Source of the DNA: Gemmatimonadaceae bacterium
GTDB lineage: Bacteria; Gemmatimonadota; Gemmatimonadetes; Gemmatimonadales; Gemmatimonadaceae
Reading direction: 5' to 3'
DNA length: 64,000 nt
Assembly (NCBI GenBank): GCA_036376535.1
Contig: DASVAC010000169.1
Span: 14,572-78,571, forward strand
The notes beneath the pieces are model-generated. The model was not told the DNA's origin. It saw only the letters and a program-made list of their open reading frames with translations, and searched no databases. This document shows positions 1 to 64,000 of the stretch, in pieces. Position 1 is the stretch's first letter. Each line of letters starts with the position of its first letter. A program made the position numbers and the translations under genes.

Positions 1-1
1 G

Positions 2-793
2 GGCATCGTGCTCGGCGGCGCATTCGGCGCCCTGCTCGGCGCCGGCACAAACAATCTCGCGCTCGGATTCGCCGCCGGATGTGCAGCGGGGCTCATCATC
101 GCGGCGCTGTTCGGCGTGTTCGCCGTGGCCATGCGTGCCGACCAGATCATCACGGGTACGGCCATCAATTTGCTCGTTCTTGGCCTAACGGGCGCACTCT
201 ATCGCGGACTGTACGGCGCGACAGGCGCGGCGCTTACCATCCCAACGACTGGTTCCGTGGCGATACCGCTGTTGTCACGCATTCCGGTGATCGGACCGAC
301 GTTTTTCGATCAACCTCCGCCGACGTACCTCGTGTATCTCGCGGCGCCCGCGTTGTGGTGGTGGTTGTATCGGACCCACGCAGGTCTGGCGATCCGCGCC
401 ATAGGCGAGCGATTGGAGTCGGTTCGCGTTTCCGGCGTGGACGTACCGCGCTGGCGGTGGATCACGCTATTGGTCGGCGGCGCGCTCGGCGGCGTCGCCG
501 GTGCGACGCTGGTGTTGTCTCAATCGGGCACGTTCGCGGAGGGCATGTCGGCCGGGCGCGGGTTCATCGCGATCGCTATCGTCGTGCTCGGCCGCTGGCG
601 CCCGATGGGTGTGCTCGTCGCGTCGCTGCTGTTCGGCGCGGCGAGTGCCCTCCAGTATCTGTTCCAGGCGATGGGTTGGAGCGTGCCATACCAACTCTTT
701 CTCGCGCTCCCCTACGTGCTCACGCTATTGGCGCTCGCCGGGTTTGCCGGACGTCGGATCGAGGCCCCGGCCGCGCTCGGCCGCGCCGGATGA
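2..793 (+). CDS. ABC transporter permease (BMP / simple-sugar or nucleoside type), 5' end cut by window
   Basis: ORF 8..793 is open to the window edge. Multi-pass hydrophobic protein (ADQIITGTAINLLVLGLTGALYRG, GRGFIAIAIVVLGRW) typical of BMP-family ABC permeases. Confidence 0.6.
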   Translation, partial: GIVLGGAFGALLGAGTNNLALGFAAGCAAGLIIAALFGVFAVAMRADQIITGTAINLLVLGLTGALYRGLYGATGAALTIPTTGSVAIPLLSRIPVIGPTFFDQPPPTYLVYLAAPALWWWLYRTHAGLAIRAIGERLESVRVSGVDVPRWRWITLLVGGALGGVAGATLVLSQSGTFAEGMSAGRGFIAIAIVVLGRWRPMGVLVASLLFGAASALQYLFQAMGWSVPYQLFLALPYVLTLLALAGFAGRRIEAPAALGRAG

Positions 794-815
794 TCTGCGC
801 GCGTTCGCGCGCCGC

Positions 816-1781
816 CTAACAGCCGGTGTGCACGCTCGTCCAGCGCACGCGCCAGGATCCGTCCGACCGTCGCTCGAGTAGCGCGTACGCATTCGTGTCC
901 TGGCCTTCGCGCAACACGAACAGGCCAACGTGATCCGGTGACGGCAGGCGCACGGCGGCGAGGACATCCGTCGTTTCGATCGCCTCCTCCAGTCCGCCGG
1001 CCCGCTCATGGTACGCGACGCGGAACGCCGCATCCGGCGTCGCTGTGCTGCGCTCGGCAATGATCAGCGTGTGCTGCTCGAGCGGCGACGCTTCCTGATT
1101 CAACCGCCTAACGAGATCGGCGACCACGCCTTCGGTGCCGGCAACGGGTTGGAACCGGTACGCGTAGCGGACCGAAAACGGAATCCCGCGAAAGGTCCGG
1201 CTCGTGTCATCGGGAAGCGCGGACGCCAGCCGGGTCAAATCGGCCGCCAGCCGCGCCGAGTCGGTGCCCGACATCCCGTCGAGGGAATCGAGGCTCACGG
1301 GGGAGACGTGTTGGTCAACGAAACCAACGGTCCAGCCCGCGGATCGCGTCGTGTCGCCACCGACATCGAGCGTCGCCGTTGGCCATTCGACGCACTCGTC
1401 GCCTGCCCATTGCTTGGAGCCCGCTGAAATCACCGGCACTCTGTCCACGGTGCCGCCGCGGCCCACGAGCGAAACCGAATCCCCGCGCAACGTCGATGCA
1501 TCGAGCTGCAGCGTATCGGGCACCGTGCTGTCGCTGTAGTCCGGAAACACGACCCACGCATTCGCGGCCGATGCGCCGCGGGCCAGCACCACCGGACCGG
1601 CGCTCGAGTCCCACTGCGTCGCCGGCACGGGCGCCGGTTGCGTCGCCACCGACTCGGCTGCGTTAGGCGGAGGGGTGCGCGCCGGCGCGGGCTGCCGAGA
1701 GCGCTCGCACGATGCGAGCAGCACAACGAGCGCGACGAGTTGCGTCGCGCGCTGTATCACAACACGACAGGCCACTGACAT
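816..1781 (-). CDS. Putative lipoprotein, unknown function
   Basis: 321-aa ORF. N-terminus has a signal peptide with lipobox-like LLASC. No domain recognised by eye. Stop codon TAG lies inside a GTTAGGC word. Confidence 0.5.
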   Translation of the reverse strand: MSVACRVVIQRATQLVALVVLLASCERSRQPAPARTPPPNAAESVATQPAPVPATQWDSSAGPVVLARGASAANAWVVFPDYSDSTVPDTLQLDASTLRGDSVSLVGRGGTVDRVPVISAGSKQWAGDECVEWPTATLDVGGDTTRSAGWTVGFVDQHVSPVSLDSLDGMSGTDSARLAADLTRLASALPDDTSRTFRGIPFSVRYAYRFQPVAGTEGVVADLVRRLNQEASPLEQHTLIIAERSTATPDAAFRVAYHERAGGLEEAIETTDVLAAVRLPSPDHVGLFVLREGQDTNAYALLERRSDGSWRVRWTSVHTGC

Positions 1782-1844
1782 GCGTGCAATCTTCCTGTGC
1801 TCGATGCAGGCGTCAACAACCGTGATCGCGGTCGCCGCTTCCGC

Positions 1845-2114
1845 TCAGCGAGCAGGAAGAAATCGACCAACGAGATCCCAATGCCAGGCATCACGCCGAA
1901 TGCCCGTGCGCGGATCCTTGAGCGGTTTGTATTGGAGACGTTCGGGAGGGAGCCCAACTGTGCGACCGTAGGCGAGCAATCTCTCACGGTCGGTGGATAC
2001 CAGATGTGCCATGGGCTGCCCCCGGTACACGTGCCGGTGCAGCCACAAGCCGCCATCCATGGCGAAGGTCATTCCCGCTTTTCTGTTCTCGAACTCGCGA
2101 TACCAACCCGTCAA
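1845..2114 (-). CDS. DUF4031-like small protein
   Basis: 89 aa. AHLVSTDRERLLAYGRTVGLPPERLQ...HWDL resembles the DUF4031 pattern (H-L-x-ADT..EL..FA..LGL...W.....HYDL). Confidence 0.4.
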   Translation of the reverse strand: MTGWYREFENRKAGMTFAMDGGLWLHRHVYRGQPMAHLVSTDRERLLAYGRTVGLPPERLQYKPLKDPRTGIRRDAWHWDLVGRFLPAR

Positions 2115-2150
2115 CGCACTGCCTCACAGGTCATGCCTTACTGCGCCTCG

Positions 2151-2537
2151 CTAATTGCAGGCGACGACGGACTCCACAGTGGCAGGAGACGGTGGCGTTG
2201 CGGTGCCAATGTAGATCGCGCACACGGACGACGATGCTCCGGGGTGGCTCGCCGTTGCCGACCAGCCGGACGGCGACGCTTCACCAACCGTCACCGTCGT
2301 GCCCGAAGAGGCCGTAAAATTGATCGCCGTGAGGTTGGTCGAGTAGACGTCGTTCGTATAGTAGTACGACTCTTCAGCGGTCGCGAGATTGCGAAGGTCG
2401 GACCGCATCATTGCCGTGTATGCTCTGCCTTTCGTCGCAGAAAACTTCGGTACCGCGATCGAGGCGAGAACGCCAATGATCACGACCACGATCAGCAACT
2501 CGATTAGGGTGAAGCCGGATTCGCGGGAGCGAGACAT
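2151..2537 (-). CDS. Type IV pilin (prepilin-type N-terminal cleavage/methylation domain)
   Basis: Short leader MSRSRESG then FTLIELLIVVVIIGVLASIAVPKF. C-terminal Cys pair (C...C-N) suggests a disulfide loop. Start chosen at the internal ATG at 2537 of ORF 2151..2570. Confidence 0.85.
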   Translation of the reverse strand: MSRSRESGFTLIELLIVVVIIGVLASIAVPKFSATKGRAYTAMMRSDLRNLATAEESYYYTNDVYSTNLTAINFTASSGTTVTVGEASPSGWSATASHPGASSSVCAIYIGTATPPSPATVESVVACN

Positions 2538-2764
2538 AGGACGTTCCCCATGGCCGAAAATTGGAGGCACGACACGTGACTCACGCGCCGTCCAAGAGCA
2601 ATGGAGGTGCCGCCTCGGCGATTGAAGGTAAAGTGTTGAGAAGGCTTGATTTAGGTGGCGAAGAGCAGCGGCCTGGAGTTATTTTGACCGCTCGATTTGC
2701 CATGCTTGTGGCAGACTGCAATGCCAGATGAGACGGCCTTAAGCTAGCGTCTTGCGAGGCAGTC

Positions 2765-3160
2765 TTACTGCGTACAGCCGATGACGTTCTTGAGCGTGGC
2801 TGGCGCCAAGACCGGCGCATTGCCGTAGTAGATGGCGCACATGGCGCTGTCACCAGCATAGCTGGCCTTCGCAGCCCAACCGAGCGTGTCAGCCGACACC
2901 ATGCTGATGGAGACGCGCGGACTGCTGCTGTACTGGATCAGTCGAAGGTCCGTGCTATACGTCCCTGCGATGTTCCAGTACGCTTCTTCGGTCGAGGCGA
3001 GATTCCTGAGATCCGTGACCATCGTGGTCAGGTAGAAGCGCCGCTTGTACTCCCGGTAGCGCGGAATCGCCAAGCCGACCAGAACCCCCATCACGACCAG
3101 CACGACCAGCAATTCGATCATCGAGAAACCCCGTAAGGCACGGCCGCGTCGCGACGCCAC
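2765..3160 (-). CDS. Type IV pilin, second tandem copy
   Basis: Leader ...RRGRALRG then FSMIELLVVLVVMGVLVGLAIPRY, with a C-terminal Cys pair. GTG at 3160 gives an 11-aa leader. The longest ORF start (3229) would give an atypically long leader. Confidence 0.8.
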   Translation of the reverse strand: MASRRGRALRGFSMIELLVVLVVMGVLVGLAIPRYREYKRRFYLTTMVTDLRNLASTEEAYWNIAGTYSTDLRLIQYSSSPRVSISMVSADTLGWAAKASYAGDSAMCAIYYGNAPVLAPATLKNVIGCTQ

Positions 3161-3313
3161 GCTCAGATCAGCGGTTGACTGCGTCGAACGAACACGGGGG
3201 TGACTTGTCGTGGGTGCAGAGCAATGCACGTGGCGCTCTCCGCCATCGAATCGCTGGGTGCGGCACGGATGTTCATCAAGACGATTGATTCGCCCTAATG
3301 TCTCGGCGCCGCG

Positions 3314-6130
3314 TCAGTGCTTCGTATCCAGCCAGTTGTCTCCGATACCGACGTCGACGACCAACGGAACCGAGAGCTCGGCGGCATGCTCCATCTCGTG
3401 ACTAACGAGCTCGCGCAGTGACTCGATCTCGTCGGTGGGAGCTTCGAACACCAGCTCGTCGTGCACCTGGAGAATCATGACCGAGCGCGCATCGCGCGAG
3501 CGAAGCGCTTCGTGGATGCGGATCATGGCGATCTTGATGAGATCCGCTGCCGAGCCCTGAATGGGAGAGTTGGTGGCCGTCCGTTCGCCGAATTGGCGGA
3601 CGCTGAAGTTGCGATCGCGGAGCTCGGTGATGTATCGGCGCCGGCCGAACAGCGTTTGCACGTACCCGTTCTCGCGCGCGAACTCGACCATCGAATCGAG
3701 ATAGACGCGAATGCCGCGGAACCGCTCGAAGTACTCGCTGATGAATCGCCGCGCCTCCGCGGGCTCGATGCGCAGCTGGCGAGACAATGCGTTGGCGCCC
3801 TGGCCGTAGATCGTCGCGAAGTTGATCGTTTTCGCGCGCGCCCGCATTTCGGAGGTGACTCCTTCGATCGGCACGCCGAAAATGATGGACGCCGTTTGTC
3901 GATGGATGTCTCCGCCGGCACGGAACGCATTCACGAATGCGGGGTCGGCCGACAGGTGCGCGAGCAATCGCAGCTCGATCTGCGAGTAGTCGGCGGCGAT
4001 CAATTTCCAACCCGGCCGCGGGATGAATCCGCGCCTGATGTCTCGACCGAGCTCGCGGCGAATCGGGATGTTTTGAAGATTCGGATCGCTCGACGAGAGA
4101 CGCCCCGTGCTCGCGACGGTCTGATTGAACGACGTGTGAATGCGGCCGTCGCCTGGATGCACGAGTGCGGGAAGCGCATCGAGATACGTGCCCTCGAGCT
4201 TCGACAGCTCACGGTATTCCATGAGCAGCGATGGAAGCGCGTGACCCTGCTCCGCCAGCTGCTGAAGAACCGATGCGTCGGTGGATGGTCCGCTTGGCGT
4301 CCGCTTGAGCACGGGGAGCTCGAGCTTCTCGAACAGGATCTGACGCAGCTTTGGATTCGAGTTGATGTTGAATGGCTCACCCGCAGCCTCGTAGATGTCC
4401 TGCTCCACGCGCTCCCGCTCGCGCTGAAACCGCTCTTTGAGTGAGGCGAACCATGGCCGGTCGATCGACACGCCGTGCCACTCCATTTCGGCCAGCACGC
4501 CGACCAGTGGCAGCTCGATGTCACACATGAGCTTCGTGAGCGCATACGCGTCGAGCTGGGGCTCGAACAGTGCACGCAACTGAAGCGTCATGTCCGCGTC
4601 TTCGCACGAATAGTCGCGTGCGGCGCTGACAGCACATTCGTCGTACGGCACGGCGTTGCGACCCTTGCCACACAGATCATCGTACGTGGTCATCTTGTGG
4701 TCGAGGAACTCGAGCGCGAGGACGTCCAAGCCGTGCGAACGGCGACCCGGATCGAGCACGTAGCTCGCGATCATCGTGTCGAAGTCGACGCCCGCGAGCC
4801 TAACGCCGGCTCGTCGCAACGCCAGCGTGTCGAACTTGGAGTTCTGGGCGGTTTTGCGGACCGCGGGATCCTCGAGGAGCGCGCGGAGCGGCGCCATCTC
4901 CGCGGAGCCGATCGGCGGCAGATTCCTGATTGCCCCTGCGGACGCGTCAGCCGCTGAAGGCGGCGCGGAGTCCGGCAGCAATTCGTGTTGCGCCGGCCGG
5001 TGCGGGCGATGGCGGAACGGCAGATAATACGCCTCGCCCGGCGCGACCGCGATCGACAAGCCGACTAACGTGGAGCGAAGCGGGTCGATCTCGAGCGGGC
5101 TATCGGCATCGACAACGGTTTCCGTGTCGACCGCGATGTACGGCGCGCTGCGAGCGCGCGCATAGATCTTGTCGAGCGCCGCGAGCGTGTCGGCCGTGAC
5201 ATAGCGCGCGCGTTGCACCGGACGCGGCGCGGCCGTCGCGTGCTCTTTGGCGAGCGAGTGGAACTCGAGCTCGACGAACAACTCCTTCAGTCGCGCGTGG
5301 TCGGGTTCGGACACGGCCAAGGCGGAGAGGTCGAGCGAGACCGGCAAATCTTCGCGAATTGTTACTAATTCCTTCGACAGGCGGGCGGCATCGGCCTGCG
5401 TTAGGAGCGCCTCGCGCGGGCGCTTTTTCGTGATGGACTCCGCGTTCGCCAGGATGTTCTCGAGCGTTCCGTAGGTCGCCACGAGCTCGACCGCCGTCTT
5501 GTCGCCGATGCCCTTCACGCCGGGGATGTTGTCGGATGAATCACCGACGAGTGCGAGATAGTCCGTGACGCGATCCGCCGGGACGCCGAGTCGTTCTGAC
5601 GCGTTTTCGGTTGTGACCCACTGCTCTTCGACAGCTGCCGCGCCACCTCGACCCGGATTGAGCAATCGCACACCGGGGCGAACGAGCTGCTGAAAGTCCT
5701 TGTCGCCGGAGACGACGACCACATCGAGCCCGGCGTCGACGCCGAGCCTGGCCATCGTGCCGATGATGTCGTCGGCCTCGTAGCCCTTGAGTGTGATGAC
5801 AGGGACCTTGTACGCGTCGAGCAGACTCCCGATGCGTTCCATGCCGCGGTCGAAGTCCGCCTGCAGCTCTTCGCCGAGTTTTTCGCGCGTTGCCTTGTAG
5901 TCAGGATAGCGCTCGTGGCGGAACGACAGTCCCGAGTCGTGCACCCATCCGAGATAGTCGGGCCGGTGTGTTGCGAGCAGGCGCTGAAGGAAGTTGACGA
6001 CGCCCCACGCCGCCGACGTGTTTTCGCCGCGGCTGGTGGTGAGTGGGCGGGAGATCAGGGCGAAGAAGGCGCGATAGATGAGTGCGTAACCATCGACCAA
6101 GAACAGGCGGGCTGGCTCTTTTGGCGGCAT
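3314..6130 (-). CDS. polA: DNA polymerase I
   Basis: 938 aa. 5'-nuclease N-terminus (LFLVDGYALIYRAFFA), 3'-5' exonuclease region, and polymerase motifs (DYSQIELRLLAH, QVHDELVFE). Confidence 0.97.
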   Translation of the reverse strand: MPPKEPARLFLVDGYALIYRAFFALISRPLTTSRGENTSAAWGVVNFLQRLLATHRPDYLGWVHDSGLSFRHERYPDYKATREKLGEELQADFDRGMERIGSLLDAYKVPVITLKGYEADDIIGTMARLGVDAGLDVVVVSGDKDFQQLVRPGVRLLNPGRGGAAAVEEQWVTTENASERLGVPADRVTDYLALVGDSSDNIPGVKGIGDKTAVELVATYGTLENILANAESITKKRPREALLTQADAARLSKELVTIREDLPVSLDLSALAVSEPDHARLKELFVELEFHSLAKEHATAAPRPVQRARYVTADTLAALDKIYARARSAPYIAVDTETVVDADSPLEIDPLRSTLVGLSIAVAPGEAYYLPFRHRPHRPAQHELLPDSAPPSAADASAGAIRNLPPIGSAEMAPLRALLEDPAVRKTAQNSKFDTLALRRAGVRLAGVDFDTMIASYVLDPGRRSHGLDVLALEFLDHKMTTYDDLCGKGRNAVPYDECAVSAARDYSCEDADMTLQLRALFEPQLDAYALTKLMCDIELPLVGVLAEMEWHGVSIDRPWFASLKERFQRERERVEQDIYEAAGEPFNINSNPKLRQILFEKLELPVLKRTPSGPSTDASVLQQLAEQGHALPSLLMEYRELSKLEGTYLDALPALVHPGDGRIHTSFNQTVASTGRLSSSDPNLQNIPIRRELGRDIRRGFIPRPGWKLIAADYSQIELRLLAHLSADPAFVNAFRAGGDIHRQTASIIFGVPIEGVTSEMRARAKTINFATIYGQGANALSRQLRIEPAEARRFISEYFERFRGIRVYLDSMVEFARENGYVQTLFGRRRYITELRDRNFSVRQFGERTATNSPIQGSAADLIKIAMIRIHEALRSRDARSVMILQVHDELVFEAPTDEIESLRELVSHEMEHAAELSVPLVVDVGIGDNWLDTKH

Positions 6131-6191
6131 GACGAAAAGTCACCCGACCACACGGGAGACACCAGGGATGCATGGGCGAGCGCCGACGCCC

Positions 6192-6236
6192 GAGAAAAAC
6201 GAATCCGCTTTGCGATGAGCGTCGCAAAGCGGATTC
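6192..6236 (-). terminator. Rho-independent terminator downstream of csp
   Basis: Perfect 15-bp stem GAATCCGCTTTGCGA / TCGCAAAGCGGATTC (6201-6215 / 6222-6236) with a 6-nt loop, followed on the minus strand by GTTTTTC. Confidence 0.8.
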
Positions 6237-6326
6237 GTGCGAGCCCGGTCTCCAGACACCAACGCCTGCCACGCGTTGGCGGCAGGCGGAAGCGGGGATC
6301 GAATGGCCCGTGAGTTCGAGGAGCGT

Positions 6327-6530
6327 CTAGCTCACCCGCTGGACGTTGGCGGCGTGCAGACCTTTGTCGCCGCTCTTGATCTCGAACTCGACCTCTTGTC
6401 CTTCGGTGAGCGTCTTGAAGCCGTCCATGGCGATTGCGGAGAAATGCACGAAGACGTCTTCACCGCTCTCTTGTTCAATGAAGCCGTATCCCTTGGCATC
6501 GTTGAACCACTTGACTTTCCCTCTGGCCAT
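6327..6530 (-). CDS. Cold-shock protein (CspA family)
   Basis: [33 protein letters not shown]... has the canonical CSD RNP1/RNP2 motifs. Start taken at the internal ATG at 6530. Confidence 0.95.
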
Positions 6531-6609
6531 TCGAGCAGCCTCCTGCGGGATGAAACGGATCCTGCACGGCGTTGTGCGGGGCAAGGCCGGCGGCGGCTTT
6601 GCGGGCGCC

Positions 6610-6638
6610 TATATAGTTTCGACTTGCGATTTTGTCAA
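6610..6638 (-). promoter_or_regulatory. Sigma70-type promoter for csp
   Basis: Minus strand reads TTGACA, a 17-nt spacer, then TATATA. This predicts a 5' UTR of about 70 nt. Confidence 0.6.
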
Positions 6639-6915
6639 GAGAACGCCATGCGGCACAAGAAGATACATATTTCGTCATTCGGATGTTGGCCGGTGGCCTT
6701 GCGTTAGGCAATCGCGGCCGGGGCCACAACGCGGTCGGATGACCCCTCGAACGCACCGGAGTCGCCCGCATAGAGCGCACAGGAGATTCTCCCCTGCTTT
6801 AAGGCGCCACCATTCAGCCATTGTAGCGCCAAATATGCCTAGTTCGTGCCCCAGACGCCCAAATCGCACGCCGAGGAGGGAAGTCGCTGCCGAGCACGGT
6901 CATCCGTGACCTTGG

Positions 6916-7968
6916 ATGCCTGCACCAGCACGCGTTGGCGTCAGGGCGACGTCACAGCCCAGCGAATCACGGCGTGCAACTAACGATGTGCTACGCACAT
7001 CCTGCTTGCTGCCTTATTGGAGTCCAGTTAGCTTCGCCGGCGTGAGTCGCGAGAACCTCTCCGGGACGACGCTCGCTGGTTACAAGCTCCACGATATGGT
7101 CGGCGAAGGAGGAACGGCGGTAGTGTACCGCGCCGATCATCCGCAGCACGGCACTGTCGCGGTGAAAGTGTTGCGCGAAAAGCTGCGCAACGACAAGACC
7201 GCAGTCGCGCGGTTTCTTCGTGAGGCGACCTACGGGACGAAGGTCATTCATCCCAACGTCGTCCGGACCATTGAGATCGGCGAGGCGCGACCGGGCCTCC
7301 ACTTCCTGGCTACCGAGTGGGCGCCAGGCGAGCTGCTCGAGAAGTACGCGAAGCGGCACGCGCCGCTACCGCCCGAAGAAGTCTCGGGCATCATCCAGCA
7401 AATCGCGGAAGCCGTGCACGCGGCCCACTCGGCCGGCATCATCCATCGGGATCTCAAGCCCGACAACCTGATGTACGACGCGCCGACCAAGCAGGCCAAG
7501 CTGCTCGATTTCGGCATCGCGGCACAGACGGATCTCTCGCCCGACGAGCGCCTAACGCGCGCCGGATTTTTCGTGGGCACGCTCATGTACGTGGCGCCGG
7601 AAGCGCTGTCCGGGCAGCTCGTGACGGCGGCGGCGGATCAGTACAGCCTGGCCACCATCGCGTATTACTTGCTCTCGGGCTCGCTCCCGTACACGGCGAA
7701 ATCGCAGCGCGAGATGTTCACGCAGTTGCTCTCGCAGCCGCCGATTCCGCTGCTCGCGTCGCGCAAGGGACTCGACGTGTCTCCCGCGGTCGAGGCCGTG
7801 GTGATGAAGGGGCTCGCGCGCAATCCGTCCGATCGGTATCCGGACACGTTGTCGTTCGCGACTGCGCTGCGAGGAGCGGTCGAGGCGCCGCCAGCGCGCA
7901 AGGACGGGTTGTTGCGGCGCGTGCGGTCGCTGCTGCATCGCGACGACCCGGACGCATCGAGGGCGTAG
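6916..7968 (+). CDS. Ser/Thr protein kinase (Hanks type)
   Basis: GEGGTAVVY glycine loop, VAVK, HRDLKPDN, DFG and APE motifs. In-frame GTG at 7042 is an alternative, more typical start. Confidence 0.9.
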   Translation: MPAPARVGVRATSQPSESRRATNDVLRTSCLLPYWSPVSFAGVSRENLSGTTLAGYKLHDMVGEGGTAVVYRADHPQHGTVAVKVLREKLRNDKTAVARFLREATYGTKVIHPNVVRTIEIGEARPGLHFLATEWAPGELLEKYAKRHAPLPPEEVSGIIQQIAEAVHAAHSAGIIHRDLKPDNLMYDAPTKQAKLLDFGIAAQTDLSPDERLTRAGFFVGTLMYVAPEALSGQLVTAAADQYSLATIAYYLLSGSLPYTAKSQREMFTQLLSQPPIPLLASRKGLDVSPAVEAVVMKGLARNPSDRYPDTLSFATALRGAVEAPPARKDGLLRRVRSLLHRDDPDASRA

Positions 7969-7973
7969 TCGCG

Positions 7974-9791
7974 TCAGCTCGAGCGCGCGGCGGGGCTCGC
8001 CTCCGCCGGCGCATCCGTGTGCGGCGCTGGGCGCACCAGTTCCTGCTCCACCGGAAGCCAGACGGTGAAGGTGGAGCCTTTGCCCAACTCGCTCTCGATG
8101 GCGATGTCGCCGCCTAACAGACGGGCAAGGCGCCGTGAGATCGCGAGGCCGAGTCCCGTGCCGCGCCGTATCGAGTCTCCGCGCGGGCCGGCGTTCACCT
8201 GCTCGAACTCCCCGAAGATCCGCTCGCGCTCGTTCGCGGCGATGCCGATGCCGGAGTCCGCAATGTCGAGCGCGATCCATCCGCCACCCGGCGGCGTTGG
8301 GCCTTGGTTCGTCACCGGCGGCCCTCCGGGAACCGGTGCGGGAGCGGCGGGCGGCGACGGCGCCACGAGCTGCGACGCCACGGCGGAGATCAGCGGAATC
8401 GCGACGCCACCGTGACTCACGCTGGGCGCCGGCGGCGGCTCGAGGTGGCGCGCACGGATCGTGATGCTGCCCGATGGCGTGAACTTGGTTGCGTTGCTGA
8501 GCAAGTTCATCAGAATCTGACGCAAGTGCATCGGGTCCGTGCGCACGCGCGGCAGCTCGGTGCTCACGGCGATCGAGAACTCCAAGCCGCGTTCGGCGAT
8601 CAAGGGTTCGACTTCGCTCGCCACCGTTAGGACAAAGGCACGCAGGTCGATCGTTTCCCGATGCACCTCGAGGCGTCCGGCCGCCATCTTTGCCAGGTCG
8701 AGAATCTGGTCGACGAGGAGTCGGAGGTGGCTGGCCGACGACGCGATGCGCTCGACCGGCGATATCTGGCGTTGACCCAGCTCGCCGTAGACGCCGTCGC
8801 GGAGCAACTCCACGAAGCCGACGATCGCGTTGAGTGGCGTGCGCAGCTCGTGCGATACGTTGGCCAGGAACTCGCTCTTGGATCGATTCGCGCGAAGCAA
8901 CTCCGCGGACAGCCGCTCGAGCTCCGTCGATCGCTCGGCGAGTCGGATGCCTTGGCGGCGCTCGTGCAACAGCATCACGATCAGCGCGCTGAGCGTCGCC
9001 AATCCGATTCCCCAGACGAGTGGCCGGATGTTGGCGTAGCTCGAGCGACGCATCACGATCACGCGCCACTCACCACCACCCGGGACCGGCAGCGTCGAGG
9101 AGGCAGTGTCGACGCTGGATTCCCTCGAGATCGCGCGCGCCGTTGCGGCAACCGTATCCTTGTCGGCGACGATCACAAGCTGTCCACGAACGCGCGGCCG
9201 CGCTTGCAGGACACTTGCGATGATGGCGTCGGTCGTAATCGTGCCGCCCGCGAAGCCGCGAAATCCGTTGCCCACGTAGATCGGCTCGAGCATGAGCACG
9301 CCGCGATCACCGGTGATCATCGCCCCGGGTTTCGTCAGTTGTCCGATGTGCGTGGCGCGAGCGGCAGCCGCCAACCGACCGACGTCGAGCGCCGAGAGGG
9401 TGTCGACGTCGAGCCCTTCGGGAAGCGGCGGAGACGCAGAGCCGAAGAGATGCTGCTCGCGCACACGGCCAGCGGTGTCGGTGATCCAGATTCGCCGGAA
9501 CGAGTTCGCGTACTGCGACATCGAGCTGACGAGCGACTGAAACTGCTCTCCGTGAACGACGCGCGTGGTATCGAGGTAGAGTCCGCGGATGGATTGCAGC
9601 GCTTCGTTGTGCACGGCGAGGAACCCGCCGACGAGCGCGGCGGATTCGGCTGCTTCTACCTGGACCTGTGCGCGATTGGAACTCGAGAGAGAGCGATCGA
9701 CCGCGTACAATCCGGCGAGTGCGAAGATGAGCGCCAGCGACAGCGCGATCGACGACGCACGAAGACGTACGGCTCTAGTCGACAGGTGCAT
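7974..9791 (-). CDS. Sensor histidine kinase with periplasmic sensor domain
   Basis: N-terminal TM segment, second TM near residue 260, HisKA H-box SHELRTPLNAI, and HATPase N-box LSNATKF with G-box DSGIGI. Confidence 0.9.
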   Translation of the reverse strand: MHLSTRAVRLRASSIALSLALIFALAGLYAVDRSLSSSNRAQVQVEAAESAALVGGFLAVHNEALQSIRGLYLDTTRVVHGEQFQSLVSSMSQYANSFRRIWITDTAGRVREQHLFGSASPPLPEGLDVDTLSALDVGRLAAAARATHIGQLTKPGAMITGDRGVLMLEPIYVGNGFRGFAGGTITTDAIIASVLQARPRVRGQLVIVADKDTVAATARAISRESSVDTASSTLPVPGGGEWRVIVMRRSSYANIRPLVWGIGLATLSALIVMLLHERRQGIRLAERSTELERLSAELLRANRSKSEFLANVSHELRTPLNAIVGFVELLRDGVYGELGQRQISPVERIASSASHLRLLVDQILDLAKMAAGRLEVHRETIDLRAFVLTVASEVEPLIAERGLEFSIAVSTELPRVRTDPMHLRQILMNLLSNATKFTPSGSITIRARHLEPPPAPSVSHGGVAIPLISAVASQLVAPSPPAAPAPVPGGPPVTNQGPTPPGGGWIALDIADSGIGIAANERERIFGEFEQVNAGPRGDSIRRGTGLGLAISRRLARLLGGDIAIESELGKGSTFTVWLPVEQELVRPAPHTDAPAEASPAARSS

Positions 9792-9846
9792 GGCAGCGCG
9801 CCAGTCAGCGAAAGTCGGCGTGCGGCGCGCTGGTCTCGCGAGTCAA

Positions 9847-9875
9847 TTGACGTCGAAGACACGCACCGGTAAGCT
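9847..9875 (+). promoter_or_regulatory. Candidate promoter of pyrE (would give a leaderless or near-leaderless mRNA)
   Basis: TTGACG, a 17-nt spacer, then TAAGCT, ending 6 nt before the ATG at 9882. Consensus match only. Confidence 0.3.
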
Positions 9876-9881
9876 ACGGCC

Positions 9882-10448
9882 ATGACCGACCAAGAACGAC
9901 TGGTGTCGCTTCTTGCCACGCGTTCGGCGAGGCGTGGACAGTTCGTTCTCGCATCGGGCCGCTCGTCAACACTGTACATCGACGCTCGCCTGACGACAAT
10001 GAGCCCGGACGGCTTGTCGCTGATTGGGTCGCTTGGGCTCGCCTTACTCGAGGAGCGTGGCTGGGATGTGGATTGCATCGGCGGCCTGACCCTTGGCGCC
10101 GATCCGATCGCGTACGCGATCAGCTATGCGAGTGCCTGCTCGCGGCGGCCGCGGCGCGCATTCACGGTGCGGAAGGAAGCGAAGAAGCATGGCACCGCGA
10201 AACTGATCGAGGGGCCGTTCATGTCGGGCGACCGCGTCGCGGTCGTCGAAGACGTGATCACGACCGGAGGGTCGGCGCTGCGCGCGATCGACGCCGTTCA
10301 GGCGGAAGGCGGAAAGATCGCGGGCGTCCTGGCGTTGGTCGATCGCGAAGAAGGCGGGCGAGAGACCATCGAAGCACGTGGGATTCCCGTAGCCGCGCTC
10401 GTGCGCGCGCACGACATCGTGGCGCGCCTCGGACCCGTCTCTCCCTAG
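9882..10448 (+). CDS. pyrE: Orotate phosphoribosyltransferase
   Basis: 188 aa. FVLASGRSSTLYIDARL and PRPP-binding loop VAVVEDVITTGGS. Confidence 0.92.
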   Translation: MTDQERLVSLLATRSARRGQFVLASGRSSTLYIDARLTTMSPDGLSLIGSLGLALLEERGWDVDCIGGLTLGADPIAYAISYASACSRRPRRAFTVRKEAKKHGTAKLIEGPFMSGDRVAVVEDVITTGGSALRAIDAVQAEGGKIAGVLALVDREEGGRETIEARGIPVAALVRAHDIVARLGPVSP

Positions 10449-11326
10449 TCGGTCCCTCCCTTCGCGCTCGCCGCCGCTCGAGAGGTGAGCGGGTCGAACG
10501 TCCTCAGCGTGTGCAGATGGGGACGCACGAGCTCATCGCGAAAGCGATGCAACATTCCCTCTCCGTTGTATCGTTCGCGGAATTCGAGCGCCGTGAGGCC
10601 GATGAGCATGCGCACGTGGCGGCCGAAGCTCTGCGGCGACGAGTAGTCCATACGGTCCGACACGCTCGCCACCGACAAGCCGGGATTCTCGAACGCACGC
10701 GCCGCTCGCACCAAACGCGCCATCGCCAGATACCGCTTGGGCGACGGCAACTCGGCTCGGAAGAAGCGACTCATCATGGTAGTTGGCAGCACGAGCAGAC
10801 GCGACGCCAGCGCGCGTACGCTCGACGCACCCGCGGCTCCATCGAACAACGAGGCGAAAAACCGCCAGCAGCCATCGGGCACGCCGATCAAATCGAGCGA
10901 CAGCTGGCCTAACGCAAGGCGATCGATGTCGCTGAAGAATTGATTCGAGAGCAGATCCCGGAGCTGGCCCCATCCTTCGGGATGCCGCACATCAACGAGC
11001 GACTTGACACCCGATTGGCCGAGTCCGAGAACGGCGCGCGGAGTGTCGTGCTGCTCGTGGGAAAGGAGGGCGACCGCGGTGACGCGCGGGAATTCACGCA
11101 CCAGGCGCGCAACCGCGCAGAGCTCTTCCTCTCCGCAGCGAGCGACGGACAGCACGACGGCGCCCGCACGTTGGCCGCGCAGATCATCGAAGACGTCATT
11201 CAGCGAATCGCGATGCAGCGCCCGGTAGCGGCCTTCACCCGCGGCGTCGACCCGAGTTCGCTCGAGCGGGAGCAGGACCGTGGTTACCGGCTCCAACGGC
11301 AGTGGTGTGAAAGCGATCGGTTGCAC
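10445..11326 (-). CDS. AraC-family transcriptional regulator with receiver-like N-terminal domain
   Basis: C-terminal HTH_AraC (SVASVSDRMDYSSPQSFGRHVRMLIGLTALEFR). The N-terminal half looks like a pseudo-receiver. Confidence 0.8.
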   Translation of the reverse strand: MQPIAFTPLPLEPVTTVLLPLERTRVDAAGEGRYRALHRDSLNDVFDDLRGQRAGAVVLSVARCGEEELCAVARLVREFPRVTAVALLSHEQHDTPRAVLGLGQSGVKSLVDVRHPEGWGQLRDLLSNQFFSDIDRLALGQLSLDLIGVPDGCWRFFASLFDGAAGASSVRALASRLLVLPTTMMSRFFRAELPSPKRYLAMARLVRAARAFENPGLSVASVSDRMDYSSPQSFGRHVRMLIGLTALEFRERYNGEGMLHRFRDELVRPHLHTLRTFDPLTSRAAASAKGGTD

Positions 11327-11457
11327 GGGGTCCTCCGGCGTGGCGAATCGTGATGCGCGGATTGGAGAGCGCGCATCAGGATTGTTCGTCGCGTCAGCGG
11401 GTCGTCAGTTGGCGATGAATGGCGTGGCCAACCGGGAGCCAGTATCTTTCTTCGTTA

Positions 11458-11829
11458 GAGCGAAGCCGGCCGGACGGTCGCGTGGGGCGTGAGCTCCCCG
11501 AGGAAAGTCCGGGCTCCATAGGGCGGACCGCCAGCTAACGGCTGGGCGCTGCTTTGCAGCGACGGAAAGTGCCACAGAGAACAGACCGCCGGCGGGTTAC
11601 TGCCGGTAAGGGTGAAACGGTGGGGTAAGAGCCCACCGCGCATCTGGTAACAGGTGCGGCACGGTAAACCCCGGTCGGAGCAAGGCCGAATAGGCGGCGA
11701 GAGATGGCCCGTCTCGTCACACACGCCGCGGGTAGGCTGCTCGAGGTCGTGAGCGATCACGATCCTAGAGGAATGACCGTCCGGACGACATCGTCCGACA
11801 GAACCCGGCTTATAGGCCGGTCTCGCTCT
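11458..11829 (+). ncRNA. rnpB: RNase P RNA, bacterial type A
   Basis: Conserved blocks GAGGAAAGTCCGGGCTCCATAGGGC, AGCTAACGGC, GGTAAGGGTGAAACGGTGGGGTAAGAGCCCACC and ACAGAACCCGGCTTATAGGCCGG. A P1 stem forms between 11458-11475 and 11815-11829. Confidence 0.95.
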
Positions 11830-11830
11830 A

Positions 11831-11876
11831 CGCAGCCTCTCGTGATCTTCATCGGCGCGGGAGGCTGCGTTTTTTG
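11831..11876 (+). terminator. Rho-independent terminator after rnpB
   Basis: Stem CGCAGCCTC (11831-11839) / GAGGCTGCG (11861-11869), followed by TTTTTT. Confidence 0.7.
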
Positions 11877-11926
11877 CGTGCTGAGCGGCCTCGGGGTTTG
11901 GCGGCCGCGGTTCAACTTGGAGGCGC

Positions 11927-12835
11927 ATGCCACGTCCCATCGCTCTTGTCGGCACGCTGGTCACGATGGTCTGCATCGCCTGCTCGACCACGCCTAACGT
12001 GAGCAAACCGCCGGTGTCCGCGCCGGCGCCGGCGAAACGCGATTCGGCGGCGGCCCCGCCGGCGCGCGTGTGGTCGGTTCGTCGAGCAACAGGGACGTGG
12101 CGCTACAAGGTGGAGAGCAACGCCACGGTCGTGCTGGCGAGCGATTCGACCTCGCCGCCCGCGCCAATCCATTCAATGGCGATCTACTCGTTGGCGGTCG
12201 ACTCGACGCGTGACTCCGGGTATCACATCACGGGTCGGGTCGACTCGTCGACGTTGTCGGCCGGCGGGCGCGTGCCGGCGCGGCCGGTGGATTCCACCGC
12301 GTCCGCGTTTTCGGCGCAGATTGATTCGGTGTCCGGCCTAACGAACGTAGCCATGAGCGGCGGCGAGCGGCCGACGTGCGCGGGCGGTGTCACGCCGTTC
12401 GTGGCTGCGGGGTTGACGCTGTTCGTCTCGGTTCCGTCGCGTCTGCAGCAGGGCGCGGTCTGGCACGATTCGACGTCGACGACCACGTGTCGCGGAACCG
12501 TCGCTGTGGTGTCGAAGTTGGACCGAACGTTTCAGCTCGCGGACACGACGACCTGGAAAGGGCAGTCCGTGCTACGCGTGAACGTCACCTCGACGTCGAC
12601 GATCGATGGACAAGGTCTCGCGTCGGCGGCAGGAGACAGTATTTGGGTGAGCGGCACCGGCACATCGTCTGGGACGCTGCTGCTCGATCCGACGTCGATG
12701 ATGCCCGTGTCATCGACGATGACGGGCAACTCCGCGGTGACGGTGCGGAGTCGTCAGACGACGCTGCCGTTCAAACAGCAGGTGGCCGACACAGCGACGA
12801 TGCTCGATCACCGTGCCACCACGAGCGAGCCGTGA
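11927..12835 (+). CDS. Putative lipoprotein, unknown function
   Basis: 302 aa. Signal peptide with lipobox-like VCIAC. Ser/Thr-rich and beta-rich. No domain recognised. Confidence 0.5.
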   Translation: MPRPIALVGTLVTMVCIACSTTPNVSKPPVSAPAPAKRDSAAAPPARVWSVRRATGTWRYKVESNATVVLASDSTSPPAPIHSMAIYSLAVDSTRDSGYHITGRVDSSTLSAGGRVPARPVDSTASAFSAQIDSVSGLTNVAMSGGERPTCAGGVTPFVAAGLTLFVSVPSRLQQGAVWHDSTSTTTCRGTVAVVSKLDRTFQLADTTTWKGQSVLRVNVTSTSTIDGQGLASAAGDSIWVSGTGTSSGTLLLDPTSMMPVSSTMTGNSAVTVRSRQTTLPFKQQVADTATMLDHRATTSEP

Positions 12836-12849
12836 CGAGTTGTTAGGCG

Positions 12850-13962
12850 CTAGTCGATGAGACGCAGCGGCATGATCAAGCACATGTACTGTGCCGGGTC
12901 ATTCCAGCCGACGGGCTCGACGGTCGCAGCTCTCTCCGGTGCCTTGAACGTCAAGCGGACTTCGTCGGTGGGCATGTTGCGCAGGATCTCGAGCAGATAG
13001 CTCGCGTTGAATCCGATGTCGAGCGCGTCGCCCTCGTACGTGACGGGCAACTCGTCTTGCGCCTCGCCCAAGTCCGGCGTCTGCACGCTGAACTTCGCCA
13101 TCCCCGCGTTGAACGACATGCGGATCCGATGCGTCTGATCGGACGCGACGACTGACATTCGCTTGAGCGCTTGCGAGAGCGCGTTCTTGTCGGCGAGCGC
13201 GATGCGATCGTTGTCGCGCGGGATCACCTGCTCGTACGGCGGATACGGTCCTTCGATGAGGCGCGTGAATACCGCGGTGAGCGGCGAGCGGAAGCCGAGG
13301 TGGTTGTCGCCGCGCGCGATCTCGAGATCTTCTTCAGCGGGGAAGAGACGCCGCAACTGCTCGAGTGCTTTGGGCGGAATGATCAAGTCTTCCGAGTGGC
13401 CATTCTGTCCCGCGACCGGCACATCGATTTTGGCGAGCCGGTGACCGTTGGTCGCGACCATGCGCATCCGGTCGCCACGAAGCTCCCACAGCACGCCATT
13501 GAGAATCGGGCGACTCTCCTCGGTGGAGACGGCGAACGCGGTGTGCGCGATGAGCTTCTGGAGCTCGCCCGATTTGATTCTCCAACTTTCCGAGAATCGA
13601 ACGACCGGGAACGTCGGGAATTCATCGCGAGGCAAGCCGAGCAGGCGGAAGCGTGAGCGTCCGCACTCGAGTGTGATCTTCTGCTCTCCGACCGCGCTGA
13701 TTCGCACCGGTGCCGACGGCAGCTCCCTAACGATCTCGGCGAGCTTCTTTGCGGGGACGGTGATGGCGCCCTGGCTCTCGACGTCGGCGATCACTTCGGT
13801 GGAGACGGCCATGTCGAGGTCCGTACCAGACAAACGAATTCCGCGCTCGTTGGTCTCGAGCAAAATGTTCGACAGTACCGGCAGCGTGGTTTTCGCCGGT
13901 ACGGTCGCAATCACCGCCGACAATCCGTCCTGAAGCTTTTCGCGCGCGATAGTGAAGCGCAT
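12850..13962 (-). CDS. dnaN: DNA polymerase III beta sliding clamp
   Basis: 370 aa. MRFTIAREKLQDGLSAV...LSNILLE...MPLRL, in the classic position downstream of dnaA. Confidence 0.97.
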   Translation of the reverse strand: MRFTIAREKLQDGLSAVIATVPAKTTLPVLSNILLETNERGIRLSGTDLDMAVSTEVIADVESQGAITVPAKKLAEIVRELPSAPVRISAVGEQKITLECGRSRFRLLGLPRDEFPTFPVVRFSESWRIKSGELQKLIAHTAFAVSTEESRPILNGVLWELRGDRMRMVATNGHRLAKIDVPVAGQNGHSEDLIIPPKALEQLRRLFPAEEDLEIARGDNHLGFRSPLTAVFTRLIEGPYPPYEQVIPRDNDRIALADKNALSQALKRMSVVASDQTHRIRMSFNAGMAKFSVQTPDLGEAQDELPVTYEGDALDIGFNASYLLEILRNMPTDEVRLTFKAPERAATVEPVGWNDPAQYMCLIMPLRLID

Positions 13963-14226
13963 TCGGATCCTCTGATCCCTGGATGCTCGGGGGGCTTGGA
14001 GTGAAAAGCGAGAACTCGCGGTGTTGGTTCTTCTACTTCTTTACTGTTGGATCAAGAGTAGTAGAAGTAGTAGGGGCTGTGGAATATGGGGAAAGCAAGC
14101 GAACGCATGGAGTACGCAGCAGTTATCGTAGTGAGAAAGCTGTGGGAAACCAAGTCGGCGTCCCGGAATCGTGGGAATACGCGCGAGGCGATGTGGAGAG
14201 ACCATCGATTTCCCACGGCGTGCACA
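13963..14226. other. Candidate oriC segment (dnaA-dnaN intergenic): AT-rich unwinding-like stretch plus DnaA-box-like 9-mers
   Basis: The locally most AT-rich stretch in the window is 14026-14075 (TTCTTCTACTTCTTTACTG...AGTAGTAGAAGTAGTAG, an imperfect inverted repeat). TGTGGAATA (14078), TGTGGGAAA (14141), GTGGGAATA (14171) and TGTGGAGAG (14192) each have 1-3 mismatches to TGTGGATAA. Confidence 0.55.
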
Positions 14227-15621
14227 TCATGTGTGAAGATCCGAGAGGCTTTTCCGCAGCGATTCCACACGAGCGCTGAACGGCGCGTCGTGAGTGAGGA
14301 GCGATTCGATGCGCTCGAGGCTGTGGATGACAGTGGAGTGATCGCGTCCGCCGAATGCGTTGCCGATCTCCACGAGTTGGAGGCCCAAGAATTCGCGGAT
14401 GAGGAACATGGCAACCTGGCGCGGCACGGTGAGCTGCTTGGTGCGGCTCTTGGAGCGCAGGCCTTCGACGTTGACGCTGAACTCGCGCGCGACGAGCTGC
14501 TGAATGGAGAGCACGCTCAGGGCGTACTTTTCGTCGGCCGGGGCTTCGCCATTTAGTCGCAATTTGTCACGAAGTGCTTCGCGCGCGAGGCTCACCGAGA
14601 CGTCGCGGTGTTTGAGGGATGCGTAGGCGAGCAAGCGGATGAGCGAGCCCTCGAGCTCGCGGACGCTCGAGCGGACGTGTTCCGCGATGAAGCGGATGAC
14701 GTCCTCCGGGATCGTGAGCTCCAGGTGATCGAGTCGCGCTTTGTTCTGGAGGATCGCGATGCGGTGCTCGAGGTCGGGCTGTTCGATGTCGGCGACCATA
14801 CCCCACTGGAAGCGGCTGACGAGGCGTGCCTCGAGTCCCGGGATTTCGGACGGGGGGCGATCGCTCGTGAGGATGATTTGCCTGCCGGCTTCGTAGAGTG
14901 CGTTGAACGTGTGGAAGAACTCTTCCTGAGTCGCTTCGGTGCGCTTGAGGAAGTGCACGTCGTCGAGGAGGAGGAGATCCGTTTCGCGATAGCGGCGCCG
15001 GAATTCCGGCGTCGATCGCTTTTGGATGGCGGCGACGAGCTCGTTGGTGAATTGTTCGGTGCCGACGAAGCAGACGCGCGTTTGTGGAGCGCGCTGCATG
15101 ATCTCATGGGCGACCGCCTGCATCAGATGGGTTTTGCCGAGTCCGGTATCGCCGTAGATGAAGAGGGGATTGTAGACTTTGCCGGGAGCGGCGGCGACGG
15201 CTTGAGCGGCGGCGGCGGCGAGCTCGTTGGATTTGCCGATGACGAAGTTGTGAAAAGTGTAGCGAGTGCTGAGTTGGACGCCGGCGGCCGGCGCATCGCC
15301 GAGCGCGGATTGGCGCGCCTGATCGGGCGGGGGCGCGACGAAGAGGTCCATTTGCGGTCGAGTCTTTCGCTCTTCGTCGACGCGGAAGACGATGTTGATC
15401 GGGTGGCCTAACGCTAGTGGCGCCAGACTGGCCAGATACTGTGCGTGCTTGGACTCATTCCAGTCGGCGGCGAAACGGTCGGGTGCGGCGACGACGATTG
15501 TGTCGCCTTCCAGCTCGAGTGCTTCGGTCGGCTCCAGCCATGTCCGGTACGTTTGCTCGGGCAGCTCGAGGCGTGCGCGATCGAGCAAGCGGGTCCATGT
15601 TTCTGTTGCCGTGAGTGTCAT
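14227..15621 (-). CDS. dnaA: Chromosomal replication initiator DnaA
   Basis: 464 aa. Walker A GDTGLGKTHL, LLLDDVHFL, and a C-terminal DNA-binding domain (HSTVIHS). Confidence 0.98.
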   Translation of the reverse strand: MTLTATETWTRLLDRARLELPEQTYRTWLEPTEALELEGDTIVVAAPDRFAADWNESKHAQYLASLAPLALGHPINIVFRVDEERKTRPQMDLFVAPPPDQARQSALGDAPAAGVQLSTRYTFHNFVIGKSNELAAAAAQAVAAAPGKVYNPLFIYGDTGLGKTHLMQAVAHEIMQRAPQTRVCFVGTEQFTNELVAAIQKRSTPEFRRRYRETDLLLLDDVHFLKRTEATQEEFFHTFNALYEAGRQIILTSDRPPSEIPGLEARLVSRFQWGMVADIEQPDLEHRIAILQNKARLDHLELTIPEDVIRFIAEHVRSSVRELEGSLIRLLAYASLKHRDVSVSLAREALRDKLRLNGEAPADEKYALSVLSIQQLVAREFSVNVEGLRSKSRTKQLTVPRQVAMFLIREFLGLQLVEIGNAFGGRDHSTVIHSLERIESLLTHDAPFSARVESLRKSLSDLHT

Positions 15622-15821
15622 GCCGGATACGACTCGGAAGGGGACGCGAAGCTAGATTCGGCGTGTGGAAAAGTCAATCCGATGAAAATCGACAGTTGAG
15701 TGGAGAGGAGTTGGGCGATTCGCGACGTGAGGCGAGCGGCATCGGCGTTGACCGGTGCCTGTGTGGTGGATAGCTTTCAAGTTCTGTTTGCCGCGAATGG
15801 AACACGAATTGGAGTAAGGAC
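15622..15821. promoter_or_regulatory. dnaA / rpmH divergent control region with DnaA-box-like sites
   Basis: TGTGGAAAA at 15664-15672 (1 mismatch to TGTGGATAA) and GGTGGATAG at 15765-15773. Gene orientation switches here. Confidence 0.5.
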
Positions 15822-15986
15822 ATGGGCAAGCCAACGTATCGTCCTCGGAACAAGCGCCGGATTCGCACGCACGGATTTTTGGAGCGGATGTCGACGCGGT
15901 GGGGGCGTGAGGTATTGAGTCGGCGTCGGAAGAAGGGTCGGAAGCGGTTGACCGTTCGGCTTCCGTCGAAGTACGCGGGCGCCTGA
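15822..15986 (+). CDS. rpmH: 50S ribosomal protein L34
   Basis: Not in the ORF track (54 aa). [43 protein letters not shown]..., read by hand. Sits upstream of rnpA as usual. Confidence 0.9.
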
Positions 15987-16014
15987 GCGTCGGCGGTTCA
16001 CGCGCCCGCATCGA

Positions 16015-16341
16015 TTGACGCGCGGCGCGGAGATGGAGCGAGTAACGCGCGAGGGGAAGCGTATCCGGACCGACAGCCTCGAGCTTCGGTGGATCGCTTC
16101 CCCTCTTGGCCATCCGCGTGTTGGGTTCATCGTGCCGAGGTATGCGCAGACCGCGGTGGCGCGCAATCGGTTGAAGCGGCGGTTGCGAGAGGTCGCGCGG
16201 TTGGAGATTCTGCCGCGGATGGGTTCGTTGGATGCCATCATTCGAGCGCGCGCCGTAGCATATCGTGTCACGTTTGCCGAACTTCGGCGCGAGCTGACAC
16301 GTATGGGAGATAGACTGGTCTCCGGAGCGGAGCACGAGTGA
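16015..16341 (+). CDS. rnpA: RNase P protein component
   Basis: 108 aa, basic. [25 protein letters not shown] (RNR motif). Conserved rpmH-rnpA synteny. Confidence 0.9.
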
Positions 16342-16550
16342 TGCGGTGGCTGCTGATTTTTCTGGTGCGCGGTTATCAGGTCGCGCTGTCGCCCCTGCTG
16401 CCATCGACGTGCCGATTCATGCCGAGTTGTTCGGCGTACGCCGTGGAAGCGTTGGAGCGACACGGCGCGCTGCACGGAAGTTGGCTGACCATCCGCAGGC
16501 TTGCGCGATGCCACCCATTCTGTGTGGGCGGCTATGACCCGGTGCCCTGA
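16338..16550 (+). CDS. yidD: Membrane protein insertion efficiency factor YidD
   Basis: 70 aa. [53 protein letters not shown] overlap with rnpA. Confidence 0.93.
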
Positions 16551-16567
16551 GCCGGCTGCCATCTGAA

Positions 16568-18277
16568 ATGGAAAAACGAGTTTTCATTTTCTTCATAGCA
16601 GCGCTTGTCGTGATGTATGTGACATCGCTGCTCTTTCCCTCGCCGAAGAAACCGCAGCCTGGGGCGGGAGATTCGGTGGCGGTCGCGGACACCGTGCACC
16701 GCGCCGTTGCACCATCCACGACGGCGGCGGCGGTGTCGTCGCCGGCGCCGGCGGTGAAAGACACCGCACCACTCGTTGCGGCGCGGACCGACACGATTGT
16801 GGTGCGCACGTCGAACGCGACGTATCGGCTCAGCACGCGCGGGGCTGCACCGATCGGTGCGCGCATGGAAGAGTTTCGCGCGTATACGAAGGGCGACGGC
16901 AAGGTGGAGCTAGCGCGCGATGGATCGCCGCTGGTGTCGTACGCCGTGGTGACCGACGGGCGGGACACGCTGTCGCTCGACCGAACGGTGTTCAGCGTGG
17001 ACTCGTCGGCGCGCGGCGCGGGCGGGCTGCCGGTGCTCACCTTTCGGGGAGCGTTAGGCGGCGACACCGCCTTCATCACGTACACGTTTTCGCCGGACAG
17101 CTATCTCGTCCGCGTGCGCGGGTCGGTGCGGTCCGCCGGTGCGGCAGCGAGCGCGCCGCGTGCGCTGCTCGTGTCGCTGCCGTCGGGATTCCGATCGGCG
17201 GAAGCGGACACGGTAGAGGACGAGCGGCATCTCTCCTTCGTCGTGAAAACGATGCGCGACGATCCCGAGAGCATCGATTTCTCGAAGCTGGATTCGACGG
17301 CGGCGCGCGTCGAGAACGGCCCGCTCAACTGGGTGGCGAGCAAGAACAAGTACTTCCTGGTGGCCATGATGGCGGACACCGCGCGCTCGCCGTTCGCCGG
17401 CGCGGTGTTCGAGGGCGTGCCGCGCGCGGCGAAGACGATCGCCATCCAGGCGACGGGGCGCGTCGTGCAGCCGCTGCCCCAGGATGGGTCGTTCGCCTTC
17501 ACGCTCTACATGGGGCCGCAGGAGTGGCGCCGGCTGCTTGCGTTAGGCCGCGAGATGCAGAACGTGAATCCGCACGGGTGGATCTTCCGGCCGATCGTGC
17601 AGCCGTTCATCACGCTGCTCATGCGGCTGCTGCTGTGGGCGCACGACGCCTCGCGCATCAACTACGGCTGGCTGGTGGTGATCTTCGGCATCGCGATCCG
17701 GCTGCTCCTGTGGCCGTTGAACCAGAGCGCGATGCGCGCGCAGCTCAAGCTGCAGCGGATCCAGCCCGAGCTGCAGGTGATTCAGAAGAAGTTTCGGAAC
17801 GCGCCCGAGAAGCTCAACGCGGAGATGATGAAGCTCTACCGCGAGCACGAGATGAGTCCGTTCAGTCCATTGGCGGGCTGCGTGCCGATGCTGATTCCGA
17901 TGCCGGTGTTGTACGCGCTCTACTTCGTGTTCCAGGACACGATCGAGTTCCGCGGCGTGTCGTTCCTGTGGATGACGGACATCTCGCAGCGCGATCCGTA
18001 CTACATCCTGCCGATCCTGATGGCGGTGTCGATGTTCCTGTTGTCGTGGATCGGGCTGCGCGCGTCGCCGCAGAATTCGCAGGCGAAGATGATGGCGTAC
18101 ACGATGCCGTTGGTCATGGGCGTGTTGTTCTACCGGCTGGCGGCGGGACTCAATCTCTACTACGCGGTGCAGAATCTCGCGGCGCTGCCGCAGCAGTGGC
18201 TGATCGCGCGCGAGCGCGCGAAGGCGGGTGTGCCGGCGACGTCGGCGGGGCCCGCGGCCAGCGCCAGGGTGACGTAG
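16568..18277 (+). CDS. yidC: Membrane protein insertase YidC
   Basis: 569 aa. N-terminal TM, large periplasmic domain, and a C-terminal 60-kDa insertase core (LLWPLNQSAMRAQLKLQRIQPEL...). Confidence 0.95.
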   Translation: MEKRVFIFFIAALVVMYVTSLLFPSPKKPQPGAGDSVAVADTVHRAVAPSTTAAAVSSPAPAVKDTAPLVAARTDTIVVRTSNATYRLSTRGAAPIGARMEEFRAYTKGDGKVELARDGSPLVSYAVVTDGRDTLSLDRTVFSVDSSARGAGGLPVLTFRGALGGDTAFITYTFSPDSYLVRVRGSVRSAGAAASAPRALLVSLPSGFRSAEADTVEDERHLSFVVKTMRDDPESIDFSKLDSTAARVENGPLNWVASKNKYFLVAMMADTARSPFAGAVFEGVPRAAKTIAIQATGRVVQPLPQDGSFAFTLYMGPQEWRRLLALGREMQNVNPHGWIFRPIVQPFITLLMRLLLWAHDASRINYGWLVVIFGIAIRLLLWPLNQSAMRAQLKLQRIQPELQVIQKKFRNAPEKLNAEMMKLYREHEMSPFSPLAGCVPMLIPMPVLYALYFVFQDTIEFRGVSFLWMTDISQRDPYYILPILMAVSMFLLSWIGLRASPQNSQAKMMAYTMPLVMGVLFYRLAAGLNLYYAVQNLAALPQQWLIARERAKAGVPATSAGPAASARVT

Positions 18278-18302
18278 CGTCCATGCGCGGCGCGGCCGGG
18301 GG

Positions 18303-19703
18303 ATGCAGGCGGTGAGCGCGATGCTGCCCGGCGCGGAGGACACGATCGCGGCGATGGCGACGCCGCCCGGGCGGAGCGCGCTCGCGGTGGTGCGCGTGAG
18401 CGGCCCCACGGCGCACGAGATCGCGAGCCGTCTGCTCGACCCGTGGCGGAGCACGCCCGGCGCGTCGTATCGTGCTCGCCTAACGGATCCCACCACCGGG
18501 CGCGTCATCGAGCGCCCCGTCGTGACGGCGTATCGCGCGCCGCGCTCGTACACCGGCGACGATCTCGTCGAATTGAGCGTGCACGGCGGCCGCGTCGGGC
18601 CGGCGCGTACGTTAGGCGCCCTGCTGGCCGCCGGCGCGCGGCTGGCCCTCCCCGGCGAGTTCACCCGGCGCGCGGTGGCGGCGGGTAAACTCGACGTGCT
18701 GCAGGCGGAAGCGATCGGCGATCTGATCGACGCCGAGTCGCAGGTGATGCACGATGCGGCCCTGGCGCAGCTGGAGGGGCAGTTGTCGCGGCGGGTGGTG
18801 GAGCTGCGGGAGGCGGTGCTGCGCGTGGAAGCACTGATCGCCTACGATATCGACTTTCCGGAAGAAGACAGCGGGCCGATCGATCCGGCGCGGGTCGTAG
18901 AGGCGACATCGGCGGTGGTGGACTCGCTGGACCGGCTGCTCGGGACCGCGACGGCCGGCGAGGTGGTGCGGCGCGGCGCGCGGGTGGTGTTGGCGGGTGC
19001 GCCTAACGTCGGCAAATCGTCGCTGTTCAACGCGCTGGTGGGACGGGATCGGGCGATCGTGACGGCGATCGCGGGGACGACGCGCGATGCGATCGAGGCG
19101 GTGGTGGACCTCGGCGCCTGGCCGGTCCGGCTGGTGGACACGGCGGGGTTGCGGGAGTCGTCGGATCCCATCGAACAGTTAGGCGTGGCGATGACGGCGC
19201 GCGCGCTGGCCGAGGCGGACGTGGTGCTGGCGTGCGGCGACAGCGGCTCATCGTTAGGCGAAGCGGTGGCGGCGGGCGCGCGGACGGGGGCGCCGGTGCT
19301 GCCGGTGCGGACGAAGGGCGACCTGGCGGGGGCAACCGGCGATTTAGTAACCCAAAGCTACGAATCAAGTGCCGGCGCGCCCGTCGTCGTCAGCGCGGTT
19401 ACCGGCGCCGGGCTCGCCGAGCTCCGCGCGCGCCTCGAGCGGATGGTCGAGGGGAAGGTGGGCGACGAATGGCGAGACACGCCCCTCCTCACACGCGAGC
19501 GCCATCGCGCCGCGATCACGCTCGCGCGCTCGGAAGTCGCGGCCTTCCAGCGTGCGTGGTCGGACGCCGAACACGATGTGCCGGTCGTCATCGCCGCCGT
19601 GCACTTGCGCGCGGCCGCGACGGCCCTCGAATCCCTCATCGGTGTGATCGACGTCGAAGACGTGCTGGATCGCGTCTTCCGAACGTTCTGCGTGGGCAAG
19701 TAA
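18303..19703 (+). CDS. mnmE: tRNA modification GTPase MnmE
   Basis: 466 aa. DTIAAMATPPG, P-loop GAPNVGKSSLFNAL, DTAGLRE, and the C-terminal FCVGK tetrapeptide motif. Confidence 0.95.
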   Translation: MQAVSAMLPGAEDTIAAMATPPGRSALAVVRVSGPTAHEIASRLLDPWRSTPGASYRARLTDPTTGRVIERPVVTAYRAPRSYTGDDLVELSVHGGRVGPARTLGALLAAGARLALPGEFTRRAVAAGKLDVLQAEAIGDLIDAESQVMHDAALAQLEGQLSRRVVELREAVLRVEALIAYDIDFPEEDSGPIDPARVVEATSAVVDSLDRLLGTATAGEVVRRGARVVLAGAPNVGKSSLFNALVGRDRAIVTAIAGTTRDAIEAVVDLGAWPVRLVDTAGLRESSDPIEQLGVAMTARALAEADVVLACGDSGSSLGEAVAAGARTGAPVLPVRTKGDLAGATGDLVTQSYESSAGAPVVVSAVTGAGLAELRARLERMVEGKVGDEWRDTPLLTRERHRAAITLARSEVAAFQRAWSDAEHDVPVVIAAVHLRAAATALESLIGVIDVEDVLDRVFRTFCVGK

Positions 19704-19727
19704 ACGAACGCGGACCGGCCCGCGCGG

Positions 19728-20666
19728 TCAGGCGCTCGCCGCTGTTTCGTCGTCCGCGAGGATCTCGGCTGCGTCGGCGCGCAGACACCACGCCAACCCG
19801 CGACTCGACACCGCGTGCTCCACCATGCGAGCGCCGACGTAGTAGCCTGACCGCTCGGGCAGCACGTAGCCGCCGGGCATCGTGCGCGCGTCCGCGGGAA
19901 GTCCATCGGCCAGAAATCGCAAACGCAGTCCGAGCGCCGCACGGTCGAGATCGTCCGCGATGTCCGATGAGATCGTTTGCTCGAGATCGCGGACGCGCGC
20001 GAATTGACGACGGTCGTACCCGAAGTACTCCCACTCAGCGTGCCCCGGACTTGCTGCGCGCGCCGCCTCGACGGCGAGTCCCTCGTTGACGAGCAGCTCG
20101 CGCAGCGACGCGCGCCGCGCCGTGTCCCAGTACGAGTAGTAGCCGCCCGCCGCCTGCACCAATCGATGCAACTCGCTGCGTCCGTGCGGCGACGTGTACC
20201 GAACCACGTGCGCGATCTCGTGGGCGAGCCACGGACGAATCAGCTCCGGATCCAGGCCCAGCCCGTGCGTTTCTTCGCTCCTAACTGCAGTGAAATGTTC
20301 CAAGCAGATCACTGCGATGCCCTTACCATCGGTGACAAGCTCACCGGCATTCGCGGCCCCGACACCAACCATGAGCACGACGTCCATGTCAACATCTATG
20401 TCAAGCAACGTGGTGCACGCGGAAACGGTGTCTCGCGCGAGCGACAGGACGTCGGTGCGCTCCAACATCCCCAGTAGGTCGTGCCGACTCGCTTGCACAG
20501 TGTTCCGAACGACATCGGCGAAGTGTTCGCTCTCGGGATCGAGTACGTAGTTGTGCCAATACGGTTCTAACACTCGGCGATTGGCATCGAAGTAGGTGTG
20601 GTAGGCAGCGACTGGATCACTGTTGTCGAGAACAGCTAGGAAATCAGGAACCAAGTCGATCAGCAT
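19728..20666 (-). CDS. DUF2268-like putative Zn-dependent protease
   Basis: 312 aa with an HExxH motif (WLAHEIAHVVRY). Family assignment by resemblance only. Confidence 0.45.
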   Translation of the reverse strand: MLIDLVPDFLAVLDNSDPVAAYHTYFDANRRVLEPYWHNYVLDPESEHFADVVRNTVQASRHDLLGMLERTDVLSLARDTVSACTTLLDIDVDMDVVLMVGVGAANAGELVTDGKGIAVICLEHFTAVRSEETHGLGLDPELIRPWLAHEIAHVVRYTSPHGRSELHRLVQAAGGYYSYWDTARRASLRELLVNEGLAVEAARAASPGHAEWEYFGYDRRQFARVRDLEQTISSDIADDLDRAALGLRLRFLADGLPADARTMPGGYVLPERSGYYVGARMVEHAVSSRGLAWCLRADAAEILADDETAASA

Positions 20667-20823
20667 GGCAGCTATGGAGGGAACCGGACTGGGCGAGTAC
20701 GACGGATGTCGTCGGGGGGGGACGCGGCAAAATACCGGCGACCGGAAAGTGCTACAAGAGGAATCACACTCGTGGCACGCAACTTTCCTTCACTTCCAGC
20801 CGTGAGGAGGCAGGAGCCCGAGG

Positions 20824-21483
20824 ATGACCACGCTGAAGCAAATCGATCTGACGTGCCCCATTTGCCAGACCCGCTTCACGTCGCACGCGGTGCTGTCGAC
20901 GAATTCGTTCGGCGGTAAGCGGACCGACTTTCACGAGCGGGCGGCGGGCGCCCAACCGTTGCCCTACTTGATTCACATCTGTGCGCGATGTGGGTATGCG
21001 GGTGGCGAGCGCGACTTCAGCGACGAAGCAGATGTCAGTCCGGTCGTGCGTGAGCACGTGTGGGACGAGCTCGCGCCGAAGCTTCCCGAGGCAGGCGGCA
21101 CCATTCCCGGTTCGGCGAAATACGAATTCGCCGCAAAGGTCGCAGCATGGCAAGGCGCAGAGCCTCGCCGCATCGCCGATCTGTATCTGCGTGCCGCATG
21201 GTGCTGCGTGGATGAAGGCGACGTCGAAGCAGAGCGCTTCTTCCGCCGTCACGCCGCGTGGCAGTTCGAAGCCGCGCTCTCGAGTTACGACGGCGCCGAA
21301 CGCGAAGAGCGCGCCGTGCTCACATATCTGGTCGGCGAGTTGTGGCGGCGCGTTGGCGATCTGTCGTTAGCCAACGAGTGGTTCGATCGCGTCGAGTCGG
21401 AAGTGATGGACCCTGGTGCCCAACGGTGGGTGTTGGACGCGGCCTGGCAACAGCGGAGCTGCCCGCGCGATTGGTTCGAGTGA
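20824..21483 (+). CDS. DUF2225-like zinc-ribbon protein
   Basis: 219 aa. CPICQTRF...CARCGYAG zinc ribbon followed by a helical TPR-like tail. Confidence 0.45.
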   Translation: MTTLKQIDLTCPICQTRFTSHAVLSTNSFGGKRTDFHERAAGAQPLPYLIHICARCGYAGGERDFSDEADVSPVVREHVWDELAPKLPEAGGTIPGSAKYEFAAKVAAWQGAEPRRIADLYLRAAWCCVDEGDVEAERFFRRHAAWQFEAALSSYDGAEREERAVLTYLVGELWRRVGDLSLANEWFDRVESEVMDPGAQRWVLDAAWQQRSCPRDWFE

Positions 21484-21517
21484 TCGCCTACGCGCGACCG
21501 CCGCACCACGTTGGTCG

Positions 21518-22174
21518 TTAGCGCGTTCCGAACATGCGATCGCCGGCGTCACCGAGTCCCGGCAAGATGTAACCCTGCGAGTTGAGCTCGCGGTCGAGTG
21601 CCGCCGCGTACACCGGAACATCAGGATGCGCGCGCTGCATACGCTCGACGCCGGCCGGCGCCGCAACGATGCAGAGAAATCGAATGCGCGTGGCGCCGGC
21701 GCGCTTGAGCGATGATACCGCCGCCGCTGCACTCCCTCCCGTCGCCAACATCGGATCGAGCACGAAGAAGTGCCGCTCCGCCACGTCGCCCGGCACCTTG
21801 AAATAGTAGTCCACGGGTTCAAGTGTATCGTGATCGCGATACATTCCGATGTGACCCACGCGCGCCGACGGCACCAACCGCAGCACCCCTTCCACCATGC
21901 CAAGCCCCGCGCGGAGCACCGGGACGAGCGTGAGCTTCTTGCCGCTCACACGGCGTCCGCGCATCGACTCGAGCGGCGTGTTCACCTCCACGGCTTCGAG
22001 CGGAAGATCGCTCGTCGCCTCGTACGCCATCAGCATCGCGATCTCCTCCACGAGCTCTTTGAACAGCTTGGTGGTCGTCGTGCGATCGCGCGCGATCGAC
22101 AGTTTGTGCTCGATGAGCGGATGGCGGCTGACGGTGAGATTGCCCGGCGCAGGGGTGGTGTGCATGGGCGGCAA
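21518..22174 (-). CDS. upp: Uracil phosphoribosyltransferase
   Basis: 218 aa. LRAGLGM, the YRD motif, and PRPP loop [12 protein letters not shown]. Confidence 0.95.
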
Positions 22175-22192
22175 ACTAGTATCTTCGGCCGC

Positions 22193-22381
22193 ATGAAAGA
22201 ATATCAGGCGGTGATTCTACGACTTACGCGGCGGTCGCAAGAAGACGAAGATGCATTGACCGATCTTCTCAACGAGCGAAGCCGCGGGGGATGGGAACCC
22301 GCACTGATGACACAGGACGGACAACGGCTAACGGTCGTCTTCCAGCGACTGTCGCCGGGAGAATCGCGTGTCGCCGGCTGA
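22193..22381 (+). CDS. DUF4177-like small protein
   Basis: 62 aa, [11 protein letters not shown]...[28 protein letters not shown]. Internal ATG of the shadow ORF 21770..22381. Confidence 0.45.
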
Positions 22382-22979
22382 AGGGGCAGAGATCAGAGTG
22401 ACGAATGCCGAACGCCGGCCGCGTCTCGAGGCGGCCGAACGGATTCTGCGTGCCGCGGTGCGGTGCATCGTGGCGTCGGGTGCGGCGGCGCTCACGATGC
22501 ACGACGTGGCAGAAGAGGCCGAAGTGAGCAAGGGCCTCATCCACTACCATTTTCACGACAAGGACACGCTGCTCGCGCGCGTGGTGGAATGGATGGGCCA
22601 GAACCTCGTGTCGCGCGAACGCGCGGCGCTCGAGAATTCCACGCCGCGCCACGCGATCGACGATCTCTGGGCGTGGCTTTCGGCGGAACTGGATCGCGGA
22701 CATCTGCGCGTGCTCCTCGAGTTGGCGCAGTGGCGGAATCCGCTGGTGCGTCGAGCCATCCACGCCGCGAATCTCGCACGCCGCGAAGCGGCGTCGGCGT
22801 CCATCGAACGGCTGTTCGCCTTACTGGCGCTACGCCCGCGCATTCCCGCGCAATTGCTCGCCGATGTGGTCGTGCCTTTCGTCGACGGACTCGCCATGAC
22901 GATGGGCCTCGATCCCGAGTTCAATCCGCGAGCTGCGTTCGACGTACTCTGGCTCTCGCTGCTGACACTCACCGATTGA
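22368..22979 (+). CDS. TetR-family transcriptional regulator
   Basis: 203 aa. N-terminal HTH LTMHDVAEEAEVSKGLIHYHFHDKDTLL. Confidence 0.85.
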   Translation: MSPAEGAEIRVTNAERRPRLEAAERILRAAVRCIVASGAAALTMHDVAEEAEVSKGLIHYHFHDKDTLLARVVEWMGQNLVSRERAALENSTPRHAIDDLWAWLSAELDRGHLRVLLELAQWRNPLVRRAIHAANLARREAASASIERLFALLALRPRIPAQLLADVVVPFVDGLAMTMGLDPEFNPRAAFDVLWLSLLTLTD

Positions 22980-23048
22980 CGCGGTCGACCCACGCGGGAC
23001 GGTGCGCGCTCTTTCCGCGCACGGTCGCTCGCGTGTAGCTTCGCCGCC

Positions 23049-23657
23049 ATGAAGCGCCGGACCCATCTGAGCGTGCGCGTGATCGGCGCGGCCGTCGTCC
23101 TCGTGATGCTTGCGTGGATCGCGATGGTTATCGCCGTGATTGTGGTGGGGGCGCGCGATCAGGCGGCACCCGCGAACGCGATCGTCGTGCTCGGCGCGGC
23201 GCAGTACGAGGGACGTCCGTCGCCGGTGCTTCGCGCCCGGTTAGACCACGCGCTCGACTTGTATCAGCGATCTCTTGCGCCATTCGTGATCGTGACCGGC
23301 GGAACCGGCGCCGGCGACACGACGAGCGAAGCGCAAGTGAGCCGCCGCTTCCTGCTCGAGCGCGGTGTTCCCGACAGCGCGATCGTGATGGAGACGCACG
23401 GTCTCACCACGAGCCAATCCGTGCACGCAGTCGCCGCAATCATGTCGGCACTCCCGGGCCGGCGTGTGATCTTCGTGAGCGACCCGTTTCACATGCTACG
23501 GCTTTCTATCCTCGCGCGAGCGTTAGGTCTCACGCCACTCACGTCGCCGACGCGGACGAGCCCGATCTCGACTCGCGCGAGTGCGCGGTGGAAGTACGTC
23601 TTCGCTGAATCGCTGAAGGCGCCGGTGGCGTACCTAATAGAACGAGTGTCGGACTAA
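23049..23657 (+). CDS. YdcF / DUF218 (ElyC-SanA-like) membrane-anchored protein
   Basis: 202 aa. N-terminal TM, then IVVLGAAQYEGRPSPVLRARLDHALDLY...VIVTGGTG...SEAQV. Confidence 0.75.
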   Translation: MKRRTHLSVRVIGAAVVLVMLAWIAMVIAVIVVGARDQAAPANAIVVLGAAQYEGRPSPVLRARLDHALDLYQRSLAPFVIVTGGTGAGDTTSEAQVSRRFLLERGVPDSAIVMETHGLTTSQSVHAVAAIMSALPGRRVIFVSDPFHMLRLSILARALGLTPLTSPTRTSPISTRASARWKYVFAESLKAPVAYLIERVSD

Positions 23658-24329
23658 CGGCCGCTCTGGCTAGCTGGCATGGTTAAGGCGTATTACTGAC
23701 GGTATCATGGCGCTACGGAGCGACCTGCCAGGCGCCTCATCAGCGCAGTAGCCGATAGCCTGCAGTTGACTCAGCGGGCCGATCTCTCGTCGTGTCGCGG
23801 CCTGTTGGCACTGCGGGATAGGGCGGTGTCTTGCCGGCGCGGGGCCGGCGATTGGCTTCGTGGGGCGTATGCGTCGCCATCTGTTGGTCTGCCTTACGCA
23901 AGCTGGCGAGGGTCATTGCCTCTTGCGTATCTGCCAAGAATCACATCACATTGTCGCCGCCGGGCTGTCGTTACATTCAGCGCGGCATCTTTTCGCCGCG
24001 GGAGATCCCTGATGGCGAGGGGAGCTCCGGACCGGTTAGGCCCCAGTCGCGGCGTTTGGCCGCAGGGTGGCGACCGTATGGCGTACCGTGTGAGCTCTTG
24101 TCGTCGAGACATCCCTCCTGGCGTCGCGTTGCGCGGTGCTGACGTTTTCGCACGCGCCTTACAGCGTCTGTTTGCACTTTCACGTCGGGACCTTCCTCGA
24201 GTAGGTCGCCCTGTTCGTCGCGTCGGTGTGCGTTTGGCGATTGGGGACGCTTGACCGGAGTTGGACGAGGATTGGTGGACACGTAGGCAGGAAGCACGTC
24301 GCTCATCTTCTCACTGTGGAGGTCCGTGC

Positions 24330-26060
24330 ATGCGAATCCCCAGGCTGCTCGTTGGCATCGCGGGTGTGGCGCTGTGCGTCGGAAGCGCCGCGGCGCAGGA
24401 GAAGGGGGGGTCGGCGAAGGCCAAAGCGGACACGACGCCGGCGTTCACGAGCGTGACCGACCAGATGCTGCTCGACGCGCGCCAGAGCGGGAGCAACTGG
24501 GTGACGTACGGGCGTGACTATTGGAACCAGCGATGGTCGCCGCTCACGCAGATCAGCACGGCGAACGTGGGCACGCTGCACATGGCGTGGATGTACCAGA
24601 CCGGCATTTCCCGGTTAGGCTCGTTCGAGACGAGTCCGATCGTGGTCGACGGCGTGATGTATCTCACGACACCGTACAACACCGCGATGGCGGTGAACGT
24701 GCGGACGGGGAAAGAGATCTGGCGCTACGAGCACAAGCAGAGCATTGCGTCGCCGATTTACTGCTGCGGACCGAACAACCGCGGCGTGGCGATTTCCGGC
24801 GGGACGGTGTACATGGCGACCCTCGACGCGCACCTGGTCGCGCTCGATGCGAAGACGGGCGCCGTGCAGTGGGACGTGCAGGTGGAGGATCCCGAAGCCG
24901 GGTACAGCGAGACGATGGCGCCGCTCATCATCGGCGAAAAAGTGATCGTCGGCGTCTCCGGCGGCGAGTACGGGATTCGCGGATTCGTCCGCGCGTACAA
25001 CAAGTCTAACGGACAGCCGTTGTGGACGGCGTATACGATTTTCGACAAGGGGTGGGAAGGGAAATTCACGGCGACGACCAACGAAGGCGACAACCTGCAT
25101 CGGAACATCGACGCGGAAAAGACGGCGATGGCGCAGTACGGCGATGCGTGGCAGCGCGGCGGCGGCGGCGTGTGGATGACACCGACGTACGATCCCGCGT
25201 CGCATATGTTGTTCTTTGCGGTGGGGAATCCGTCTCCCGATCTCGATGGGTCGGTACGGCCGGGCGACAACCTGTGCTCGGACTGCATCATGGCGATCGA
25301 TGCCAACGACGGCAGCATCAAATGGTACTACCAGGAAGTGCCGCACGACGTGTGGGATCTGGACGCGGTGAGTCCGCCGGTGCTGGTGAAGCTGAAGGAC
25401 GGGACGACCGCGGTGGCGCAGGCGGGCAAGACGGCATGGGTGTACGTGCTGAACGCGTCGACGGGCAAGCTGATCCGGAAATCGGCGCCGTTCAACCGCC
25501 TCGAGAACATGTTCGCGCAGCCGACGGCCGAGGGGACGCGGATGCTGCCGGGGGCGAACGGCGGATCGGAGTGGTCGACGACGGCGGTGAACCCGACATT
25601 AGGCTACATGTACGTGTTAGGCATCGAGCAGCCGATGCATTACATCACGCACAGCGCGCCCTTCGAGAAGGGGAAACTCTGGTTGGGCTCGGCGTTCAAG
25701 GCCGTGCCCGGCGAGCGGCAGTACGGGACGTTCAGCGCGGTGAACCTGAACACGGGGAAGATCGCGTGGCAGGTGGAGACCGAGCAGCCGATGATCGGCG
25801 GGGCGATGGCGACCGCGGGGAATCTCGTGTTCGTGGGCGAGGGCAACGGGCATTTCAACGCGTTCGACGCGCGGACGGGCAAGAAGCTCTGGACGTTCCA
25901 GGCGGGGGCGGGGTGCAACGCGCCGCCGGTGACGTACATGCAGGACGGCAAGCAGTATATTGCGGTGGCGTGCGGTGGAAACTTCCAGATGGGCTATCCG
26001 TTAGGCGATGCGGTCCTGGTGTTCACGCTCCCGGGCGGCGCGCCGAAATCAGCGAAGTAA
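24330..26060 (+). CDS. PQQ-dependent alcohol dehydrogenase (methanol/ethanol family), lanthanide-type signature
   Basis: Signal peptide MRIPRLLVGIAGVALCVGSAAAQ, vicinal CC (IYCCGPNNRG), W-repeat propeller, and HDVWDLD (catalytic Asp followed by Asp at +2). Confidence 0.9.
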   Translation: MRIPRLLVGIAGVALCVGSAAAQEKGGSAKAKADTTPAFTSVTDQMLLDARQSGSNWVTYGRDYWNQRWSPLTQISTANVGTLHMAWMYQTGISRLGSFETSPIVVDGVMYLTTPYNTAMAVNVRTGKEIWRYEHKQSIASPIYCCGPNNRGVAISGGTVYMATLDAHLVALDAKTGAVQWDVQVEDPEAGYSETMAPLIIGEKVIVGVSGGEYGIRGFVRAYNKSNGQPLWTAYTIFDKGWEGKFTATTNEGDNLHRNIDAEKTAMAQYGDAWQRGGGGVWMTPTYDPASHMLFFAVGNPSPDLDGSVRPGDNLCSDCIMAIDANDGSIKWYYQEVPHDVWDLDAVSPPVLVKLKDGTTAVAQAGKTAWVYVLNASTGKLIRKSAPFNRLENMFAQPTAEGTRMLPGANGGSEWSTTAVNPTLGYMYVLGIEQPMHYITHSAPFEKGKLWLGSAFKAVPGERQYGTFSAVNLNTGKIAWQVETEQPMIGGAMATAGNLVFVGEGNGHFNAFDARTGKKLWTFQAGAGCNAPPVTYMQDGKQYIAVACGGNFQMGYPLGDAVLVFTLPGGAPKSAK

Positions 26061-26146
26061 TCAGGTGAGGCGGGCCGGCGTGGGCGAGTCGTTGTCGACC
26101 CGCGCCGGCTTCGCGCGTATGCGTCAGGGAGCGGAGTGGCAATCTC

Positions 26147-26563
26147 ATGCGGCGATGGGCGGTTGGCCTAACCGGCGGACTGATCTGCGTGCTGGGGGCA
26201 TTCGCCGCGGGTCGCGAGAGCGGACAGGCGGCGACGCAGCCGCGGCATCCGGCGCTATTGACCGGCGTCGACTGGGCGGCGTACGGCCCGAAGGAGAAGG
26301 ACGCGTACCTGAGTGGATTCATCGCGGGAGCGGGAGCGGAGCAGGCTCGCGCGCTCGCGGCCTTGGCTGGTGACTCGCTCGACAGCAGCGCGGTCTCGAG
26401 TAGTGCGATCACGCGGCTCACGGACGGGAAGCAGCTTCGTTTTTCGTATGCGCCGTCGGTGTACTCGGCACAGATCGACGATTTCTACTGGTGGGTGGAC
26501 CATCGCGACGTTCCGATCGTGGACGTGCTCATCACGATCAACCGTCAAGTCAGAGATCGGTAG
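26147..26563 (+). CDS. Small exported protein of unknown function in the PQQ-dehydrogenase cluster
   Basis: 138 aa with a hydrophobic N-terminal signal-like segment. No recognisable domain. Confidence 0.4.
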   Translation: MRRWAVGLTGGLICVLGAFAAGRESGQAATQPRHPALLTGVDWAAYGPKEKDAYLSGFIAGAGAEQARALAALAGDSLDSSAVSSSAITRLTDGKQLRFSYAPSVYSAQIDDFYWWVDHRDVPIVDVLITINRQVRDR

Positions 26564-26760
26564 CGATGTGAGCCGGTGACGGCACTGCGATCATGTTCAA
26601 CGCATCGGGAGGTGGGGCCACAGAGGTATTTCTCTTCGCGCCGCTTCGCCCGCAGCGGCGGGGCCTTTGAAAAAAGGTAGGTCGACGATTCAGCGATTCC
26701 GTGGATGCGAGCTCTTCACGGTTTGGTTGAACACTCAAAACTCGACTGGGAGAAGCAGCT

Positions 26761-28044
26761 ATGAAACGATCCGCACTCTGGTGTATCGCCCTGATGCTGG
26801 CCGGCGTGAGCACGGCCAAGGCACAGGGTCTCACGATGCAGATGAGTAACGGATGGTCGTTTACGTTCACGGGTAACGTGAATGCGTTTCTCGTGTACAC
26901 GAATGGCAGCGTGGATTCCGCGCTCGGTCCGATCAACGGCGGTCTCGTGGGCCCCGAACGGGTGACCCGCATTCGCACGGGACTGCTGCCCGGCTTCGCG
27001 AACTTCGAGGCCGCGGGCAAGGAAGGCGATCTGGACCTCAAGGTGCACTTCGGATTCGCGCCGCAGATTCAAAGCAACAGCCTGCACGACAACTTCGGCG
27101 CACAGATCGACATGCGCGAAGTGTACCTCACCCTGGGCGGCAGCTGGGGAACCATTCTCGCAGGGCGCGAGCTCGGTCTCTTCCAGCGGCAGAACATCCT
27201 GACCGACATGACGCTGTTCGGGACAGGTGCCAGCGGTGGTACGTTAGGCGGAGGCGGCACGACGTTAGGCCGCATCGGGTTCGGCTACGTGTATCCGAAC
27301 TTCAACGCGCAGATCACGTACAGCACGCCGGCGGGCCGGCCGACGCAGTTCGCGATCGGCTTGTTCGATCCGAGCGTGGTGTGCGGCCCGAATCCCTGCG
27401 CGAAGGCGAGTGATGCGTCGTATCAGGGCACGCGGCTGCCTCGCGTCGAGGCAGAGTTGAGCTGGACCGGCAACATGGGGACAGCCAGCTCGAGCGGTCA
27501 GATGAGCAGTGCCAACAAGATCATGCTGTGGGTGAACGGCACGTGGCAGAACACGCAGGCGTCGGCCGTCTCCGTCACTGCGCCCGATACGAATCCGAGC
27601 ATTAACTCGGCAGGCGTAGGCGGCGGTGCGAAAATCGACGTGAACGGGTTCTCGATTGTCGGATCCGGCTACTACGGAAGCGGCATCGGAACCACGCTCA
27701 TGTTCGGCCAGCTCGACGGGAGTGCAATCGATCCGGCGCTGCAAGCCCGCAAGTCGTGGGGCTATCTGGCGCAGGTGCAGTACAGCCAGCCCGGCACGCA
27801 CTGGACCATCGGCGGCAGCTGGGGCGAGAGTCATCTCGACGAGAGCGACGGGGACAGGACGTTCCTGGATGGAGATCCCGATCCTCTCGTGAAATACAAT
27901 CGTGCTGCGGACGTGCTCTTGTCGTATCAGTGGACCAAGTCTCTTCGCTGGGTGCTCGAGTACACGTGGGCGCGCGCGGCCGCGTATTCCGGGTCGCAGA
28001 ACACGTCGAACCAGGGCGCCACAGGATTCATGCTGTTCTTCTAG
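26761..28044 (+). CDS. Outer-membrane porin-like beta-barrel
   Basis: 427 aa. Signal peptide ...STAKAQG, alternating beta-strand pattern, Gly/aromatic-rich, and a C-terminal ...GFMLFF (terminal Phe). Confidence 0.7.
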   Translation: MKRSALWCIALMLAGVSTAKAQGLTMQMSNGWSFTFTGNVNAFLVYTNGSVDSALGPINGGLVGPERVTRIRTGLLPGFANFEAAGKEGDLDLKVHFGFAPQIQSNSLHDNFGAQIDMREVYLTLGGSWGTILAGRELGLFQRQNILTDMTLFGTGASGGTLGGGGTTLGRIGFGYVYPNFNAQITYSTPAGRPTQFAIGLFDPSVVCGPNPCAKASDASYQGTRLPRVEAELSWTGNMGTASSSGQMSSANKIMLWVNGTWQNTQASAVSVTAPDTNPSINSAGVGGGAKIDVNGFSIVGSGYYGSGIGTTLMFGQLDGSAIDPALQARKSWGYLAQVQYSQPGTHWTIGGSWGESHLDESDGDRTFLDGDPDPLVKYNRAADVLLSYQWTKSLRWVLEYTWARAAAYSGSQNTSNQGATGFMLFF

Positions 28045-28092
28045 AAGAACGGACCTGGCCGGACACTGACGGACGAGACCGGACTTCTAGAA
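28035..28092. repeat. Four CGGAC direct repeats phased at exactly 10 bp, bracketed by TTCTAGAA palindromes
   Basis: GTTCTTCTAGAAGAA-CGGACCTGGC-CGGACACTGA-CGGACGAGAC-CGGAC-TTCTAGAA. CGGAC starts at 28050, 28060, 28070 and 28080. The 16-bp perfect palindrome at 28035-28050 overlaps the porin stop codon. Confidence 0.85.
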
Positions 28093-28112
28093 CCGCACGA
28101 AGTCGCAAACAG

Positions 28113-28143
28113 CACGGGCGGGTCCCGAGCGGATCCGCCCGTG
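28113..28143 (+). terminator. Hairpin downstream of porin (weak terminator candidate)
   Basis: Stem CACGGGCGG / CCGCCCGTG with a 13-nt loop, followed by TTGTCATCTGTG (T-poor). Confidence 0.4.
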
Positions 28144-28725
28144 TTGTCATCTGTGCGCTTGGTCAGTGGCGGGTTGACGCCGGCGCTTGTAAGCAGGCGG
28201 AGCCTGCTTGACACGCTTCCCAGGCCTCTTCAGTTTCTTCCTCCCCCGAAGGGAGGGGGAGGGGACGGCTGGCTCATCACCGAAGATCCGGTGGACACGA
28301 TCGGCCGTAGAACGAGAGACATGTTGAGAAGGGGTTGCCGATTTCTCCAGCGCTGTGCAGGATATGTTGGATGGGTGTAATGATTCGAGTGTTCTCATCA
28401 CACTGAAGCGAGGGACGGATTCATTCGGCAGTCGGCGGCGCTGTGCCGCCGGGATCACTCAGAGAGTGAGCGCGCGAGGAACGCGCGCGGCGTGACGAAA
28501 TAGATCGCACGAATCGAGAGAAGACCGTTTTCAACTTCACGAAAAGTACGCGGCACAGTGAGGTGCGATGGTCTGCAGCGAGCGAAGTCCTCCTCGATGT
28601 GGCACGCTGTTCCGCTGTTGCCCCAGCGGAACTAGCCCCAGTGCGGCCCCAACCGCGAGGCCTGGAGGCACAGCGTGCGGATGCGCGGTCATGCTCAATC
28701 CTCACTCTCCACAAGGGGCAGCATC

Positions 28726-30531
28726 ATGAATCGCTTTACCCGCTTCTCTTCTTGGGCGGTCCTCGCAGGCGCCTTGGCCGTTGGTGCATCCGCCGCCAGC
28801 GCTCAACAGGAATTGATCGAGGCGTCCAAGAATCCAGGCCAGTGGGTCATGCCGGGGAGAACGTACGATCTGCAGCGGCATAGTCCGCTCAAGCAGATCA
28901 CCACGGCGAACGTCAAAGATCTACAAGTCGCCTGGACGTTTTCGACCGGCGTGCTTCGCGGGCACGAAGGTAATCCGCTTGTCATTGGGCACGTGATGTA
29001 CGTGCACTCGGCGTTCCCGAACAAAGTGTTCGCGCTGGATCTGACGAAGCCTGGTGCGCCTCAGATCTGGCAGTTCACTCCGGAACAGCCGGCCGACGTG
29101 ATTCCGATCGCGTGTTGCGACGTCGTGAATCGAGGTCTTGCGTACAGCCCGAAGTACGATCGCCTGTTCATCGAGTTGCTCTCGGGCGACCTCCTCGCTC
29201 TCGATGCGAAGACCGGCAAGCAGGTCTATCGCGTGAAGAGCGCGGACTACAAGAAGGGCGAGACGATGACTAACGCGCCGCTCGTCGTCGGCGATGCGGT
29301 CATCACCGGTATCTCGGGTGGTGAGTTCGGCGTTCGCGGCCGAGTGACGGCGTTCAGCGCAGCGGACGGCAAGGAGCTGTGGCGGGGCTACAGCACGGGG
29401 CCGGACAAGGATGTGATGATCACGGCGAACACGCTGAAGTCGCCGTATCCGACCGATCAGGGGACCGATCTCGGCGTGTCGACGTGGCAGGGCGACGAGT
29501 GGCAGCGCGGTGGCGGTACGACGTGGGGATGGTACTCGTACGACCCCGAACTGAACCTCTTCTACTACGGCAGCGGGAATCCGGGCGTGTGGAATCCGGA
29601 TCAGCGTCCTGGCGACAACAAGTGGTCGATGTCCATTTGGGCGCGCAATCCGCAGACGGGTGAGGTGAAGTGGGTCTACCAGATGACGCCGCACGATGCG
29701 TGGGACTATGACGGCGTGAACGAGATGGTGCTGTTCGACAAGGATGGCAAGAAGCTGTTGGCGCACTTCGACCGCAACGGCTTCGGCTACACGCTCGATC
29801 GCACCACCGGCAAGGTCCTGGTGGCCGAGCCCTACGGCCCAGTGAACTGGGCGAAGAGTATCGACCTGACGACGGGTCGTCCTGTCGAGGATCCTACGAA
29901 GCGGACGAATGCGAAGGGCAACACGACCGGCATTTGCCCGGCCGCGATCGGGTTCAAGGATCAGCAGCCGTCATCGTATGATCCGGAAACCGGCCTGTTC
30001 TTCGTTCCGACCAACAACATCTGCATGGACTACGAGGGCGTCGAGGTGAAGTACTCGGCCGGACAGCCTTACGTGGGAGCAATCGTGCGGATGTTCCCGG
30101 GCCCGGGCGGCAACCGTGGCGCCGTGATCGCGTGGGATCCGATGAAGGGCAAGATCGTGTGGAAGGACAAGGAGAACTTGGCGGCCTACGGTGGCACGAT
30201 GAACACCGCCGGCGGCGTGGTCTTCTACGGGACGATGGAAGGCTGGCTCAAGGCTGTTGATGCCAAGACCGGCAAGCTCCTGTGGGAGTTCAAGACGCCT
30301 TCGGGCATCATCGGCAGCCCGATGACGTATATCGGTCCTGACAACAAGCAGTATGTCGCCGTGCTTTCGGGCATCGGCGGCTGGGCCGGCATCGGCGTGG
30401 CCGCGGGCATTGGTGCGGAAGATCCGACGGCTGGGTTAGGCGCGTTAGGCGCGTTCGGCGACGCCGGACACTACTCGAACCAGGGTGGTGTGTTGACGGT
30501 GTTCTCGCTGCCGGGCGCTGCGAAGCCGTAA
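28726..30531 (+). CDS. xoxF: Lanthanide-dependent methanol dehydrogenase XoxF
   Basis: Signal peptide MNRFTRFSSWAVLAGALAVGASAASAQ, ACCDVVNRG, GDNKWSMSIWARNPQTGEVKWVYQMTPHDAWDYDG (D-Y-D). SD-like AAGGGG before the ATG at 28726. Confidence 0.92.
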   Translation: MNRFTRFSSWAVLAGALAVGASAASAQQELIEASKNPGQWVMPGRTYDLQRHSPLKQITTANVKDLQVAWTFSTGVLRGHEGNPLVIGHVMYVHSAFPNKVFALDLTKPGAPQIWQFTPEQPADVIPIACCDVVNRGLAYSPKYDRLFIELLSGDLLALDAKTGKQVYRVKSADYKKGETMTNAPLVVGDAVITGISGGEFGVRGRVTAFSAADGKELWRGYSTGPDKDVMITANTLKSPYPTDQGTDLGVSTWQGDEWQRGGGTTWGWYSYDPELNLFYYGSGNPGVWNPDQRPGDNKWSMSIWARNPQTGEVKWVYQMTPHDAWDYDGVNEMVLFDKDGKKLLAHFDRNGFGYTLDRTTGKVLVAEPYGPVNWAKSIDLTTGRPVEDPTKRTNAKGNTTGICPAAIGFKDQQPSSYDPETGLFFVPTNNICMDYEGVEVKYSAGQPYVGAIVRMFPGPGGNRGAVIAWDPMKGKIVWKDKENLAAYGGTMNTAGGVVFYGTMEGWLKAVDAKTGKLLWEFKTPSGIIGSPMTYIGPDNKQYVAVLSGIGGWAGIGVAAGIGAEDPTAGLGALGAFGDAGHYSNQGGVLTVFSLPGAAKP

Positions 30532-30553
30532 GCGACCGCGACGTGCAGGCAGT

Positions 30554-30600
30554 GATCGAACCCGGTGTCGGAGCTGCTGTGCTCCGGCACCGGGTTGATC
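30554..30600 (+). other. Strong intercistronic stem-loop between xoxF and xoxJ
   Basis: GATCGAACCCGGTGTCGGAGC-TGCTGT-GCTCCGGCACCGGGTTGATC gives about 20 bp of stem with one bulge and one G-U pair. There is no T-tract after it. Confidence 0.6.
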
Positions 30601-30641
30601 GCGTTAGGCAGCGGTCGTCACACTCTCGCAAGAAGGACACC

Positions 30642-31535
30642 ATGCAGCACTCGCATCGCACGTGGGCTCGTCGCGTCTGTCTCGCGCTGCTCGGCGTGGC
30701 CGCCGGTATCGGGTCGAGCGCGGCGGCACAGGGGGAGAAGGTCAAACCCCAGACCGCGGAGCAACCCACCGATTTTCCGGTCACGCAGGCCTGGAAGGAC
30801 TTCAAGATGCTCCGGGTGTGCGGCGATCCGGAGAACATGCCGTTCTCGGACCAGAAGGCGCAGGGATTCGAGAACAAGATCGCCGATGTGATCGCCGGTG
30901 CGTTAGGCGATTCCGTCGTGTACACGTGGTGGCCGCACCGGCGCGGCTTCGTGCGCAACACGCTGAGCGCGGGCGAGTGCGACGTGGTGATGGGCGTGCC
31001 GGCCGGGTACGACCCGGTGGCGACCACGGATCCGTACTACCGGTCGACCTACTACATCGTGACGCGCACGGACCGGCATCTGGACATCCAGTCGCTGGAC
31101 GATCCGCGACTCAAGACGCTGAAGGTGGGCGTTGGGCTGATCGGCGACGATTATACGAACACGCCTCCGGCGCAGGCGCTCGCGAGCCACGGCGTGACGA
31201 AGAACGTCCGCGGATTCAGCCTGTTCTACGACGAGGATACGCATCCGCAGGACATCGTGAACGCGGTCGCGAAGGGGACGATCGACGTGGCGTTGGTGTG
31301 GGGACCGGTCGCCGGGTACTTCGCCAAGGAATCGTCGGTGCCGCTGAGCCTCGTGGCGTTGCCGGACTCGGACAGCGCGAGCGGTGTGCTGTTTGCGTAC
31401 AACGTGGCCATTGGCGTTCGCCATTCGGATCGTGAGCTCAAGGCGACGCTCGATTCGCTCCTGACACAGAAGCGGGACACGATTCAGGGGATTCTGCGCG
31501 CCTACAACGTGCCGACCGTGGAGGTCAAACACTGA
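30642..31535 (+). CDS. xoxJ: XoxJ/MxaJ-like periplasmic substrate-binding protein
   Basis: Signal peptide, then LRVCGDPENMPFS...WWPHRRGFVRNTL..GECDVVMGVP, typical of quinoprotein-dehydrogenase-associated SBPs. Positioned directly after xoxF. Confidence 0.85.
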   Translation: MQHSHRTWARRVCLALLGVAAGIGSSAAAQGEKVKPQTAEQPTDFPVTQAWKDFKMLRVCGDPENMPFSDQKAQGFENKIADVIAGALGDSVVYTWWPHRRGFVRNTLSAGECDVVMGVPAGYDPVATTDPYYRSTYYIVTRTDRHLDIQSLDDPRLKTLKVGVGLIGDDYTNTPPAQALASHGVTKNVRGFSLFYDEDTHPQDIVNAVAKGTIDVALVWGPVAGYFAKESSVPLSLVALPDSDSASGVLFAYNVAIGVRHSDRELKATLDSLLTQKRDTIQGILRAYNVPTVEVKH

Positions 31536-31609
31536 GGGGCCGCGGGTCAATCATTCACCTCAAGTCGGTTGAAACCACTCGAACCCGACGCCGACGCACA
31601 ACAGAATCA

Positions 31610-32206
31610 ATGAACTTGCCGAACGAATACACTCCGAGGAAACACCGGGACGGCGTGACCCATCGGGCCGCCGGCCTGTGTCTGTTTGTCGTCTGCCTGG
31701 TTGCGGTGACCGCGTTCGCGTGCTCGAAGGACGACGCGGGCGGATCGGCACGCGCCTCGACGGCGGCTCCCGCCGGCTCGACGGCGACCGCGGCGAAGAC
31801 GGGCGACACGGTGACGGTCGCCTCGGGGACCTACTGCGACAAGGCTAACGACTCGGCGACGGTCTGGAACGAGGCGAACCATCATCGGAGCGACCCGCTT
31901 GCGGTGTCTCAGCAGGAATACGATGGGTGGAAGATGTTTCACGTGTACTGCTACCGGTGCCACGGCACGGATGCGATGGGCAGCGACATCGCGCCCAATC
32001 TCCGCAATTCGTTAGGCCCGGAGGGCGGCGTGGACAAGGCGTGCTTCATCACGACCGTCTGGAACGGCCGCCCGACCAAGGGCATGCCGACGTGGAGCAC
32101 GCTGCTCGATTCGACACAGATCCACAACCTCTATGCGTACGTGACGGCACGGAGCATGGGTGGGTTGGCGCCAGGCCGTCCGCACGTGGGGACGGTGTCG
32201 AAGTAG
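31610..32206 (+). CDS. xoxG: c-type cytochrome (XoxG-like electron acceptor)
   Basis: Lipoprotein-like signal (AFAC) and a single heme motif CYRCHG. Sits in the xoxF-J-G gene order. Confidence 0.8.
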   Translation: MNLPNEYTPRKHRDGVTHRAAGLCLFVVCLVAVTAFACSKDDAGGSARASTAAPAGSTATAAKTGDTVTVASGTYCDKANDSATVWNEANHHRSDPLAVSQQEYDGWKMFHVYCYRCHGTDAMGSDIAPNLRNSLGPEGGVDKACFITTVWNGRPTKGMPTWSTLLDSTQIHNLYAYVTARSMGGLAPGRPHVGTVSK

Positions 32207-32232
32207 AGGACGGAACGTCGGGACGTGGGGAG

Positions 32233-32266
32233 GAGGGTGCGGTGGAGCACCCTCTTCGTGTTTTTC
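32233..32266 (+). terminator. Rho-independent terminator after xoxG
   Basis: Stem GAGGGTGC / GCACCCTC with a 6-nt loop, then TTCGTGTTTTT. Confidence 0.65.
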
Positions 32267-32290
32267 GGGTGTTCGGTGCGAGGTGGGCGC

Positions 32291-33076
32291 ATGCGGAGAC
32301 TCGCGGTGGTCCTGGCCGGCGCGGCGGTCGTTCTCGTCGCCGCCGGTGTAGCGTTAGGCAGTCGCTCGCGCGGGCGCGGCGCCGGGCCGCACCTCGCGGC
32401 GGCCGACACCGGTCAGCGCCTGACGCGCGAGCAGGTGCTCGATGCGCTCTCGCGCGCGACGGACAAGGCGCCGGCCGATTTCGCGGGCGACGACCTTTCG
32501 GGCCTGGATCTGTCCGGCGTGGATTTCAAGCAGGCGAATCTGAGCCACGCGCGGTTGGTGGGAACGCGGTTCGTCCACGCAAAAATGTTCGGGGTCACGC
32601 TGAGCGGTGCGGTCGCGCGGAGCGCGGACTTCTCCAACGCCGTGCTCGACGTGTCGGTGATGCGCGGTACCGACCTGACGCACGCGACGATGCGTGAGGC
32701 GAGCCTCTACGCGGCGATCATGATCGGCGCGAATCTCACCGACGCGGATGTCTCGAAAGCGCGGGTCATCGCCGCGCTGAACAACGCGACGCTGGTGCGC
32801 ACGAAGTTCGAGGGAACGAACTTCGGCGCGGACCGCGGCAATCAGCCAATGGGGCTGATGTTCACCAATCTCACCGACGCGGACCTATCCGGTGCCGACT
32901 TATCGGGGTCGAACTTGCGGAAGGCATCACTCGTGCGGGCGAATCTGACGGACGCGAATCTCGCCGGGGCCGATGTCTCCGACGCGAATTTCGATCAAGC
33001 GATCGTGGCCCGTGCGCGCGGCAAGGCCACGATCGTGGGTCTCGCAACCGCGCGCAACTTGCCTAACGATTGGTGA
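32291..33076 (+). CDS. Exported pentapeptide-repeat protein
   Basis: Signal peptide MRRLAVVLAGAAVVLVAAG, then many A(D/N)LxG-type pentapeptide units (DLSGVDFKQANLSHARL...). The ATG at 32291 avoids overlap with the upstream terminator. Confidence 0.8.
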   Translation: MRRLAVVLAGAAVVLVAAGVALGSRSRGRGAGPHLAAADTGQRLTREQVLDALSRATDKAPADFAGDDLSGLDLSGVDFKQANLSHARLVGTRFVHAKMFGVTLSGAVARSADFSNAVLDVSVMRGTDLTHATMREASLYAAIMIGANLTDADVSKARVIAALNNATLVRTKFEGTNFGADRGNQPMGLMFTNLTDADLSGADLSGSNLRKASLVRANLTDANLAGADVSDANFDQAIVARARGKATIVGLATARNLPNDW

Positions 33077-33604
33077 TCACCCGAGCTTGGCCCAGACGCT
33101 GTCCGGCCAGCGCGAGCGGATCACGCGGTCGAGGCCGAAGCACCGGCCGGCGTGCGTGTACAGGAATGCGATCATCATGGAGAGCAGCATGACGTGGAAG
33201 CCCTGCTGGCCCGAGCTCATATGCTGCACGGCGAGTCCATAAAAGATCACCTGGAAGATGCCGAAGAAGGCGCCGAGCGACGTGAACAGTCCCAGCGTGA
33301 GCGAGAGACCGACCGCGGCTTCAGCGAGCCCCGTGACATGGGCGAAGATGTGCGGATTGGCGGCGACGGTGTGCAGGAGGAAGTCGCGATACCAACCGAT
33401 CGGGTTGTCGGCCCCATATTTGGCCAGGAGCTTGGGCATCACCGCGATCCACCGGTCATTGGCGGCGGGTACGGGCAAGAAGCCCCAGGCGAGTGCGATG
33501 GTCACCTTGGTGAACAGGCTCTTGACGAACCAGATCCCGACGACAATGCGTAAGCCTGCGAGCGCGGCCTGCGGCTTTCGCATGGCGAGAGGTTGTGACG
33601 TCAT
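33077..33604 (-). CDS. DoxX-family membrane protein
   Basis: 175 aa with four hydrophobic helices and a LRIVVGIWF-type N-terminus. Confidence 0.6.
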   Translation of the reverse strand: MTSQPLAMRKPQAALAGLRIVVGIWFVKSLFTKVTIALAWGFLPVPAANDRWIAVMPKLLAKYGADNPIGWYRDFLLHTVAANPHIFAHVTGLAEAAVGLSLTLGLFTSLGAFFGIFQVIFYGLAVQHMSSGQQGFHVMLLSMMIAFLYTHAGRCFGLDRVIRSRWPDSVWAKLG

Positions 33605-33687
33605 CGCGAGTTCTCGATAAGGGGAAACCGGCGGCAGTTCACCATGCGCCTCGAGCAGCGTTCGCCGAGGGAGGCGGCGGGTGTCAC

Positions 33688-34257
33688 ATGCGAACGAACA
33701 CTCGGGTCACCAAATATCGTGCGTGCGTCGTCGCGATAACCGCGACTCTCATTGGCGCGACGGGGTTGCATGCGAGTGCACAGGGAGCCGGATCGGCGAG
33801 CAGCGCGCCGAGCAGCGAGAGTGCATTCCGTTTTTCCGCGCAGGTGCGCGGCCCGCTGCACGAGCTGTGGGCGAAGAGTCTGTCGGTGAAGCAAGAGCGC
33901 GTTGCGTGCTTGGGCGGTCACGTCGACCATGACATAGTGTACATCACGCGCATCGAGGTGTTGGCGCCGTCGCGCGCGGACTCCGCGAACATCTCGGCGA
34001 TCGCGTCGCTCCGCGAATGCTCGGCGCCAAACTGGCTGGGCACGGTGCACACGCACATCGCGCAATTCAACGGACGGCCGTACATCATTTTCTCGGCGCC
34101 GGACCGATACGTGATGAACCTGTGGCGCGAGCGGTGGAAGGCGCCGGGCGTCTTCTGCATCCTGTATTCGGATCAGGATGCGACGTGCGAGCTGGACAAC
34201 ACCGTGAGCGGTCACGTGCGGTACGAGGACGCGAAGCGCAACGACGTCGGCTCCTAA
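33688..34257 (+). CDS. Signal-peptide-bearing JAB/MPN-like (JAMM metalloprotease-like) protein
   Basis: Signal peptide ...ATGLHASAQG. QERVACLGGHV resembles the E-x-CG-x-L-x-G block, and GTVHTHIAQFNGRPYIIFSAPD resembles H-x-H...S-x-x-D with a longer spacer. Confidence 0.35.
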   Translation: MRTNTRVTKYRACVVAITATLIGATGLHASAQGAGSASSAPSSESAFRFSAQVRGPLHELWAKSLSVKQERVACLGGHVDHDIVYITRIEVLAPSRADSANISAIASLRECSAPNWLGTVHTHIAQFNGRPYIIFSAPDRYVMNLWRERWKAPGVFCILYSDQDATCELDNTVSGHVRYEDAKRNDVGS

Positions 34258-35270
34258 CGCGAGTCGGCGCCGGCGTCGGACGGCGCGTCACGCCATACGC
34301 GCGCGCCGGCGTTCGCGAACGGCCCGGTGTACACGGGACCTGCGTTAGGCGCGTCGCTCACGTGCGCCGCGAGCTCCTGCGCCGCGGCATCGCCGTCGAC
34401 GATGCCGTAGACCGCCGGGCCCCAGGAACTTTGCCCAACGCCGGCGGCGCCCCACTCGGTCATCCGCTCGATGAGTGCCGCGCTCGCGCCCGGCGAGAAT
34501 GCCCCGCCCTGCGCCGGCGCGAACCATCGGCCGTTGATGCACTGGATCTCGGTGAGTGCGTGGCCGAACGTGCGGAGGTCGCCCTCGGCGAGCGCGGGCA
34601 AGAGCGCCATGAGCACCAAGTGCGAGACGCGCATCACGCTGCGCTCCGGCGGCGGCGGTAAATGCTCGAAGGCCGCAGCCTCGGCGGCGCCGCTCATGCC
34701 GGATTTGCCCGGCGGCACCGCAACGACGCACCGCCAGGCGGCCGGCATGTCGAAGCGCGCGAGTTGCGGCGCCGGATCCTTGCTGCCAAGGCGCCGGCCG
34801 CCCTCGAGCACGAATCCGCCCTGCGCGAAGAGCCACGTGCCGATCGCCGACCGTTGGGCACGGCCGGTCACACGCGCGAGGTGGTCGACATCGGTGGGCA
34901 GGTCATACAGCTCGGCCAACGCGCGCGCGACGGCGAGCGCGAGCTGTGTGCCCGAACCCAGGCCCGAGTGTGCGGGGATCGCGCCATGGATGCGAATGTG
35001 GGCGCCGCTTTCGATGCCGTGGTGCGCGAGGACGCGCCGGCCGAACTGCACGGCGCGATTGGCGGCGGGCGACGGCCCTTCGGCGGTGAGTGATGCGGCG
35101 CGCGCCGCCTCGATGAGGAGCGATGGGTTCGGCACCGCCGCGCCGATGCCGCCGAAGCGCCGGCCTAACGCACCGCGGAGGTCGAGCATCCCGAAATGGA
35201 GGCGCGCGGGCGCCTCGACGAACACCGCCAAGCGCGACGACGAATCAGTGCGCACGGGACGCGGGCGCAC
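34254..35270 (-). CDS. mptG: Beta-ribofuranosylaminobenzene 5'-phosphate (beta-RFAP) synthase
   Basis: GHMP-kinase-like. ARLHFGMLDL and IPAHSGLGSGTQLALAVARAL. Start uncertain: GTG at 35270 or at 35255. Confidence 0.8.
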   Translation of the reverse strand: MRPRPVRTDSSSRLAVFVEAPARLHFGMLDLRGALGRRFGGIGAAVPNPSLLIEAARAASLTAEGPSPAANRAVQFGRRVLAHHGIESGAHIRIHGAIPAHSGLGSGTQLALAVARALAELYDLPTDVDHLARVTGRAQRSAIGTWLFAQGGFVLEGGRRLGSKDPAPQLARFDMPAAWRCVVAVPPGKSGMSGAAEAAAFEHLPPPPERSVMRVSHLVLMALLPALAEGDLRTFGHALTEIQCINGRWFAPAQGGAFSPGASAALIERMTEWGAAGVGQSSWGPAVYGIVDGDAAAQELAAHVSDAPNAGPVYTGPFANAGARVWRDAPSDAGADSR

Positions 35271-35826
35271 TCAACTTCTCGCGCACATAATCGGTGAGGA
35301 GCGCCATGGCTTCGTGTTCGCGCGGGCCGGCGGTCTTGTCGACGATCACCTGCAGGCGCTTGAAGTCGCCGAGGACCTCGTCGGCAGGGAGCAGGTGGGT
35401 GCGTGTGGAGAGAATGGCGGCTTCGAGCACGGCGTTGCGCGCGCGGTTGAAGCCGAGGAACTCGCGTTGGCTACCGTGGTGCACGATGCGGGTTTCGATG
35501 CGCGAGCGCGGCGGCGTCGCGTCGATGGACACGACTTCGATTTCACGCCAGGAGCACGCCGCGTCGAGCACGACGCCTTTCACATGCCCGGCTGGATGGG
35601 TGGGGAACGTCGCGGCGCCGATCGCGGTACGCGCGAAAATGAGCACGTCGTCGGTGAGATTGACGACGGCGGCGCGGGTCGCGCTGACGTTGCGAAACGT
35701 GGTCGTCTCGAGAAACGGCTTGATGACCAACGTGTCGTCGCCCCAGTCGACGCCCATGGGAGCGATGTTGACGCGTCCCTGTGCGTCGAGGCTGGTGAGG
35801 ATGGACTCGATGATCACGCCCGGCAC
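35245..35826 (-). CDS. DUF447-family (split-barrel flavin-binding-like) protein of H4MPT clusters
   Basis: 193 aa. IIESILTSLDAQGRVNIAPMGV...FLETTTFRNV. Confidence 0.6.
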   Translation of the reverse strand: MPGVIIESILTSLDAQGRVNIAPMGVDWGDDTLVIKPFLETTTFRNVSATRAAVVNLTDDVLIFARTAIGAATFPTHPAGHVKGVVLDAACSWREIEVVSIDATPPRSRIETRIVHHGSQREFLGFNRARNAVLEAAILSTRTHLLPADEVLGDFKRLQVIVDKTAGPREHEAMALLTDYVREKLSAPASRAH

Positions 35827-36749
35827 TCGCGGTCGACGAGGGCGGCGAACGCGTCGGCGACGCGTGCGGTGACGGGCCCGGGCGCTCCGTTAGGCATTTC
35901 GCGGTCGTCGGCGCGCGCGATGGGCGAGAGCTCGCGGACGGAGCTGGTGAGGAAGGCTTCGTCGGCCGCGGCGAGGTCGTGTGGAAGCAGCACTTCCTCG
36001 CGCGCGTCGAGACCGATCGCCGATGCGAGCTCGAGGATGGCGGCCCGCGTGATGCCCGGCAGCACGCCGCACGCGAGCGGCGGTGTGCGGAGCGTCGATC
36101 CCCTCACGAGAACCAGGTTGCTCGCTGTGGCTTCGGAGAGGTGGCCGGCGGTGTCGAGCAGCAGCGCATCGTCGGCGCCGGCGGCCCGGGCCTGCGCGAG
36201 GGCGACCACGGCGTCCGTGTAGGCGAGCGTTTTCACCCCTGCGGTAGGCGCGAATTCGTTGCGGCGGCCGGCGGACGTGCGCACGCGCACGCCTAGCGCG
36301 GCCAACGGCTCGCGCGGCGGCAGCGCGTGGACGGTGAGCACCGTGACCGGCTCGGCCGCGGCGTCAGGCGCGAGGCCGCGCGGGCCGGCGCCGCGGCTCA
36401 ACGTTAGGCGCAGGGCCGCGTCGGGCCAGTCGAGCGCGCGCAGCGTATCGGCGGCGGCGTCAATGGTTTCGGCGACGTGCTGCGGAACGGGGATGCCGAG
36501 CACCGCCGCACCGGCCGCGAGGCGGGCGAGGTGCCGGTCGGCGCGGAACACCCTGCCGCGGTAGGCGCGCATGGTCTCGAAGACGCCATCGGCGAGCGTG
36601 AAGCCGCGATCGAACGCCGAGATGGCCGGACGCGATGCGTCGGCGCGGCGTCCGTCGAGCCACAGCAGCGGGCCGGCGCCTTCGTTAGGCATCGGCCGCG
36701 CGTGCGGCGCGTCGGCCGCACGCGCCTGTGCGGTATGCGCGGCCGTCAT
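35814..36749 (-). CDS. pabC: Aminodeoxychorismate lyase (class IV aminotransferase fold)
   Basis: DRGFTLADGVFETMRAY...EATASNLVLV...GVLPGITR. ATG at 36749 forms an ATGA overlap with the pabA stop. An alternative ATG lies at 36692. Confidence 0.75.
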   Translation of the reverse strand: MTAAHTAQARAADAPHARPMPNEGAGPLLWLDGRRADASRPAISAFDRGFTLADGVFETMRAYRGRVFRADRHLARLAAGAAVLGIPVPQHVAETIDAAADTLRALDWPDAALRLTLSRGAGPRGLAPDAAAEPVTVLTVHALPPREPLAALGVRVRTSAGRRNEFAPTAGVKTLAYTDAVVALAQARAAGADDALLLDTAGHLSEATASNLVLVRGSTLRTPPLACGVLPGITRAAILELASAIGLDAREEVLLPHDLAAADEAFLTSSVRELSPIARADDREMPNGAPGPVTARVADAFAALVDRECRA

Positions 36750-37408
36750 CGGACGAGCTCCACCGGCGGCGGCACGAACTCGTCGGATTCCGGCGTGGCA
36801 AACGCGAGATCGGCGCGGTCGGGGAGTGCCGCTCCGCGCGTGTCGTCGCCGTGCAGAAAGCGGTCGAGGAGGCGGTAGCCGTGCTCGGTGAGCGCCGACT
36901 CGGGATGGAACTGCACCCCGACCACCGGATGGGCGCGGTGCTCGACGGCCATGATCTCGCCATCGTCGGAGGTCGCGGTGACACGGAGCGAGGGCGGAAG
37001 CGAGGCGGGCGCAATGACCAACGAGTGATACCGCGTCGCGACGAACGGCGATGGGAGGCCGGCAAAGACGCCGCTGCCATCGTGGTGAATGCGCGATGTC
37101 TTGCCGTGCATCGGTTGGCGCGCGCGCACGATCTCGGCGCCGTACGCGGCGCCAATGCATTGGTGTCCCAAGCAAACGCCGAGGATGGGGATCAGCGCGC
37201 CGAAGCGGCGAATCACCGCGGTCGAGACGCCCGATTCGGCGGGCGAGCACGGCCCGGGAGACACGATGATGCGCTCCGGCGCCAGCGCGGCGATCTCATC
37301 CAGCGACACGGCGTCGTTTCGACGAACGAGCGGCTCGCCGCCCAACTCTCGCACGTAGCGCGCGAGGTTGTAGACGAACGAGTCGTAGTTGTCGATGAGG
37401 AGAATCAT
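36746..37408 (-). CDS. pabA: Aminodeoxychorismate/anthranilate synthase component II (glutamine amidotransferase)
   Basis: MILLIDNYDSFVYNLARYV...GVCLGHQ...HPES, a triad GATase. Confidence 0.9.
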   Translation of the reverse strand: MILLIDNYDSFVYNLARYVRELGGEPLVRRNDAVSLDEIAALAPERIIVSPGPCSPAESGVSTAVIRRFGALIPILGVCLGHQCIGAAYGAEIVRARQPMHGKTSRIHHDGSGVFAGLPSPFVATRYHSLVIAPASLPPSLRVTATSDDGEIMAVEHRAHPVVGVQFHPESALTEHGYRLLDRFLHGDDTRGAALPDRADLAFATPESDEFVPPPVELVR

Positions 37409-37435
37409 GGTGACGCCGAGAGCGGCTTCGTGCAG

Positions 37436-38938
37436 TCAGCGATGCGCGGGCTGGCCTGAGGCGGCCAGGGCATCGATGAGCGCGCGCGCCTTGTCGAGGG
37501 TTTCGCGGTACTCCTGTTCGGGATCGGAGTCGGCGACGATGCCGCCCCCTACACTAAAGTACACCGCGTCATCGAGCGCTTGATAGGTGCGGATGACGAT
37601 GCTGGTGTCCATGGCGCCGCTGGTGCCGATGTAGCCGATCGAGCCGCAATAGACGCCGCGGCGCGACGGCTCGAGCTCGGCGATGATCTCCATGGCGCGC
37701 ACTTTCGGCGCGCCGGTGATGGATCCCCCGGGGAACGTGGCCGTCAGGAGGTCGATGGCGTCGCATCCCTCCTCGATCTCGCCCGTGACGGTGGAGACGA
37801 GGTGGTGCACCGTCGAATAGTGCTCAAGTGCGAATAATTCAGGAACGCGCACGGTGCGCGGTGCGCAGACCCGCGACAGATCGTTGCGGAGCAGATCCAC
37901 GATCATGAGGTTTTCGGCGCGGTCTTTGGCGCTGTCGGTGAGGGCGCGGCCGAGCGCGGCGTCGTGGGCGGGATGGATGCCGCGGGGGCGCGTGCCTTTG
38001 ATCGGGCGGGCTTCGACGCGCCGCGCGTCGTCGAGGCGAAGGAAGCGCTCCGGCGACGCGCTGAGCACGTGCAGCTCCTCGAAGGCGAGATACGCCGCGA
38101 AGGGCGCGGGATTGAGCATGCGCAGGCGCTGATACAGCGACCAGCTGGATTCGGTGAGCGGCGCTTCGAGGCGCTGCGATACATTCGCTTGGAAGATGTC
38201 GCCGGCCACGATGTATTCGCGCACCCGCGTGACGGCATCGAGATAGCCGCGGTGGGTGAACGAGGAGCGGAGGCCGATCGGCGCGGCGGCGGCCACGTCG
38301 GTGACGGGATACGATGGTGCGCGCGCCACCTCCGCGTGCCGGCGCGGCACGCGCTGCCCGACGGACACCGGGTCCGGCGGGGCGGCGAGCCGCCGCGCGA
38401 TTTCCGTTAGGCGGCGCTGCGCGCGCTCGGCGCGCGCGCGCCCGTCGTTGGGCAACCCCGTCGACACGATCCACGCGCGGTTCGCGTCGTGGTCCCAGGC
38501 CACGACGCAATCGTAGAGGCCGAGCACGACGTCGGGGATGGAGAGATCATCGTACCGCGGCGCGGGGAGCCGCTCGAGGACGGAGCCCCAGTCGTACGCG
38601 ATGTAGCCGGCGGCGCCGCCTTGAAACGGCGGCAGATCAGGACGCGGCTCCGCGTGAAACGGCTGCAGGAGGCGCCGGATTTCCGCCAGGCTGTGACCCG
38701 GGACGGGCGTGCGCGAGCCATCCCGGTAGTCGATGCGCTCGGCGCGTCCGCCCTTGCACCGCACGACGATCGCGGGGTCGGCGGCGAGAAACGAATATCG
38801 GTCGCGGCCCGCCGCGTCGCGGGCGTGCGCGTGCGTGGCGCTGTCGAGGAAGAGCACGTACGGCATCCCGAGGAGGGCGGCGCAGGCGGACGCCGGGTCC
38901 GGCGCGGGGATGAGCTCCTCGACGAGCGGGAGCGTCAC
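37436..38938 (-). CDS. pabB: Aminodeoxychorismate synthase component I
   Basis: Chorismate-binding C-terminus (PGGSITGAPKVRAMEII..LE...RGVYCGSIGY). GTG at 38938 forms a GTGA overlap with the upstream stop. The 937-aa ORF in the track is a run-on. Confidence 0.85.
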   Translation of the reverse strand: MTLPLVEELIPAPDPASACAALLGMPYVLFLDSATHAHARDAAGRDRYSFLAADPAIVVRCKGGRAERIDYRDGSRTPVPGHSLAEIRRLLQPFHAEPRPDLPPFQGGAAGYIAYDWGSVLERLPAPRYDDLSIPDVVLGLYDCVVAWDHDANRAWIVSTGLPNDGRARAERAQRRLTEIARRLAAPPDPVSVGQRVPRRHAEVARAPSYPVTDVAAAAPIGLRSSFTHRGYLDAVTRVREYIVAGDIFQANVSQRLEAPLTESSWSLYQRLRMLNPAPFAAYLAFEELHVLSASPERFLRLDDARRVEARPIKGTRPRGIHPAHDAALGRALTDSAKDRAENLMIVDLLRNDLSRVCAPRTVRVPELFALEHYSTVHHLVSTVTGEIEEGCDAIDLLTATFPGGSITGAPKVRAMEIIAELEPSRRGVYCGSIGYIGTSGAMDTSIVIRTYQALDDAVYFSVGGGIVADSDPEQEYRETLDKARALIDALAASGQPAHR

Positions 38939-40404
38939 GCGGACGCGTTCCCGTCGTCCTGCGGGTCGCTCCCCTCGCGGGCGCGCGCCGCGCGCTCGGC
39001 GCGGCGAGATCGTTGCGTTAGGCGCACGTGCTCCGACACGGCATCGTCGGGCGGCGTGAGGTAACCCCAGTCGAGCTGGCCTTCCTGCCGGTAGGTCTTG
39101 CCCAGGGTGATCGCGAGCTTGGCCTTCGCGAGCTCCTTGCCGAGGTAGAACGCGTGCGTCCCTTCGGTGACGCCTAACTGCGAGAAGAGCTCCTGGATGT
39201 CGGTGCCGCGCACGAACAGGTCGCGGTTGAGCACGACGATCGAGTCGCGATCGGTGAAGATGCGGAAGTTGGGATCCGTGATGTGCGACTGCAGGTCGTG
39301 CAGCTCGTCGTCCGTGAACGACAGGATGCGCTGGTCTTTGACGGTGACCAGGCGGTCGTCGATGTGTTTGGGCGCGACCGTGTTCCGAATCGCGTAGTGC
39401 ATGAGGCGGCGCGCGATATCGATCTCGCGCACCGCGCCGCGCGCCCACCCGATCACTTCGGTGGTGAGCACCGTGCGGACGCCCAGCTCCTCGCAGATCG
39501 CGATGAGGATGGCGTTGACACCGGTGGTGTCGGCGGCTGTCAGCTCGGTGAGGTTGCCGATGCCCATCATCATGGGGACATCGGGATACCGCCGTCGCGT
39601 CTCGATGAACCGCTCGAGCGAGGCGACGAACCCGAATCCGATCGGCTCGATGACGGGGTCGATGAGAAACGGGATGCCTAACGACTGCAGCGTGCGGATG
39701 GTCGGCTCGAGCGTGTCGAGCGACGCGCCGAAGTCGGGGATCACGACGACGCGCACCTGCCGGCCGGCGAGCGTCCGTGCGACGTCGAGATTCGACGCGT
39801 TGACGCTCAGGACGAGCGACGCGCCCGCGTCGACCGCCGTCATGATCTCGCCCTGGTCGAAGCTGTCGATGCTGACGCGCAAGCCGGCCGCGACGAGCTC
39901 CCGCACGATCGAGCCGAGCTCGGGGAACGCGAGCCCGGGTGTGCAGCCGACGTCGATGTAGTCCGCGCCCGATTCGTGGAGGCGGTGTGCTTCGGCCAGG
40001 AGCGCGTCGCGCGACCACCGCGGCGCGTTGTTGATCTCGGCGAGGATCTCGATGTCCTGGTCGCCGTAGTCTCGGTGGAGGGCTGCCTGGCCGAAATACT
40101 CGGGGATCTCGCGCAGGTCTTTCGGTCCTTTGGCGACGCGCACGCCCATGCGCTCGGCGATGACGTCGGTGTCGCCCTCGCAGAGTCCCGGAATGAGCAC
40201 GAGATCCGTTCCGGCGGCGGGCGGCGCGGGTAGGAAGCGCGCGATCCACGGCGTAGTCATGAGCGCGGCCACCGTGATGTGCATGACGGCGACGTCGAAC
40301 GCGAACGGCGGCGCCATGCGATCGAGCGTTCCCCTCAAGGCCGGCTCCGCCAGCCGCCCGGTGACGAACAGCACGCGAGACGGGTTGACCGCGGTGTCGC
40401 TCAC
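38935..40404 (-). CDS. Dihydropteroate-synthase-like protein (MptH-type, H4MPT biosynthesis)
   Basis: 489 aa. N-terminal extension plus a pterin-binding TIM barrel (ADYIDVGCTPG, SIDSF). GTG start at 40404. Confidence 0.75.
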   Translation of the reverse strand: MSDTAVNPSRVLFVTGRLAEPALRGTLDRMAPPFAFDVAVMHITVAALMTTPWIARFLPAPPAAGTDLVLIPGLCEGDTDVIAERMGVRVAKGPKDLREIPEYFGQAALHRDYGDQDIEILAEINNAPRWSRDALLAEAHRLHESGADYIDVGCTPGLAFPELGSIVRELVAAGLRVSIDSFDQGEIMTAVDAGASLVLSVNASNLDVARTLAGRQVRVVVIPDFGASLDTLEPTIRTLQSLGIPFLIDPVIEPIGFGFVASLERFIETRRRYPDVPMMMGIGNLTELTAADTTGVNAILIAICEELGVRTVLTTEVIGWARGAVREIDIARRLMHYAIRNTVAPKHIDDRLVTVKDQRILSFTDDELHDLQSHITDPNFRIFTDRDSIVVLNRDLFVRGTDIQELFSQLGVTEGTHAFYLGKELAKAKLAITLGKTYRQEGQLDWGYLTPPDDAVSEHVRLTQRSRRAERAARAREGSDPQDDGNASA

Positions 40405-40416
40405 GGCGTTAGGCGG

Positions 40417-40776
40417 CTACTTGGGATCGCCGCCGCGCACGAACTTGTTCGGCGTTCCCTCCAGCGGCGTCCCGGACGGACGCCAGAGGGAGCATTCCTC
40501 GATGCGTTTGGCGAGCGCGAAGTCCTTGTCCGTGATGCCGCCGGCGCTGTGGGTCTTGAGCTTGACCCACACTTTTGCCCACGTGACGCTGAGGTCCGGG
40601 TGGTGGTACGCGGCCTCGGCCACGTATCCGATCGCGTTCACGAGCATGAGCGTGGTGGGCCAGCCGTCTGTCTTGTACTGGCGGCGAATCCACCCGTCCT
40701 CGTAGTACCAGCCGGGGAGCTCGCGCAGCTTCTCCGCGATCTGGTCATCGGTGTACGTGTTGTCCTTGGCGACCAT
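40417..40776 (-). CDS. Pterin-4a-carbinolamine dehydratase
   Basis: 119 aa. LPGWYYEDG..I.R.Y......NAIGYVAEAAYHHPDLSVTWAKVWVKLKTHSAGGIT. Confidence 0.85.
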   Translation of the reverse strand: MVAKDNTYTDDQIAEKLRELPGWYYEDGWIRRQYKTDGWPTTLMLVNAIGYVAEAAYHHPDLSVTWAKVWVKLKTHSAGGITDKDFALAKRIEECSLWRPSGTPLEGTPNKFVRGGDPK

Positions 40777-40842
40777 GTCGTGCTCCTTGCCGATTGAAAC
40801 GCGAACTGCCGCGGCGGTCGTTCGTGCCTAACGGACGCCGCC

Positions 40843-41697
40843 TTACATGACGGCGCCGCCGCCGATCAAGAGCGTTTGCCCGGTGAGATACGCGCTGTCG
40901 GGCGACGCGAGAAATATGGCGGCGCGCGCGACGTCCGCGGGCGTGCCCCAGCGCGCGAGCGGTATCGACCGCGCGACCTTGCGTCGACGAACGGCGTCGA
41001 GTCCACCGCCGAACTCCGTGTCGATCCATCCTGGAGCGAGGACGTTCACCCGAATGAGCGGCGCGACGGTTCGTGCGAGTGACTTGCTGAACGCCATCAC
41101 GCCTCCCTTGACCGCCGAAAACATCTCGGGATTTCGTCCGGACATTCCACTCAGGACGTGGTCCCAGCTCATGTTCAGAATAACGCCGCCGGCCGATTGT
41201 TCGCGCATCACGCGTACAGCTTCCCAGGACGCGAGGATGGTGCCTCGGAGGTCGACCGAGAGGAGCAGATCGAGCTTCTTGGTGTCGGGGAGGTTGGCGG
41301 CGCGGCCGGTGAGGATGTCGGCGCCCGCGTTGTTGATCCAGACGTCGATGCGACCGAGCGCGCGGTTGGCGTCGGCAGCGAGATCGGCGATCGAGGCGGC
41401 GTCAGCCAGATCCAGGCGAAAAACCTGCGCTCGCCGACCCAAGTGCTCGATCTCGGCGGCTGCGGAGCGGGCTTCGCGTTCTTCGCTGCGGTATGTGATC
41501 GCGACGTCAGCGCCCGCGTGCGCGGCGGCGAGCGCGATGGCTCGGCCAATACCAGTAGAAGCGCCGGTGACGAGGACGTTGGCGCCGGCCAGTGCCGGCC
41601 CAGAGCTGCCGGGTCGCGAGGCGCCAGTGTGTCGATCGCTCAACCGGTTGCCTCCCTGCGTCGTGTTCCGTAACGTAGCCCCGGGGACGGCAAACAT
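40843..41697 (-). CDS. Short-chain dehydrogenase/reductase (possibly a pteridine reductase)
   Basis: VLVTGASTGIGRAIA and NNAG motifs. Start codon uncertain. The pteridine role is inferred from context only. Confidence 0.7.
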   Translation of the reverse strand: MFAVPGATLRNTTQGGNRLSDRHTGASRPGSSGPALAGANVLVTGASTGIGRAIALAAAHAGADVAITYRSEEREARSAAAEIEHLGRRAQVFRLDLADAASIADLAADANRALGRIDVWINNAGADILTGRAANLPDTKKLDLLLSVDLRGTILASWEAVRVMREQSAGGVILNMSWDHVLSGMSGRNPEMFSAVKGGVMAFSKSLARTVAPLIRVNVLAPGWIDTEFGGGLDAVRRRKVARSIPLARWGTPADVARAAIFLASPDSAYLTGQTLLIGGGAVM

Positions 41698-41721
41698 TAA
41701 CGGCGCAGCGACCCCTCACAA

Positions 41722-41790
41722 GGGGACGGGTGGACGGGGGATGGAGACGGGGACGGGGCAGCGGGCGAAGGCACTCGAGGGGACGGAGGG
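41722..41790 (+). repeat. G-rich direct-repeat array (GGGGACGG x3 plus GGACGGGGG) in a divergent promoter
   Basis: GGGGACGG at 41722, 41749 and 41779 (spacing 27 and 30 nt) and GGACGG at 41732. There are at least 8 G-runs of 3 or more on the plus strand. Confidence 0.75.
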
Positions 41791-41795
41791 TTCCG

Positions 41796-42608
41796 GTGCG
41801 GCTTCTGATCAGTGTGGCGAGTGAGGCAGAGGCAGGGGCCGCTCTCGAGGGCGGGGCGGACATCATCGACGCGAAGGACCCTGCACGCGGCGCACTCGGC
41901 GCGGTGAGTACGACAGCGTTGCGCGAGATTGTTCGCGCCGTAGATGGGCGTCTGCCAGTGAGCGCGGCGTTGGGTGATGCCAGCGACGAGAAGACGGTGG
42001 CGTTGGCTGCGCGACGGGCCGCAGCCGAACGGCTGGCCTACGTGAAAGTAGGTTTCGCCGGGGTTTCCAACCTCGATCGAGTGGAATCGCTGATCTCCGC
42101 CGCGGTGCAAGGAGCGGGGATGGTGAGCGCGAGCGCAGGTGTCATTGCGGTGGCCTATGCGGATGCTTCGGCGCAAGATGTAGCGAGTCTGTCGCCATGG
42201 TGGCTCATTGAAGCGGCTGAAAGAGGCGGTGCAGTAGGCGTCCTTCTCGATACGGCGGTAAAGCTCGGCGCTGGACCGCAGGATGACTCCGGGTCGAGCC
42301 TATTTCGGGTGATGACGCAGGCACATGTTGCGACGTGGATTCGCCATGCGCATGAGGCCGACCTTACGGTAGCGGTAGCCGGCGGCCTTGCTGGCTCTGA
42401 TCTGGCGCTATTGCGCGCGCTCGGCGCGGACGTCGTCGGCGTGCGCGGCGCGGCTTGCGAGGGCGGCGATCGCCTTGGCCACGTATCGCGCGCGAACGTC
42501 GCAGCACTGGCGCGCGCGGCCGGCCGGCGGAGATGGCCGAGTGCGGCGGCGCTTCGCGGCGATGCCGCGGGCCGGGAGACGCCTACGTCGCGCGCAGCGC
42601 TTCCGTGA
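41796..42608 (+). CDS. mfnB: (5-formylfuran-3-yl)methyl phosphate synthase-like (MfnB/DUF556)
   Basis: VRLLISVASEAEAGAALEGGADIIDAKDPARGALGA...VSAALGD...YVKVGF. GTG at 41796 is preceded by GGAGGG. Confidence 0.8.
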   Translation: MRLLISVASEAEAGAALEGGADIIDAKDPARGALGAVSTTALREIVRAVDGRLPVSAALGDASDEKTVALAARRAAAERLAYVKVGFAGVSNLDRVESLISAAVQGAGMVSASAGVIAVAYADASAQDVASLSPWWLIEAAERGGAVGVLLDTAVKLGAGPQDDSGSSLFRVMTQAHVATWIRHAHEADLTVAVAGGLAGSDLALLRALGADVVGVRGAACEGGDRLGHVSRANVAALARAAGRRRWPSAAALRGDAAGRETPTSRAALP

Positions 42609-43149
42609 GGCCGGCGGCGTCGGCGACCACGAGGCGTACCTCGTTAGGCAGCGCCCGCTCGAAGTATGCGTCCACGAGCTTCGCCTGCTCGCCTACGACG
42701 GGTTTGACCAGGACCAGTCGCCGGGCCTCGAGCTCGCCCGCCACCCAGGCGGCGATGGAGTCGCTCGTGACGTCCCAACTATGCGGCAGCGGGTCGCGGG
42801 CGCGCAGCCAGCGATAGGGCGCGAGCACCGGGAGCCGGCCGTGCACGAGTGCGCCCGTGATTTCGGCCGGGTGCTCGACGACGCGCGCGTGACGCGTGCG
42901 CGACGCGATGAGGAGGGCGTGCTGGTCCATGGCCAGAATCGCCATCCAGTGGGCCGCATCGGGGCCGATGCCTAACGCCGCATCGACGTGCCGGACGGCG
43001 TCGGCGAACGGGCCCCCGCCCGGCACGACGGCGACGCCATCGCCGCGGGCGACGGCGCTCTCCAACGCCCGCACGACGCTATCGAGCGGACCGGGTGCGG
43101 CGAGCAGTGCGCCGCCGATCTTCACGACGGTGTCGACGCGCGTGGTCAT
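42583..43149 (-). CDS. Amino-acid-kinase-fold protein (possibly MfnE-like)
   Basis: VVKIGGALLA...VVPGGGPFAD. ATGA overlap with the upstream gene at 43146-43149. Confidence 0.6.
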   Translation of the reverse strand: MTTRVDTVVKIGGALLAAPGPLDSVVRALESAVARGDGVAVVPGGGPFADAVRHVDAALGIGPDAAHWMAILAMDQHALLIASRTRHARVVEHPAEITGALVHGRLPVLAPYRWLRARDPLPHSWDVTSDSIAAWVAGELEARRLVLVKPVVGEQAKLVDAYFERALPNEVRLVVADAAGLTEALRAT

Positions 43150-44165
43150 GCGCGACACCCGCGCAGCAGCGCGACGGCGGCCGCGGGGGCGATCCGGGCG
43201 GCGTCCTGGCCTAACGAAGCGGCCAGGCTCGTGCACGGCGCACCCAGGCTGCGTGCAGCGCGCTCGGCGAGGAACGCGCCGAGGCCTGCCGTGATGATCG
43301 GTGTATCGACGGGCGCGCTCGCGCGCACGTGCGCGAGCGCCCGGGCAGTTCGAGCGACCTGCACCGCGGCGACGTGGGCAGCGATCCGGTCGATGGCATG
43401 ATCGTCGAGCATCTCGCGGTCGGCGCAGACGATGCGCGCGAGTCGTTCGCGCGCGAACTCGCGCGTGACGGGACGGCCATCCGGCGCCGGCGTGCCATAG
43501 TCGTCCGCCGCCAGGTCGCCGTTCCAGAGGTGGACGTCGCCCGAGAGGGCGAATGCTTCGGCCGACACGCCGGCCGAGGCCGACCCGAGGGGGACATCGT
43601 GGACGATGGCTTCGACCGGCGTGCGGACCGCGCCCAGATAGAGCAGCTCTCGGTGAGCCAGCCGCTCGGGATCGGTGCGGCCCGCCGCCGCGGCGGCGCC
43701 GTGCGCGATCGGGATGATGTCGGTGGTCGTCGACCCGATATCCACCAGCGTTGCGTTAGGCCACGTGCGGGCGACGACCGATGCGGTGGCGTGCCAGTTG
43801 GACGCGGCGGCGCGCAGCGGCTCGCGGCGCGCCTCGTCGGTGGAGACGAACCGGCCGTCCACCGTGTAGATCGCGACGTCGTCCTGCGGGAACGCCGCCG
43901 CCATCGCGTCGAGTACGAAGGCGACGCCCTCGCGCTTGGTGCGAAAGAGCTGCGAGAGCTCGGCCGTCATCGTGACGGCGTGCGGGGTGCCATCGGCGAG
44001 TCCCGCGGTGCGGGCCTCGGTGCGCAGTGCGGCAACGAGGTTGCCGGGCGTGCGCTGGATCTCGAAGGGGAGGGTGTGCGCGTGCGCAACGCGGCCGTCG
44101 CGTACGACGGCGCACTTGAGGTTGACGCCGCCCACATCCCAACCGGCGATCACGGGCGGCGTCAT
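43146..44165 (-). CDS. Hydantoinase/ASKHA-like H4MPT-linked C1 transfer pathway protein (possibly MfnF-like)
   Basis: MTPPVIAGWDVGGVNLKCAVV...DIGSTTTDIIPI. Confidence 0.65.
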   Translation of the reverse strand: MTPPVIAGWDVGGVNLKCAVVRDGRVAHAHTLPFEIQRTPGNLVAALRTEARTAGLADGTPHAVTMTAELSQLFRTKREGVAFVLDAMAAAFPQDDVAIYTVDGRFVSTDEARREPLRAAASNWHATASVVARTWPNATLVDIGSTTTDIIPIAHGAAAAAGRTDPERLAHRELLYLGAVRTPVEAIVHDVPLGSASAGVSAEAFALSGDVHLWNGDLAADDYGTPAPDGRPVTREFARERLARIVCADREMLDDHAIDRIAAHVAAVQVARTARALAHVRASAPVDTPIITAGLGAFLAERAARSLGAPCTSLAASLGQDAARIAPAAAVALLRGCRA

Positions 44166-44188
44166 GCGGCGCTTCCGTTAGGCGGACG

Positions 44189-44950
44189 ATGCGTCTGATC
44201 CCGGTGCTCGATCTGCGCGGCGGCCGCGCCGTCCATGCGCGCGGCGGGGACCGCGCGAGATATGCGCCGCTCGTGTCGCGTGTGGCGCCTGGTGCGGCGC
44301 CGGGCGACGCGGTGGCGATCGCCGGCGCCTACAGCGCGTTGGGCGCGCCGCGCATCTACGTCGCGGATCTCGACGCGATCGAGGGACGCGCGCCGCAGGA
44401 TTCGGTGGTGCGGGCGTGCGCGCTGGCGGCGACTGCGCGCGGCAGCGCGCGCGTGTGGATCGATGCCGGCATCGCCGCGGCCGGCGACGTGAGCCGATGG
44501 GTGGCGGTTCCAGGTGTCGAGCGGATCATCGTCGGCCTGGAGAGCGTCGCGTCGATGGATGCGGTCGCGGAGATCGTGCGGGCGGCGCAGCCTAAGTCCG
44601 TCGCCTTCAGCGTGGATTTGCGAGACGGCGTCCCCGTTGCTCGAGATCCGGCGTTGCGCAGCGTGTCGCCGGTCGAGCTGGCGCGGGCGGCGGTGCGGGC
44701 CGGCGCGGTGAGCGTCGTGCTGTTGGACCTGGCGCGTGTGGGCACCGGCGCGGGTGTCGACGCGCGGTTGGCGCAGCGCGTGGCCGCCGGCATTGCGCCC
44801 ACCGAAGTGCTGGTTGGCGGCGGCATTCGGGACATCGATGCCGTGCGACGGCTTGGTGCGTTGGGCGTGCACGGGGTCCTCGTGGGCAGCGCGCTGCACG
44901 ACGGCCGGATCGACGGGCGGGCGCTCGCCACCCCGGTCGCGCCGGCCTAA
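44189..44950 (+). CDS. HisA/HisF-family TIM-barrel protein
   Basis: MRLIPVLDLRGGRAVHARGG...LLDLARVGTGAGVD...GGGIRD. Confidence 0.65.
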   Translation: MRLIPVLDLRGGRAVHARGGDRARYAPLVSRVAPGAAPGDAVAIAGAYSALGAPRIYVADLDAIEGRAPQDSVVRACALAATARGSARVWIDAGIAAAGDVSRWVAVPGVERIIVGLESVASMDAVAEIVRAAQPKSVAFSVDLRDGVPVARDPALRSVSPVELARAAVRAGAVSVVLLDLARVGTGAGVDARLAQRVAAGIAPTEVLVGGGIRDIDAVRRLGALGVHGVLVGSALHDGRIDGRALATPVAPA

Positions 44951-44992
44951 CGGAACGGTCGCGTCGGGGCGCGCCACTATTCCGTTAGGCCG
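44943..44992. terminator. 13-bp perfect inverted repeat built from two copies of the abundant word (bidirectional terminator candidate)
   Basis: CGGCCTAACGGAA (44943-44955), 24-nt spacer, TTCCGTTAGGCCG (44980-44992). Lies between convergent genes, and the left arm contains the TAA stop at 44948-44950. Confidence 0.55.
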
Positions 44993-44999
44993 AGTGGGG

Positions 45000-46184
45000 T
45001 CAGGGCTTGCCGGCGGCGCGCGTCGAGTCGGCTTTCGGGCGCGGCTGGCGGTTGGGTCGCATGTTCGGCATGTCGCTCATCGGCATGTCGCGCATGCTCG
45101 CGTCGCCCGACGAGCCCGCGTGCGCATCGTCGCCCTTGTGTCCCTGCGACGCGGTACCGGCCGTGTGCGCATTCATGTCGTTCATGATCGGCAGCGTCGC
45201 GATGTCGCGTTTCACGAGCGGGTCGTTGAGGTCGAGCTTGGGCCAGGTCGCGCCGTCGGCGGGGACGAAGGCGCCGTTGATGTGTCCCATGCCGCCGTCC
45301 TTCAACGTTTCGTTGGTCGGGTTGTCGTATTCGGCGACGACGCGATACGGGTGATGCGCCTGGAGTGCGAGCGCGTCGCTATTGAATCCGAAGATGAACC
45401 GGCCGACGCCCTTCACACGGCCGTCGTGGTCGCGCCGCGCCTTGAGGCGAGCGAGCACCTTGCCGGTGGCTGCGTCTTGCAGCTCGAGGCTGCTGCCGTA
45501 GTCGTGGAGATGGCCGCCAATGCCGACGAGTTTGCCGGCGATCGGGAGCTGAAATTCAAAGCTGTGCGATGACTTGCCGGGCGGCACGTCGAACGTGGTG
45601 ACGCCGCCGATGTGGTTGTTCACGTCGACGTAGAACGGCATCACGGACAGGACGTCGTGTCCTTTGGCCGGCGTGTAGAGCAGCGTGACCTCGAGGTACG
45701 CGGCGTCGATGTCCTTGCCGGTTTCGTTGTGGAACATGGCGTACATGCCGAGTTTGTCGCCGACGTGCATGGGAACGCCCATCGAGGTGGGGAGCTCGAC
45801 GGGATCGGTTTCGGCGCCCCAGCCGAAGAGGCGTTCGACGGCCGGGTACACCAGCTGGCGGCGGTCGAAGTTGACGCCGATGAGGTGGTGGAGAATGTCG
45901 CGCGGCAGCGCGTTGCCGGCGGCGTCGTGCATGCGCACGCTGAACCCGCGCAGGTATCCGTCGACGGGCCAGGCGAACGGCATCACGTCGTTAGGCGCCA
46001 TGTCGGCCATGTCCATGTGCGGGTCCATGGCGGGCAGGCGGAACGGGCCTGCCGTGACGACGATGCGGGAATGCGCCGAGTCGACGCGGATGTCGATGTG
46101 CGGCGCGGCGGCCGGCGGCGCCGGGTGCGGCCGTGCGGCCGGCCCCGCGAGCATCGCCGCGGCAGCGAGGAGCAGAGTCACCAT
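45000..46184 (-). CDS. Exported protein with copper type II monooxygenase-like His/Met pattern and a Met/His-rich tail
   Basis: Signal peptide. HH (~99-100), H (~152), H-x-H (~225/227) and M (~299), with spacing close to the PHM/DBH CuH and CuM ligands. C-terminal tail MNDMNAHTAGTASQGHKGDDAHAGSSGDASMRDMPMSDMPNM. Confidence 0.4.
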   Translation of the reverse strand: MVTLLLAAAAMLAGPAARPHPAPPAAAPHIDIRVDSAHSRIVVTAGPFRLPAMDPHMDMADMAPNDVMPFAWPVDGYLRGFSVRMHDAAGNALPRDILHHLIGVNFDRRQLVYPAVERLFGWGAETDPVELPTSMGVPMHVGDKLGMYAMFHNETGKDIDAAYLEVTLLYTPAKGHDVLSVMPFYVDVNNHIGGVTTFDVPPGKSSHSFEFQLPIAGKLVGIGGHLHDYGSSLELQDAATGKVLARLKARRDHDGRVKGVGRFIFGFNSDALALQAHHPYRVVAEYDNPTNETLKDGGMGHINGAFVPADGATWPKLDLNDPLVKRDIATLPIMNDMNAHTAGTASQGHKGDDAHAGSSGDASMRDMPMSDMPNMRPNRQPRPKADSTRAAGKP

Positions 46185-46218
46185 GATCTGAATCCTTGAT
46201 CGTTAGGCATGAGCACGT

Positions 46219-46731
46219 TCAGGCGAGCGTTCCGCGATAGGTGGCGGATTGCCCGAAGCTTTCCTCCACTTCCATCTCGATCGACGTGAGATGCGCCACG
46301 TTGGCTTCGCCTAACTCAGTGAGGAGGCGGGCGGCCAGGTGGCGGGCCAGCATCTCGACGGTCGTGTTGGGGATGGGCAGGAGCGCGCAGTCTCTGGCCG
46401 GGAACACGTAGCGCTGCGTGCCCTCGTAGTCGACCCGCACGGTGCCGTCCGCGGTGACGATTCCGAGCTTGGGGTTCTCGAGCGGCAGCAGCACCTTGTG
46501 ATCGATCTCGTCGCAGAGTTGGCGCATGAGGCGTTTGATGAACGAAAAGTCGAGCACGTACCACCCGTCTTCGTCGAGTGCACCGTCGAGCGCGACACCC
46601 ACACGATAGTTGTGTCCGTGGAGCGACTCGCACCGGTGGCCGGCGAACGTGATGAAGTGCGCCGACGAGAAGACCGTGTAGTCCTTCTTGACCCGTATCC
46701 TAAACTCGCCGTGGGTTCGCATCGGTTCCAT
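46219..46731 (-). CDS. 6-pyruvoyl-tetrahydropterin synthase-related protein
   Basis: 170 aa. FSSAHFITFAGHRCESLHGHNYRVGVAL. Internal ATG at 46731 of a run-on ORF. Confidence 0.8.
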   Translation of the reverse strand: MEPMRTHGEFRIRVKKDYTVFSSAHFITFAGHRCESLHGHNYRVGVALDGALDEDGWYVLDFSFIKRLMRQLCDEIDHKVLLPLENPKLGIVTADGTVRVDYEGTQRYVFPARDCALLPIPNTTVEMLARHLAARLLTELGEANVAHLTSIEMEVEESFGQSATYRGTLA

Positions 46732-46739
46732 CCGGAGCG

Positions 46740-47624
46740 CTAGCTCCAGCCTCCTTCGAGAAGTACGGCGAAGATCGCGGCGGCGGTAAGGTCGGCCGTG
46801 GTGCCGGGGTTTCGCGAGTTGGACGTATCGCGGAGTGCGAGGTCGAACGCGGCGGTGCGCCGCCGTCCAACGGCACTGCGCACGCCGCCGGCCGCGAGGA
46901 CGGCCTGGCTGCGTTTCGAGACGTCCGCCGCGGTGGCCTCGCCCAACTTGCGTGCAATGTGCGTATCGGGCACAGCGGCGAGCAGCGTCAGGTAGGTCTC
47001 GACGATCGCGTCGTCCCACGATAGTTCGTCGCGCCGAGCGCGGCGCAGCGTGGGCGCGCCGAGCTCGAACGTCACCGCGTAATCCGTGGCGTATTCGCGA
47101 GCGACGCCGTCCCGATCGGCGGCAAGCGCCATCACGGCGCGCAGGGCGCGCGTTGGTGCGCGAGCAACGTCTTGTGCGTCGGCACGTCCAAGTCCGCCGG
47201 GACGCGCGAGACGAATCGCGGCGTAGACATCGGCGGCATCGCGGACCGTGGCGCGCTGCAACACACGCGCCACGCGGTCGCGGAGCGTCCCATCTTTCGG
47301 GTCGAGCGCGGCGCGGGCGAGGGGCGCGAGCAGCAGGACGATGCCGAGGTTGGTGTTGGCGCGCGTCCAACGAGCGGTTGCGGTGCAGGCCGCGCGAATG
47401 GTCGTGCCAAGCGAATGGCGGCGTGCGAGGAGCATGGCGGGTCCGATCGCCGCGGCACTGGCGAGGAAGTGCTCGTAGCGCGTGTCACGGAAATGCGTAC
47501 GCGCGGCTGGTGCAACGTTACCGGGCTTAGGTGCGCTGGCCTCGAGCAAGCACGCCAGTTGTGCGGCGCTGGCGATGTCGGCGGCTGTCGTTGGGCGTGC
47601 GTGCGCGCGCCGACCGGGCGTCAG
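46740..47624 (-). CDS. Triphosphoribosyl-dephospho-CoA synthase-like (CitG/MdcB family) protein of H4MPT clusters
   Basis: AAQLACLLEASAPKPGNV...GGLGRADAQDV. Start uncertain, since no ATG or GTG is nearby. A CTG at 47624 overlapping the upstream stop is only a guess. Confidence 0.6.
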   Translation of the reverse strand: MTPGRRAHARPTTAADIASAAQLACLLEASAPKPGNVAPAARTHFRDTRYEHFLASAAAIGPAMLLARRHSLGTTIRAACTATARWTRANTNLGIVLLLAPLARAALDPKDGTLRDRVARVLQRATVRDAADVYAAIRLARPGGLGRADAQDVARAPTRALRAVMALAADRDGVAREYATDYAVTFELGAPTLRRARRDELSWDDAIVETYLTLLAAVPDTHIARKLGEATAADVSKRSQAVLAAGGVRSAVGRRRTAAFDLALRDTSNSRNPGTTADLTAAAIFAVLLEGGWS

Positions 47625-48499
47625 CGCTGGACGCGATAGGCGTCGAGCAGGTGATCGACGATCGCTTGTGCGACGTCGACGGAGGTAGCCGTCTGAAGCC
47701 CGTGCCATCCAGGGATGCCGTTCACCTCGAGTACATAGACTGAACCGTCTCGAGCGGGCAGGAGATCGACGCCGGCGTACGCAGCGCCAACGGTGCGTGC
47801 CGCGCACAGCGCCATGGCGTGCCAGTCGGCGGGCAGCGTGATCGCGCGTGCGCGTCCACCACGAGCCAGATTGGTGCGCCAACCCGCCGCCGAGCGTTCG
47901 ATGGCGCCCACGACACGGTCGCCAACAACGAAGATGCGGACGTCGCGTCCTTCGTGCTCGATTGTGCGCTGAAGATAATACACCCCGTGGATCGCTTCCA
48001 GCGAGCGAAACACACGCCATGCGATCTCCTCATCGCTCACGCGGACCATGCCGAGTCCCATGGAGCCGACGAGGGGTTTGACGATGACGTCGCGCATGGC
48101 GCGGAAGGCGTGCATCGCATCGTCCGCGCGCTCGCACACGATTGTTTCCGGTGTGGCGAGACCGGCGCGCGCGAGGAGCGCCGACGTATAGAACTTGTCG
48201 ACCGTACGCTCGATGGCGCGCGGTGGATTCATGACGGGGACGCCGGCATCCTCGAGCGCGTGGAGGGCGTCGACGCGAAACACGATCTGCTCGAGCGACC
48301 CGTTGGGGATGATGCGTGCGAGAACGGCGTCGGCGTCGAGGAGATCGGTGTCGTGAGCGGCGAGACGGGCGCCGCGGCCGAGCGATGCGACGACGGCTTC
48401 GTAGGGGAATACGGCCGCGTGCGCGCCCCGAGCGGCGAGCGCGCGCGTGAGCTCATCGGTGTGCCATCCGGTGCGAGCGGCGAGGATGGCGACGAACAC
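47621..48499 (-). CDS. mptN: RimK-like ATP-grasp ligase (tetrahydromethanopterin:L-glutamate ligase type)
   Basis: 292 aa. ATP-grasp motifs (VIVKPLVGSMGLGM, AGVDLL...YVLEVNGIPGW). Confidence 0.75.
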   Translation of the reverse strand: MFVAILAARTGWHTDELTRALAARGAHAAVFPYEAVVASLGRGARLAAHDTDLLDADAVLARIIPNGSLEQIVFRVDALHALEDAGVPVMNPPRAIERTVDKFYTSALLARAGLATPETIVCERADDAMHAFRAMRDVIVKPLVGSMGLGMVRVSDEEIAWRVFRSLEAIHGVYYLQRTIEHEGRDVRIFVVGDRVVGAIERSAAGWRTNLARGGRARAITLPADWHAMALCAARTVGAAYAGVDLLPARDGSVYVLEVNGIPGWHGLQTATSVDVAQAIVDHLLDAYRVQR

Positions 48500-48504
48500 G
48501 GACG

Positions 48505-48816
48505 TCAGCCTTCCTGGCCGGTGAGGGCCGTGAAGCCACCGGTGGCAAAGTTAGGCAGATCGCCGGCGACCGCGGCGAACCCCGGCGTCGCGGTGCCGCG
48601 GGTGAGCGCGGCCTCGGAGTCGAACCAGAGCTCTGCCTTACGGTAGAACGCGGGTTTGGAGCCATCCAAATTGCGGGGAAACTTCATGAGCACCGCGCGC
48701 GAGAAGCCGATTTCCTTGGCGTGCTTGTTGACGAGCGGGAGGTGCGTCGCGGCATAGTACTTCTCGAATACCGCGGGCTCCTTCGGGTGATTGTAGATGA
48801 CGACGACGCACCACAT
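48505..48816 (-). CDS. EthD-domain protein
   Basis: MWCVVVIYNHPKEPAVFEKYYAATHLPLV.... ATG at 48816 is preceded by GAGG. Confidence 0.65.
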   Translation of the reverse strand: MWCVVVIYNHPKEPAVFEKYYAATHLPLVNKHAKEIGFSRAVLMKFPRNLDGSKPAFYRKAELWFDSEAALTRGTATPGFAAVAGDLPNFATGGFTALTGQEG

Positions 48817-48860
48817 TTGAACCTCGGGAATGGGGAAACGAACGACGAGTCGAGGATGGC

Positions 48861-49817
48861 TCAACCCATGAGAGAGCTACGGAGCACCTCGGGGTCCAAC
48901 TTGCCGCCGTGGAACGTGCGGCCGGATGTATCGCTGGTGAGCCAGACTTCGCCGGGACTGAACAGCATCTTGTCGATCTTGTAGAAGTCGCCGCCGTAGC
49001 GCTTGAAGATGTCGTAGAAGGGCGTGCCGTAGTCGTGCGACGCGGACGCGGGGAGCTGGCTCGCGAGCTGCGAGAGCTCGTCGTCGTCTGCGCGGACGGT
49101 GAAGTGTGCCTGGCCGCCGTAGAGCACGCAGTCGTTGGTCCGGCCGATCGCGTGCAGGTCGTCGTGCGCCACCGGCGGCAACGGGGCCACGCCGATCCCG
49201 CTCACCACCCGGCGGACGTCGAAGCCTAACGATTCCATCTTGTGGAGGGCGGTCTCGAGGATGCGCGCCACCACCTGCACGCCGCCGGCGAGGGATGCGG
49301 TGGGCGCGATGGCGATGGTGATCTGCCGCGGGTCGAGCTTCGAGCGCGAGGCGATGTAGTGCGCGACTTCATCCGTCGGCGGCGTACGTCCCTCGAGGAC
49401 CAGCACGCCGCGTGTCGCTTGCTCGCCGTAGCCTAGCTTCGAGAACAATTCGGCTTCGACCCGCGCGTGGGCGCGCAGCGGACCCGATGCCATCGCGAAG
49501 TACTTGCCGACCTGGATGGCCCATCCGGCGTATTGCGACGCCATGCAGGCGAGGGCCGGGTGGTCGGTCCAGACGCGCACGCCGGGATACGAGTCGGCGC
49601 CAATTCGTAACCAAGTGAGACTAATATCGGCGAGGCCGCTCGTGCACAGCTGCGCGAGCGCGAGGCCCGCGCCCAGTCCGCCGGCGGCTTCGATGCCCGC
49701 GTCGAGGAGGCGCGTGCCCGAGGGCAGGAGGCTGCTCGCGATGCGGAGCTGGCTCGCGCGCTCGACCATGCCGTCGGCGAGCTCCCAGGCGCGCTCGTTC
49801 AAGTGCAGGGCGCTCAT
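48861..49817 (-). CDS. mch: Methenyl-H4MPT cyclohydrolase
   Basis: 318 aa. LNERAWELADGMV...LLDAGIEAAGGLGAGLALAQLC.... Confidence 0.9.
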   Translation of the reverse strand: MSALHLNERAWELADGMVERASQLRIASSLLPSGTRLLDAGIEAAGGLGAGLALAQLCTSGLADISLTWLRIGADSYPGVRVWTDHPALACMASQYAGWAIQVGKYFAMASGPLRAHARVEAELFSKLGYGEQATRGVLVLEGRTPPTDEVAHYIASRSKLDPRQITIAIAPTASLAGGVQVVARILETALHKMESLGFDVRRVVSGIGVAPLPPVAHDDLHAIGRTNDCVLYGGQAHFTVRADDDELSQLASQLPASASHDYGTPFYDIFKRYGGDFYKIDKMLFSPGEVWLTSDTSGRTFHGGKLDPEVLRSSLMG

Positions 49818-50638
49818 CGCTCGTCGCTCCGCGCCAGAATCTCGCCTCGGCCCAACTCCGCCATGTCGCCGCTATACCGGCGGAAGCGCGCGGCCAGCAG
49901 GCCGCCATCGATCGAGAGGTTCCGACGCGACGTCAGGTGGACGAGCGTCACCGCGATGTGCGGCGGGCGGTAGGTGCAGTCGTATTGATAGGCGGGTGAA
50001 ACCGAGACGCTGCCGAACACGACGATGGTGCCGCGCTTGTTGAATCGACCCGGATCGTCCCCTGCACCGCCGAATACGATGACGTTGCCGGCGATCATGC
50101 CGATGCCGGCGCGCGGCCCCGCGTTGCCCGCGACCACTACGGTGCCGCGCCGCATGGTGGCGCCGACCTCGGCGCCGGCGTTGCCGCGCACGATGATCTC
50201 GCCGCCGGCCATGCCGCGGGCGGCGGCGAGGCGGCCGGCGCCTAACCGATCGCCAGCGTTCCCGGCGATGTCGAGGAGGCCGCCGGTCATCTCGAGGCCG
50301 GCGCCATACGCGGCATCGCCGCCGACGTACAGGGCGCCGCCAGCCATGCGCGTGCCGGCGTACCGCCCCAGGGAGCCCTCGACGCGCAGCTCGCCGGTGG
50401 TCATGCCCGCGCCGATCGCGTCGACCATCGCGAGATCGCCGGCGACGCGCACGCGGCTCGACGCGCCGCCGCGCACCTGGAACACGTCGCCTAACGGAAT
50501 GGTGTGCGGGCCGTCCCATACCGGGAGGCGCGCGATGGCTGCTTCGTCGAGCGTCGCGAAGGCATCGGGCGTGATGCACTCCGCCTCGAGCCGGCGCGTG
50601 GGCGCCGCGCGCAGCGTGAGCGTGACGGCGTCGCTCAT
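49814..50638 (-). CDS. fhcC: Formyltransferase/hydrolase complex subunit C (FwdC-like)
   Basis: Repetitive G-x-x-G beta-helix repeats (GNAGDRLGAG..GNAGAEVGA..GNAGPRAG). ATGA overlaps at both ends. Confidence 0.88.
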   Translation of the reverse strand: MSDAVTLTLRAAPTRRLEAECITPDAFATLDEAAIARLPVWDGPHTIPLGDVFQVRGGASSRVRVAGDLAMVDAIGAGMTTGELRVEGSLGRYAGTRMAGGALYVGGDAAYGAGLEMTGGLLDIAGNAGDRLGAGRLAAARGMAGGEIIVRGNAGAEVGATMRRGTVVVAGNAGPRAGIGMIAGNVIVFGGAGDDPGRFNKRGTIVVFGSVSVSPAYQYDCTYRPPHIAVTLVHLTSRRNLSIDGGLLAARFRRYSGDMAELGRGEILARSDER

Positions 50639-51540
50639 GCGGCGGGGTGCCCGTTCATGATCTGCCGCAAATGAAAATGATGCGGACCGAGCTTGCCGCC
50701 GTAGTTGCCGGCCGAGATCCGGTGCACCCCCTCGCGGCACGCGGCGTCGATGCCGGCGCGCATGGCGGCCGCGATGGATGGCGCGTCGACGCCGTCGAGT
50801 ACGATCTCGAGCGCGGCGTTCGCTTCGTTAGGCAGCGACGATGCCGTGACCGCCCGCAGGGTGGGCGCGAATGCGTCGTTGGTCGTGGCGATCATGTTGG
50901 CGTAGCGTTTGGCGCCCACCTTGCTGCCGCTGCGCACGATGCCGCCCGGGAACGGCAGCACCACACCCGGCATGCCGCGCATGGCGTCCACGGACGCCTC
51001 CGCGGCGTCGAGCGCAGCGGCCTCGCTCTTGGCGAGGATGAGAAAGTTGCCGCCGCCCACGCCCTTCACGCGGCCGAACGACTCCTGCACGAGGAACTCG
51101 CCCTCCATCACCGGGATGCGCCAGTAGCGCTCGCCGCCGATCACCTTGCTGGCCTGGAACCCGTCGCCGAACACGCGCAGCGACCGGCCCACGGGCATGC
51201 GGTCGGCAGCGTCAGGCATCCCGTCGAAGCACGCGGTCGTGACGCACGTGAGGACGGTCTGGCCGATGCGCTCGATGAGCCGCTTCGGGAGGCTGTCCGC
51301 ATCCATCGTGAAGAGCAGGACGCTCACGCCGGGACGGCCATCCGGCGTCTCCGATCCCGCGAGCTCGCGTTCGATTCCGGCTTCGACCTTGCAGGCGATG
51401 ACGGAGGTTGCAAAGCCGGTCATCTCGCGCGCGGCCTCGGTGGCCCACCGCGCATCGCGCGCGGTGATGATCACGCGCGCCGCGCGCATGCCGAAGGCCT
51501 CGGCGAAGGTGTCTTCGATCGCGACGCCGCGGATCTGCAC
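50635..51540 (-). CDS. fhcD: Formylmethanofuran:H4MPT N-formyltransferase
   Basis: 301 aa. IEDTFAEAFGMRAARVIITA...GGGNFLILA. Confidence 0.9.
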   Translation of the reverse strand: MQIRGVAIEDTFAEAFGMRAARVIITARDARWATEAAREMTGFATSVIACKVEAGIERELAGSETPDGRPGVSVLLFTMDADSLPKRLIERIGQTVLTCVTTACFDGMPDAADRMPVGRSLRVFGDGFQASKVIGGERYWRIPVMEGEFLVQESFGRVKGVGGGNFLILAKSEAAALDAAEASVDAMRGMPGVVLPFPGGIVRSGSKVGAKRYANMIATTNDAFAPTLRAVTASSLPNEANAALEIVLDGVDAPSIAAAMRAGIDAACREGVHRISAGNYGGKLGPHHFHLRQIMNGHPAA

Positions 51541-51541
51541 G

Positions 51542-53191
51542 TTAGGCGCTCGCGCCCAGGGGAACCGGCGCGTCGCGAGGCGGCGCGACCGGATAGTTGG
51601 CGAGTGCGATGGTCGCGTAGCGATCGAACCACGCCGAGAGGTCGCGCATCACTGCGTCGTCATAGGGCGGCCGCACGTGCATGCGGTGCGTCGGCGGTGC
51701 GCGGCGCAACTGGCCTTCCTCGACCACCAGCACGCCACCTTTGATCACGTACCGGGGCGTCGCGAACATGACGGCGATATCGGAATCGCGCGCGTAAATC
51801 GTGATGTCGGCGTCCGCGCCTGCGCCCAGGTGCCCCTTGTCGGTCAGGCCTAACTGACGCGCCGGGCCCGCGCGCGTGATGATCGCGATCTCGCGCAGCG
51901 TGTACTCGCGCGAGAGGCCGTCGGCCAGCGCGCTGCCGGCGAGCAGCTTGTGGTTCACGGCTTTGAGGCGCTCGTCGCGGTAGGCGCGATCCATCAACAG
52001 GCGAATCAGCTCGGGATAGCTCGTGAACACACCGCCGTTGGGATGATCCGTGGACAACACGACGCGCCATGGATCCTCGGACAACAAGAACAGCTCGAGC
52101 CCGACGACCCACTGGAGCGATGCGACCGCTGCGGCGTCGCGGTACTCGTATGGAACGATCCCGCAACCCGTCTCGAGCTCGACGTCGACGTTCACCCAGC
52201 GGCGTCCGCTGCTCGCGTGGAGCAGATACTCCACCGCGCCATCGGCGGTCACCGTGGTGGCGTGGCCGAGCATCACCTGGCCCACGTCGGCCGTCACCTC
52301 CTGATGCGTGTTGATGTAGGCGATGAGCTCCTTCGCGCCCGACGCCCAGGGCTTTCCGTTTCCGCCGGCGTACGCGTGGAACTGCACGTGCGTGAAATGT
52401 GCGCGACGACCCGACAGCGCGCGCATGCTATCGAGCGTCGTCGTCACGTTGCCGGGCAGCCCGAGGTTGTTGCAGTGGATGTGCACCGGGTGCGGCAGCG
52501 CGAGGCCGTTGGCCGCGTCGGCCAGCGTTTCCATGATGGCACGGGGCGTCACGCCCGGCATGCCTAACGCCTCATCGATGCTCGTCACGGCGCGCACGTT
52601 GCGCTTCCACGCTTCGATGCCGCCGGGGTTGACGACCTTGATGGCGTACGCGCCCGTTGCGCCTAACAGCCAGGCGGCGTAGTCGCGCGCGCGCTCGCGC
52701 TCGCCGGCGGCCACCTGCCGCAACAGGTACGCGTCGTTGCCCATGAGCACGAAGAATCCGGCGTCGATGATGGGCGTGTCGTCCAACTGCGCGTGCGTAT
52801 CGCGCGCGCCGGCGGGCGCCACCGCGGCATCGAACACCGTGGTGTAGCCGAGTCCCGCGTAGCGATAGCCGGTGGTGAACGTGGTGGGCACCGTGCCGCC
52901 GGTGCCCGAGCGCGCGACGGCGTCGAGCAGCGCGGGCGGCGACACCGGATCCCGCGTGCGTTCGTCGGACAGAATCCGGCGTGCTTGATTTACGCTCGAT
53001 GCGGCGATGTGCGCGTGGACGTCGATGCCGCCGGGCATCACCACCATGCCATGTGCGTCGAGCCGCGGCGCATCGCCGGGGAGCGACGCGACGATGCGGC
53101 CGTCCTCGACGCACACGTCGCGCACGTCGCCGTCAACGCCGTTCGCGGGATCGTACACGGCGCCGCCCGTGATGCGCAGGCGGTCGGTCAC
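51542..53191 (-). CDS. fhcA: Formyltransferase/hydrolase complex subunit A (FwdA-like amidohydrolase)
   Basis: 549 aa. PGGIDVHAHIA metal-binding motif. GTGA overlap with fhcB. Stop codon TAA lies inside GCCTAAC. Confidence 0.92.
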   Translation of the reverse strand: MTDRLRITGGAVYDPANGVDGDVRDVCVEDGRIVASLPGDAPRLDAHGMVVMPGGIDVHAHIAASSVNQARRILSDERTRDPVSPPALLDAVARSGTGGTVPTTFTTGYRYAGLGYTTVFDAAVAPAGARDTHAQLDDTPIIDAGFFVLMGNDAYLLRQVAAGERERARDYAAWLLGATGAYAIKVVNPGGIEAWKRNVRAVTSIDEALGMPGVTPRAIMETLADAANGLALPHPVHIHCNNLGLPGNVTTTLDSMRALSGRRAHFTHVQFHAYAGGNGKPWASGAKELIAYINTHQEVTADVGQVMLGHATTVTADGAVEYLLHASSGRRWVNVDVELETGCGIVPYEYRDAAAVASLQWVVGLELFLLSEDPWRVVLSTDHPNGGVFTSYPELIRLLMDRAYRDERLKAVNHKLLAGSALADGLSREYTLREIAIITRAGPARQLGLTDKGHLGAGADADITIYARDSDIAVMFATPRYVIKGGVLVVEEGQLRRAPPTHRMHVRPPYDDAVMRDLSAWFDRYATIALANYPVAPPRDAPVPLGASA

Positions 53192-54450
53192 GAGCGGCGT
53201 GCCCGGCGTGTGCCGATGCGTTGGGCGAGCGCGCGCACCACGTCCGCGGCCACGGTCGGGCCGGGCACGGGCGCGCGCAGCGGAAGCGGAACGTCGTCCA
53301 TGCGGAACGCCGTCCCGCGCTCATGGATGCCGGCGACGCCGGTGTCGATCGCCACCTCGCACGGCGTCTCCGAGGCGGCCGGACCGATGGCGATCGACGG
53401 CACCGCATCGATCGCGAACGGGATGCCTAACGCGCGACCGACCAGGAGCACCGCGTCCACGGCGCCCGACGCGACGAGTGCGCGCGCGCCGTCATCCGGA
53501 CGGAACCGCGGAAATCCGCGCGAGAAGTCCACCGTCATCGGGTAACCGGTCTGCCACGTGAGCACGGACTCGGCGCCCACCCGATTGCCGCCGGCGCGCA
53601 GCGGCGTGACGGACGCGCGCGTCACGGCATTGAGCTGCTGGCCGAGCGCGGTGAGCGATTCGGCGCGCGCGGGCTCGTTCGGCAGCGTGCCCGGCTCGGC
53701 GTCGTACACGATCACCGCGTAGCGCGCGGCGGTGAGCGTGCGGGCGAGATCCGCCAGGCCGCCGAGTTGCGCACCGCCTAACGCACGGCCCGCGACCGCG
53801 GCGCGCAGCGCGGCGATCGCGTCGAGCTCCTGGTCGGCGCGTACGCGGATGCGCATATCCGCGTCCGACGGGCCGCGAGCGTCGCCCACGTCGACGGACA
53901 CGAGGCGCCGGCTGCGGCGGCCATCGGGGACGAACAGTCCCGCGGGCTCGGGCGCGTAGCGCGACGCATAGCGCGGATATCGCTCCGCCGGATCGGTGCC
54001 CCAGAACACGATGCAGTCGGCGCGATTGCGAATCTCACCGAGCGTCGCGCTCACGCGGCCGCGCCGTTGGGCGGCGAGGATGCCCGCAGCGACCGTGGAT
54101 GAGCTCACGCCATCGACGACCGCGTGCAGCGTGTCGGCGACTTCCACCGCGGCGCGCTGTGTTTCGCACGAGATGTCGAGACTCAAGAACACGAGCGCGC
54201 GCCGCGCTTGATCGAGGAGCGTGGCGGCGGCGTCGAGCGCGGCGTCGACCGTAACGGTCGAAGCGCGCGCTCGGGCGATTGCAGGCGCGCGTCCGTCGCC
54301 AAACCACGAGACGCCGAGCGGGCAGGCGCCACGCGCTTCGGCGATGCGCCCGTCGCGCACCGCCACCGCGATGTCATCGCACGAGCAGCCACATCCCAGG
54401 CAGGTGACGTGCTCGACGAGGCCCCCGCCCCCTCCCGGCATCTCGCTCAT
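53188..54450 (-). CDS. fhcB: Formyltransferase/hydrolase complex subunit B (FwdB-like)
   Basis: 420 aa. N-terminal Cys cluster VTCLGCGCSCDD and a molybdopterin-oxidoreductase-like fold. Confidence 0.9.
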   Translation of the reverse strand: MSEMPGGGGGLVEHVTCLGCGCSCDDIAVAVRDGRIAEARGACPLGVSWFGDGRAPAIARARASTVTVDAALDAAATLLDQARRALVFLSLDISCETQRAAVEVADTLHAVVDGVSSSTVAAGILAAQRRGRVSATLGEIRNRADCIVFWGTDPAERYPRYASRYAPEPAGLFVPDGRRSRRLVSVDVGDARGPSDADMRIRVRADQELDAIAALRAAVAGRALGGAQLGGLADLARTLTAARYAVIVYDAEPGTLPNEPARAESLTALGQQLNAVTRASVTPLRAGGNRVGAESVLTWQTGYPMTVDFSRGFPRFRPDDGARALVASGAVDAVLLVGRALGIPFAIDAVPSIAIGPAASETPCEVAIDTGVAGIHERGTAFRMDDVPLPLRAPVPGPTVAADVVRALAQRIGTRRARRS

Positions 54451-55676
54451 GCGCTCCTTCTCCCGCTGCCCCCGATTTCGTCATACAGCTTTCGCGCGCG
54501 CTGCACAAGCGCGGCGTGGCAAGCGGCGTCGCTCGCGCCGCGTGCGAAGATGGTACAGACGGGGCTGCCGCGCGGAATCCGCTCACCGGGATGCGGGACG
54601 TCTCGCACCGAGGGATCGTCGAGCCACGCGTGCGTATCGCCGACGACAACCGTCCGCTTCGCGAACACTATCGCCTTGCCGAAGACCTCGGCAGCGGATT
54701 CGTGGCGGGCGGATTCAAGATCGAAACGCGGCGCGATTCCACAGCACCCGCTGACGTGCGCACCGAACACCGAGAATTCGAACGCGCGTTCGGCGAGCTC
54801 CATGGACGCCGTGTACCGCGGATTTATCTCGGTCACGAACGGCGTGCCGTTCCGGGCAATGAAGTCGATCCCGTTGACACCCACCAGGCGCAGCTCCCGC
54901 GTGAGAGTGTCGGCGATGGTGCAGACGGTGTCGAACAACGCGTCGCCTGAGGCGAACGTTGTCGACCGGTGAGGCACGAGAATACTGCCGCAGTACCCGA
55001 ATCCGGAGGCCCCGAACTCGGCCTCGCCCACGAGTTGTCGACTGAACGCGAATGGGACTGCGCGCGTGCCGTCGGCGGCAAATACGAGCGAGCCGGCTTG
55101 GCCGGCGATGCGTTGTTGCAGAAAATGCGTTCTGCGCAGCGTGTCGCCACGTCGCCAGCGCGTGATGCCGTGACCGCCGCCTGAGGCGAACGGCTTGGCC
55201 AGCCACGCGGTGTGGCCGGGATCTCGGCCACTGCGGAGACGCAGCGCCGGCGCCGCGAATCCGCGCGCCCGCAGCAGGGCTGCCACGACCGATGGCGACC
55301 GCGCCCGAGTCAGCACGGGTGGCGGATTGCCGAGGAGTCGCCGGCCGCGCGCCAACACGCGCACCGCGTCGGGGTGGTTCTCGAAGCTGGCGACGTACGA
55401 CACCCAATCGCCGGGCACCGCGGCCGCCGCGCGGGCGATGCCTAACGGATCGTACCGGCCGACGCCTGGTGACGAAGCGCGCACGGCCAACGCCGGCGTC
55501 GCGGCGTTGTCGAGATCGGCGAAGGCGTCGACCGATGCCACGGTGTAGCCGGCTCGCACCGCCGATTCGACCAATGCGCGCGTCGAAAAGCCGGCGACGA
55601 CGACGCCTCCCGCCGGTCCGGTTCGCACGCGCGCACGATTCGCGTCAGGCGATGCCGAGGCGGTGGCGCGCGGCAT
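54447..55676 (-). CDS. ATP-grasp enzyme associated with methanofuran/H4MPT cofactor biosynthesis (MfnD-like?)
   Basis: GVNGIDFIARNGTPFVTEINPRYTASMEL and a pre-ATP-grasp N-terminus. Start uncertain because of a 32-nt overlap with the upstream ORF. Confidence 0.6.
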   Translation of the reverse strand: MPRATASASPDANRARVRTGPAGGVVVAGFSTRALVESAVRAGYTVASVDAFADLDNAATPALAVRASSPGVGRYDPLGIARAAAAVPGDWVSYVASFENHPDAVRVLARGRRLLGNPPPVLTRARSPSVVAALLRARGFAAPALRLRSGRDPGHTAWLAKPFASGGGHGITRWRRGDTLRRTHFLQQRIAGQAGSLVFAADGTRAVPFAFSRQLVGEAEFGASGFGYCGSILVPHRSTTFASGDALFDTVCTIADTLTRELRLVGVNGIDFIARNGTPFVTEINPRYTASMELAERAFEFSVFGAHVSGCCGIAPRFDLESARHESAAEVFGKAIVFAKRTVVVGDTHAWLDDPSVRDVPHPGERIPRGSPVCTIFARGASDAACHAALVQRARKLYDEIGGSGRRSA

Positions 55677-56721
55677 CGGGGGTGATCACGAAGAGATGGT
55701 CGAGCACGGTGCCGGCCGCCTCGCGCAGCCCGAGCACGTTGACGAGGGCTTCGTTCGGGCCGCCGGCGAGGCCGTCGGCTACGAGCGCGGCGCCCTGCGC
55801 GGCTTCCTTCGCCGTGCGCGCGAAGCCCTCGAGGCGCCGAACGGGCGCGAACGGGCTCAGTCTGCGTCGCAGCTCGCGCGCGACCTCGTCGGCGTGCGTT
55901 AGGCGACCCGAGAGGAGGATCTCGAACGGGCGCGGCACGATGGTGCACAACGCGGCCACGGCCTTGACCGCGCTCTCGATCACCGCGTCGCGCGCCATCT
56001 GCTCGCGCTCGGTGCTCGGCGCCGCGACGTGGTGCACCGCATCCTGCGCGCTGCCGATCACGCTCGCGGCGCCGCCGCCGAAGAGCGTGTCCTTGGTGAT
56101 CGTGCCGGCGAGGAACGCGACTTCGCCGTCGAGTGCGCCGGCGGCACGCACGCCCATCGGTCCCGCGGTGCCGCCCATTCCGTCGACGATGCGGCCGTCC
56201 TGCACGGCGATGGCCGCCGAGAACGCTCCGCCTAACTCGAGCAGGACGAACGACACGTCGGTGTACGGGCAGCCCCGACGCCGCGCCTGGTCGTGCACGC
56301 CGAGCGCGGCGGCGCAGACTTTGTCGGCGGTGCCCATGTCGACGCGGTTGATCTTGCGCGCCGCCGGCACCGACGTGAGGTGGATGACGCCGGGCGTGAA
56401 CAACACCGGCAGCTGCGCATCGCGCATGGCGCGGGCGAGCACGCGCAGGCCGCCGATTCCGCCGTGGTCATCCGTCGCGGCGAGGTAGGCGAGCCGGAGA
56501 TCGGTCTCGCCGGCGCGCTCGACGGGCGTGAGCGGCAAACCGTAGCCGGATGGACCGGCGATGAGTGCGGCGCGCGCGCCCTGGAGGATCGCGATGAACG
56601 CCGGCACGTCGGCCAGCGCCTGCGCAGTGGGTAGCGACCGATCGAGAAAGACCGCGCCGTCATGGAGCCCGCACAGATCGATGCTCATCGTGCCGGGATC
56701 GATGCCGAGCGTGCGGGGCAT
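55645..56721 (-). CDS. DUF1464 / ASKHA-fold (actin-like ATPase) protein of H4MPT clusters
   Basis: MPRTLGIDPGTMSIDLCGL...ELGGAFSAAI. Confidence 0.55.
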   Translation of the reverse strand: MPRTLGIDPGTMSIDLCGLHDGAVFLDRSLPTAQALADVPAFIAILQGARAALIAGPSGYGLPLTPVERAGETDLRLAYLAATDDHGGIGGLRVLARAMRDAQLPVLFTPGVIHLTSVPAARKINRVDMGTADKVCAAALGVHDQARRRGCPYTDVSFVLLELGGAFSAAIAVQDGRIVDGMGGTAGPMGVRAAGALDGEVAFLAGTITKDTLFGGGAASVIGSAQDAVHHVAAPSTEREQMARDAVIESAVKAVAALCTIVPRPFEILLSGRLTHADEVARELRRRLSPFAPVRRLEGFARTAKEAAQGAALVADGLAGGPNEALVNVLGLREAAGTVLDHLFVITPDAARHRLGIA

Positions 56722-56748
56722 GTGGGGCGCGATCCGGCGTCGGTTCCG

Positions 56749-57618
56749 TTAGGCCTGGAGGCCCTGGGCGAGCTCGGCGATGGACTCGGCGTCGAGGACG
56801 GCGTCGTTGCGCTCGAACAGGCGCGCGATACACGCCTTGTGGACTTTCATCTTGAAGCCGCCCACGCCGATCGCGCCGAACGCGGTGACGCCGTCCTTGT
56901 CCTTGCCGTCGTCGTTCACGTCGATGCCCTCGATGCCTAACGGAGGGACGGCGTTGAGGTCGCATGCGACGGCGAGCCCCTGGCGCGTGGACCACGCGTC
57001 GCGCGGCACGAGCAGCACGCCCGCGGGTCCGGTGTTGAGAAGAATGTCCGGGCGGACGGCATCGAGGACGTGCGCGGCCTCGGACGCGTTGCGCATGCAC
57101 ACCATGGCGACGCCGCCGCCGAACCGCGTTTGGATGTTCGATCGCGCGCGTTCGCCTTCCTCGTCGCGGCGCGACGTGATCGTGACGCGCGCGCCCGCTT
57201 TGGCGAGGAGACCGGCTGCGCGCAGGCCCACCGGTCCGGTGCCGGCAGTCACGAGCACTTTCCGGTCACGCACATCGCGCACGGCGCGCGTGATTTTCAC
57301 GACCGCGGCGACGGCCGTCGTGTTGGACCCGTTCGAGTCCAACATCATCGACACGCGAAACGGACCAAACACCGCCTTCTGCGCCGCCTCGAGCAGCTTC
57401 TCGCCCACCGACATGTCATTGCCGCCGATGAACACCGCGGTGTTGCGGAGATCTTTCGGTCCGCGCGTGAAGATGCACCCGTAGATCAGGTCGCGGACAT
57501 CGCCTTCGGTCACTCCGCCGCGCTGCATGATGGCGTCCGCGCCGCCGTCGTGCGCGACGACTTCGTCGAACGCGCTGGGGAGTCGATTCGAATCGAGCTG
57601 AAGCAGGAGTTTTTTCAT
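56749..57618 (-). CDS. mtdB: NAD(P)-dependent methylene-H4MPT dehydrogenase (MtdA/MtdB family)
   Basis: MKKLLLQLDSNRLPSAFDEVVAHDGGAD...FGPFRVSMMLDSNGSNTTA...VTAGTGPVG. The A-versus-B assignment is from context only. Confidence 0.85.
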   Translation of the reverse strand: MKKLLLQLDSNRLPSAFDEVVAHDGGADAIMQRGGVTEGDVRDLIYGCIFTRGPKDLRNTAVFIGGNDMSVGEKLLEAAQKAVFGPFRVSMMLDSNGSNTTAVAAVVKITRAVRDVRDRKVLVTAGTGPVGLRAAGLLAKAGARVTITSRRDEEGERARSNIQTRFGGGVAMVCMRNASEAAHVLDAVRPDILLNTGPAGVLLVPRDAWSTRQGLAVACDLNAVPPLGIEGIDVNDDGKDKDGVTAFGAIGVGGFKMKVHKACIARLFERNDAVLDAESIAELAQGLQA

Positions 57619-57637
57619 CCCGGCCACCCATCGATGA

Positions 57638-57665
57638 ACACGGGGCGCCGAGAAGCGCCCCGTGT
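57638..57665 (-). other. Intercistronic stem-loop between fae and mtd
   Basis: Perfect 11-bp stem ACACGGGGCGC / GCGCCCCGTGT with a 6-nt loop. No T-tract follows on the minus strand. Confidence 0.6.
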
Positions 57666-57738
57666 GGTCGTGTCCATTCCGGCGTCGCCGTGGACCTCCG
57701 CGTACGCAGCGATGCGCGTGCGCGGCCCACCGCTGCAA

Positions 57739-58251
57739 TTATCCTTCCGCGCCGCTCGCGAACGGGTGACGGGCCGTCTTCTCGCCGGCGATGACGTCGT
57801 CGATGCGCGGCTGACCTTTGAGCGCGCGCTCGAGCGCCTGCTTGGTCGCACGGTAGTTGAAGTCGAAGATCTTCTTGTCGTCCTTCGCATCCCAGTGGAT
57901 GAACACACCGACGAGGATGCAGTAGTCATCGACCTTGTCGCGCGGGATCACGCCGGACGACACGGAGTCGACCACGGCACGGGCCACGGCGGCCTGTGCG
58001 GGACCGAACATCTGCACCGCCTGCTTCGCGCCCTTGATCGTGACCTTGTTGAACAGAATCGTATCGGGCTTCGCCGCGAGGTTGGGCGTGACGACGGCCA
58101 GGAGGCTGGTGAAGCCGTCCTTGTTGTTCGACAGCGCGCTGACGAACGCCTGTCCCGCGTGTCCCGATTTCGAGCCGATGATGAGGTCGATGTGCGCCAC
58201 CTCGTTCCCGTCGCCGATCAGGGATTCGCCGATGAAGAATTCCGCTGCCAT
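57739..58251 (-). CDS. fae: Formaldehyde-activating enzyme
   Basis: 170 aa. MAAEFFIGESLIGDGNEVAHIDLIIGSKSGHAGQAF.... GGAGG SD before the ATG at 58251. Confidence 0.93.
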   Translation of the reverse strand: MAAEFFIGESLIGDGNEVAHIDLIIGSKSGHAGQAFVSALSNNKDGFTSLLAVVTPNLAAKPDTILFNKVTIKGAKQAVQMFGPAQAAVARAVVDSVSSGVIPRDKVDDYCILVGVFIHWDAKDDKKIFDFNYRATKQALERALKGQPRIDDVIAGEKTARHPFASGAEG

Positions 58252-58488
58252 GGGACCCACCTCCGTACCAAAGTGGTTGTAGAACGCACACTCGACCGCG
58301 TGGTATCGATTGCAACGGAGCCACGCACGTCCCTTCCACCGACGCCACAAGGCGCGCCGCATGGACGCGCCTCATGATGGTCGGGGATCGTGAACATGAC
58401 TCCCCCCCAAGATTGTGTCAAGCACGAGAGCCGCGTGCGCAGAGATGCCGGGGTTTCCCCGCTCCACCACGCCGTGCAAGTTTCGCGT

Positions 58489-59808
58489 ATGCGCATTCCG
58501 ATCGAGAGCTATCGCCTGTCCAACGGCCTCGTCGTCACGCTGTCTGAGGATCATACGGCGCCACTTGTCGCCGTGAACTTGTGGTACCGCGTTGGCTCGG
58601 CCAATGAACGCATGGGGCGAACCGGATTCGCCCATCTGTTCGAACACATGTTGTTTCAGGGTTCGGAGCACGTTGCGGCCAACGAGCACTTCGAGTTGAT
58701 CCAACGCGCGGGCGGCACGCTCAACGGTTCGACGTGGCTGGATCGCACGAACTACTACGAGACGGTGCCGTCGAACGAGCTCGCGCTTGCGTTGTGGCTC
58801 GAGTCCGACCGGATGGGCGCACTCCTGCCCGCGATGACACAGCAGAAGCTCGACACGCAGCGCGATGTGGTGAAGAACGAGCGCCGCTGGAGTATGGACA
58901 ACCAGCCGTATGGGACGTGGTCCGAGCGGCTGCCGGCCCTCACGTACCCCGCGAGCCACCCGTTCCATCACTCGCTCATCGGGTCGATGGAGGATTTGTC
59001 GGCCGCGAGTCTCGAGGACATCGCGGCGTTCTTTTCTACGTATTACCGCCCGGACAACGCGGTGCTTTCGATTGCCGGTGACTTCGAGCCGCGACAGGCG
59101 CGCGCGTTCGTGGAGCAGTACTTCGGCGTGATTCCGCGCGGAACGACTCCGGTTCCGCCGCTCGCCGAGCTGCAGCTGCCGCCGCTGTTCGGCGAATGGC
59201 GCCGCGAAGTGGTGCCCGACATGGTGATGGTGCCGAGGTTGTTCCTGGCGTTCCGCGCGCCGGTGTTCGGGAGCGACGAGTACTACGACTGCAGTGTGTT
59301 GGGCGCGATCCTCGGCATGGGGAAAGCGAGCCGGCTGCAGCGCGAGCTGGTGCGCGAGCGCGAGATCGCGAGCGAAGCGACGGCGTTCACGTTCGACCTC
59401 ACGCAGGGCGCGGACCTGTTGGTGATCGACGCGACAGCGCGGCCCGAAGTGTCGAGCGACGCGCTCGAGGCGGAGGTGGCGCGCGAGGTCGATGCGGTGC
59501 GCGCGGGCGGTGTGACTGCTGCCGAAGTGGAGCGCGCGGTGGCGCTCATCGAGACGGCGTTCGTGACGTCGCTGCAGTCGGCGGGCGAGCGGGCGGACAA
59601 ACTTTCCATGTTCGCGGCGATGTTCGACGATCCGCGGCTGCTCAACGAGCAGACCGATCGCTATCGCGCCGTGACGGTCGAGCGCGTGAACGCGTTCGCC
59701 CGCGAACGGTTAGGCACGAACAACCGGGCCAGCCTGATGTACGTCCCGAAGGACGGCGACGAGGGCCAGCCCGACGAGACCGAAGCGGCCACCGGAGCGG
59801 CGCGGTGA
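58489..59808 (+). CDS. M16 (pitrilysin/insulinase) zinc peptidase, active-type subunit
   Basis: HxxEH motif in GFAHLFEHMLFQGS. Start at the ATG at 58489. Confidence 0.85.
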   Translation: MRIPIESYRLSNGLVVTLSEDHTAPLVAVNLWYRVGSANERMGRTGFAHLFEHMLFQGSEHVAANEHFELIQRAGGTLNGSTWLDRTNYYETVPSNELALALWLESDRMGALLPAMTQQKLDTQRDVVKNERRWSMDNQPYGTWSERLPALTYPASHPFHHSLIGSMEDLSAASLEDIAAFFSTYYRPDNAVLSIAGDFEPRQARAFVEQYFGVIPRGTTPVPPLAELQLPPLFGEWRREVVPDMVMVPRLFLAFRAPVFGSDEYYDCSVLGAILGMGKASRLQRELVREREIASEATAFTFDLTQGADLLVIDATARPEVSSDALEAEVAREVDAVRAGGVTAAEVERAVALIETAFVTSLQSAGERADKLSMFAAMFDDPRLLNEQTDRYRAVTVERVNAFARERLGTNNRASLMYVPKDGDEGQPDETEAATGAAR

Positions 59809-61211
59809 GCGGCGCGCCGATTGCGTTAGGCGGCGCGCGCGCGGCGCCCGCGCGTCCGGCCGCCGCGCCGCCCAAGCCGTACCGGTTTCCGCGCTTCGAG
59901 ATCGCCACGCTCGACAACGGGCTGCGGGTCATCGTCGCCCCGGTGCGGACGCTGCCGGTGGTGACGGCGTTGCTGCTCGCGGACGCGGGCGCGTCGACGG
60001 AGCCCGGGGCCCAAGACGGCGTGGCGAACCTCACCGCGCGCGGCCTGCTCGAGGGGACGATGCGCCGCGACGGCAACGCGCTCACCGAACAGTTCGAGCG
60101 GTTAGGCGCGGGCGTGTTCTCGGGCGCCGACTGGGATACGGCGAACGCCGGCGTCACCGTGCTGCGCGCGCACCTCGAGCCCGCGCTCTCGCTCCTCGGC
60201 GAGCTGGTGCTGGCGCCATCGTTTCCCGAGCGCGACATCGCGCGTCTGCGCGCCGAGCGTCTGGCGGACCTGCTGCAAATGCGCACGGAGCCGCGCGGTC
60301 TGGCCGATGAGATGTTCGCGCGTTTCGTGTACGATCCGCTCTCGCGTTACGCGCGTCCGGAGGAAGGCGGCTCGGATACGGTGTCGACGCTCACCCGCGA
60401 CGACGTCCGCCGTTTCTATATGGATCGGTACCGGCCGCGCGGATCCACGCTCGTGCTCGTGGGCGACCTGAGCGTGGACGACGGACTCGACCTCGCGCGC
60501 CGTACGTTAGGCGGGTGGCATGGAACGGCGTCGCGCGGCGCGCCGCCGGCGGAAGCGCCGGCCCGCACCACGCGCGCCGTGCACCTGGTGCGCAAGCCGG
60601 ATGCGCCGCAGTCGGAGCTGCGCATCGGCCACATCGGGTTGCCGCGCACGCACCCCGACTATTTCCCGGTGCTCGTGATGAACGCCGTGTTAGGCGGGCT
60701 GTTCTCGTCGCGCATCAACCTCAACCTGCGCGAGGAGCACGCCTACACGTACGCGGCGTTCTCCGGATTCGCGTGGCGGCGCGGCGCAGGGCCGTTCGTC
60801 GTGTCGACGGCGGTCGAGAGCGACGTCACCGCCGATGCGGCGCGCGAGGTGCTCACGGAAATCGATCGCATTCGTTCGGCGCCGGTCACGGCAGACGAGC
60901 TGTCGCTGGCCACGAGTTATCTGGGCGGCGTATTCCCGATCAAGTACGAAACGACCGACGCCATCGCGCGCGCCCTCGCCGCGCTCGCCGCATTCGACCT
61001 GTCCATCGACTACTTCGACACGTACCGGGATGCGGTCCGCGGAGTGAGCAGCGCGGACATCCAGCGCGCGGCCGAGAACTACCTGCACCCCGACGCGCTG
61101 CAGGTGGTGGTGGTGGGCGACGCATCGGAGATCAAGGCGCCGCTCGCGGCGATGGAGCTCGGCCCGCTGCTCGAGTACGGCGCCGATGGCGTCGAGCTCT
61201 CCACCGACTGA
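59805..61211 (+). CDS. M16 peptidase-like subunit lacking HxxEH (non-catalytic partner)
   Basis: M16 fold (LDNGLRVIVAP...) without the zinc motif. GTG at 59805 forms a GTGA overlap with the upstream stop. The 671-aa ORF in the track is a run-on. Confidence 0.8.
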   Translation: MSGAPIALGGARAAPARPAAAPPKPYRFPRFEIATLDNGLRVIVAPVRTLPVVTALLLADAGASTEPGAQDGVANLTARGLLEGTMRRDGNALTEQFERLGAGVFSGADWDTANAGVTVLRAHLEPALSLLGELVLAPSFPERDIARLRAERLADLLQMRTEPRGLADEMFARFVYDPLSRYARPEEGGSDTVSTLTRDDVRRFYMDRYRPRGSTLVLVGDLSVDDGLDLARRTLGGWHGTASRGAPPAEAPARTTRAVHLVRKPDAPQSELRIGHIGLPRTHPDYFPVLVMNAVLGGLFSSRINLNLREEHAYTYAAFSGFAWRRGAGPFVVSTAVESDVTADAAREVLTEIDRIRSAPVTADELSLATSYLGGVFPIKYETTDAIARALAALAAFDLSIDYFDTYRDAVRGVSSADIQRAAENYLHPDALQVVVVGDASEIKAPLAAMELGPLLEYGADGVELSTD

Positions 61212-61214
61212 CGC

Positions 61215-61766
61215 ATGGCTGACCCCGGGCGGGTATCTTCGTCGCGCCAGTACACGGGCCGCATCATCAACCTCGATCTCGACACCGTTCGCTTTCCCGA
61301 TGGCTCCACGGGCGAGCTCGAGATGGTTAGGCATCCCGGCGCGAGCCTCGTGCTCCCGTTCCTGGGCGATCCGGCGGGAGCTGATCCGCAGATCCTGCTC
61401 ATCCGCCAGTATCGCTACGCGGCAGGGGGCTTCGTGATCGAGTGTCCGGCGGGGCGGCTGGAGGCGGGCGAGTCGCCGGAAGCGTGCGCGCGGCGCGAGC
61501 TGCTCGAGGAAGCCGGCTGCACCGCCGAGCGGTTGGACCACGTGTACACGTTCTACACGACGCCGGGCTTCACCGACGAGCGAATCCACGCGTTCATGGC
61601 GTCCGGTCTCTCGCGCGGTACAGCGCGTCCGGAGGCGGATGAGTTCGTCGAGAATCTCGTGATGCCGCTGTCGCGCGCACTCGAGATGGTGCGTGACAGC
61701 GAGATCGTCGACGCCAAAACGGCCCTCACGCTGCTCTACGTGGCAGGTTTCCGGCTCGGCGCCTAA
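61215..61766 (+). CDS. NUDIX hydrolase (ADP-ribose pyrophosphatase-like)
   Basis: Nudix box GRLEAGESPEACARRELLEEAGC. Confidence 0.85.
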   Translation: MADPGRVSSSRQYTGRIINLDLDTVRFPDGSTGELEMVRHPGASLVLPFLGDPAGADPQILLIRQYRYAAGGFVIECPAGRLEAGESPEACARRELLEEAGCTAERLDHVYTFYTTPGFTDERIHAFMASGLSRGTARPEADEFVENLVMPLSRALEMVRDSEIVDAKTALTLLYVAGFRLGA

Positions 61767-61780
61767 CGATCAGTTAGGCG
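61760..61780. terminator. Short inverted pair of the abundant word between convergent genes
   Basis: CGCCTAAC-GATCA-GTTAGGCG, an 8-bp stem with a 5-nt loop. The left arm contains the TAA stop of the NUDIX gene. Confidence 0.45.
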
Positions 61781-61784
61781 AGCG

Positions 61785-63212
61785 TCACTTCGTCCAAATG
61801 AGGATGGCGCCGCACGCGCCCACCAGATATTCCGGCGGTGTCGACGCCGCGTCGTACACTTCGATGCCGGCCACCTGGTCGGGTTGGACCATCTCGTTCA
61901 CGCTGAAGGTCGTGTCCACGCGCACGCCGTCGATCCAGACGTCCGGTGCACAGGGCCCTCGGATGCTCGCGCCCTGGGTCGAGAGCAGCTGATAGTCCAA
62001 ACCGGATTGGGATTGCACGCGGATGCCGGGCACGAGGTAAAAAAAGTCCGTTAGGAGCATCGGACGCGCTTTCGCAATGTCGAGGTCGGTGTAATAGCGG
62101 CCGATCCCGTGTTTGCGGCGGTCCTCGAACTCCTTGAGCTTCGCCGTCGTCGCCCGGTCGGCGTAGACGCGCACGGCGGCCAGAACCTTCACGGGCTTGC
62201 TCATCACGACACGCACGGTATCCGTACGCCCCGGCGCAAGATTCACCACCTTCTGCTTCGGTTCGAAACCGAGGTAGCGTGCTTCGATCGTACCCGTGCC
62301 CGATGGGAGCGAGTCCAGAACAAACTGGCCACTCGCGCCCGTGATGGTCGTGCCCGCGCCCCAGAGCGTGACATGGGCGCCCTGCAGGAAACGCCCCGTG
62401 GAGTCGCGAACAGTTCCGACGAGCCGCGCGGTGCCGTGGCGCATGGCGTCGCCTAACGGAGAGACAGCGGTGTGGACGTCGGAGGCGGTTGCGGTGTCGG
62501 TGCCCATGTCGAAGTCTCGCTCGAGCACGCCGTGCAGCGGGACCTCGACCTCGATGAATCCGGTGGCGCGGGCGCCGAGCTCGGCGCGGGTTTCGAGGGG
62601 CGTGCCGAACGGTAAGCCACACAGCGCGAACCATCCTGTCGGCGACGTCTTGGCCGGCACCTGGCGGCGATCGTTGTGCATGCCAGCGTTATCGATAGTG
62701 AGCTCGCGCCAGATCACGACCACCGTCGACAAGCCCACCGGCATCCCTGTCGACGCGTCGCGCACGAGACCGACCATGACTCCGCTCGAGTCCGATGCCT
62801 TGGACGGTCCGCAGATCTTGTCGTGGATCGCGCGTTGACCGGGAATCGCCAACCGCAGGTGGTCGATGGGTGTTGCTCCGATCTCGAGCTGTTCCTCGAT
62901 CATGCTCAGTCCGAGTTCGGACAGCGTCGGATCCACGAAGCCGATGAGGTACTTCCCGGGCGGTACGTGTGCGATCGAATACCGTCCAAGAGAATCGCTC
63001 CTCGCGCTGAACGACAACGCGGGATTCGGCACCGAGACCAGCTGCACAATGGCACCGCCCACCGCCACCGTTCGGACGCTGTCGTAGACGTCGCCGGAGA
63101 CAACGGTGCCGGCGATTGTGTCGGACGCGGTGGGCCGCTGTGCGGATGCGAATCGGGGTACGACGAGGGAGATCGCGGCAGATATCGCGACGACGCGCAG
63201 ACCGAAAGGCAT
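61785..63212 (-). CDS. CarboxypepD_reg-domain protein with TonB-receptor plug-like C-terminus (no barrel)
   Basis: Signal peptide MPFGLRVVAISAAISLVVPRFASAQ, two GxVxDxxtGxP-type regulatory-like modules, and C-terminal GIEVYDAASTPPEYLVGACGAILIWTK. Confidence 0.6.
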   Translation of the reverse strand: MPFGLRVVAISAAISLVVPRFASAQRPTASDTIAGTVVSGDVYDSVRTVAVGGAIVQLVSVPNPALSFSARSDSLGRYSIAHVPPGKYLIGFVDPTLSELGLSMIEEQLEIGATPIDHLRLAIPGQRAIHDKICGPSKASDSSGVMVGLVRDASTGMPVGLSTVVVIWRELTIDNAGMHNDRRQVPAKTSPTGWFALCGLPFGTPLETRAELGARATGFIEVEVPLHGVLERDFDMGTDTATASDVHTAVSPLGDAMRHGTARLVGTVRDSTGRFLQGAHVTLWGAGTTITGASGQFVLDSLPSGTGTIEARYLGFEPKQKVVNLAPGRTDTVRVVMSKPVKVLAAVRVYADRATTAKLKEFEDRRKHGIGRYYTDLDIAKARPMLLTDFFYLVPGIRVQSQSGLDYQLLSTQGASIRGPCAPDVWIDGVRVDTTFSVNEMVQPDQVAGIEVYDAASTPPEYLVGACGAILIWTK

Positions 63213-63214
63213 CG

Positions 63215-64000
63215 TCACTTGGTCCAGATGACGATCACGCCGCACTGCCCCACGCGGTACCGTGGCGGCGCGTTCGACTCATCGTAGACCTCGATGCCCG
63301 TCACGTCCTCGGGTCGGACTAGCTCGTTGAGCCCGCCCTGATGCAGCTGCGCGTCGTTGATCCAGACCGCCGGGCTGCATTCGTCGCTGATGTCACCGCC
63401 ATGTGCCGAGAGGAGCTCGAAGTCGGAACCGGAAACCGGCACAACGCGAACGCCCGGTATCATGTAGAAGAAGTCCGACAGCATGAGCGGGTTGGCCTTG
63501 GCGATATCGTCGGCGGTGTAGAAGTGGCCGAGGCCGCTCTTTCGGCGCTCGTCGAACTCGTGGTATCGCATGAGGCCCGTCTTGCTCTCGACCTTCACGG
63601 CGGCGAGAACCCGCACGGTCTTGCTCATCGTGAATCGAACAGTGTCGATACGACCAGGCGCCAGATCGACCACCCGCCTCACGGGCTCGAAGCCGAGATA
63701 CTGTGATTCGATGGTTGCCGTGCCCGAGGGGAGCGAATCGAGATAGAAGCGCCCATCGGAGGTCGTCGTGGCTGTGGCGGATCCCCACAAGGTGACGTGC
63801 GCACCGGTGAGCAGCCGTCCCGCGGAGTCGGCGACCGTGCCGGTGAGGCGCGCCGTTCCGTGCCGCAGGGATTCGCCTAACGGAGACGCGCCTTTCTCGC
63901 GGTTCACCGCGAGCACCGTGTCTGCGCCGACGTCGAAGTCGCGCACGAGCACGCCGCGACGCGGCAACCGGACCTCGATGAAACCTGTGGCGCGCGAGCC
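63215..64000 (-). CDS. Paralog of the preceding CarboxypepD_reg/plug-like protein, 5' end beyond window
   Basis: Colinear similarity to 61785..63212 (…GIEVYDESNAPPRYRVGQCGVIVIWTK). The frame stays open to position 64000. Confidence 0.6.
   Translation of the reverse strand, partial: GSRATGFIEVRLPRRGVLVRDFDVGADTVLAVNREKGASPLGESLRHGTARLTGTVADSAGRLLTGAHVTLWGSATATTTSDGRFYLDSLPSGTATIESQYLGFEPVRRVVDLAPGRIDTVRFTMSKTVRVLAAVKVESKTGLMRYHEFDERRKSGLGHFYTADDIAKANPLMLSDFFYMIPGVRVVPVSGSDFELLSAHGGDISDECSPAVWINDAQLHQGGLNELVRPEDVTGIEVYDESNAPPRYRVGQCGVIVIWTK

Follow-up and report, generated by a model that had tools for sequence, protein, structure and literature searches.

What causes the 8-mer CGTTAGGC to occur about once per kilobase in an uncultured soil Gemmatimonadaceae bacterium and in some of its relatives and phages, at roughly 100 times its frequency in related genomes? 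We analysed a 64,000-nt stretch of this bacterium's DNA, here called the window, in which the 8-mer is the usual form of a 7-mer core, GTTAGGC (GCCTAAC on the other strand), called the word in what follows. The 8-mer is reminiscent of the tags for 'self-DNA' that just a few other bacterial groups are known to have, namely uptake sequences, HIP1 and Chi. The word itself was absent from all papers in the literature library that we searched, in line with an earlier note on this DNA, which knew of no described word of this sequence.

Abundance of the word

An exact count on both strands of the window gave 45 GTTAGGC and 36 GCCTAAC, 81 in all, of which 60 (33 + 27; 74%) were the 8-mer; the earlier note had arrived at the same total and at a share of about three quarters. 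The densities are 1.27 7-mers and 0.94 8-mers per kb. A zero-order model predicts 7.3 7-mers, and dinucleotide shuffles predict 1.2±1.2 8-mers, with a maximum of 7. In 500 shuffles of synonymous codons, with each protein sequence and the codon usage of the window held fixed, 2.3 genic 7-mers and 1.25 genic 8-mers were expected, as compared with 65 and 49 observed, giving an observed/expected ratio (O/E) of 29–39. The empirical background, 15 words in 1,077 kb across 65 related word-free loci (0.014 per kb), raises this ratio to about 90–190. The 7-mer and the 8-mer each rank first by O/E among words of their length. The 21 single-mismatch neighbours sum to 126 copies and are mostly ordinary spellings of Leu-Gly or Pro-Asn, for example GTTCGGC (37) and GTTGGGC (22); for the neighbours that the earlier note listed, the stated positions are correct to within 1 base. 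Shuffles, codon-level null and word-free loci thus agree with the earlier view that the exact word is favoured irrespective of composition, and codon usage is excluded as well.

Placement within and between genes

All four reading frames of the word that lack an in-frame stop are used, on both strands (strands below are those of the word, unless attached to a gene). Most frequent is the sense frame G|TTA|GGC (Leu-Gly). On the plus strand it occurs in yidC (17053–17059 and 17542–17548, the latter site also carrying the word in clade B loci), mnmE (18611–18617, 19178–19184 and 19253–19259), the PQQ dehydrogenase gene 24330–26060 (24614–24620, 25616–25622 and 26000–26006), a porin-like gene (the direct pair 27243–27249 and 27264–27270), the XoxF-type PQQ dehydrogenase gene 28813–30531 (the direct pair 30435–30441 and 30444–30450), MoxJ-like (30902–30908), cytochrome c (32011–32017) and pentapeptide-repeat (32353–32359) genes, the M16-peptidase-like gene 58489–59808 (59709–59715) and the gene 59805–61211 (59825–59831, 60101–60107, 60506–60512 and 60689–60695). 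On the minus strand, the same frame is found in genes for a histidine kinase (8112–8118), an HTH_18 regulator (10907–10913), DnaA (15406–15412; kept in L001, L002, L003 and L005, with CTC or CTG GGC in word-free relatives), a GHMP kinase (35163–35169), a dihydropteroate-synthase-like protein (39172–39178 and 39676–39682), an amino-acid-kinase-family protein (42970–42976), a hydantoinase_A-family protein (43209–43215) and 6-pyruvoyl-tetrahydropterin synthase (46309–46315), in mch (49224–49230), the fhcC-like gene 49814–50638 (50240–50246 and 50489–50495), fhcA (51848–51854, 52562–52568 and 52661–52667) and fhcB (53425–53431 and 53776–53782), and in ATP-grasp (55440–55446), DUF1464 (56230–56236) and mtdB-like (56935–56941) genes and the minus-strand genes 61785–63218 (62451–62457) and 63215–64000 (63875–63881). 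The other sense frame, GTT|AGG|C (Val-Arg), is used in the minus-strand gene 816–1760 (1106–1112, −), in polA (4798–4804, −), where word-free relatives have GTC ACG (Val-Thr), and in a NUDIX gene (61326–61332, +).

Antisense copies in the frame GC|CTA|AC (Leu-Thr) lie on the minus strand in the plus-strand permease gene 2–793 (183–189), Ser/Thr kinase gene 7006–7968 (7550–7556) and gene 11927–12835 (12336–12342) and in mnmE (18478–18484), and on the plus strand in minus-strand genes of the class IV aminotransferase (36403–36409), PabB/TrpE-like (38406–38412), dihydropteroate-synthase-like (39017–39023) and DUF1464 (55898–55904) types. Antisense copies in the frame G|CCT|AAC (Pro-Asn) are on the minus strand in gene 11927–12835 (11992–11998), the pentapeptide-repeat gene (33061–33067) and the mnmE P-loop, GAPNV (19001–19007), where clades B and C also have the word and word-free relatives have CCG AAC. 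Those on the plus strand are in minus-strand genes: 816–1760 (1662–1668), GHMP kinase (34344–34350), class IV aminotransferase (35889–35895 and 36684–36690), amino-acid kinase (42643–42649), hydantoinase_A (43755–43761), 45000–46184 (45990–45996), EthD-domain (48550–48556) and formyltransferase, fhcD (50827–50833).

The word also provides stop codons, one TAG (814–820, −; gene 816–1760) and four TAA: at 44945–44951 (−) for the plus-strand gene 44189–44950, at 61761–61767 (−) for the plus-strand NUDIX gene and, through the complement, at 51541–51547 (+) for the minus-strand fhcA and at 56748–56754 (+) for the minus-strand mtdB-like gene 56749–57627. About 20% of the words fall outside genes, and their intergenic density equals that in coding DNA. 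Intergenic copies are at 6703–6709, 12842–12848 (within clade A found in this genome only), 24035–24041, 30603–30609, 40408–40414, 44177–44183, 44984–44990, 46202–46208 and 61773–61779 on the plus strand, and at 26166–26172 and 40826–40832 on the minus strand.

The word is carried by 43 of 157 Leu-Gly dipeptides (27%) and 12 of 34 Pro-Asn dipeptides (35%), so that usage is similar for the two orientations, and by 29 of 60 [Ala/Pro/Ser/Thr]-Leu-Gly sites; 43 of the 60 TTA codons are TTA-GGC. These observations show that the word is read at the level of DNA, not of protein or codons, and that it arises through synonymous changes, against codon preference and with the rarest codons.

Flanks, strands and relatives

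The copies are solitary, as the earlier note had stated, but their flanks are not featureless beyond the 8-mer: T is at −3 in 40 of 81 copies, C at −1 in 60 and T at +7 in merely 3. These preferences are common to all reading frames, and T at −3 is enriched alike in sense, antisense and intergenic copies; where −3 falls on a third codon position it is T in 22 of 42 cases, as compared with 8.8% T at such positions. The motif is longer than 8 bp, and we read it as about 10–11 bp, T-n-C-GTTAGGC-not T.

A polar, KOPS-like reading, proposed earlier, is not supported, as the strand asymmetry of the window is no more than about 2:1, and the other word-rich clades and the phages have none. Leu-Gly sites are used more often in plus-strand genes (21/43) than in minus-strand genes (19/84; p = 0.004). 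Coding constraint accounts for most of the apparent one-strand bias, as there are far more Leu-Gly than Pro-Asn sites.

At orthologous sites, word-free relatives have CTC, CTG or TTG GGC, or CCG AAC, and word copies originate by point substitution. These ordinary codons, and the solitary, in-frame position of the copies in conserved genes, bear out the earlier opinion that REP- and MITE-type elements do not account for the word. Conservation at orthologous positions, a check that the earlier note had proposed, exceeds background: in relatives with 60–76% identity at third codon positions, 65–70% of words are identical, as compared with 25–46% of all genic 7-mers and 9–21% of other Leu-Gly 7-mers. 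This shows that the word is maintained above neutral expectation among close relatives.

The word is present in at least three Gemmatimonadaceae clades and missing from most relatives. These clades are separate on the DnaA tree, and this patchy distribution calls for several losses or for the horizontal transfer of a putative reader protein. The clades demonstrably differ in flank preferences, forming 'dialects' that parallel those of the Neisseriaceae uptake sequences, DUS (PMC3630211). In clade A, T is favoured at −3 and C at −1 (74–79%), the copies of clade B follow S-CGTTAGGC-R and all 31 of 31 have C at −1, L033 has TCGTTAGGC-T/C, and in L002 and L003 CGTTAGTC is enriched as well. A search of the word-free relatives for a comparable alternative word found none; the pattern is one of presence or absence of the word, not of retargeting.

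Possible functions of the word

Density and behaviour match those of DUS and of the uptake sequences of Pasteurellaceae (USS), which occur once per 400–1100 bp (PMC7371117), a likeness already seen by the earlier note. We tentatively propose, with a probability of about 40%, that the word is a new lineage-specific tag of self-DNA, similar to uptake sequences and propagated through biased uptake or recombination. A putative sequence-specific protein of the DNA-intake route, most likely a receptor that acts in natural transformation at the cell surface or in association with type IV pili, would bind word-bearing double-stranded DNA; these uncultured bacteria would thus be competent. Uptake and recombination would favour word-bearing over word-free fragments, and word-creating point mutations would therefore be transmitted preferentially. 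The words may then accumulate wherever protein sequence permits, to about one per kilobase, by molecular drive rather than organism-level selection, possibly with some help from the latter. The two type IV pilin genes of the window lend this slight weight. Both products are ordinary major pilins, PilA-like and with two cysteines, and their genes lie in a word-free stretch; compared with ComP they gave no match, and no reader or receptor protein was identified. These results, the patchy clades, the phage densities, the small number of intergenic words and pairs and the strand asymmetry, which is no known feature of DUS/USS, count against the uptake reading.

The word densities of the phages are explained more easily by a signal that is active on all intracellular DNA. 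A temperate phage bearing an integrase has 41 words in 31.9 kb, equal to the host density, and uses the word at 15 of 43 Leu-Gly sites; another phage, which encodes a DNA polymerase of its own, shows about 10-fold enrichment of the word. Mobile elements co-evolving with the host accumulate the word, and its presence on a temperate phage is also akin to the DUS reported on an ICE and the USS reported on prophages. The rival readings are a methylation-linked mark similar to HIP1 and a Chi-like signal. Only DUS/USS and HIP1 (15–300-fold enrichment; PMC5861425) match the scale of the word; Chi has a density of 0.2 per kb and an O/E of about 2.3 (PMC3784561).

Neisseriaceae have about half of their uptake sequences in terminators, unlike the window, where no more than about 20% of words lie outside genes and just two inverted pairs were seen. 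Both pairs lie between convergent genes and form strong hairpins, similar to inverted DUS pairs. The pair CGCCTAAC-gatca-GTTAGGCG (61760–61780) combines the NUDIX stop-codon word as its left arm with the word at 61773–61779 (−16.6 kcal/mol, z = −2.96). In the pair GGCCTAACGGAA ... TTCCGTTAGGCC (44943–44994), the words at 44945–44951 (left) and 44984–44990 (right) are extended to 12-bp arms around a 28-nt spacer, and the hairpin is strong on either strand (−39.8 kcal/mol, z = −4.35).

Abundance, shape and placement of the word

We recounted the word exactly and found 81 copies of the 7-mer core on the + strand listing, 45 as GTTAGGC and 36 as GCCTAAC, 60 of which (33 and 27 by orientation) extend to the 8-mer CGTTAGGC. 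The earlier note had arrived at the same 81 copies by eye and had put the 8-mer at about three quarters of them; the near-neighbour words that it listed were likewise recovered, their positions being right to within one base. By zero-order composition 7.3 copies of the 7-mer are expected in the window, and in 100 dinucleotide-preserving shuffles the 8-mer turned up 1.2±1.2 times, never more than 7 times. In 500 rounds of codon shuffling that left all protein sequences and the codon usage of the window unchanged, 2.3 (7-mer) and 1.25 (8-mer) copies were expected in genes, where 65 and 49 were observed (O/E 29–39). As 65 related loci essentially free of the word hold only 15 copies in 1,077 kb (4 in 606 kb at GC > 0.62), the density in the window, 1.27 words per kb, is ~90–190 times that of related word-free genomes. 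When all words were ranked by O/E, this one came out as the top over-represented 7-mer and 8-mer of the window, in line with the earlier impression that the exact word is favoured. GC-rich palindromes are also common throughout the window (TCGCGCGCGA and ATCGCGAT, 20 copies each, and 8-mers containing CGATCG); the same palindromes recur in many Gemmatimonadaceae loci, with or without CGTTAGGC.

The core GTTAGGC is invariant by definition of the count. The earlier note saw no conserved flanks beyond the 8-mer, which needs correction: relative to the core, C was found at −1 in 60 of the 81 copies (74%), T at −3 in 40 (49%) and T at +7 in only 3 (4%), and no information was present beyond ~11 bp around the word. 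The preference for T at −3 was seen in 22 of 42 sense copies, where it falls on a third codon position that otherwise has T in 8.8% of cases, and equally in 11 of 20 antisense and 7 of 16 intergenic copies. Because the enrichment is shared by all three classes, the unit that is read is ~10–11 bp of double-stranded DNA, and a codon pair or a peptide is ruled out.

Gene calling gave 56 genes covering 86% of the window. With 65 copies lying wholly in genes, 5 overlapping gene ends (each providing the stop codon, four as GCC-TAA and one as TAG) and 11 in intergenic DNA, the density of the word is equal within and outside genes. The genic copies use all four frames that have no in-frame stop codon: in the sense direction 42 are read as G-TTA-GGC (Leu-Gly) and 3 as GTT-AGG-C (Val-Arg), and the 20 antisense copies comprise 12 read as G-CCT-AAC (Pro-Asn) and 8 as GC-CTA-AC (Leu-Thr). 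Counted per dipeptide, the word occupies 43 of 157 Leu-Gly sites (27%), 12 of 34 Pro-Asn sites (35%), 11 of the 103 Leu-Thr sites and 5 of the 149 Val-Arg sites, so that the excess of sense copies mostly reflects the number of compatible peptides. Usage reached 29 of 60 at Ala/Pro/Ser/Thr-Leu-Gly tripeptides. In this genome of 67% GC the word is spelled with the rarest codons: the window has 60 TTA codons, 43 of which stand directly before GGC.

The 81 copies are spaced as if placed at random (CV 1.07; largest gap 4.8 kb, p = 0.14; number of close pairs as expected), and no periodicity or evenness can be claimed for this Poisson-like distribution. The longest word-free gap, 19260–24034 (4.8 kb), holds DUF2268, DUF2225, upp, TetR and DUF218 genes with low coding scores. 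It is conserved in the relatives of clade A, the clade formed by the window's genome and its nearest relatives, and is therefore not a recent insertion. Two inverted pairs of the word, at 44943–44994 (12-bp arms) and at 61760–61780, lie between convergent genes and form strong hairpins; a count of two does not exceed the chance expectation for close pairs, and neither is accompanied by a T-run. A class A bacterial RNase P RNA at 11462–11828 (+; 303 bits), flanked by the gene of an HTH regulator and a gene at 11927–12835, has no word inside.

Origin, dialects and spread of the word

We aligned the loci of relatives with the window. Since word-free relatives encode the same residues at the word sites with ordinary spellings (CGCTCGGC, CGCTGGGC, CGTTCGGC; that is, CTC/CTG/TTG-GGC or CCG-AAC), the words arise where a suitable site already exists, through one or two GC-to-AT substitutions that are mostly synonymous. 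The same site can carry the word in separate word-rich clades, as seen for the Pro-Asn of the MnmE P-loop and for a Leu-Gly in YidC. Conservation at orthologous positions, a comparison that the earlier note had proposed, was found: 65–70% of the words were identical in four close relatives, in which third codon positions are only 60–76% identical, against 25–46% for all genic 7-mers and 9–21% for other Leu-Gly 7-mers in the same relatives. With L004, the most distant member of clade A, only 1 of 8 words was shared, so the words do turn over on a longer time scale. No preference of the words for sites of forced amino-acid change was detected, as Leu-Gly was kept in word-free relatives at 4 of 7 word sites and 17 of 28 control sites, a small sample.

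We analysed the distribution of the word by a scan with DnaA, taking one genome per species, which matched only Gemmatimonadaceae and Gemmatimonadales metagenome-assembled genomes; the DnaA of the nearest relatives is 92–97% identical. Among the resulting 80 DnaA loci, the word was found at 0.46–0.75 per kb in the five nearest relatives (clade A), at 0.50–0.73 per kb in clade B (loci L015, L016, L021, L025 and L046) and at 0.2–0.4 per kb in clade C (loci L033, L029 and L014), and was essentially missing from the other 65. In a neighbour-joining tree of DnaA the word-rich groups form distinct clades, between which lie lineages that lack the word; the distribution is thus patchy, not family-wide.

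The core is identical across the three clades, and the flanks differ. In clade A, T is favoured at −3 and bases other than C are tolerated at −1, whereas the dialect of clade B is strictly S-CGTTAGGC-R (C at −1 in 31 of 31 copies, purine at +7 in 29 of 31), and L033 of clade C prefers T at −2 and T or C at +7. A one-mismatch variant, CGTTAGTC, occurs 6 and 7 times per 21 kb in the clade A loci L002 and L003 (O/E ~30) and is mildly raised in the window, with 4 copies (3400, 5063, 23652 and 29268).

A scan of the word-free loci did not reveal a comparable alternative word. The candidates were unconvincing: CTTGAGGA in L057 (6 copies, 4 of them within one gene), purine repeats in L069, and TATCCGGA in L006, with 7 copies in 21 kb. 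The last are dispersed and in both orientations (O/E ~13), and may be an over-represented word of another lineage.

Pattern scans of metagenome and viral contigs with pairs of the word returned mostly pairs that had arisen by chance or tandem arrays such as (GCGTTAG)n, and we kept only those contigs that are GC-rich and have dispersed copies. The metagenome scan added 14 contigs (GC 0.62–0.74) with 95 words in 76 kb. Because these copies are dispersed and fall in ordinary chromosomal genes, organisms with the word carry it all over their genomes. One further metagenome contig of 6.7 kb, L384, has 17 copies in two alternating fixed contexts, GCTTGTTAGGC and GATCCGTTAGGC, with a period of ~650 bp; it looks like a repeated gene segment more than a set of independent words, and was left out of the statistics.

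The viral matches were mostly due to chance, and two were informative. IMGVR_UViG_3300025917_000032, which encodes terminase, portal, protease-capsid, head-tail and tail proteins and a tyrosine integrase, has 41 words in 31.9 kb, and uses the sites as its host does (Leu-Gly 15 of 43, Pro-Asn 5 of 12, Leu-Thr 4 of 41). Its density falls from ~1.5 per kb in the structural module to ~0.4 per kb in the 8 kb adjoining the integrase. This temperate phage (loci L202/L283; 13032–44894 of its contig) has a fused protease-major capsid gene. IMGVR_UViG_3300020577_002214, which encodes a terminase and its own DNA polymerase, has 11 words in 25.8 kb, 8 of them on one strand, and nearly all are the 8-mer with a purine directly after it, as in the dialect of clade B. 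For comparison, 79 terminase-related phages have 39 words in 912 kb.

What the word may be

These observations call for a reader that recognizes a specific sequence of about one helical turn, and for a force that beats codon preference at a quarter to half of the compatible sites, also preserves existing copies, and is present in some lineages and absent from their relatives. By scale, the word belongs with the uptake sequences of Neisseriaceae (DUS) and Pasteurellaceae (USS) and with the cyanobacterial octamer HIP1. We take as most likely, with a probability of roughly 40%, that it is a putative uptake-sequence-like tag of self DNA, which would spread via preferential uptake and recombination, because its scale and dialects, both orientations, tolerable frames and accumulation on a co-evolved temperate phage all parallel DUS and USS, as its two hairpin pairs between convergent genes may do. 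The earlier note had drawn the same comparison from density and behaviour, and it holds for the asymmetric core with flanks, the ~1 per kb, the two orientations and the dialects.

DUS (10–12 bp) resemble the word in being asymmetric, with a strict core and weaker flanks, in occurring in both orientations about once per 0.4–1.1 kb (spacing of 400–1100 bp; PMC7371117), in having lineage dialects (PMC3630211), in accumulating on co-evolved mobile elements, and perhaps in forming hairpins from inverted pairs between convergent genes. The word differs from DUS in its unrelated sequence and its phylum, in being 80% genic (about half of DUS are in terminators), in its patchy as opposed to family-wide distribution, in its modest strand asymmetry in the window, and in that no ComP-like receptor was seen there. 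USS (9-bp core plus flanks) are, like the word, mostly genic, in frames that encode tolerable common peptides, made via point substitution, spaced at about one per kb, and found on prophages in proportion to co-evolution. They are unrelated in sequence, and have AT-rich tracts where the word has single flanking positions.

It is rather probable that the word represents an independent, so far undescribed self-tag system of Gemmatimonadota, either the first word of the DUS/USS class outside Proteobacteria or an asymmetric counterpart of HIP1, with a reader protein encoded by a mobile gene and with phages that copy the tag. Movement of the reader gene between lineages would explain why three clades have the same core with different flanks. 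Since word-rich and word-free sister lineages coexist, the gene should be findable by presence/absence profiling.

The polarity of the word bears on two other possibilities. A strand effect of ~2:1 was observed only in the window and clade A, by tests based on the divergence point of dnaA and yidC, on GC skew and on codon-site usage. To the right of dnaA, Leu-Gly sites had the word in 21 of 43 cases in + genes (49%) and in 19 of 84 in − genes (23%; p = 0.004), with an opposite trend by gene strand for antisense sites; where the absolute local GC skew exceeded 0.03, 35 copies were on the G-rich strand (65%) against 19 on the opposite, C-rich one. The bias was missing from clades B and C and from the phages, and in clade B there was no flip at dnaA. 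The GC skew of the window is +0.08 to +0.2 from ~14 to 50 kb and near zero from 50 to 64 kb. As it does not change sign, including at the dnaA/yidC divergence point, the origin and direction of replication cannot be placed from it, nor can the strand effect be linked to replication.

A possible but doubtful explanation is that the word acts as Chi does. A helicase-nuclease of the RecBCD/AddAB type would recognize it on single-stranded DNA while proceeding from a double-strand end and would switch from degradation to RecA loading, so that host and phage DNA bearing the word survives and recombines, and word-free DNA is destroyed. Known Chi sites are, like this 8-mer, asymmetric (5–8 nucleotides), vary by lineage, and are over-represented in some phages and hosts; lambdoid phages without RecBCD inhibitors enrich Chi at or near host density (PMC3784561), and the phages found here are at or near host density for the word. 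The modest preference for the G-rich strand, the dependence of Leu-Gly usage on gene strand and the 8 of 11 copies on one strand of IMGVR_UViG_3300020577_002214 also speak for a Chi-like role. The scale, however, is off, as known Chi is over-represented ~2-fold (O/E ~2.3) at 0.2 per kb (PMC3784561), and the word 30–190-fold at ~1 per kb. Its Poisson-like spacing also counts against a Chi-like role. Chi is clearly co-oriented with replication, ~75% or more of the sites being on the leading strand, whereas the polarity of the word, judged from gene strand and GC skew, is weak and inconsistent, being absent from clades B and C, from the temperate phage and from the test for a flip at dnaA in clade B. 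Furthermore, RecBCD/AddAB is near-universal, and word-free relatives should therefore show another conspicuous word in place of this one, but no replacement was found in them. A polar octamer of the KOPS type (FtsK-orienting), which the earlier note had entertained, or another architecture-imparting sequence was rejected: such octamers are also asymmetric and spread over the chromosome, but are far rarer and very strongly skewed, with a switch at origin and terminus, whereas the skew of the word is at most ~2:1 and its two orientations are at similar saturation.

It is also possible, though not likely, that the word is a self mark comparable to HIP1 and linked to methylation or defence. An orphan or system-linked methyltransferase or another modifying enzyme would recognize the asymmetric word, the modified sites would be read by a component of repair, recombination, the nucleoid or defence, and host and resident phages would be selected for having many of them. 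HIP1 (GCGATCGC) is likewise a hyper-abundant octamer (over-represented 15–300-fold; PMC5861425), conserved above controls, present in all frames and in non-coding DNA, and has lineage variants; methylated HIP1 boosts transformation in a cyanobacterium (bioRxiv 10.1101/2024.09.10.611283). The equal coding and non-coding density of the word fits such a mark, the patchy phylogeny and differing flank specificities would fit a mobile enzyme gene, and an intracellular process would explain host-level density on a temperate phage. Against it, no methyltransferase or restriction gene was found among the 56 genes of the window, and genomes as a rule avoid the sites that restriction systems recognize and do not enrich them. 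Every HIP is a palindrome, and HIP1 contains the sites of two orphan methyltransferases and is periodically spaced, whereas the word is asymmetric (CGTTAGGC versus its reverse complement GCCTAACG) with Poisson-like spacing. The CTC/CTG to TTA changes that make it run from GC to AT, opposite to the bias of Vsr-type very-short-patch repair, and biased repair of this type was rejected as the main generator of the copies. The model also names no reader, and is thus incomplete as a mechanism.

An effect at the level of translation (a favoured TTA-GGC codon pair or selection of x-Leu-Gly peptides) would fit the prevalence of one frame (42 of 65 genic copies) and of GGC after TTA, but is very improbable, being refuted by the 20 antisense copies (CCT-AAC, CTA-ACG) and by the 16 intergenic or gene-end copies at the same density as in genes, with Pro-Asn usage equal to or above that of Leu-Gly, T at −3 enriched in every class, and the Leu-Gly residues already present in word-free relatives with ordinary codons. 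Remnants of a longer REP or MITE element (unit > 20 bp, mostly intergenic), which the earlier note had rightly dismissed, and an assembly or sequencing artefact have nothing in their favour beyond the repetition itself and are hardly conceivable, since the motif is short and without longer flanks, 80% of the copies are genic, in frame, in conserved genes and at orthologous sites, and the word recurs across assemblies made independently in different studies as well as on metagenome and viral contigs.

The earlier note knew of no described word of this sequence, and in the searchable literature (8 million papers and preprints) we likewise found none in a relevant context, the only two matches being irrelevant primer or attC sequences. 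The literature searched held no account of either hyper-abundant words or uptake sequences from Gemmatimonadota, and nothing bearing on the word was found in the competence literature on this group. Very few groups of bacteria are known to have tags of self DNA at about one per kb, namely Neisseriaceae with DUS, Pasteurellaceae with USS and cyanobacteria with HIP1, and on its sequence the word is probably best filed as an addition to this small class of hyper-abundant lineage-specific DNA words. Which force builds such tags, drive or selection, and what HIP1 does are long-standing questions, to which the word adds a new asymmetric example from an abundant, almost uncultured soil phylum. Here the question is tractable: because sister lineages differ in having the word, clades have their own dialects and phages have it at graded densities, the reader protein and the driving force are unusually accessible to comparative genomics. 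If the word is a tag for uptake or recombination, frequent species-biased exchange of genes would take place in soil Gemmatimonadaceae. In practice, it may serve as a marker for binning and for assigning phages and mobile elements to hosts, and could help to bring DNA into a word-rich strain once there is one in culture.

Gene content of the window

The genes dnaN and dnaA lie on one strand, divergent from yidC and mnmE, and polA is also in the window, as is the RNase P RNA. RecBCD/AddAB genes were not found in the window.

Downstream of polA are two tandem type IVa pilin genes, at 2151–2570 (−) and 2765–3160 (−), in a 3.1-kb stretch of lower GC (0.61) with zero copies of the word. Each product has the N-terminus G-F(T/S)(L/M)IELL and two C-terminal cysteines, and the closest PDB entries are PilA/geopilin. 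The DUS receptor in Neisseria is the minor pilin ComP; the two pilins were rejected on sequence as ComP-like receptors, being PilA/geopilin-like, with two cysteines and no match to ComP. All that the two genes show is that the organism probably makes pili.

Two PQQ methanol/ethanol dehydrogenases of the XoxF type are encoded at 24330–33076 (+), next to MoxJ-like and cytochrome c genes. They are followed at 34254–58260 (−) by a tetrahydromethanopterin C1 module, which is complete, with fae, an mtdB-like gene, mch, fhcCDAB and genes of pterin/H4MPT biosynthesis. Judged from their predicted products, the XoxF genes and the C1 module indicate a potential for methylotrophy in this Gemmatimonadaceae genome.
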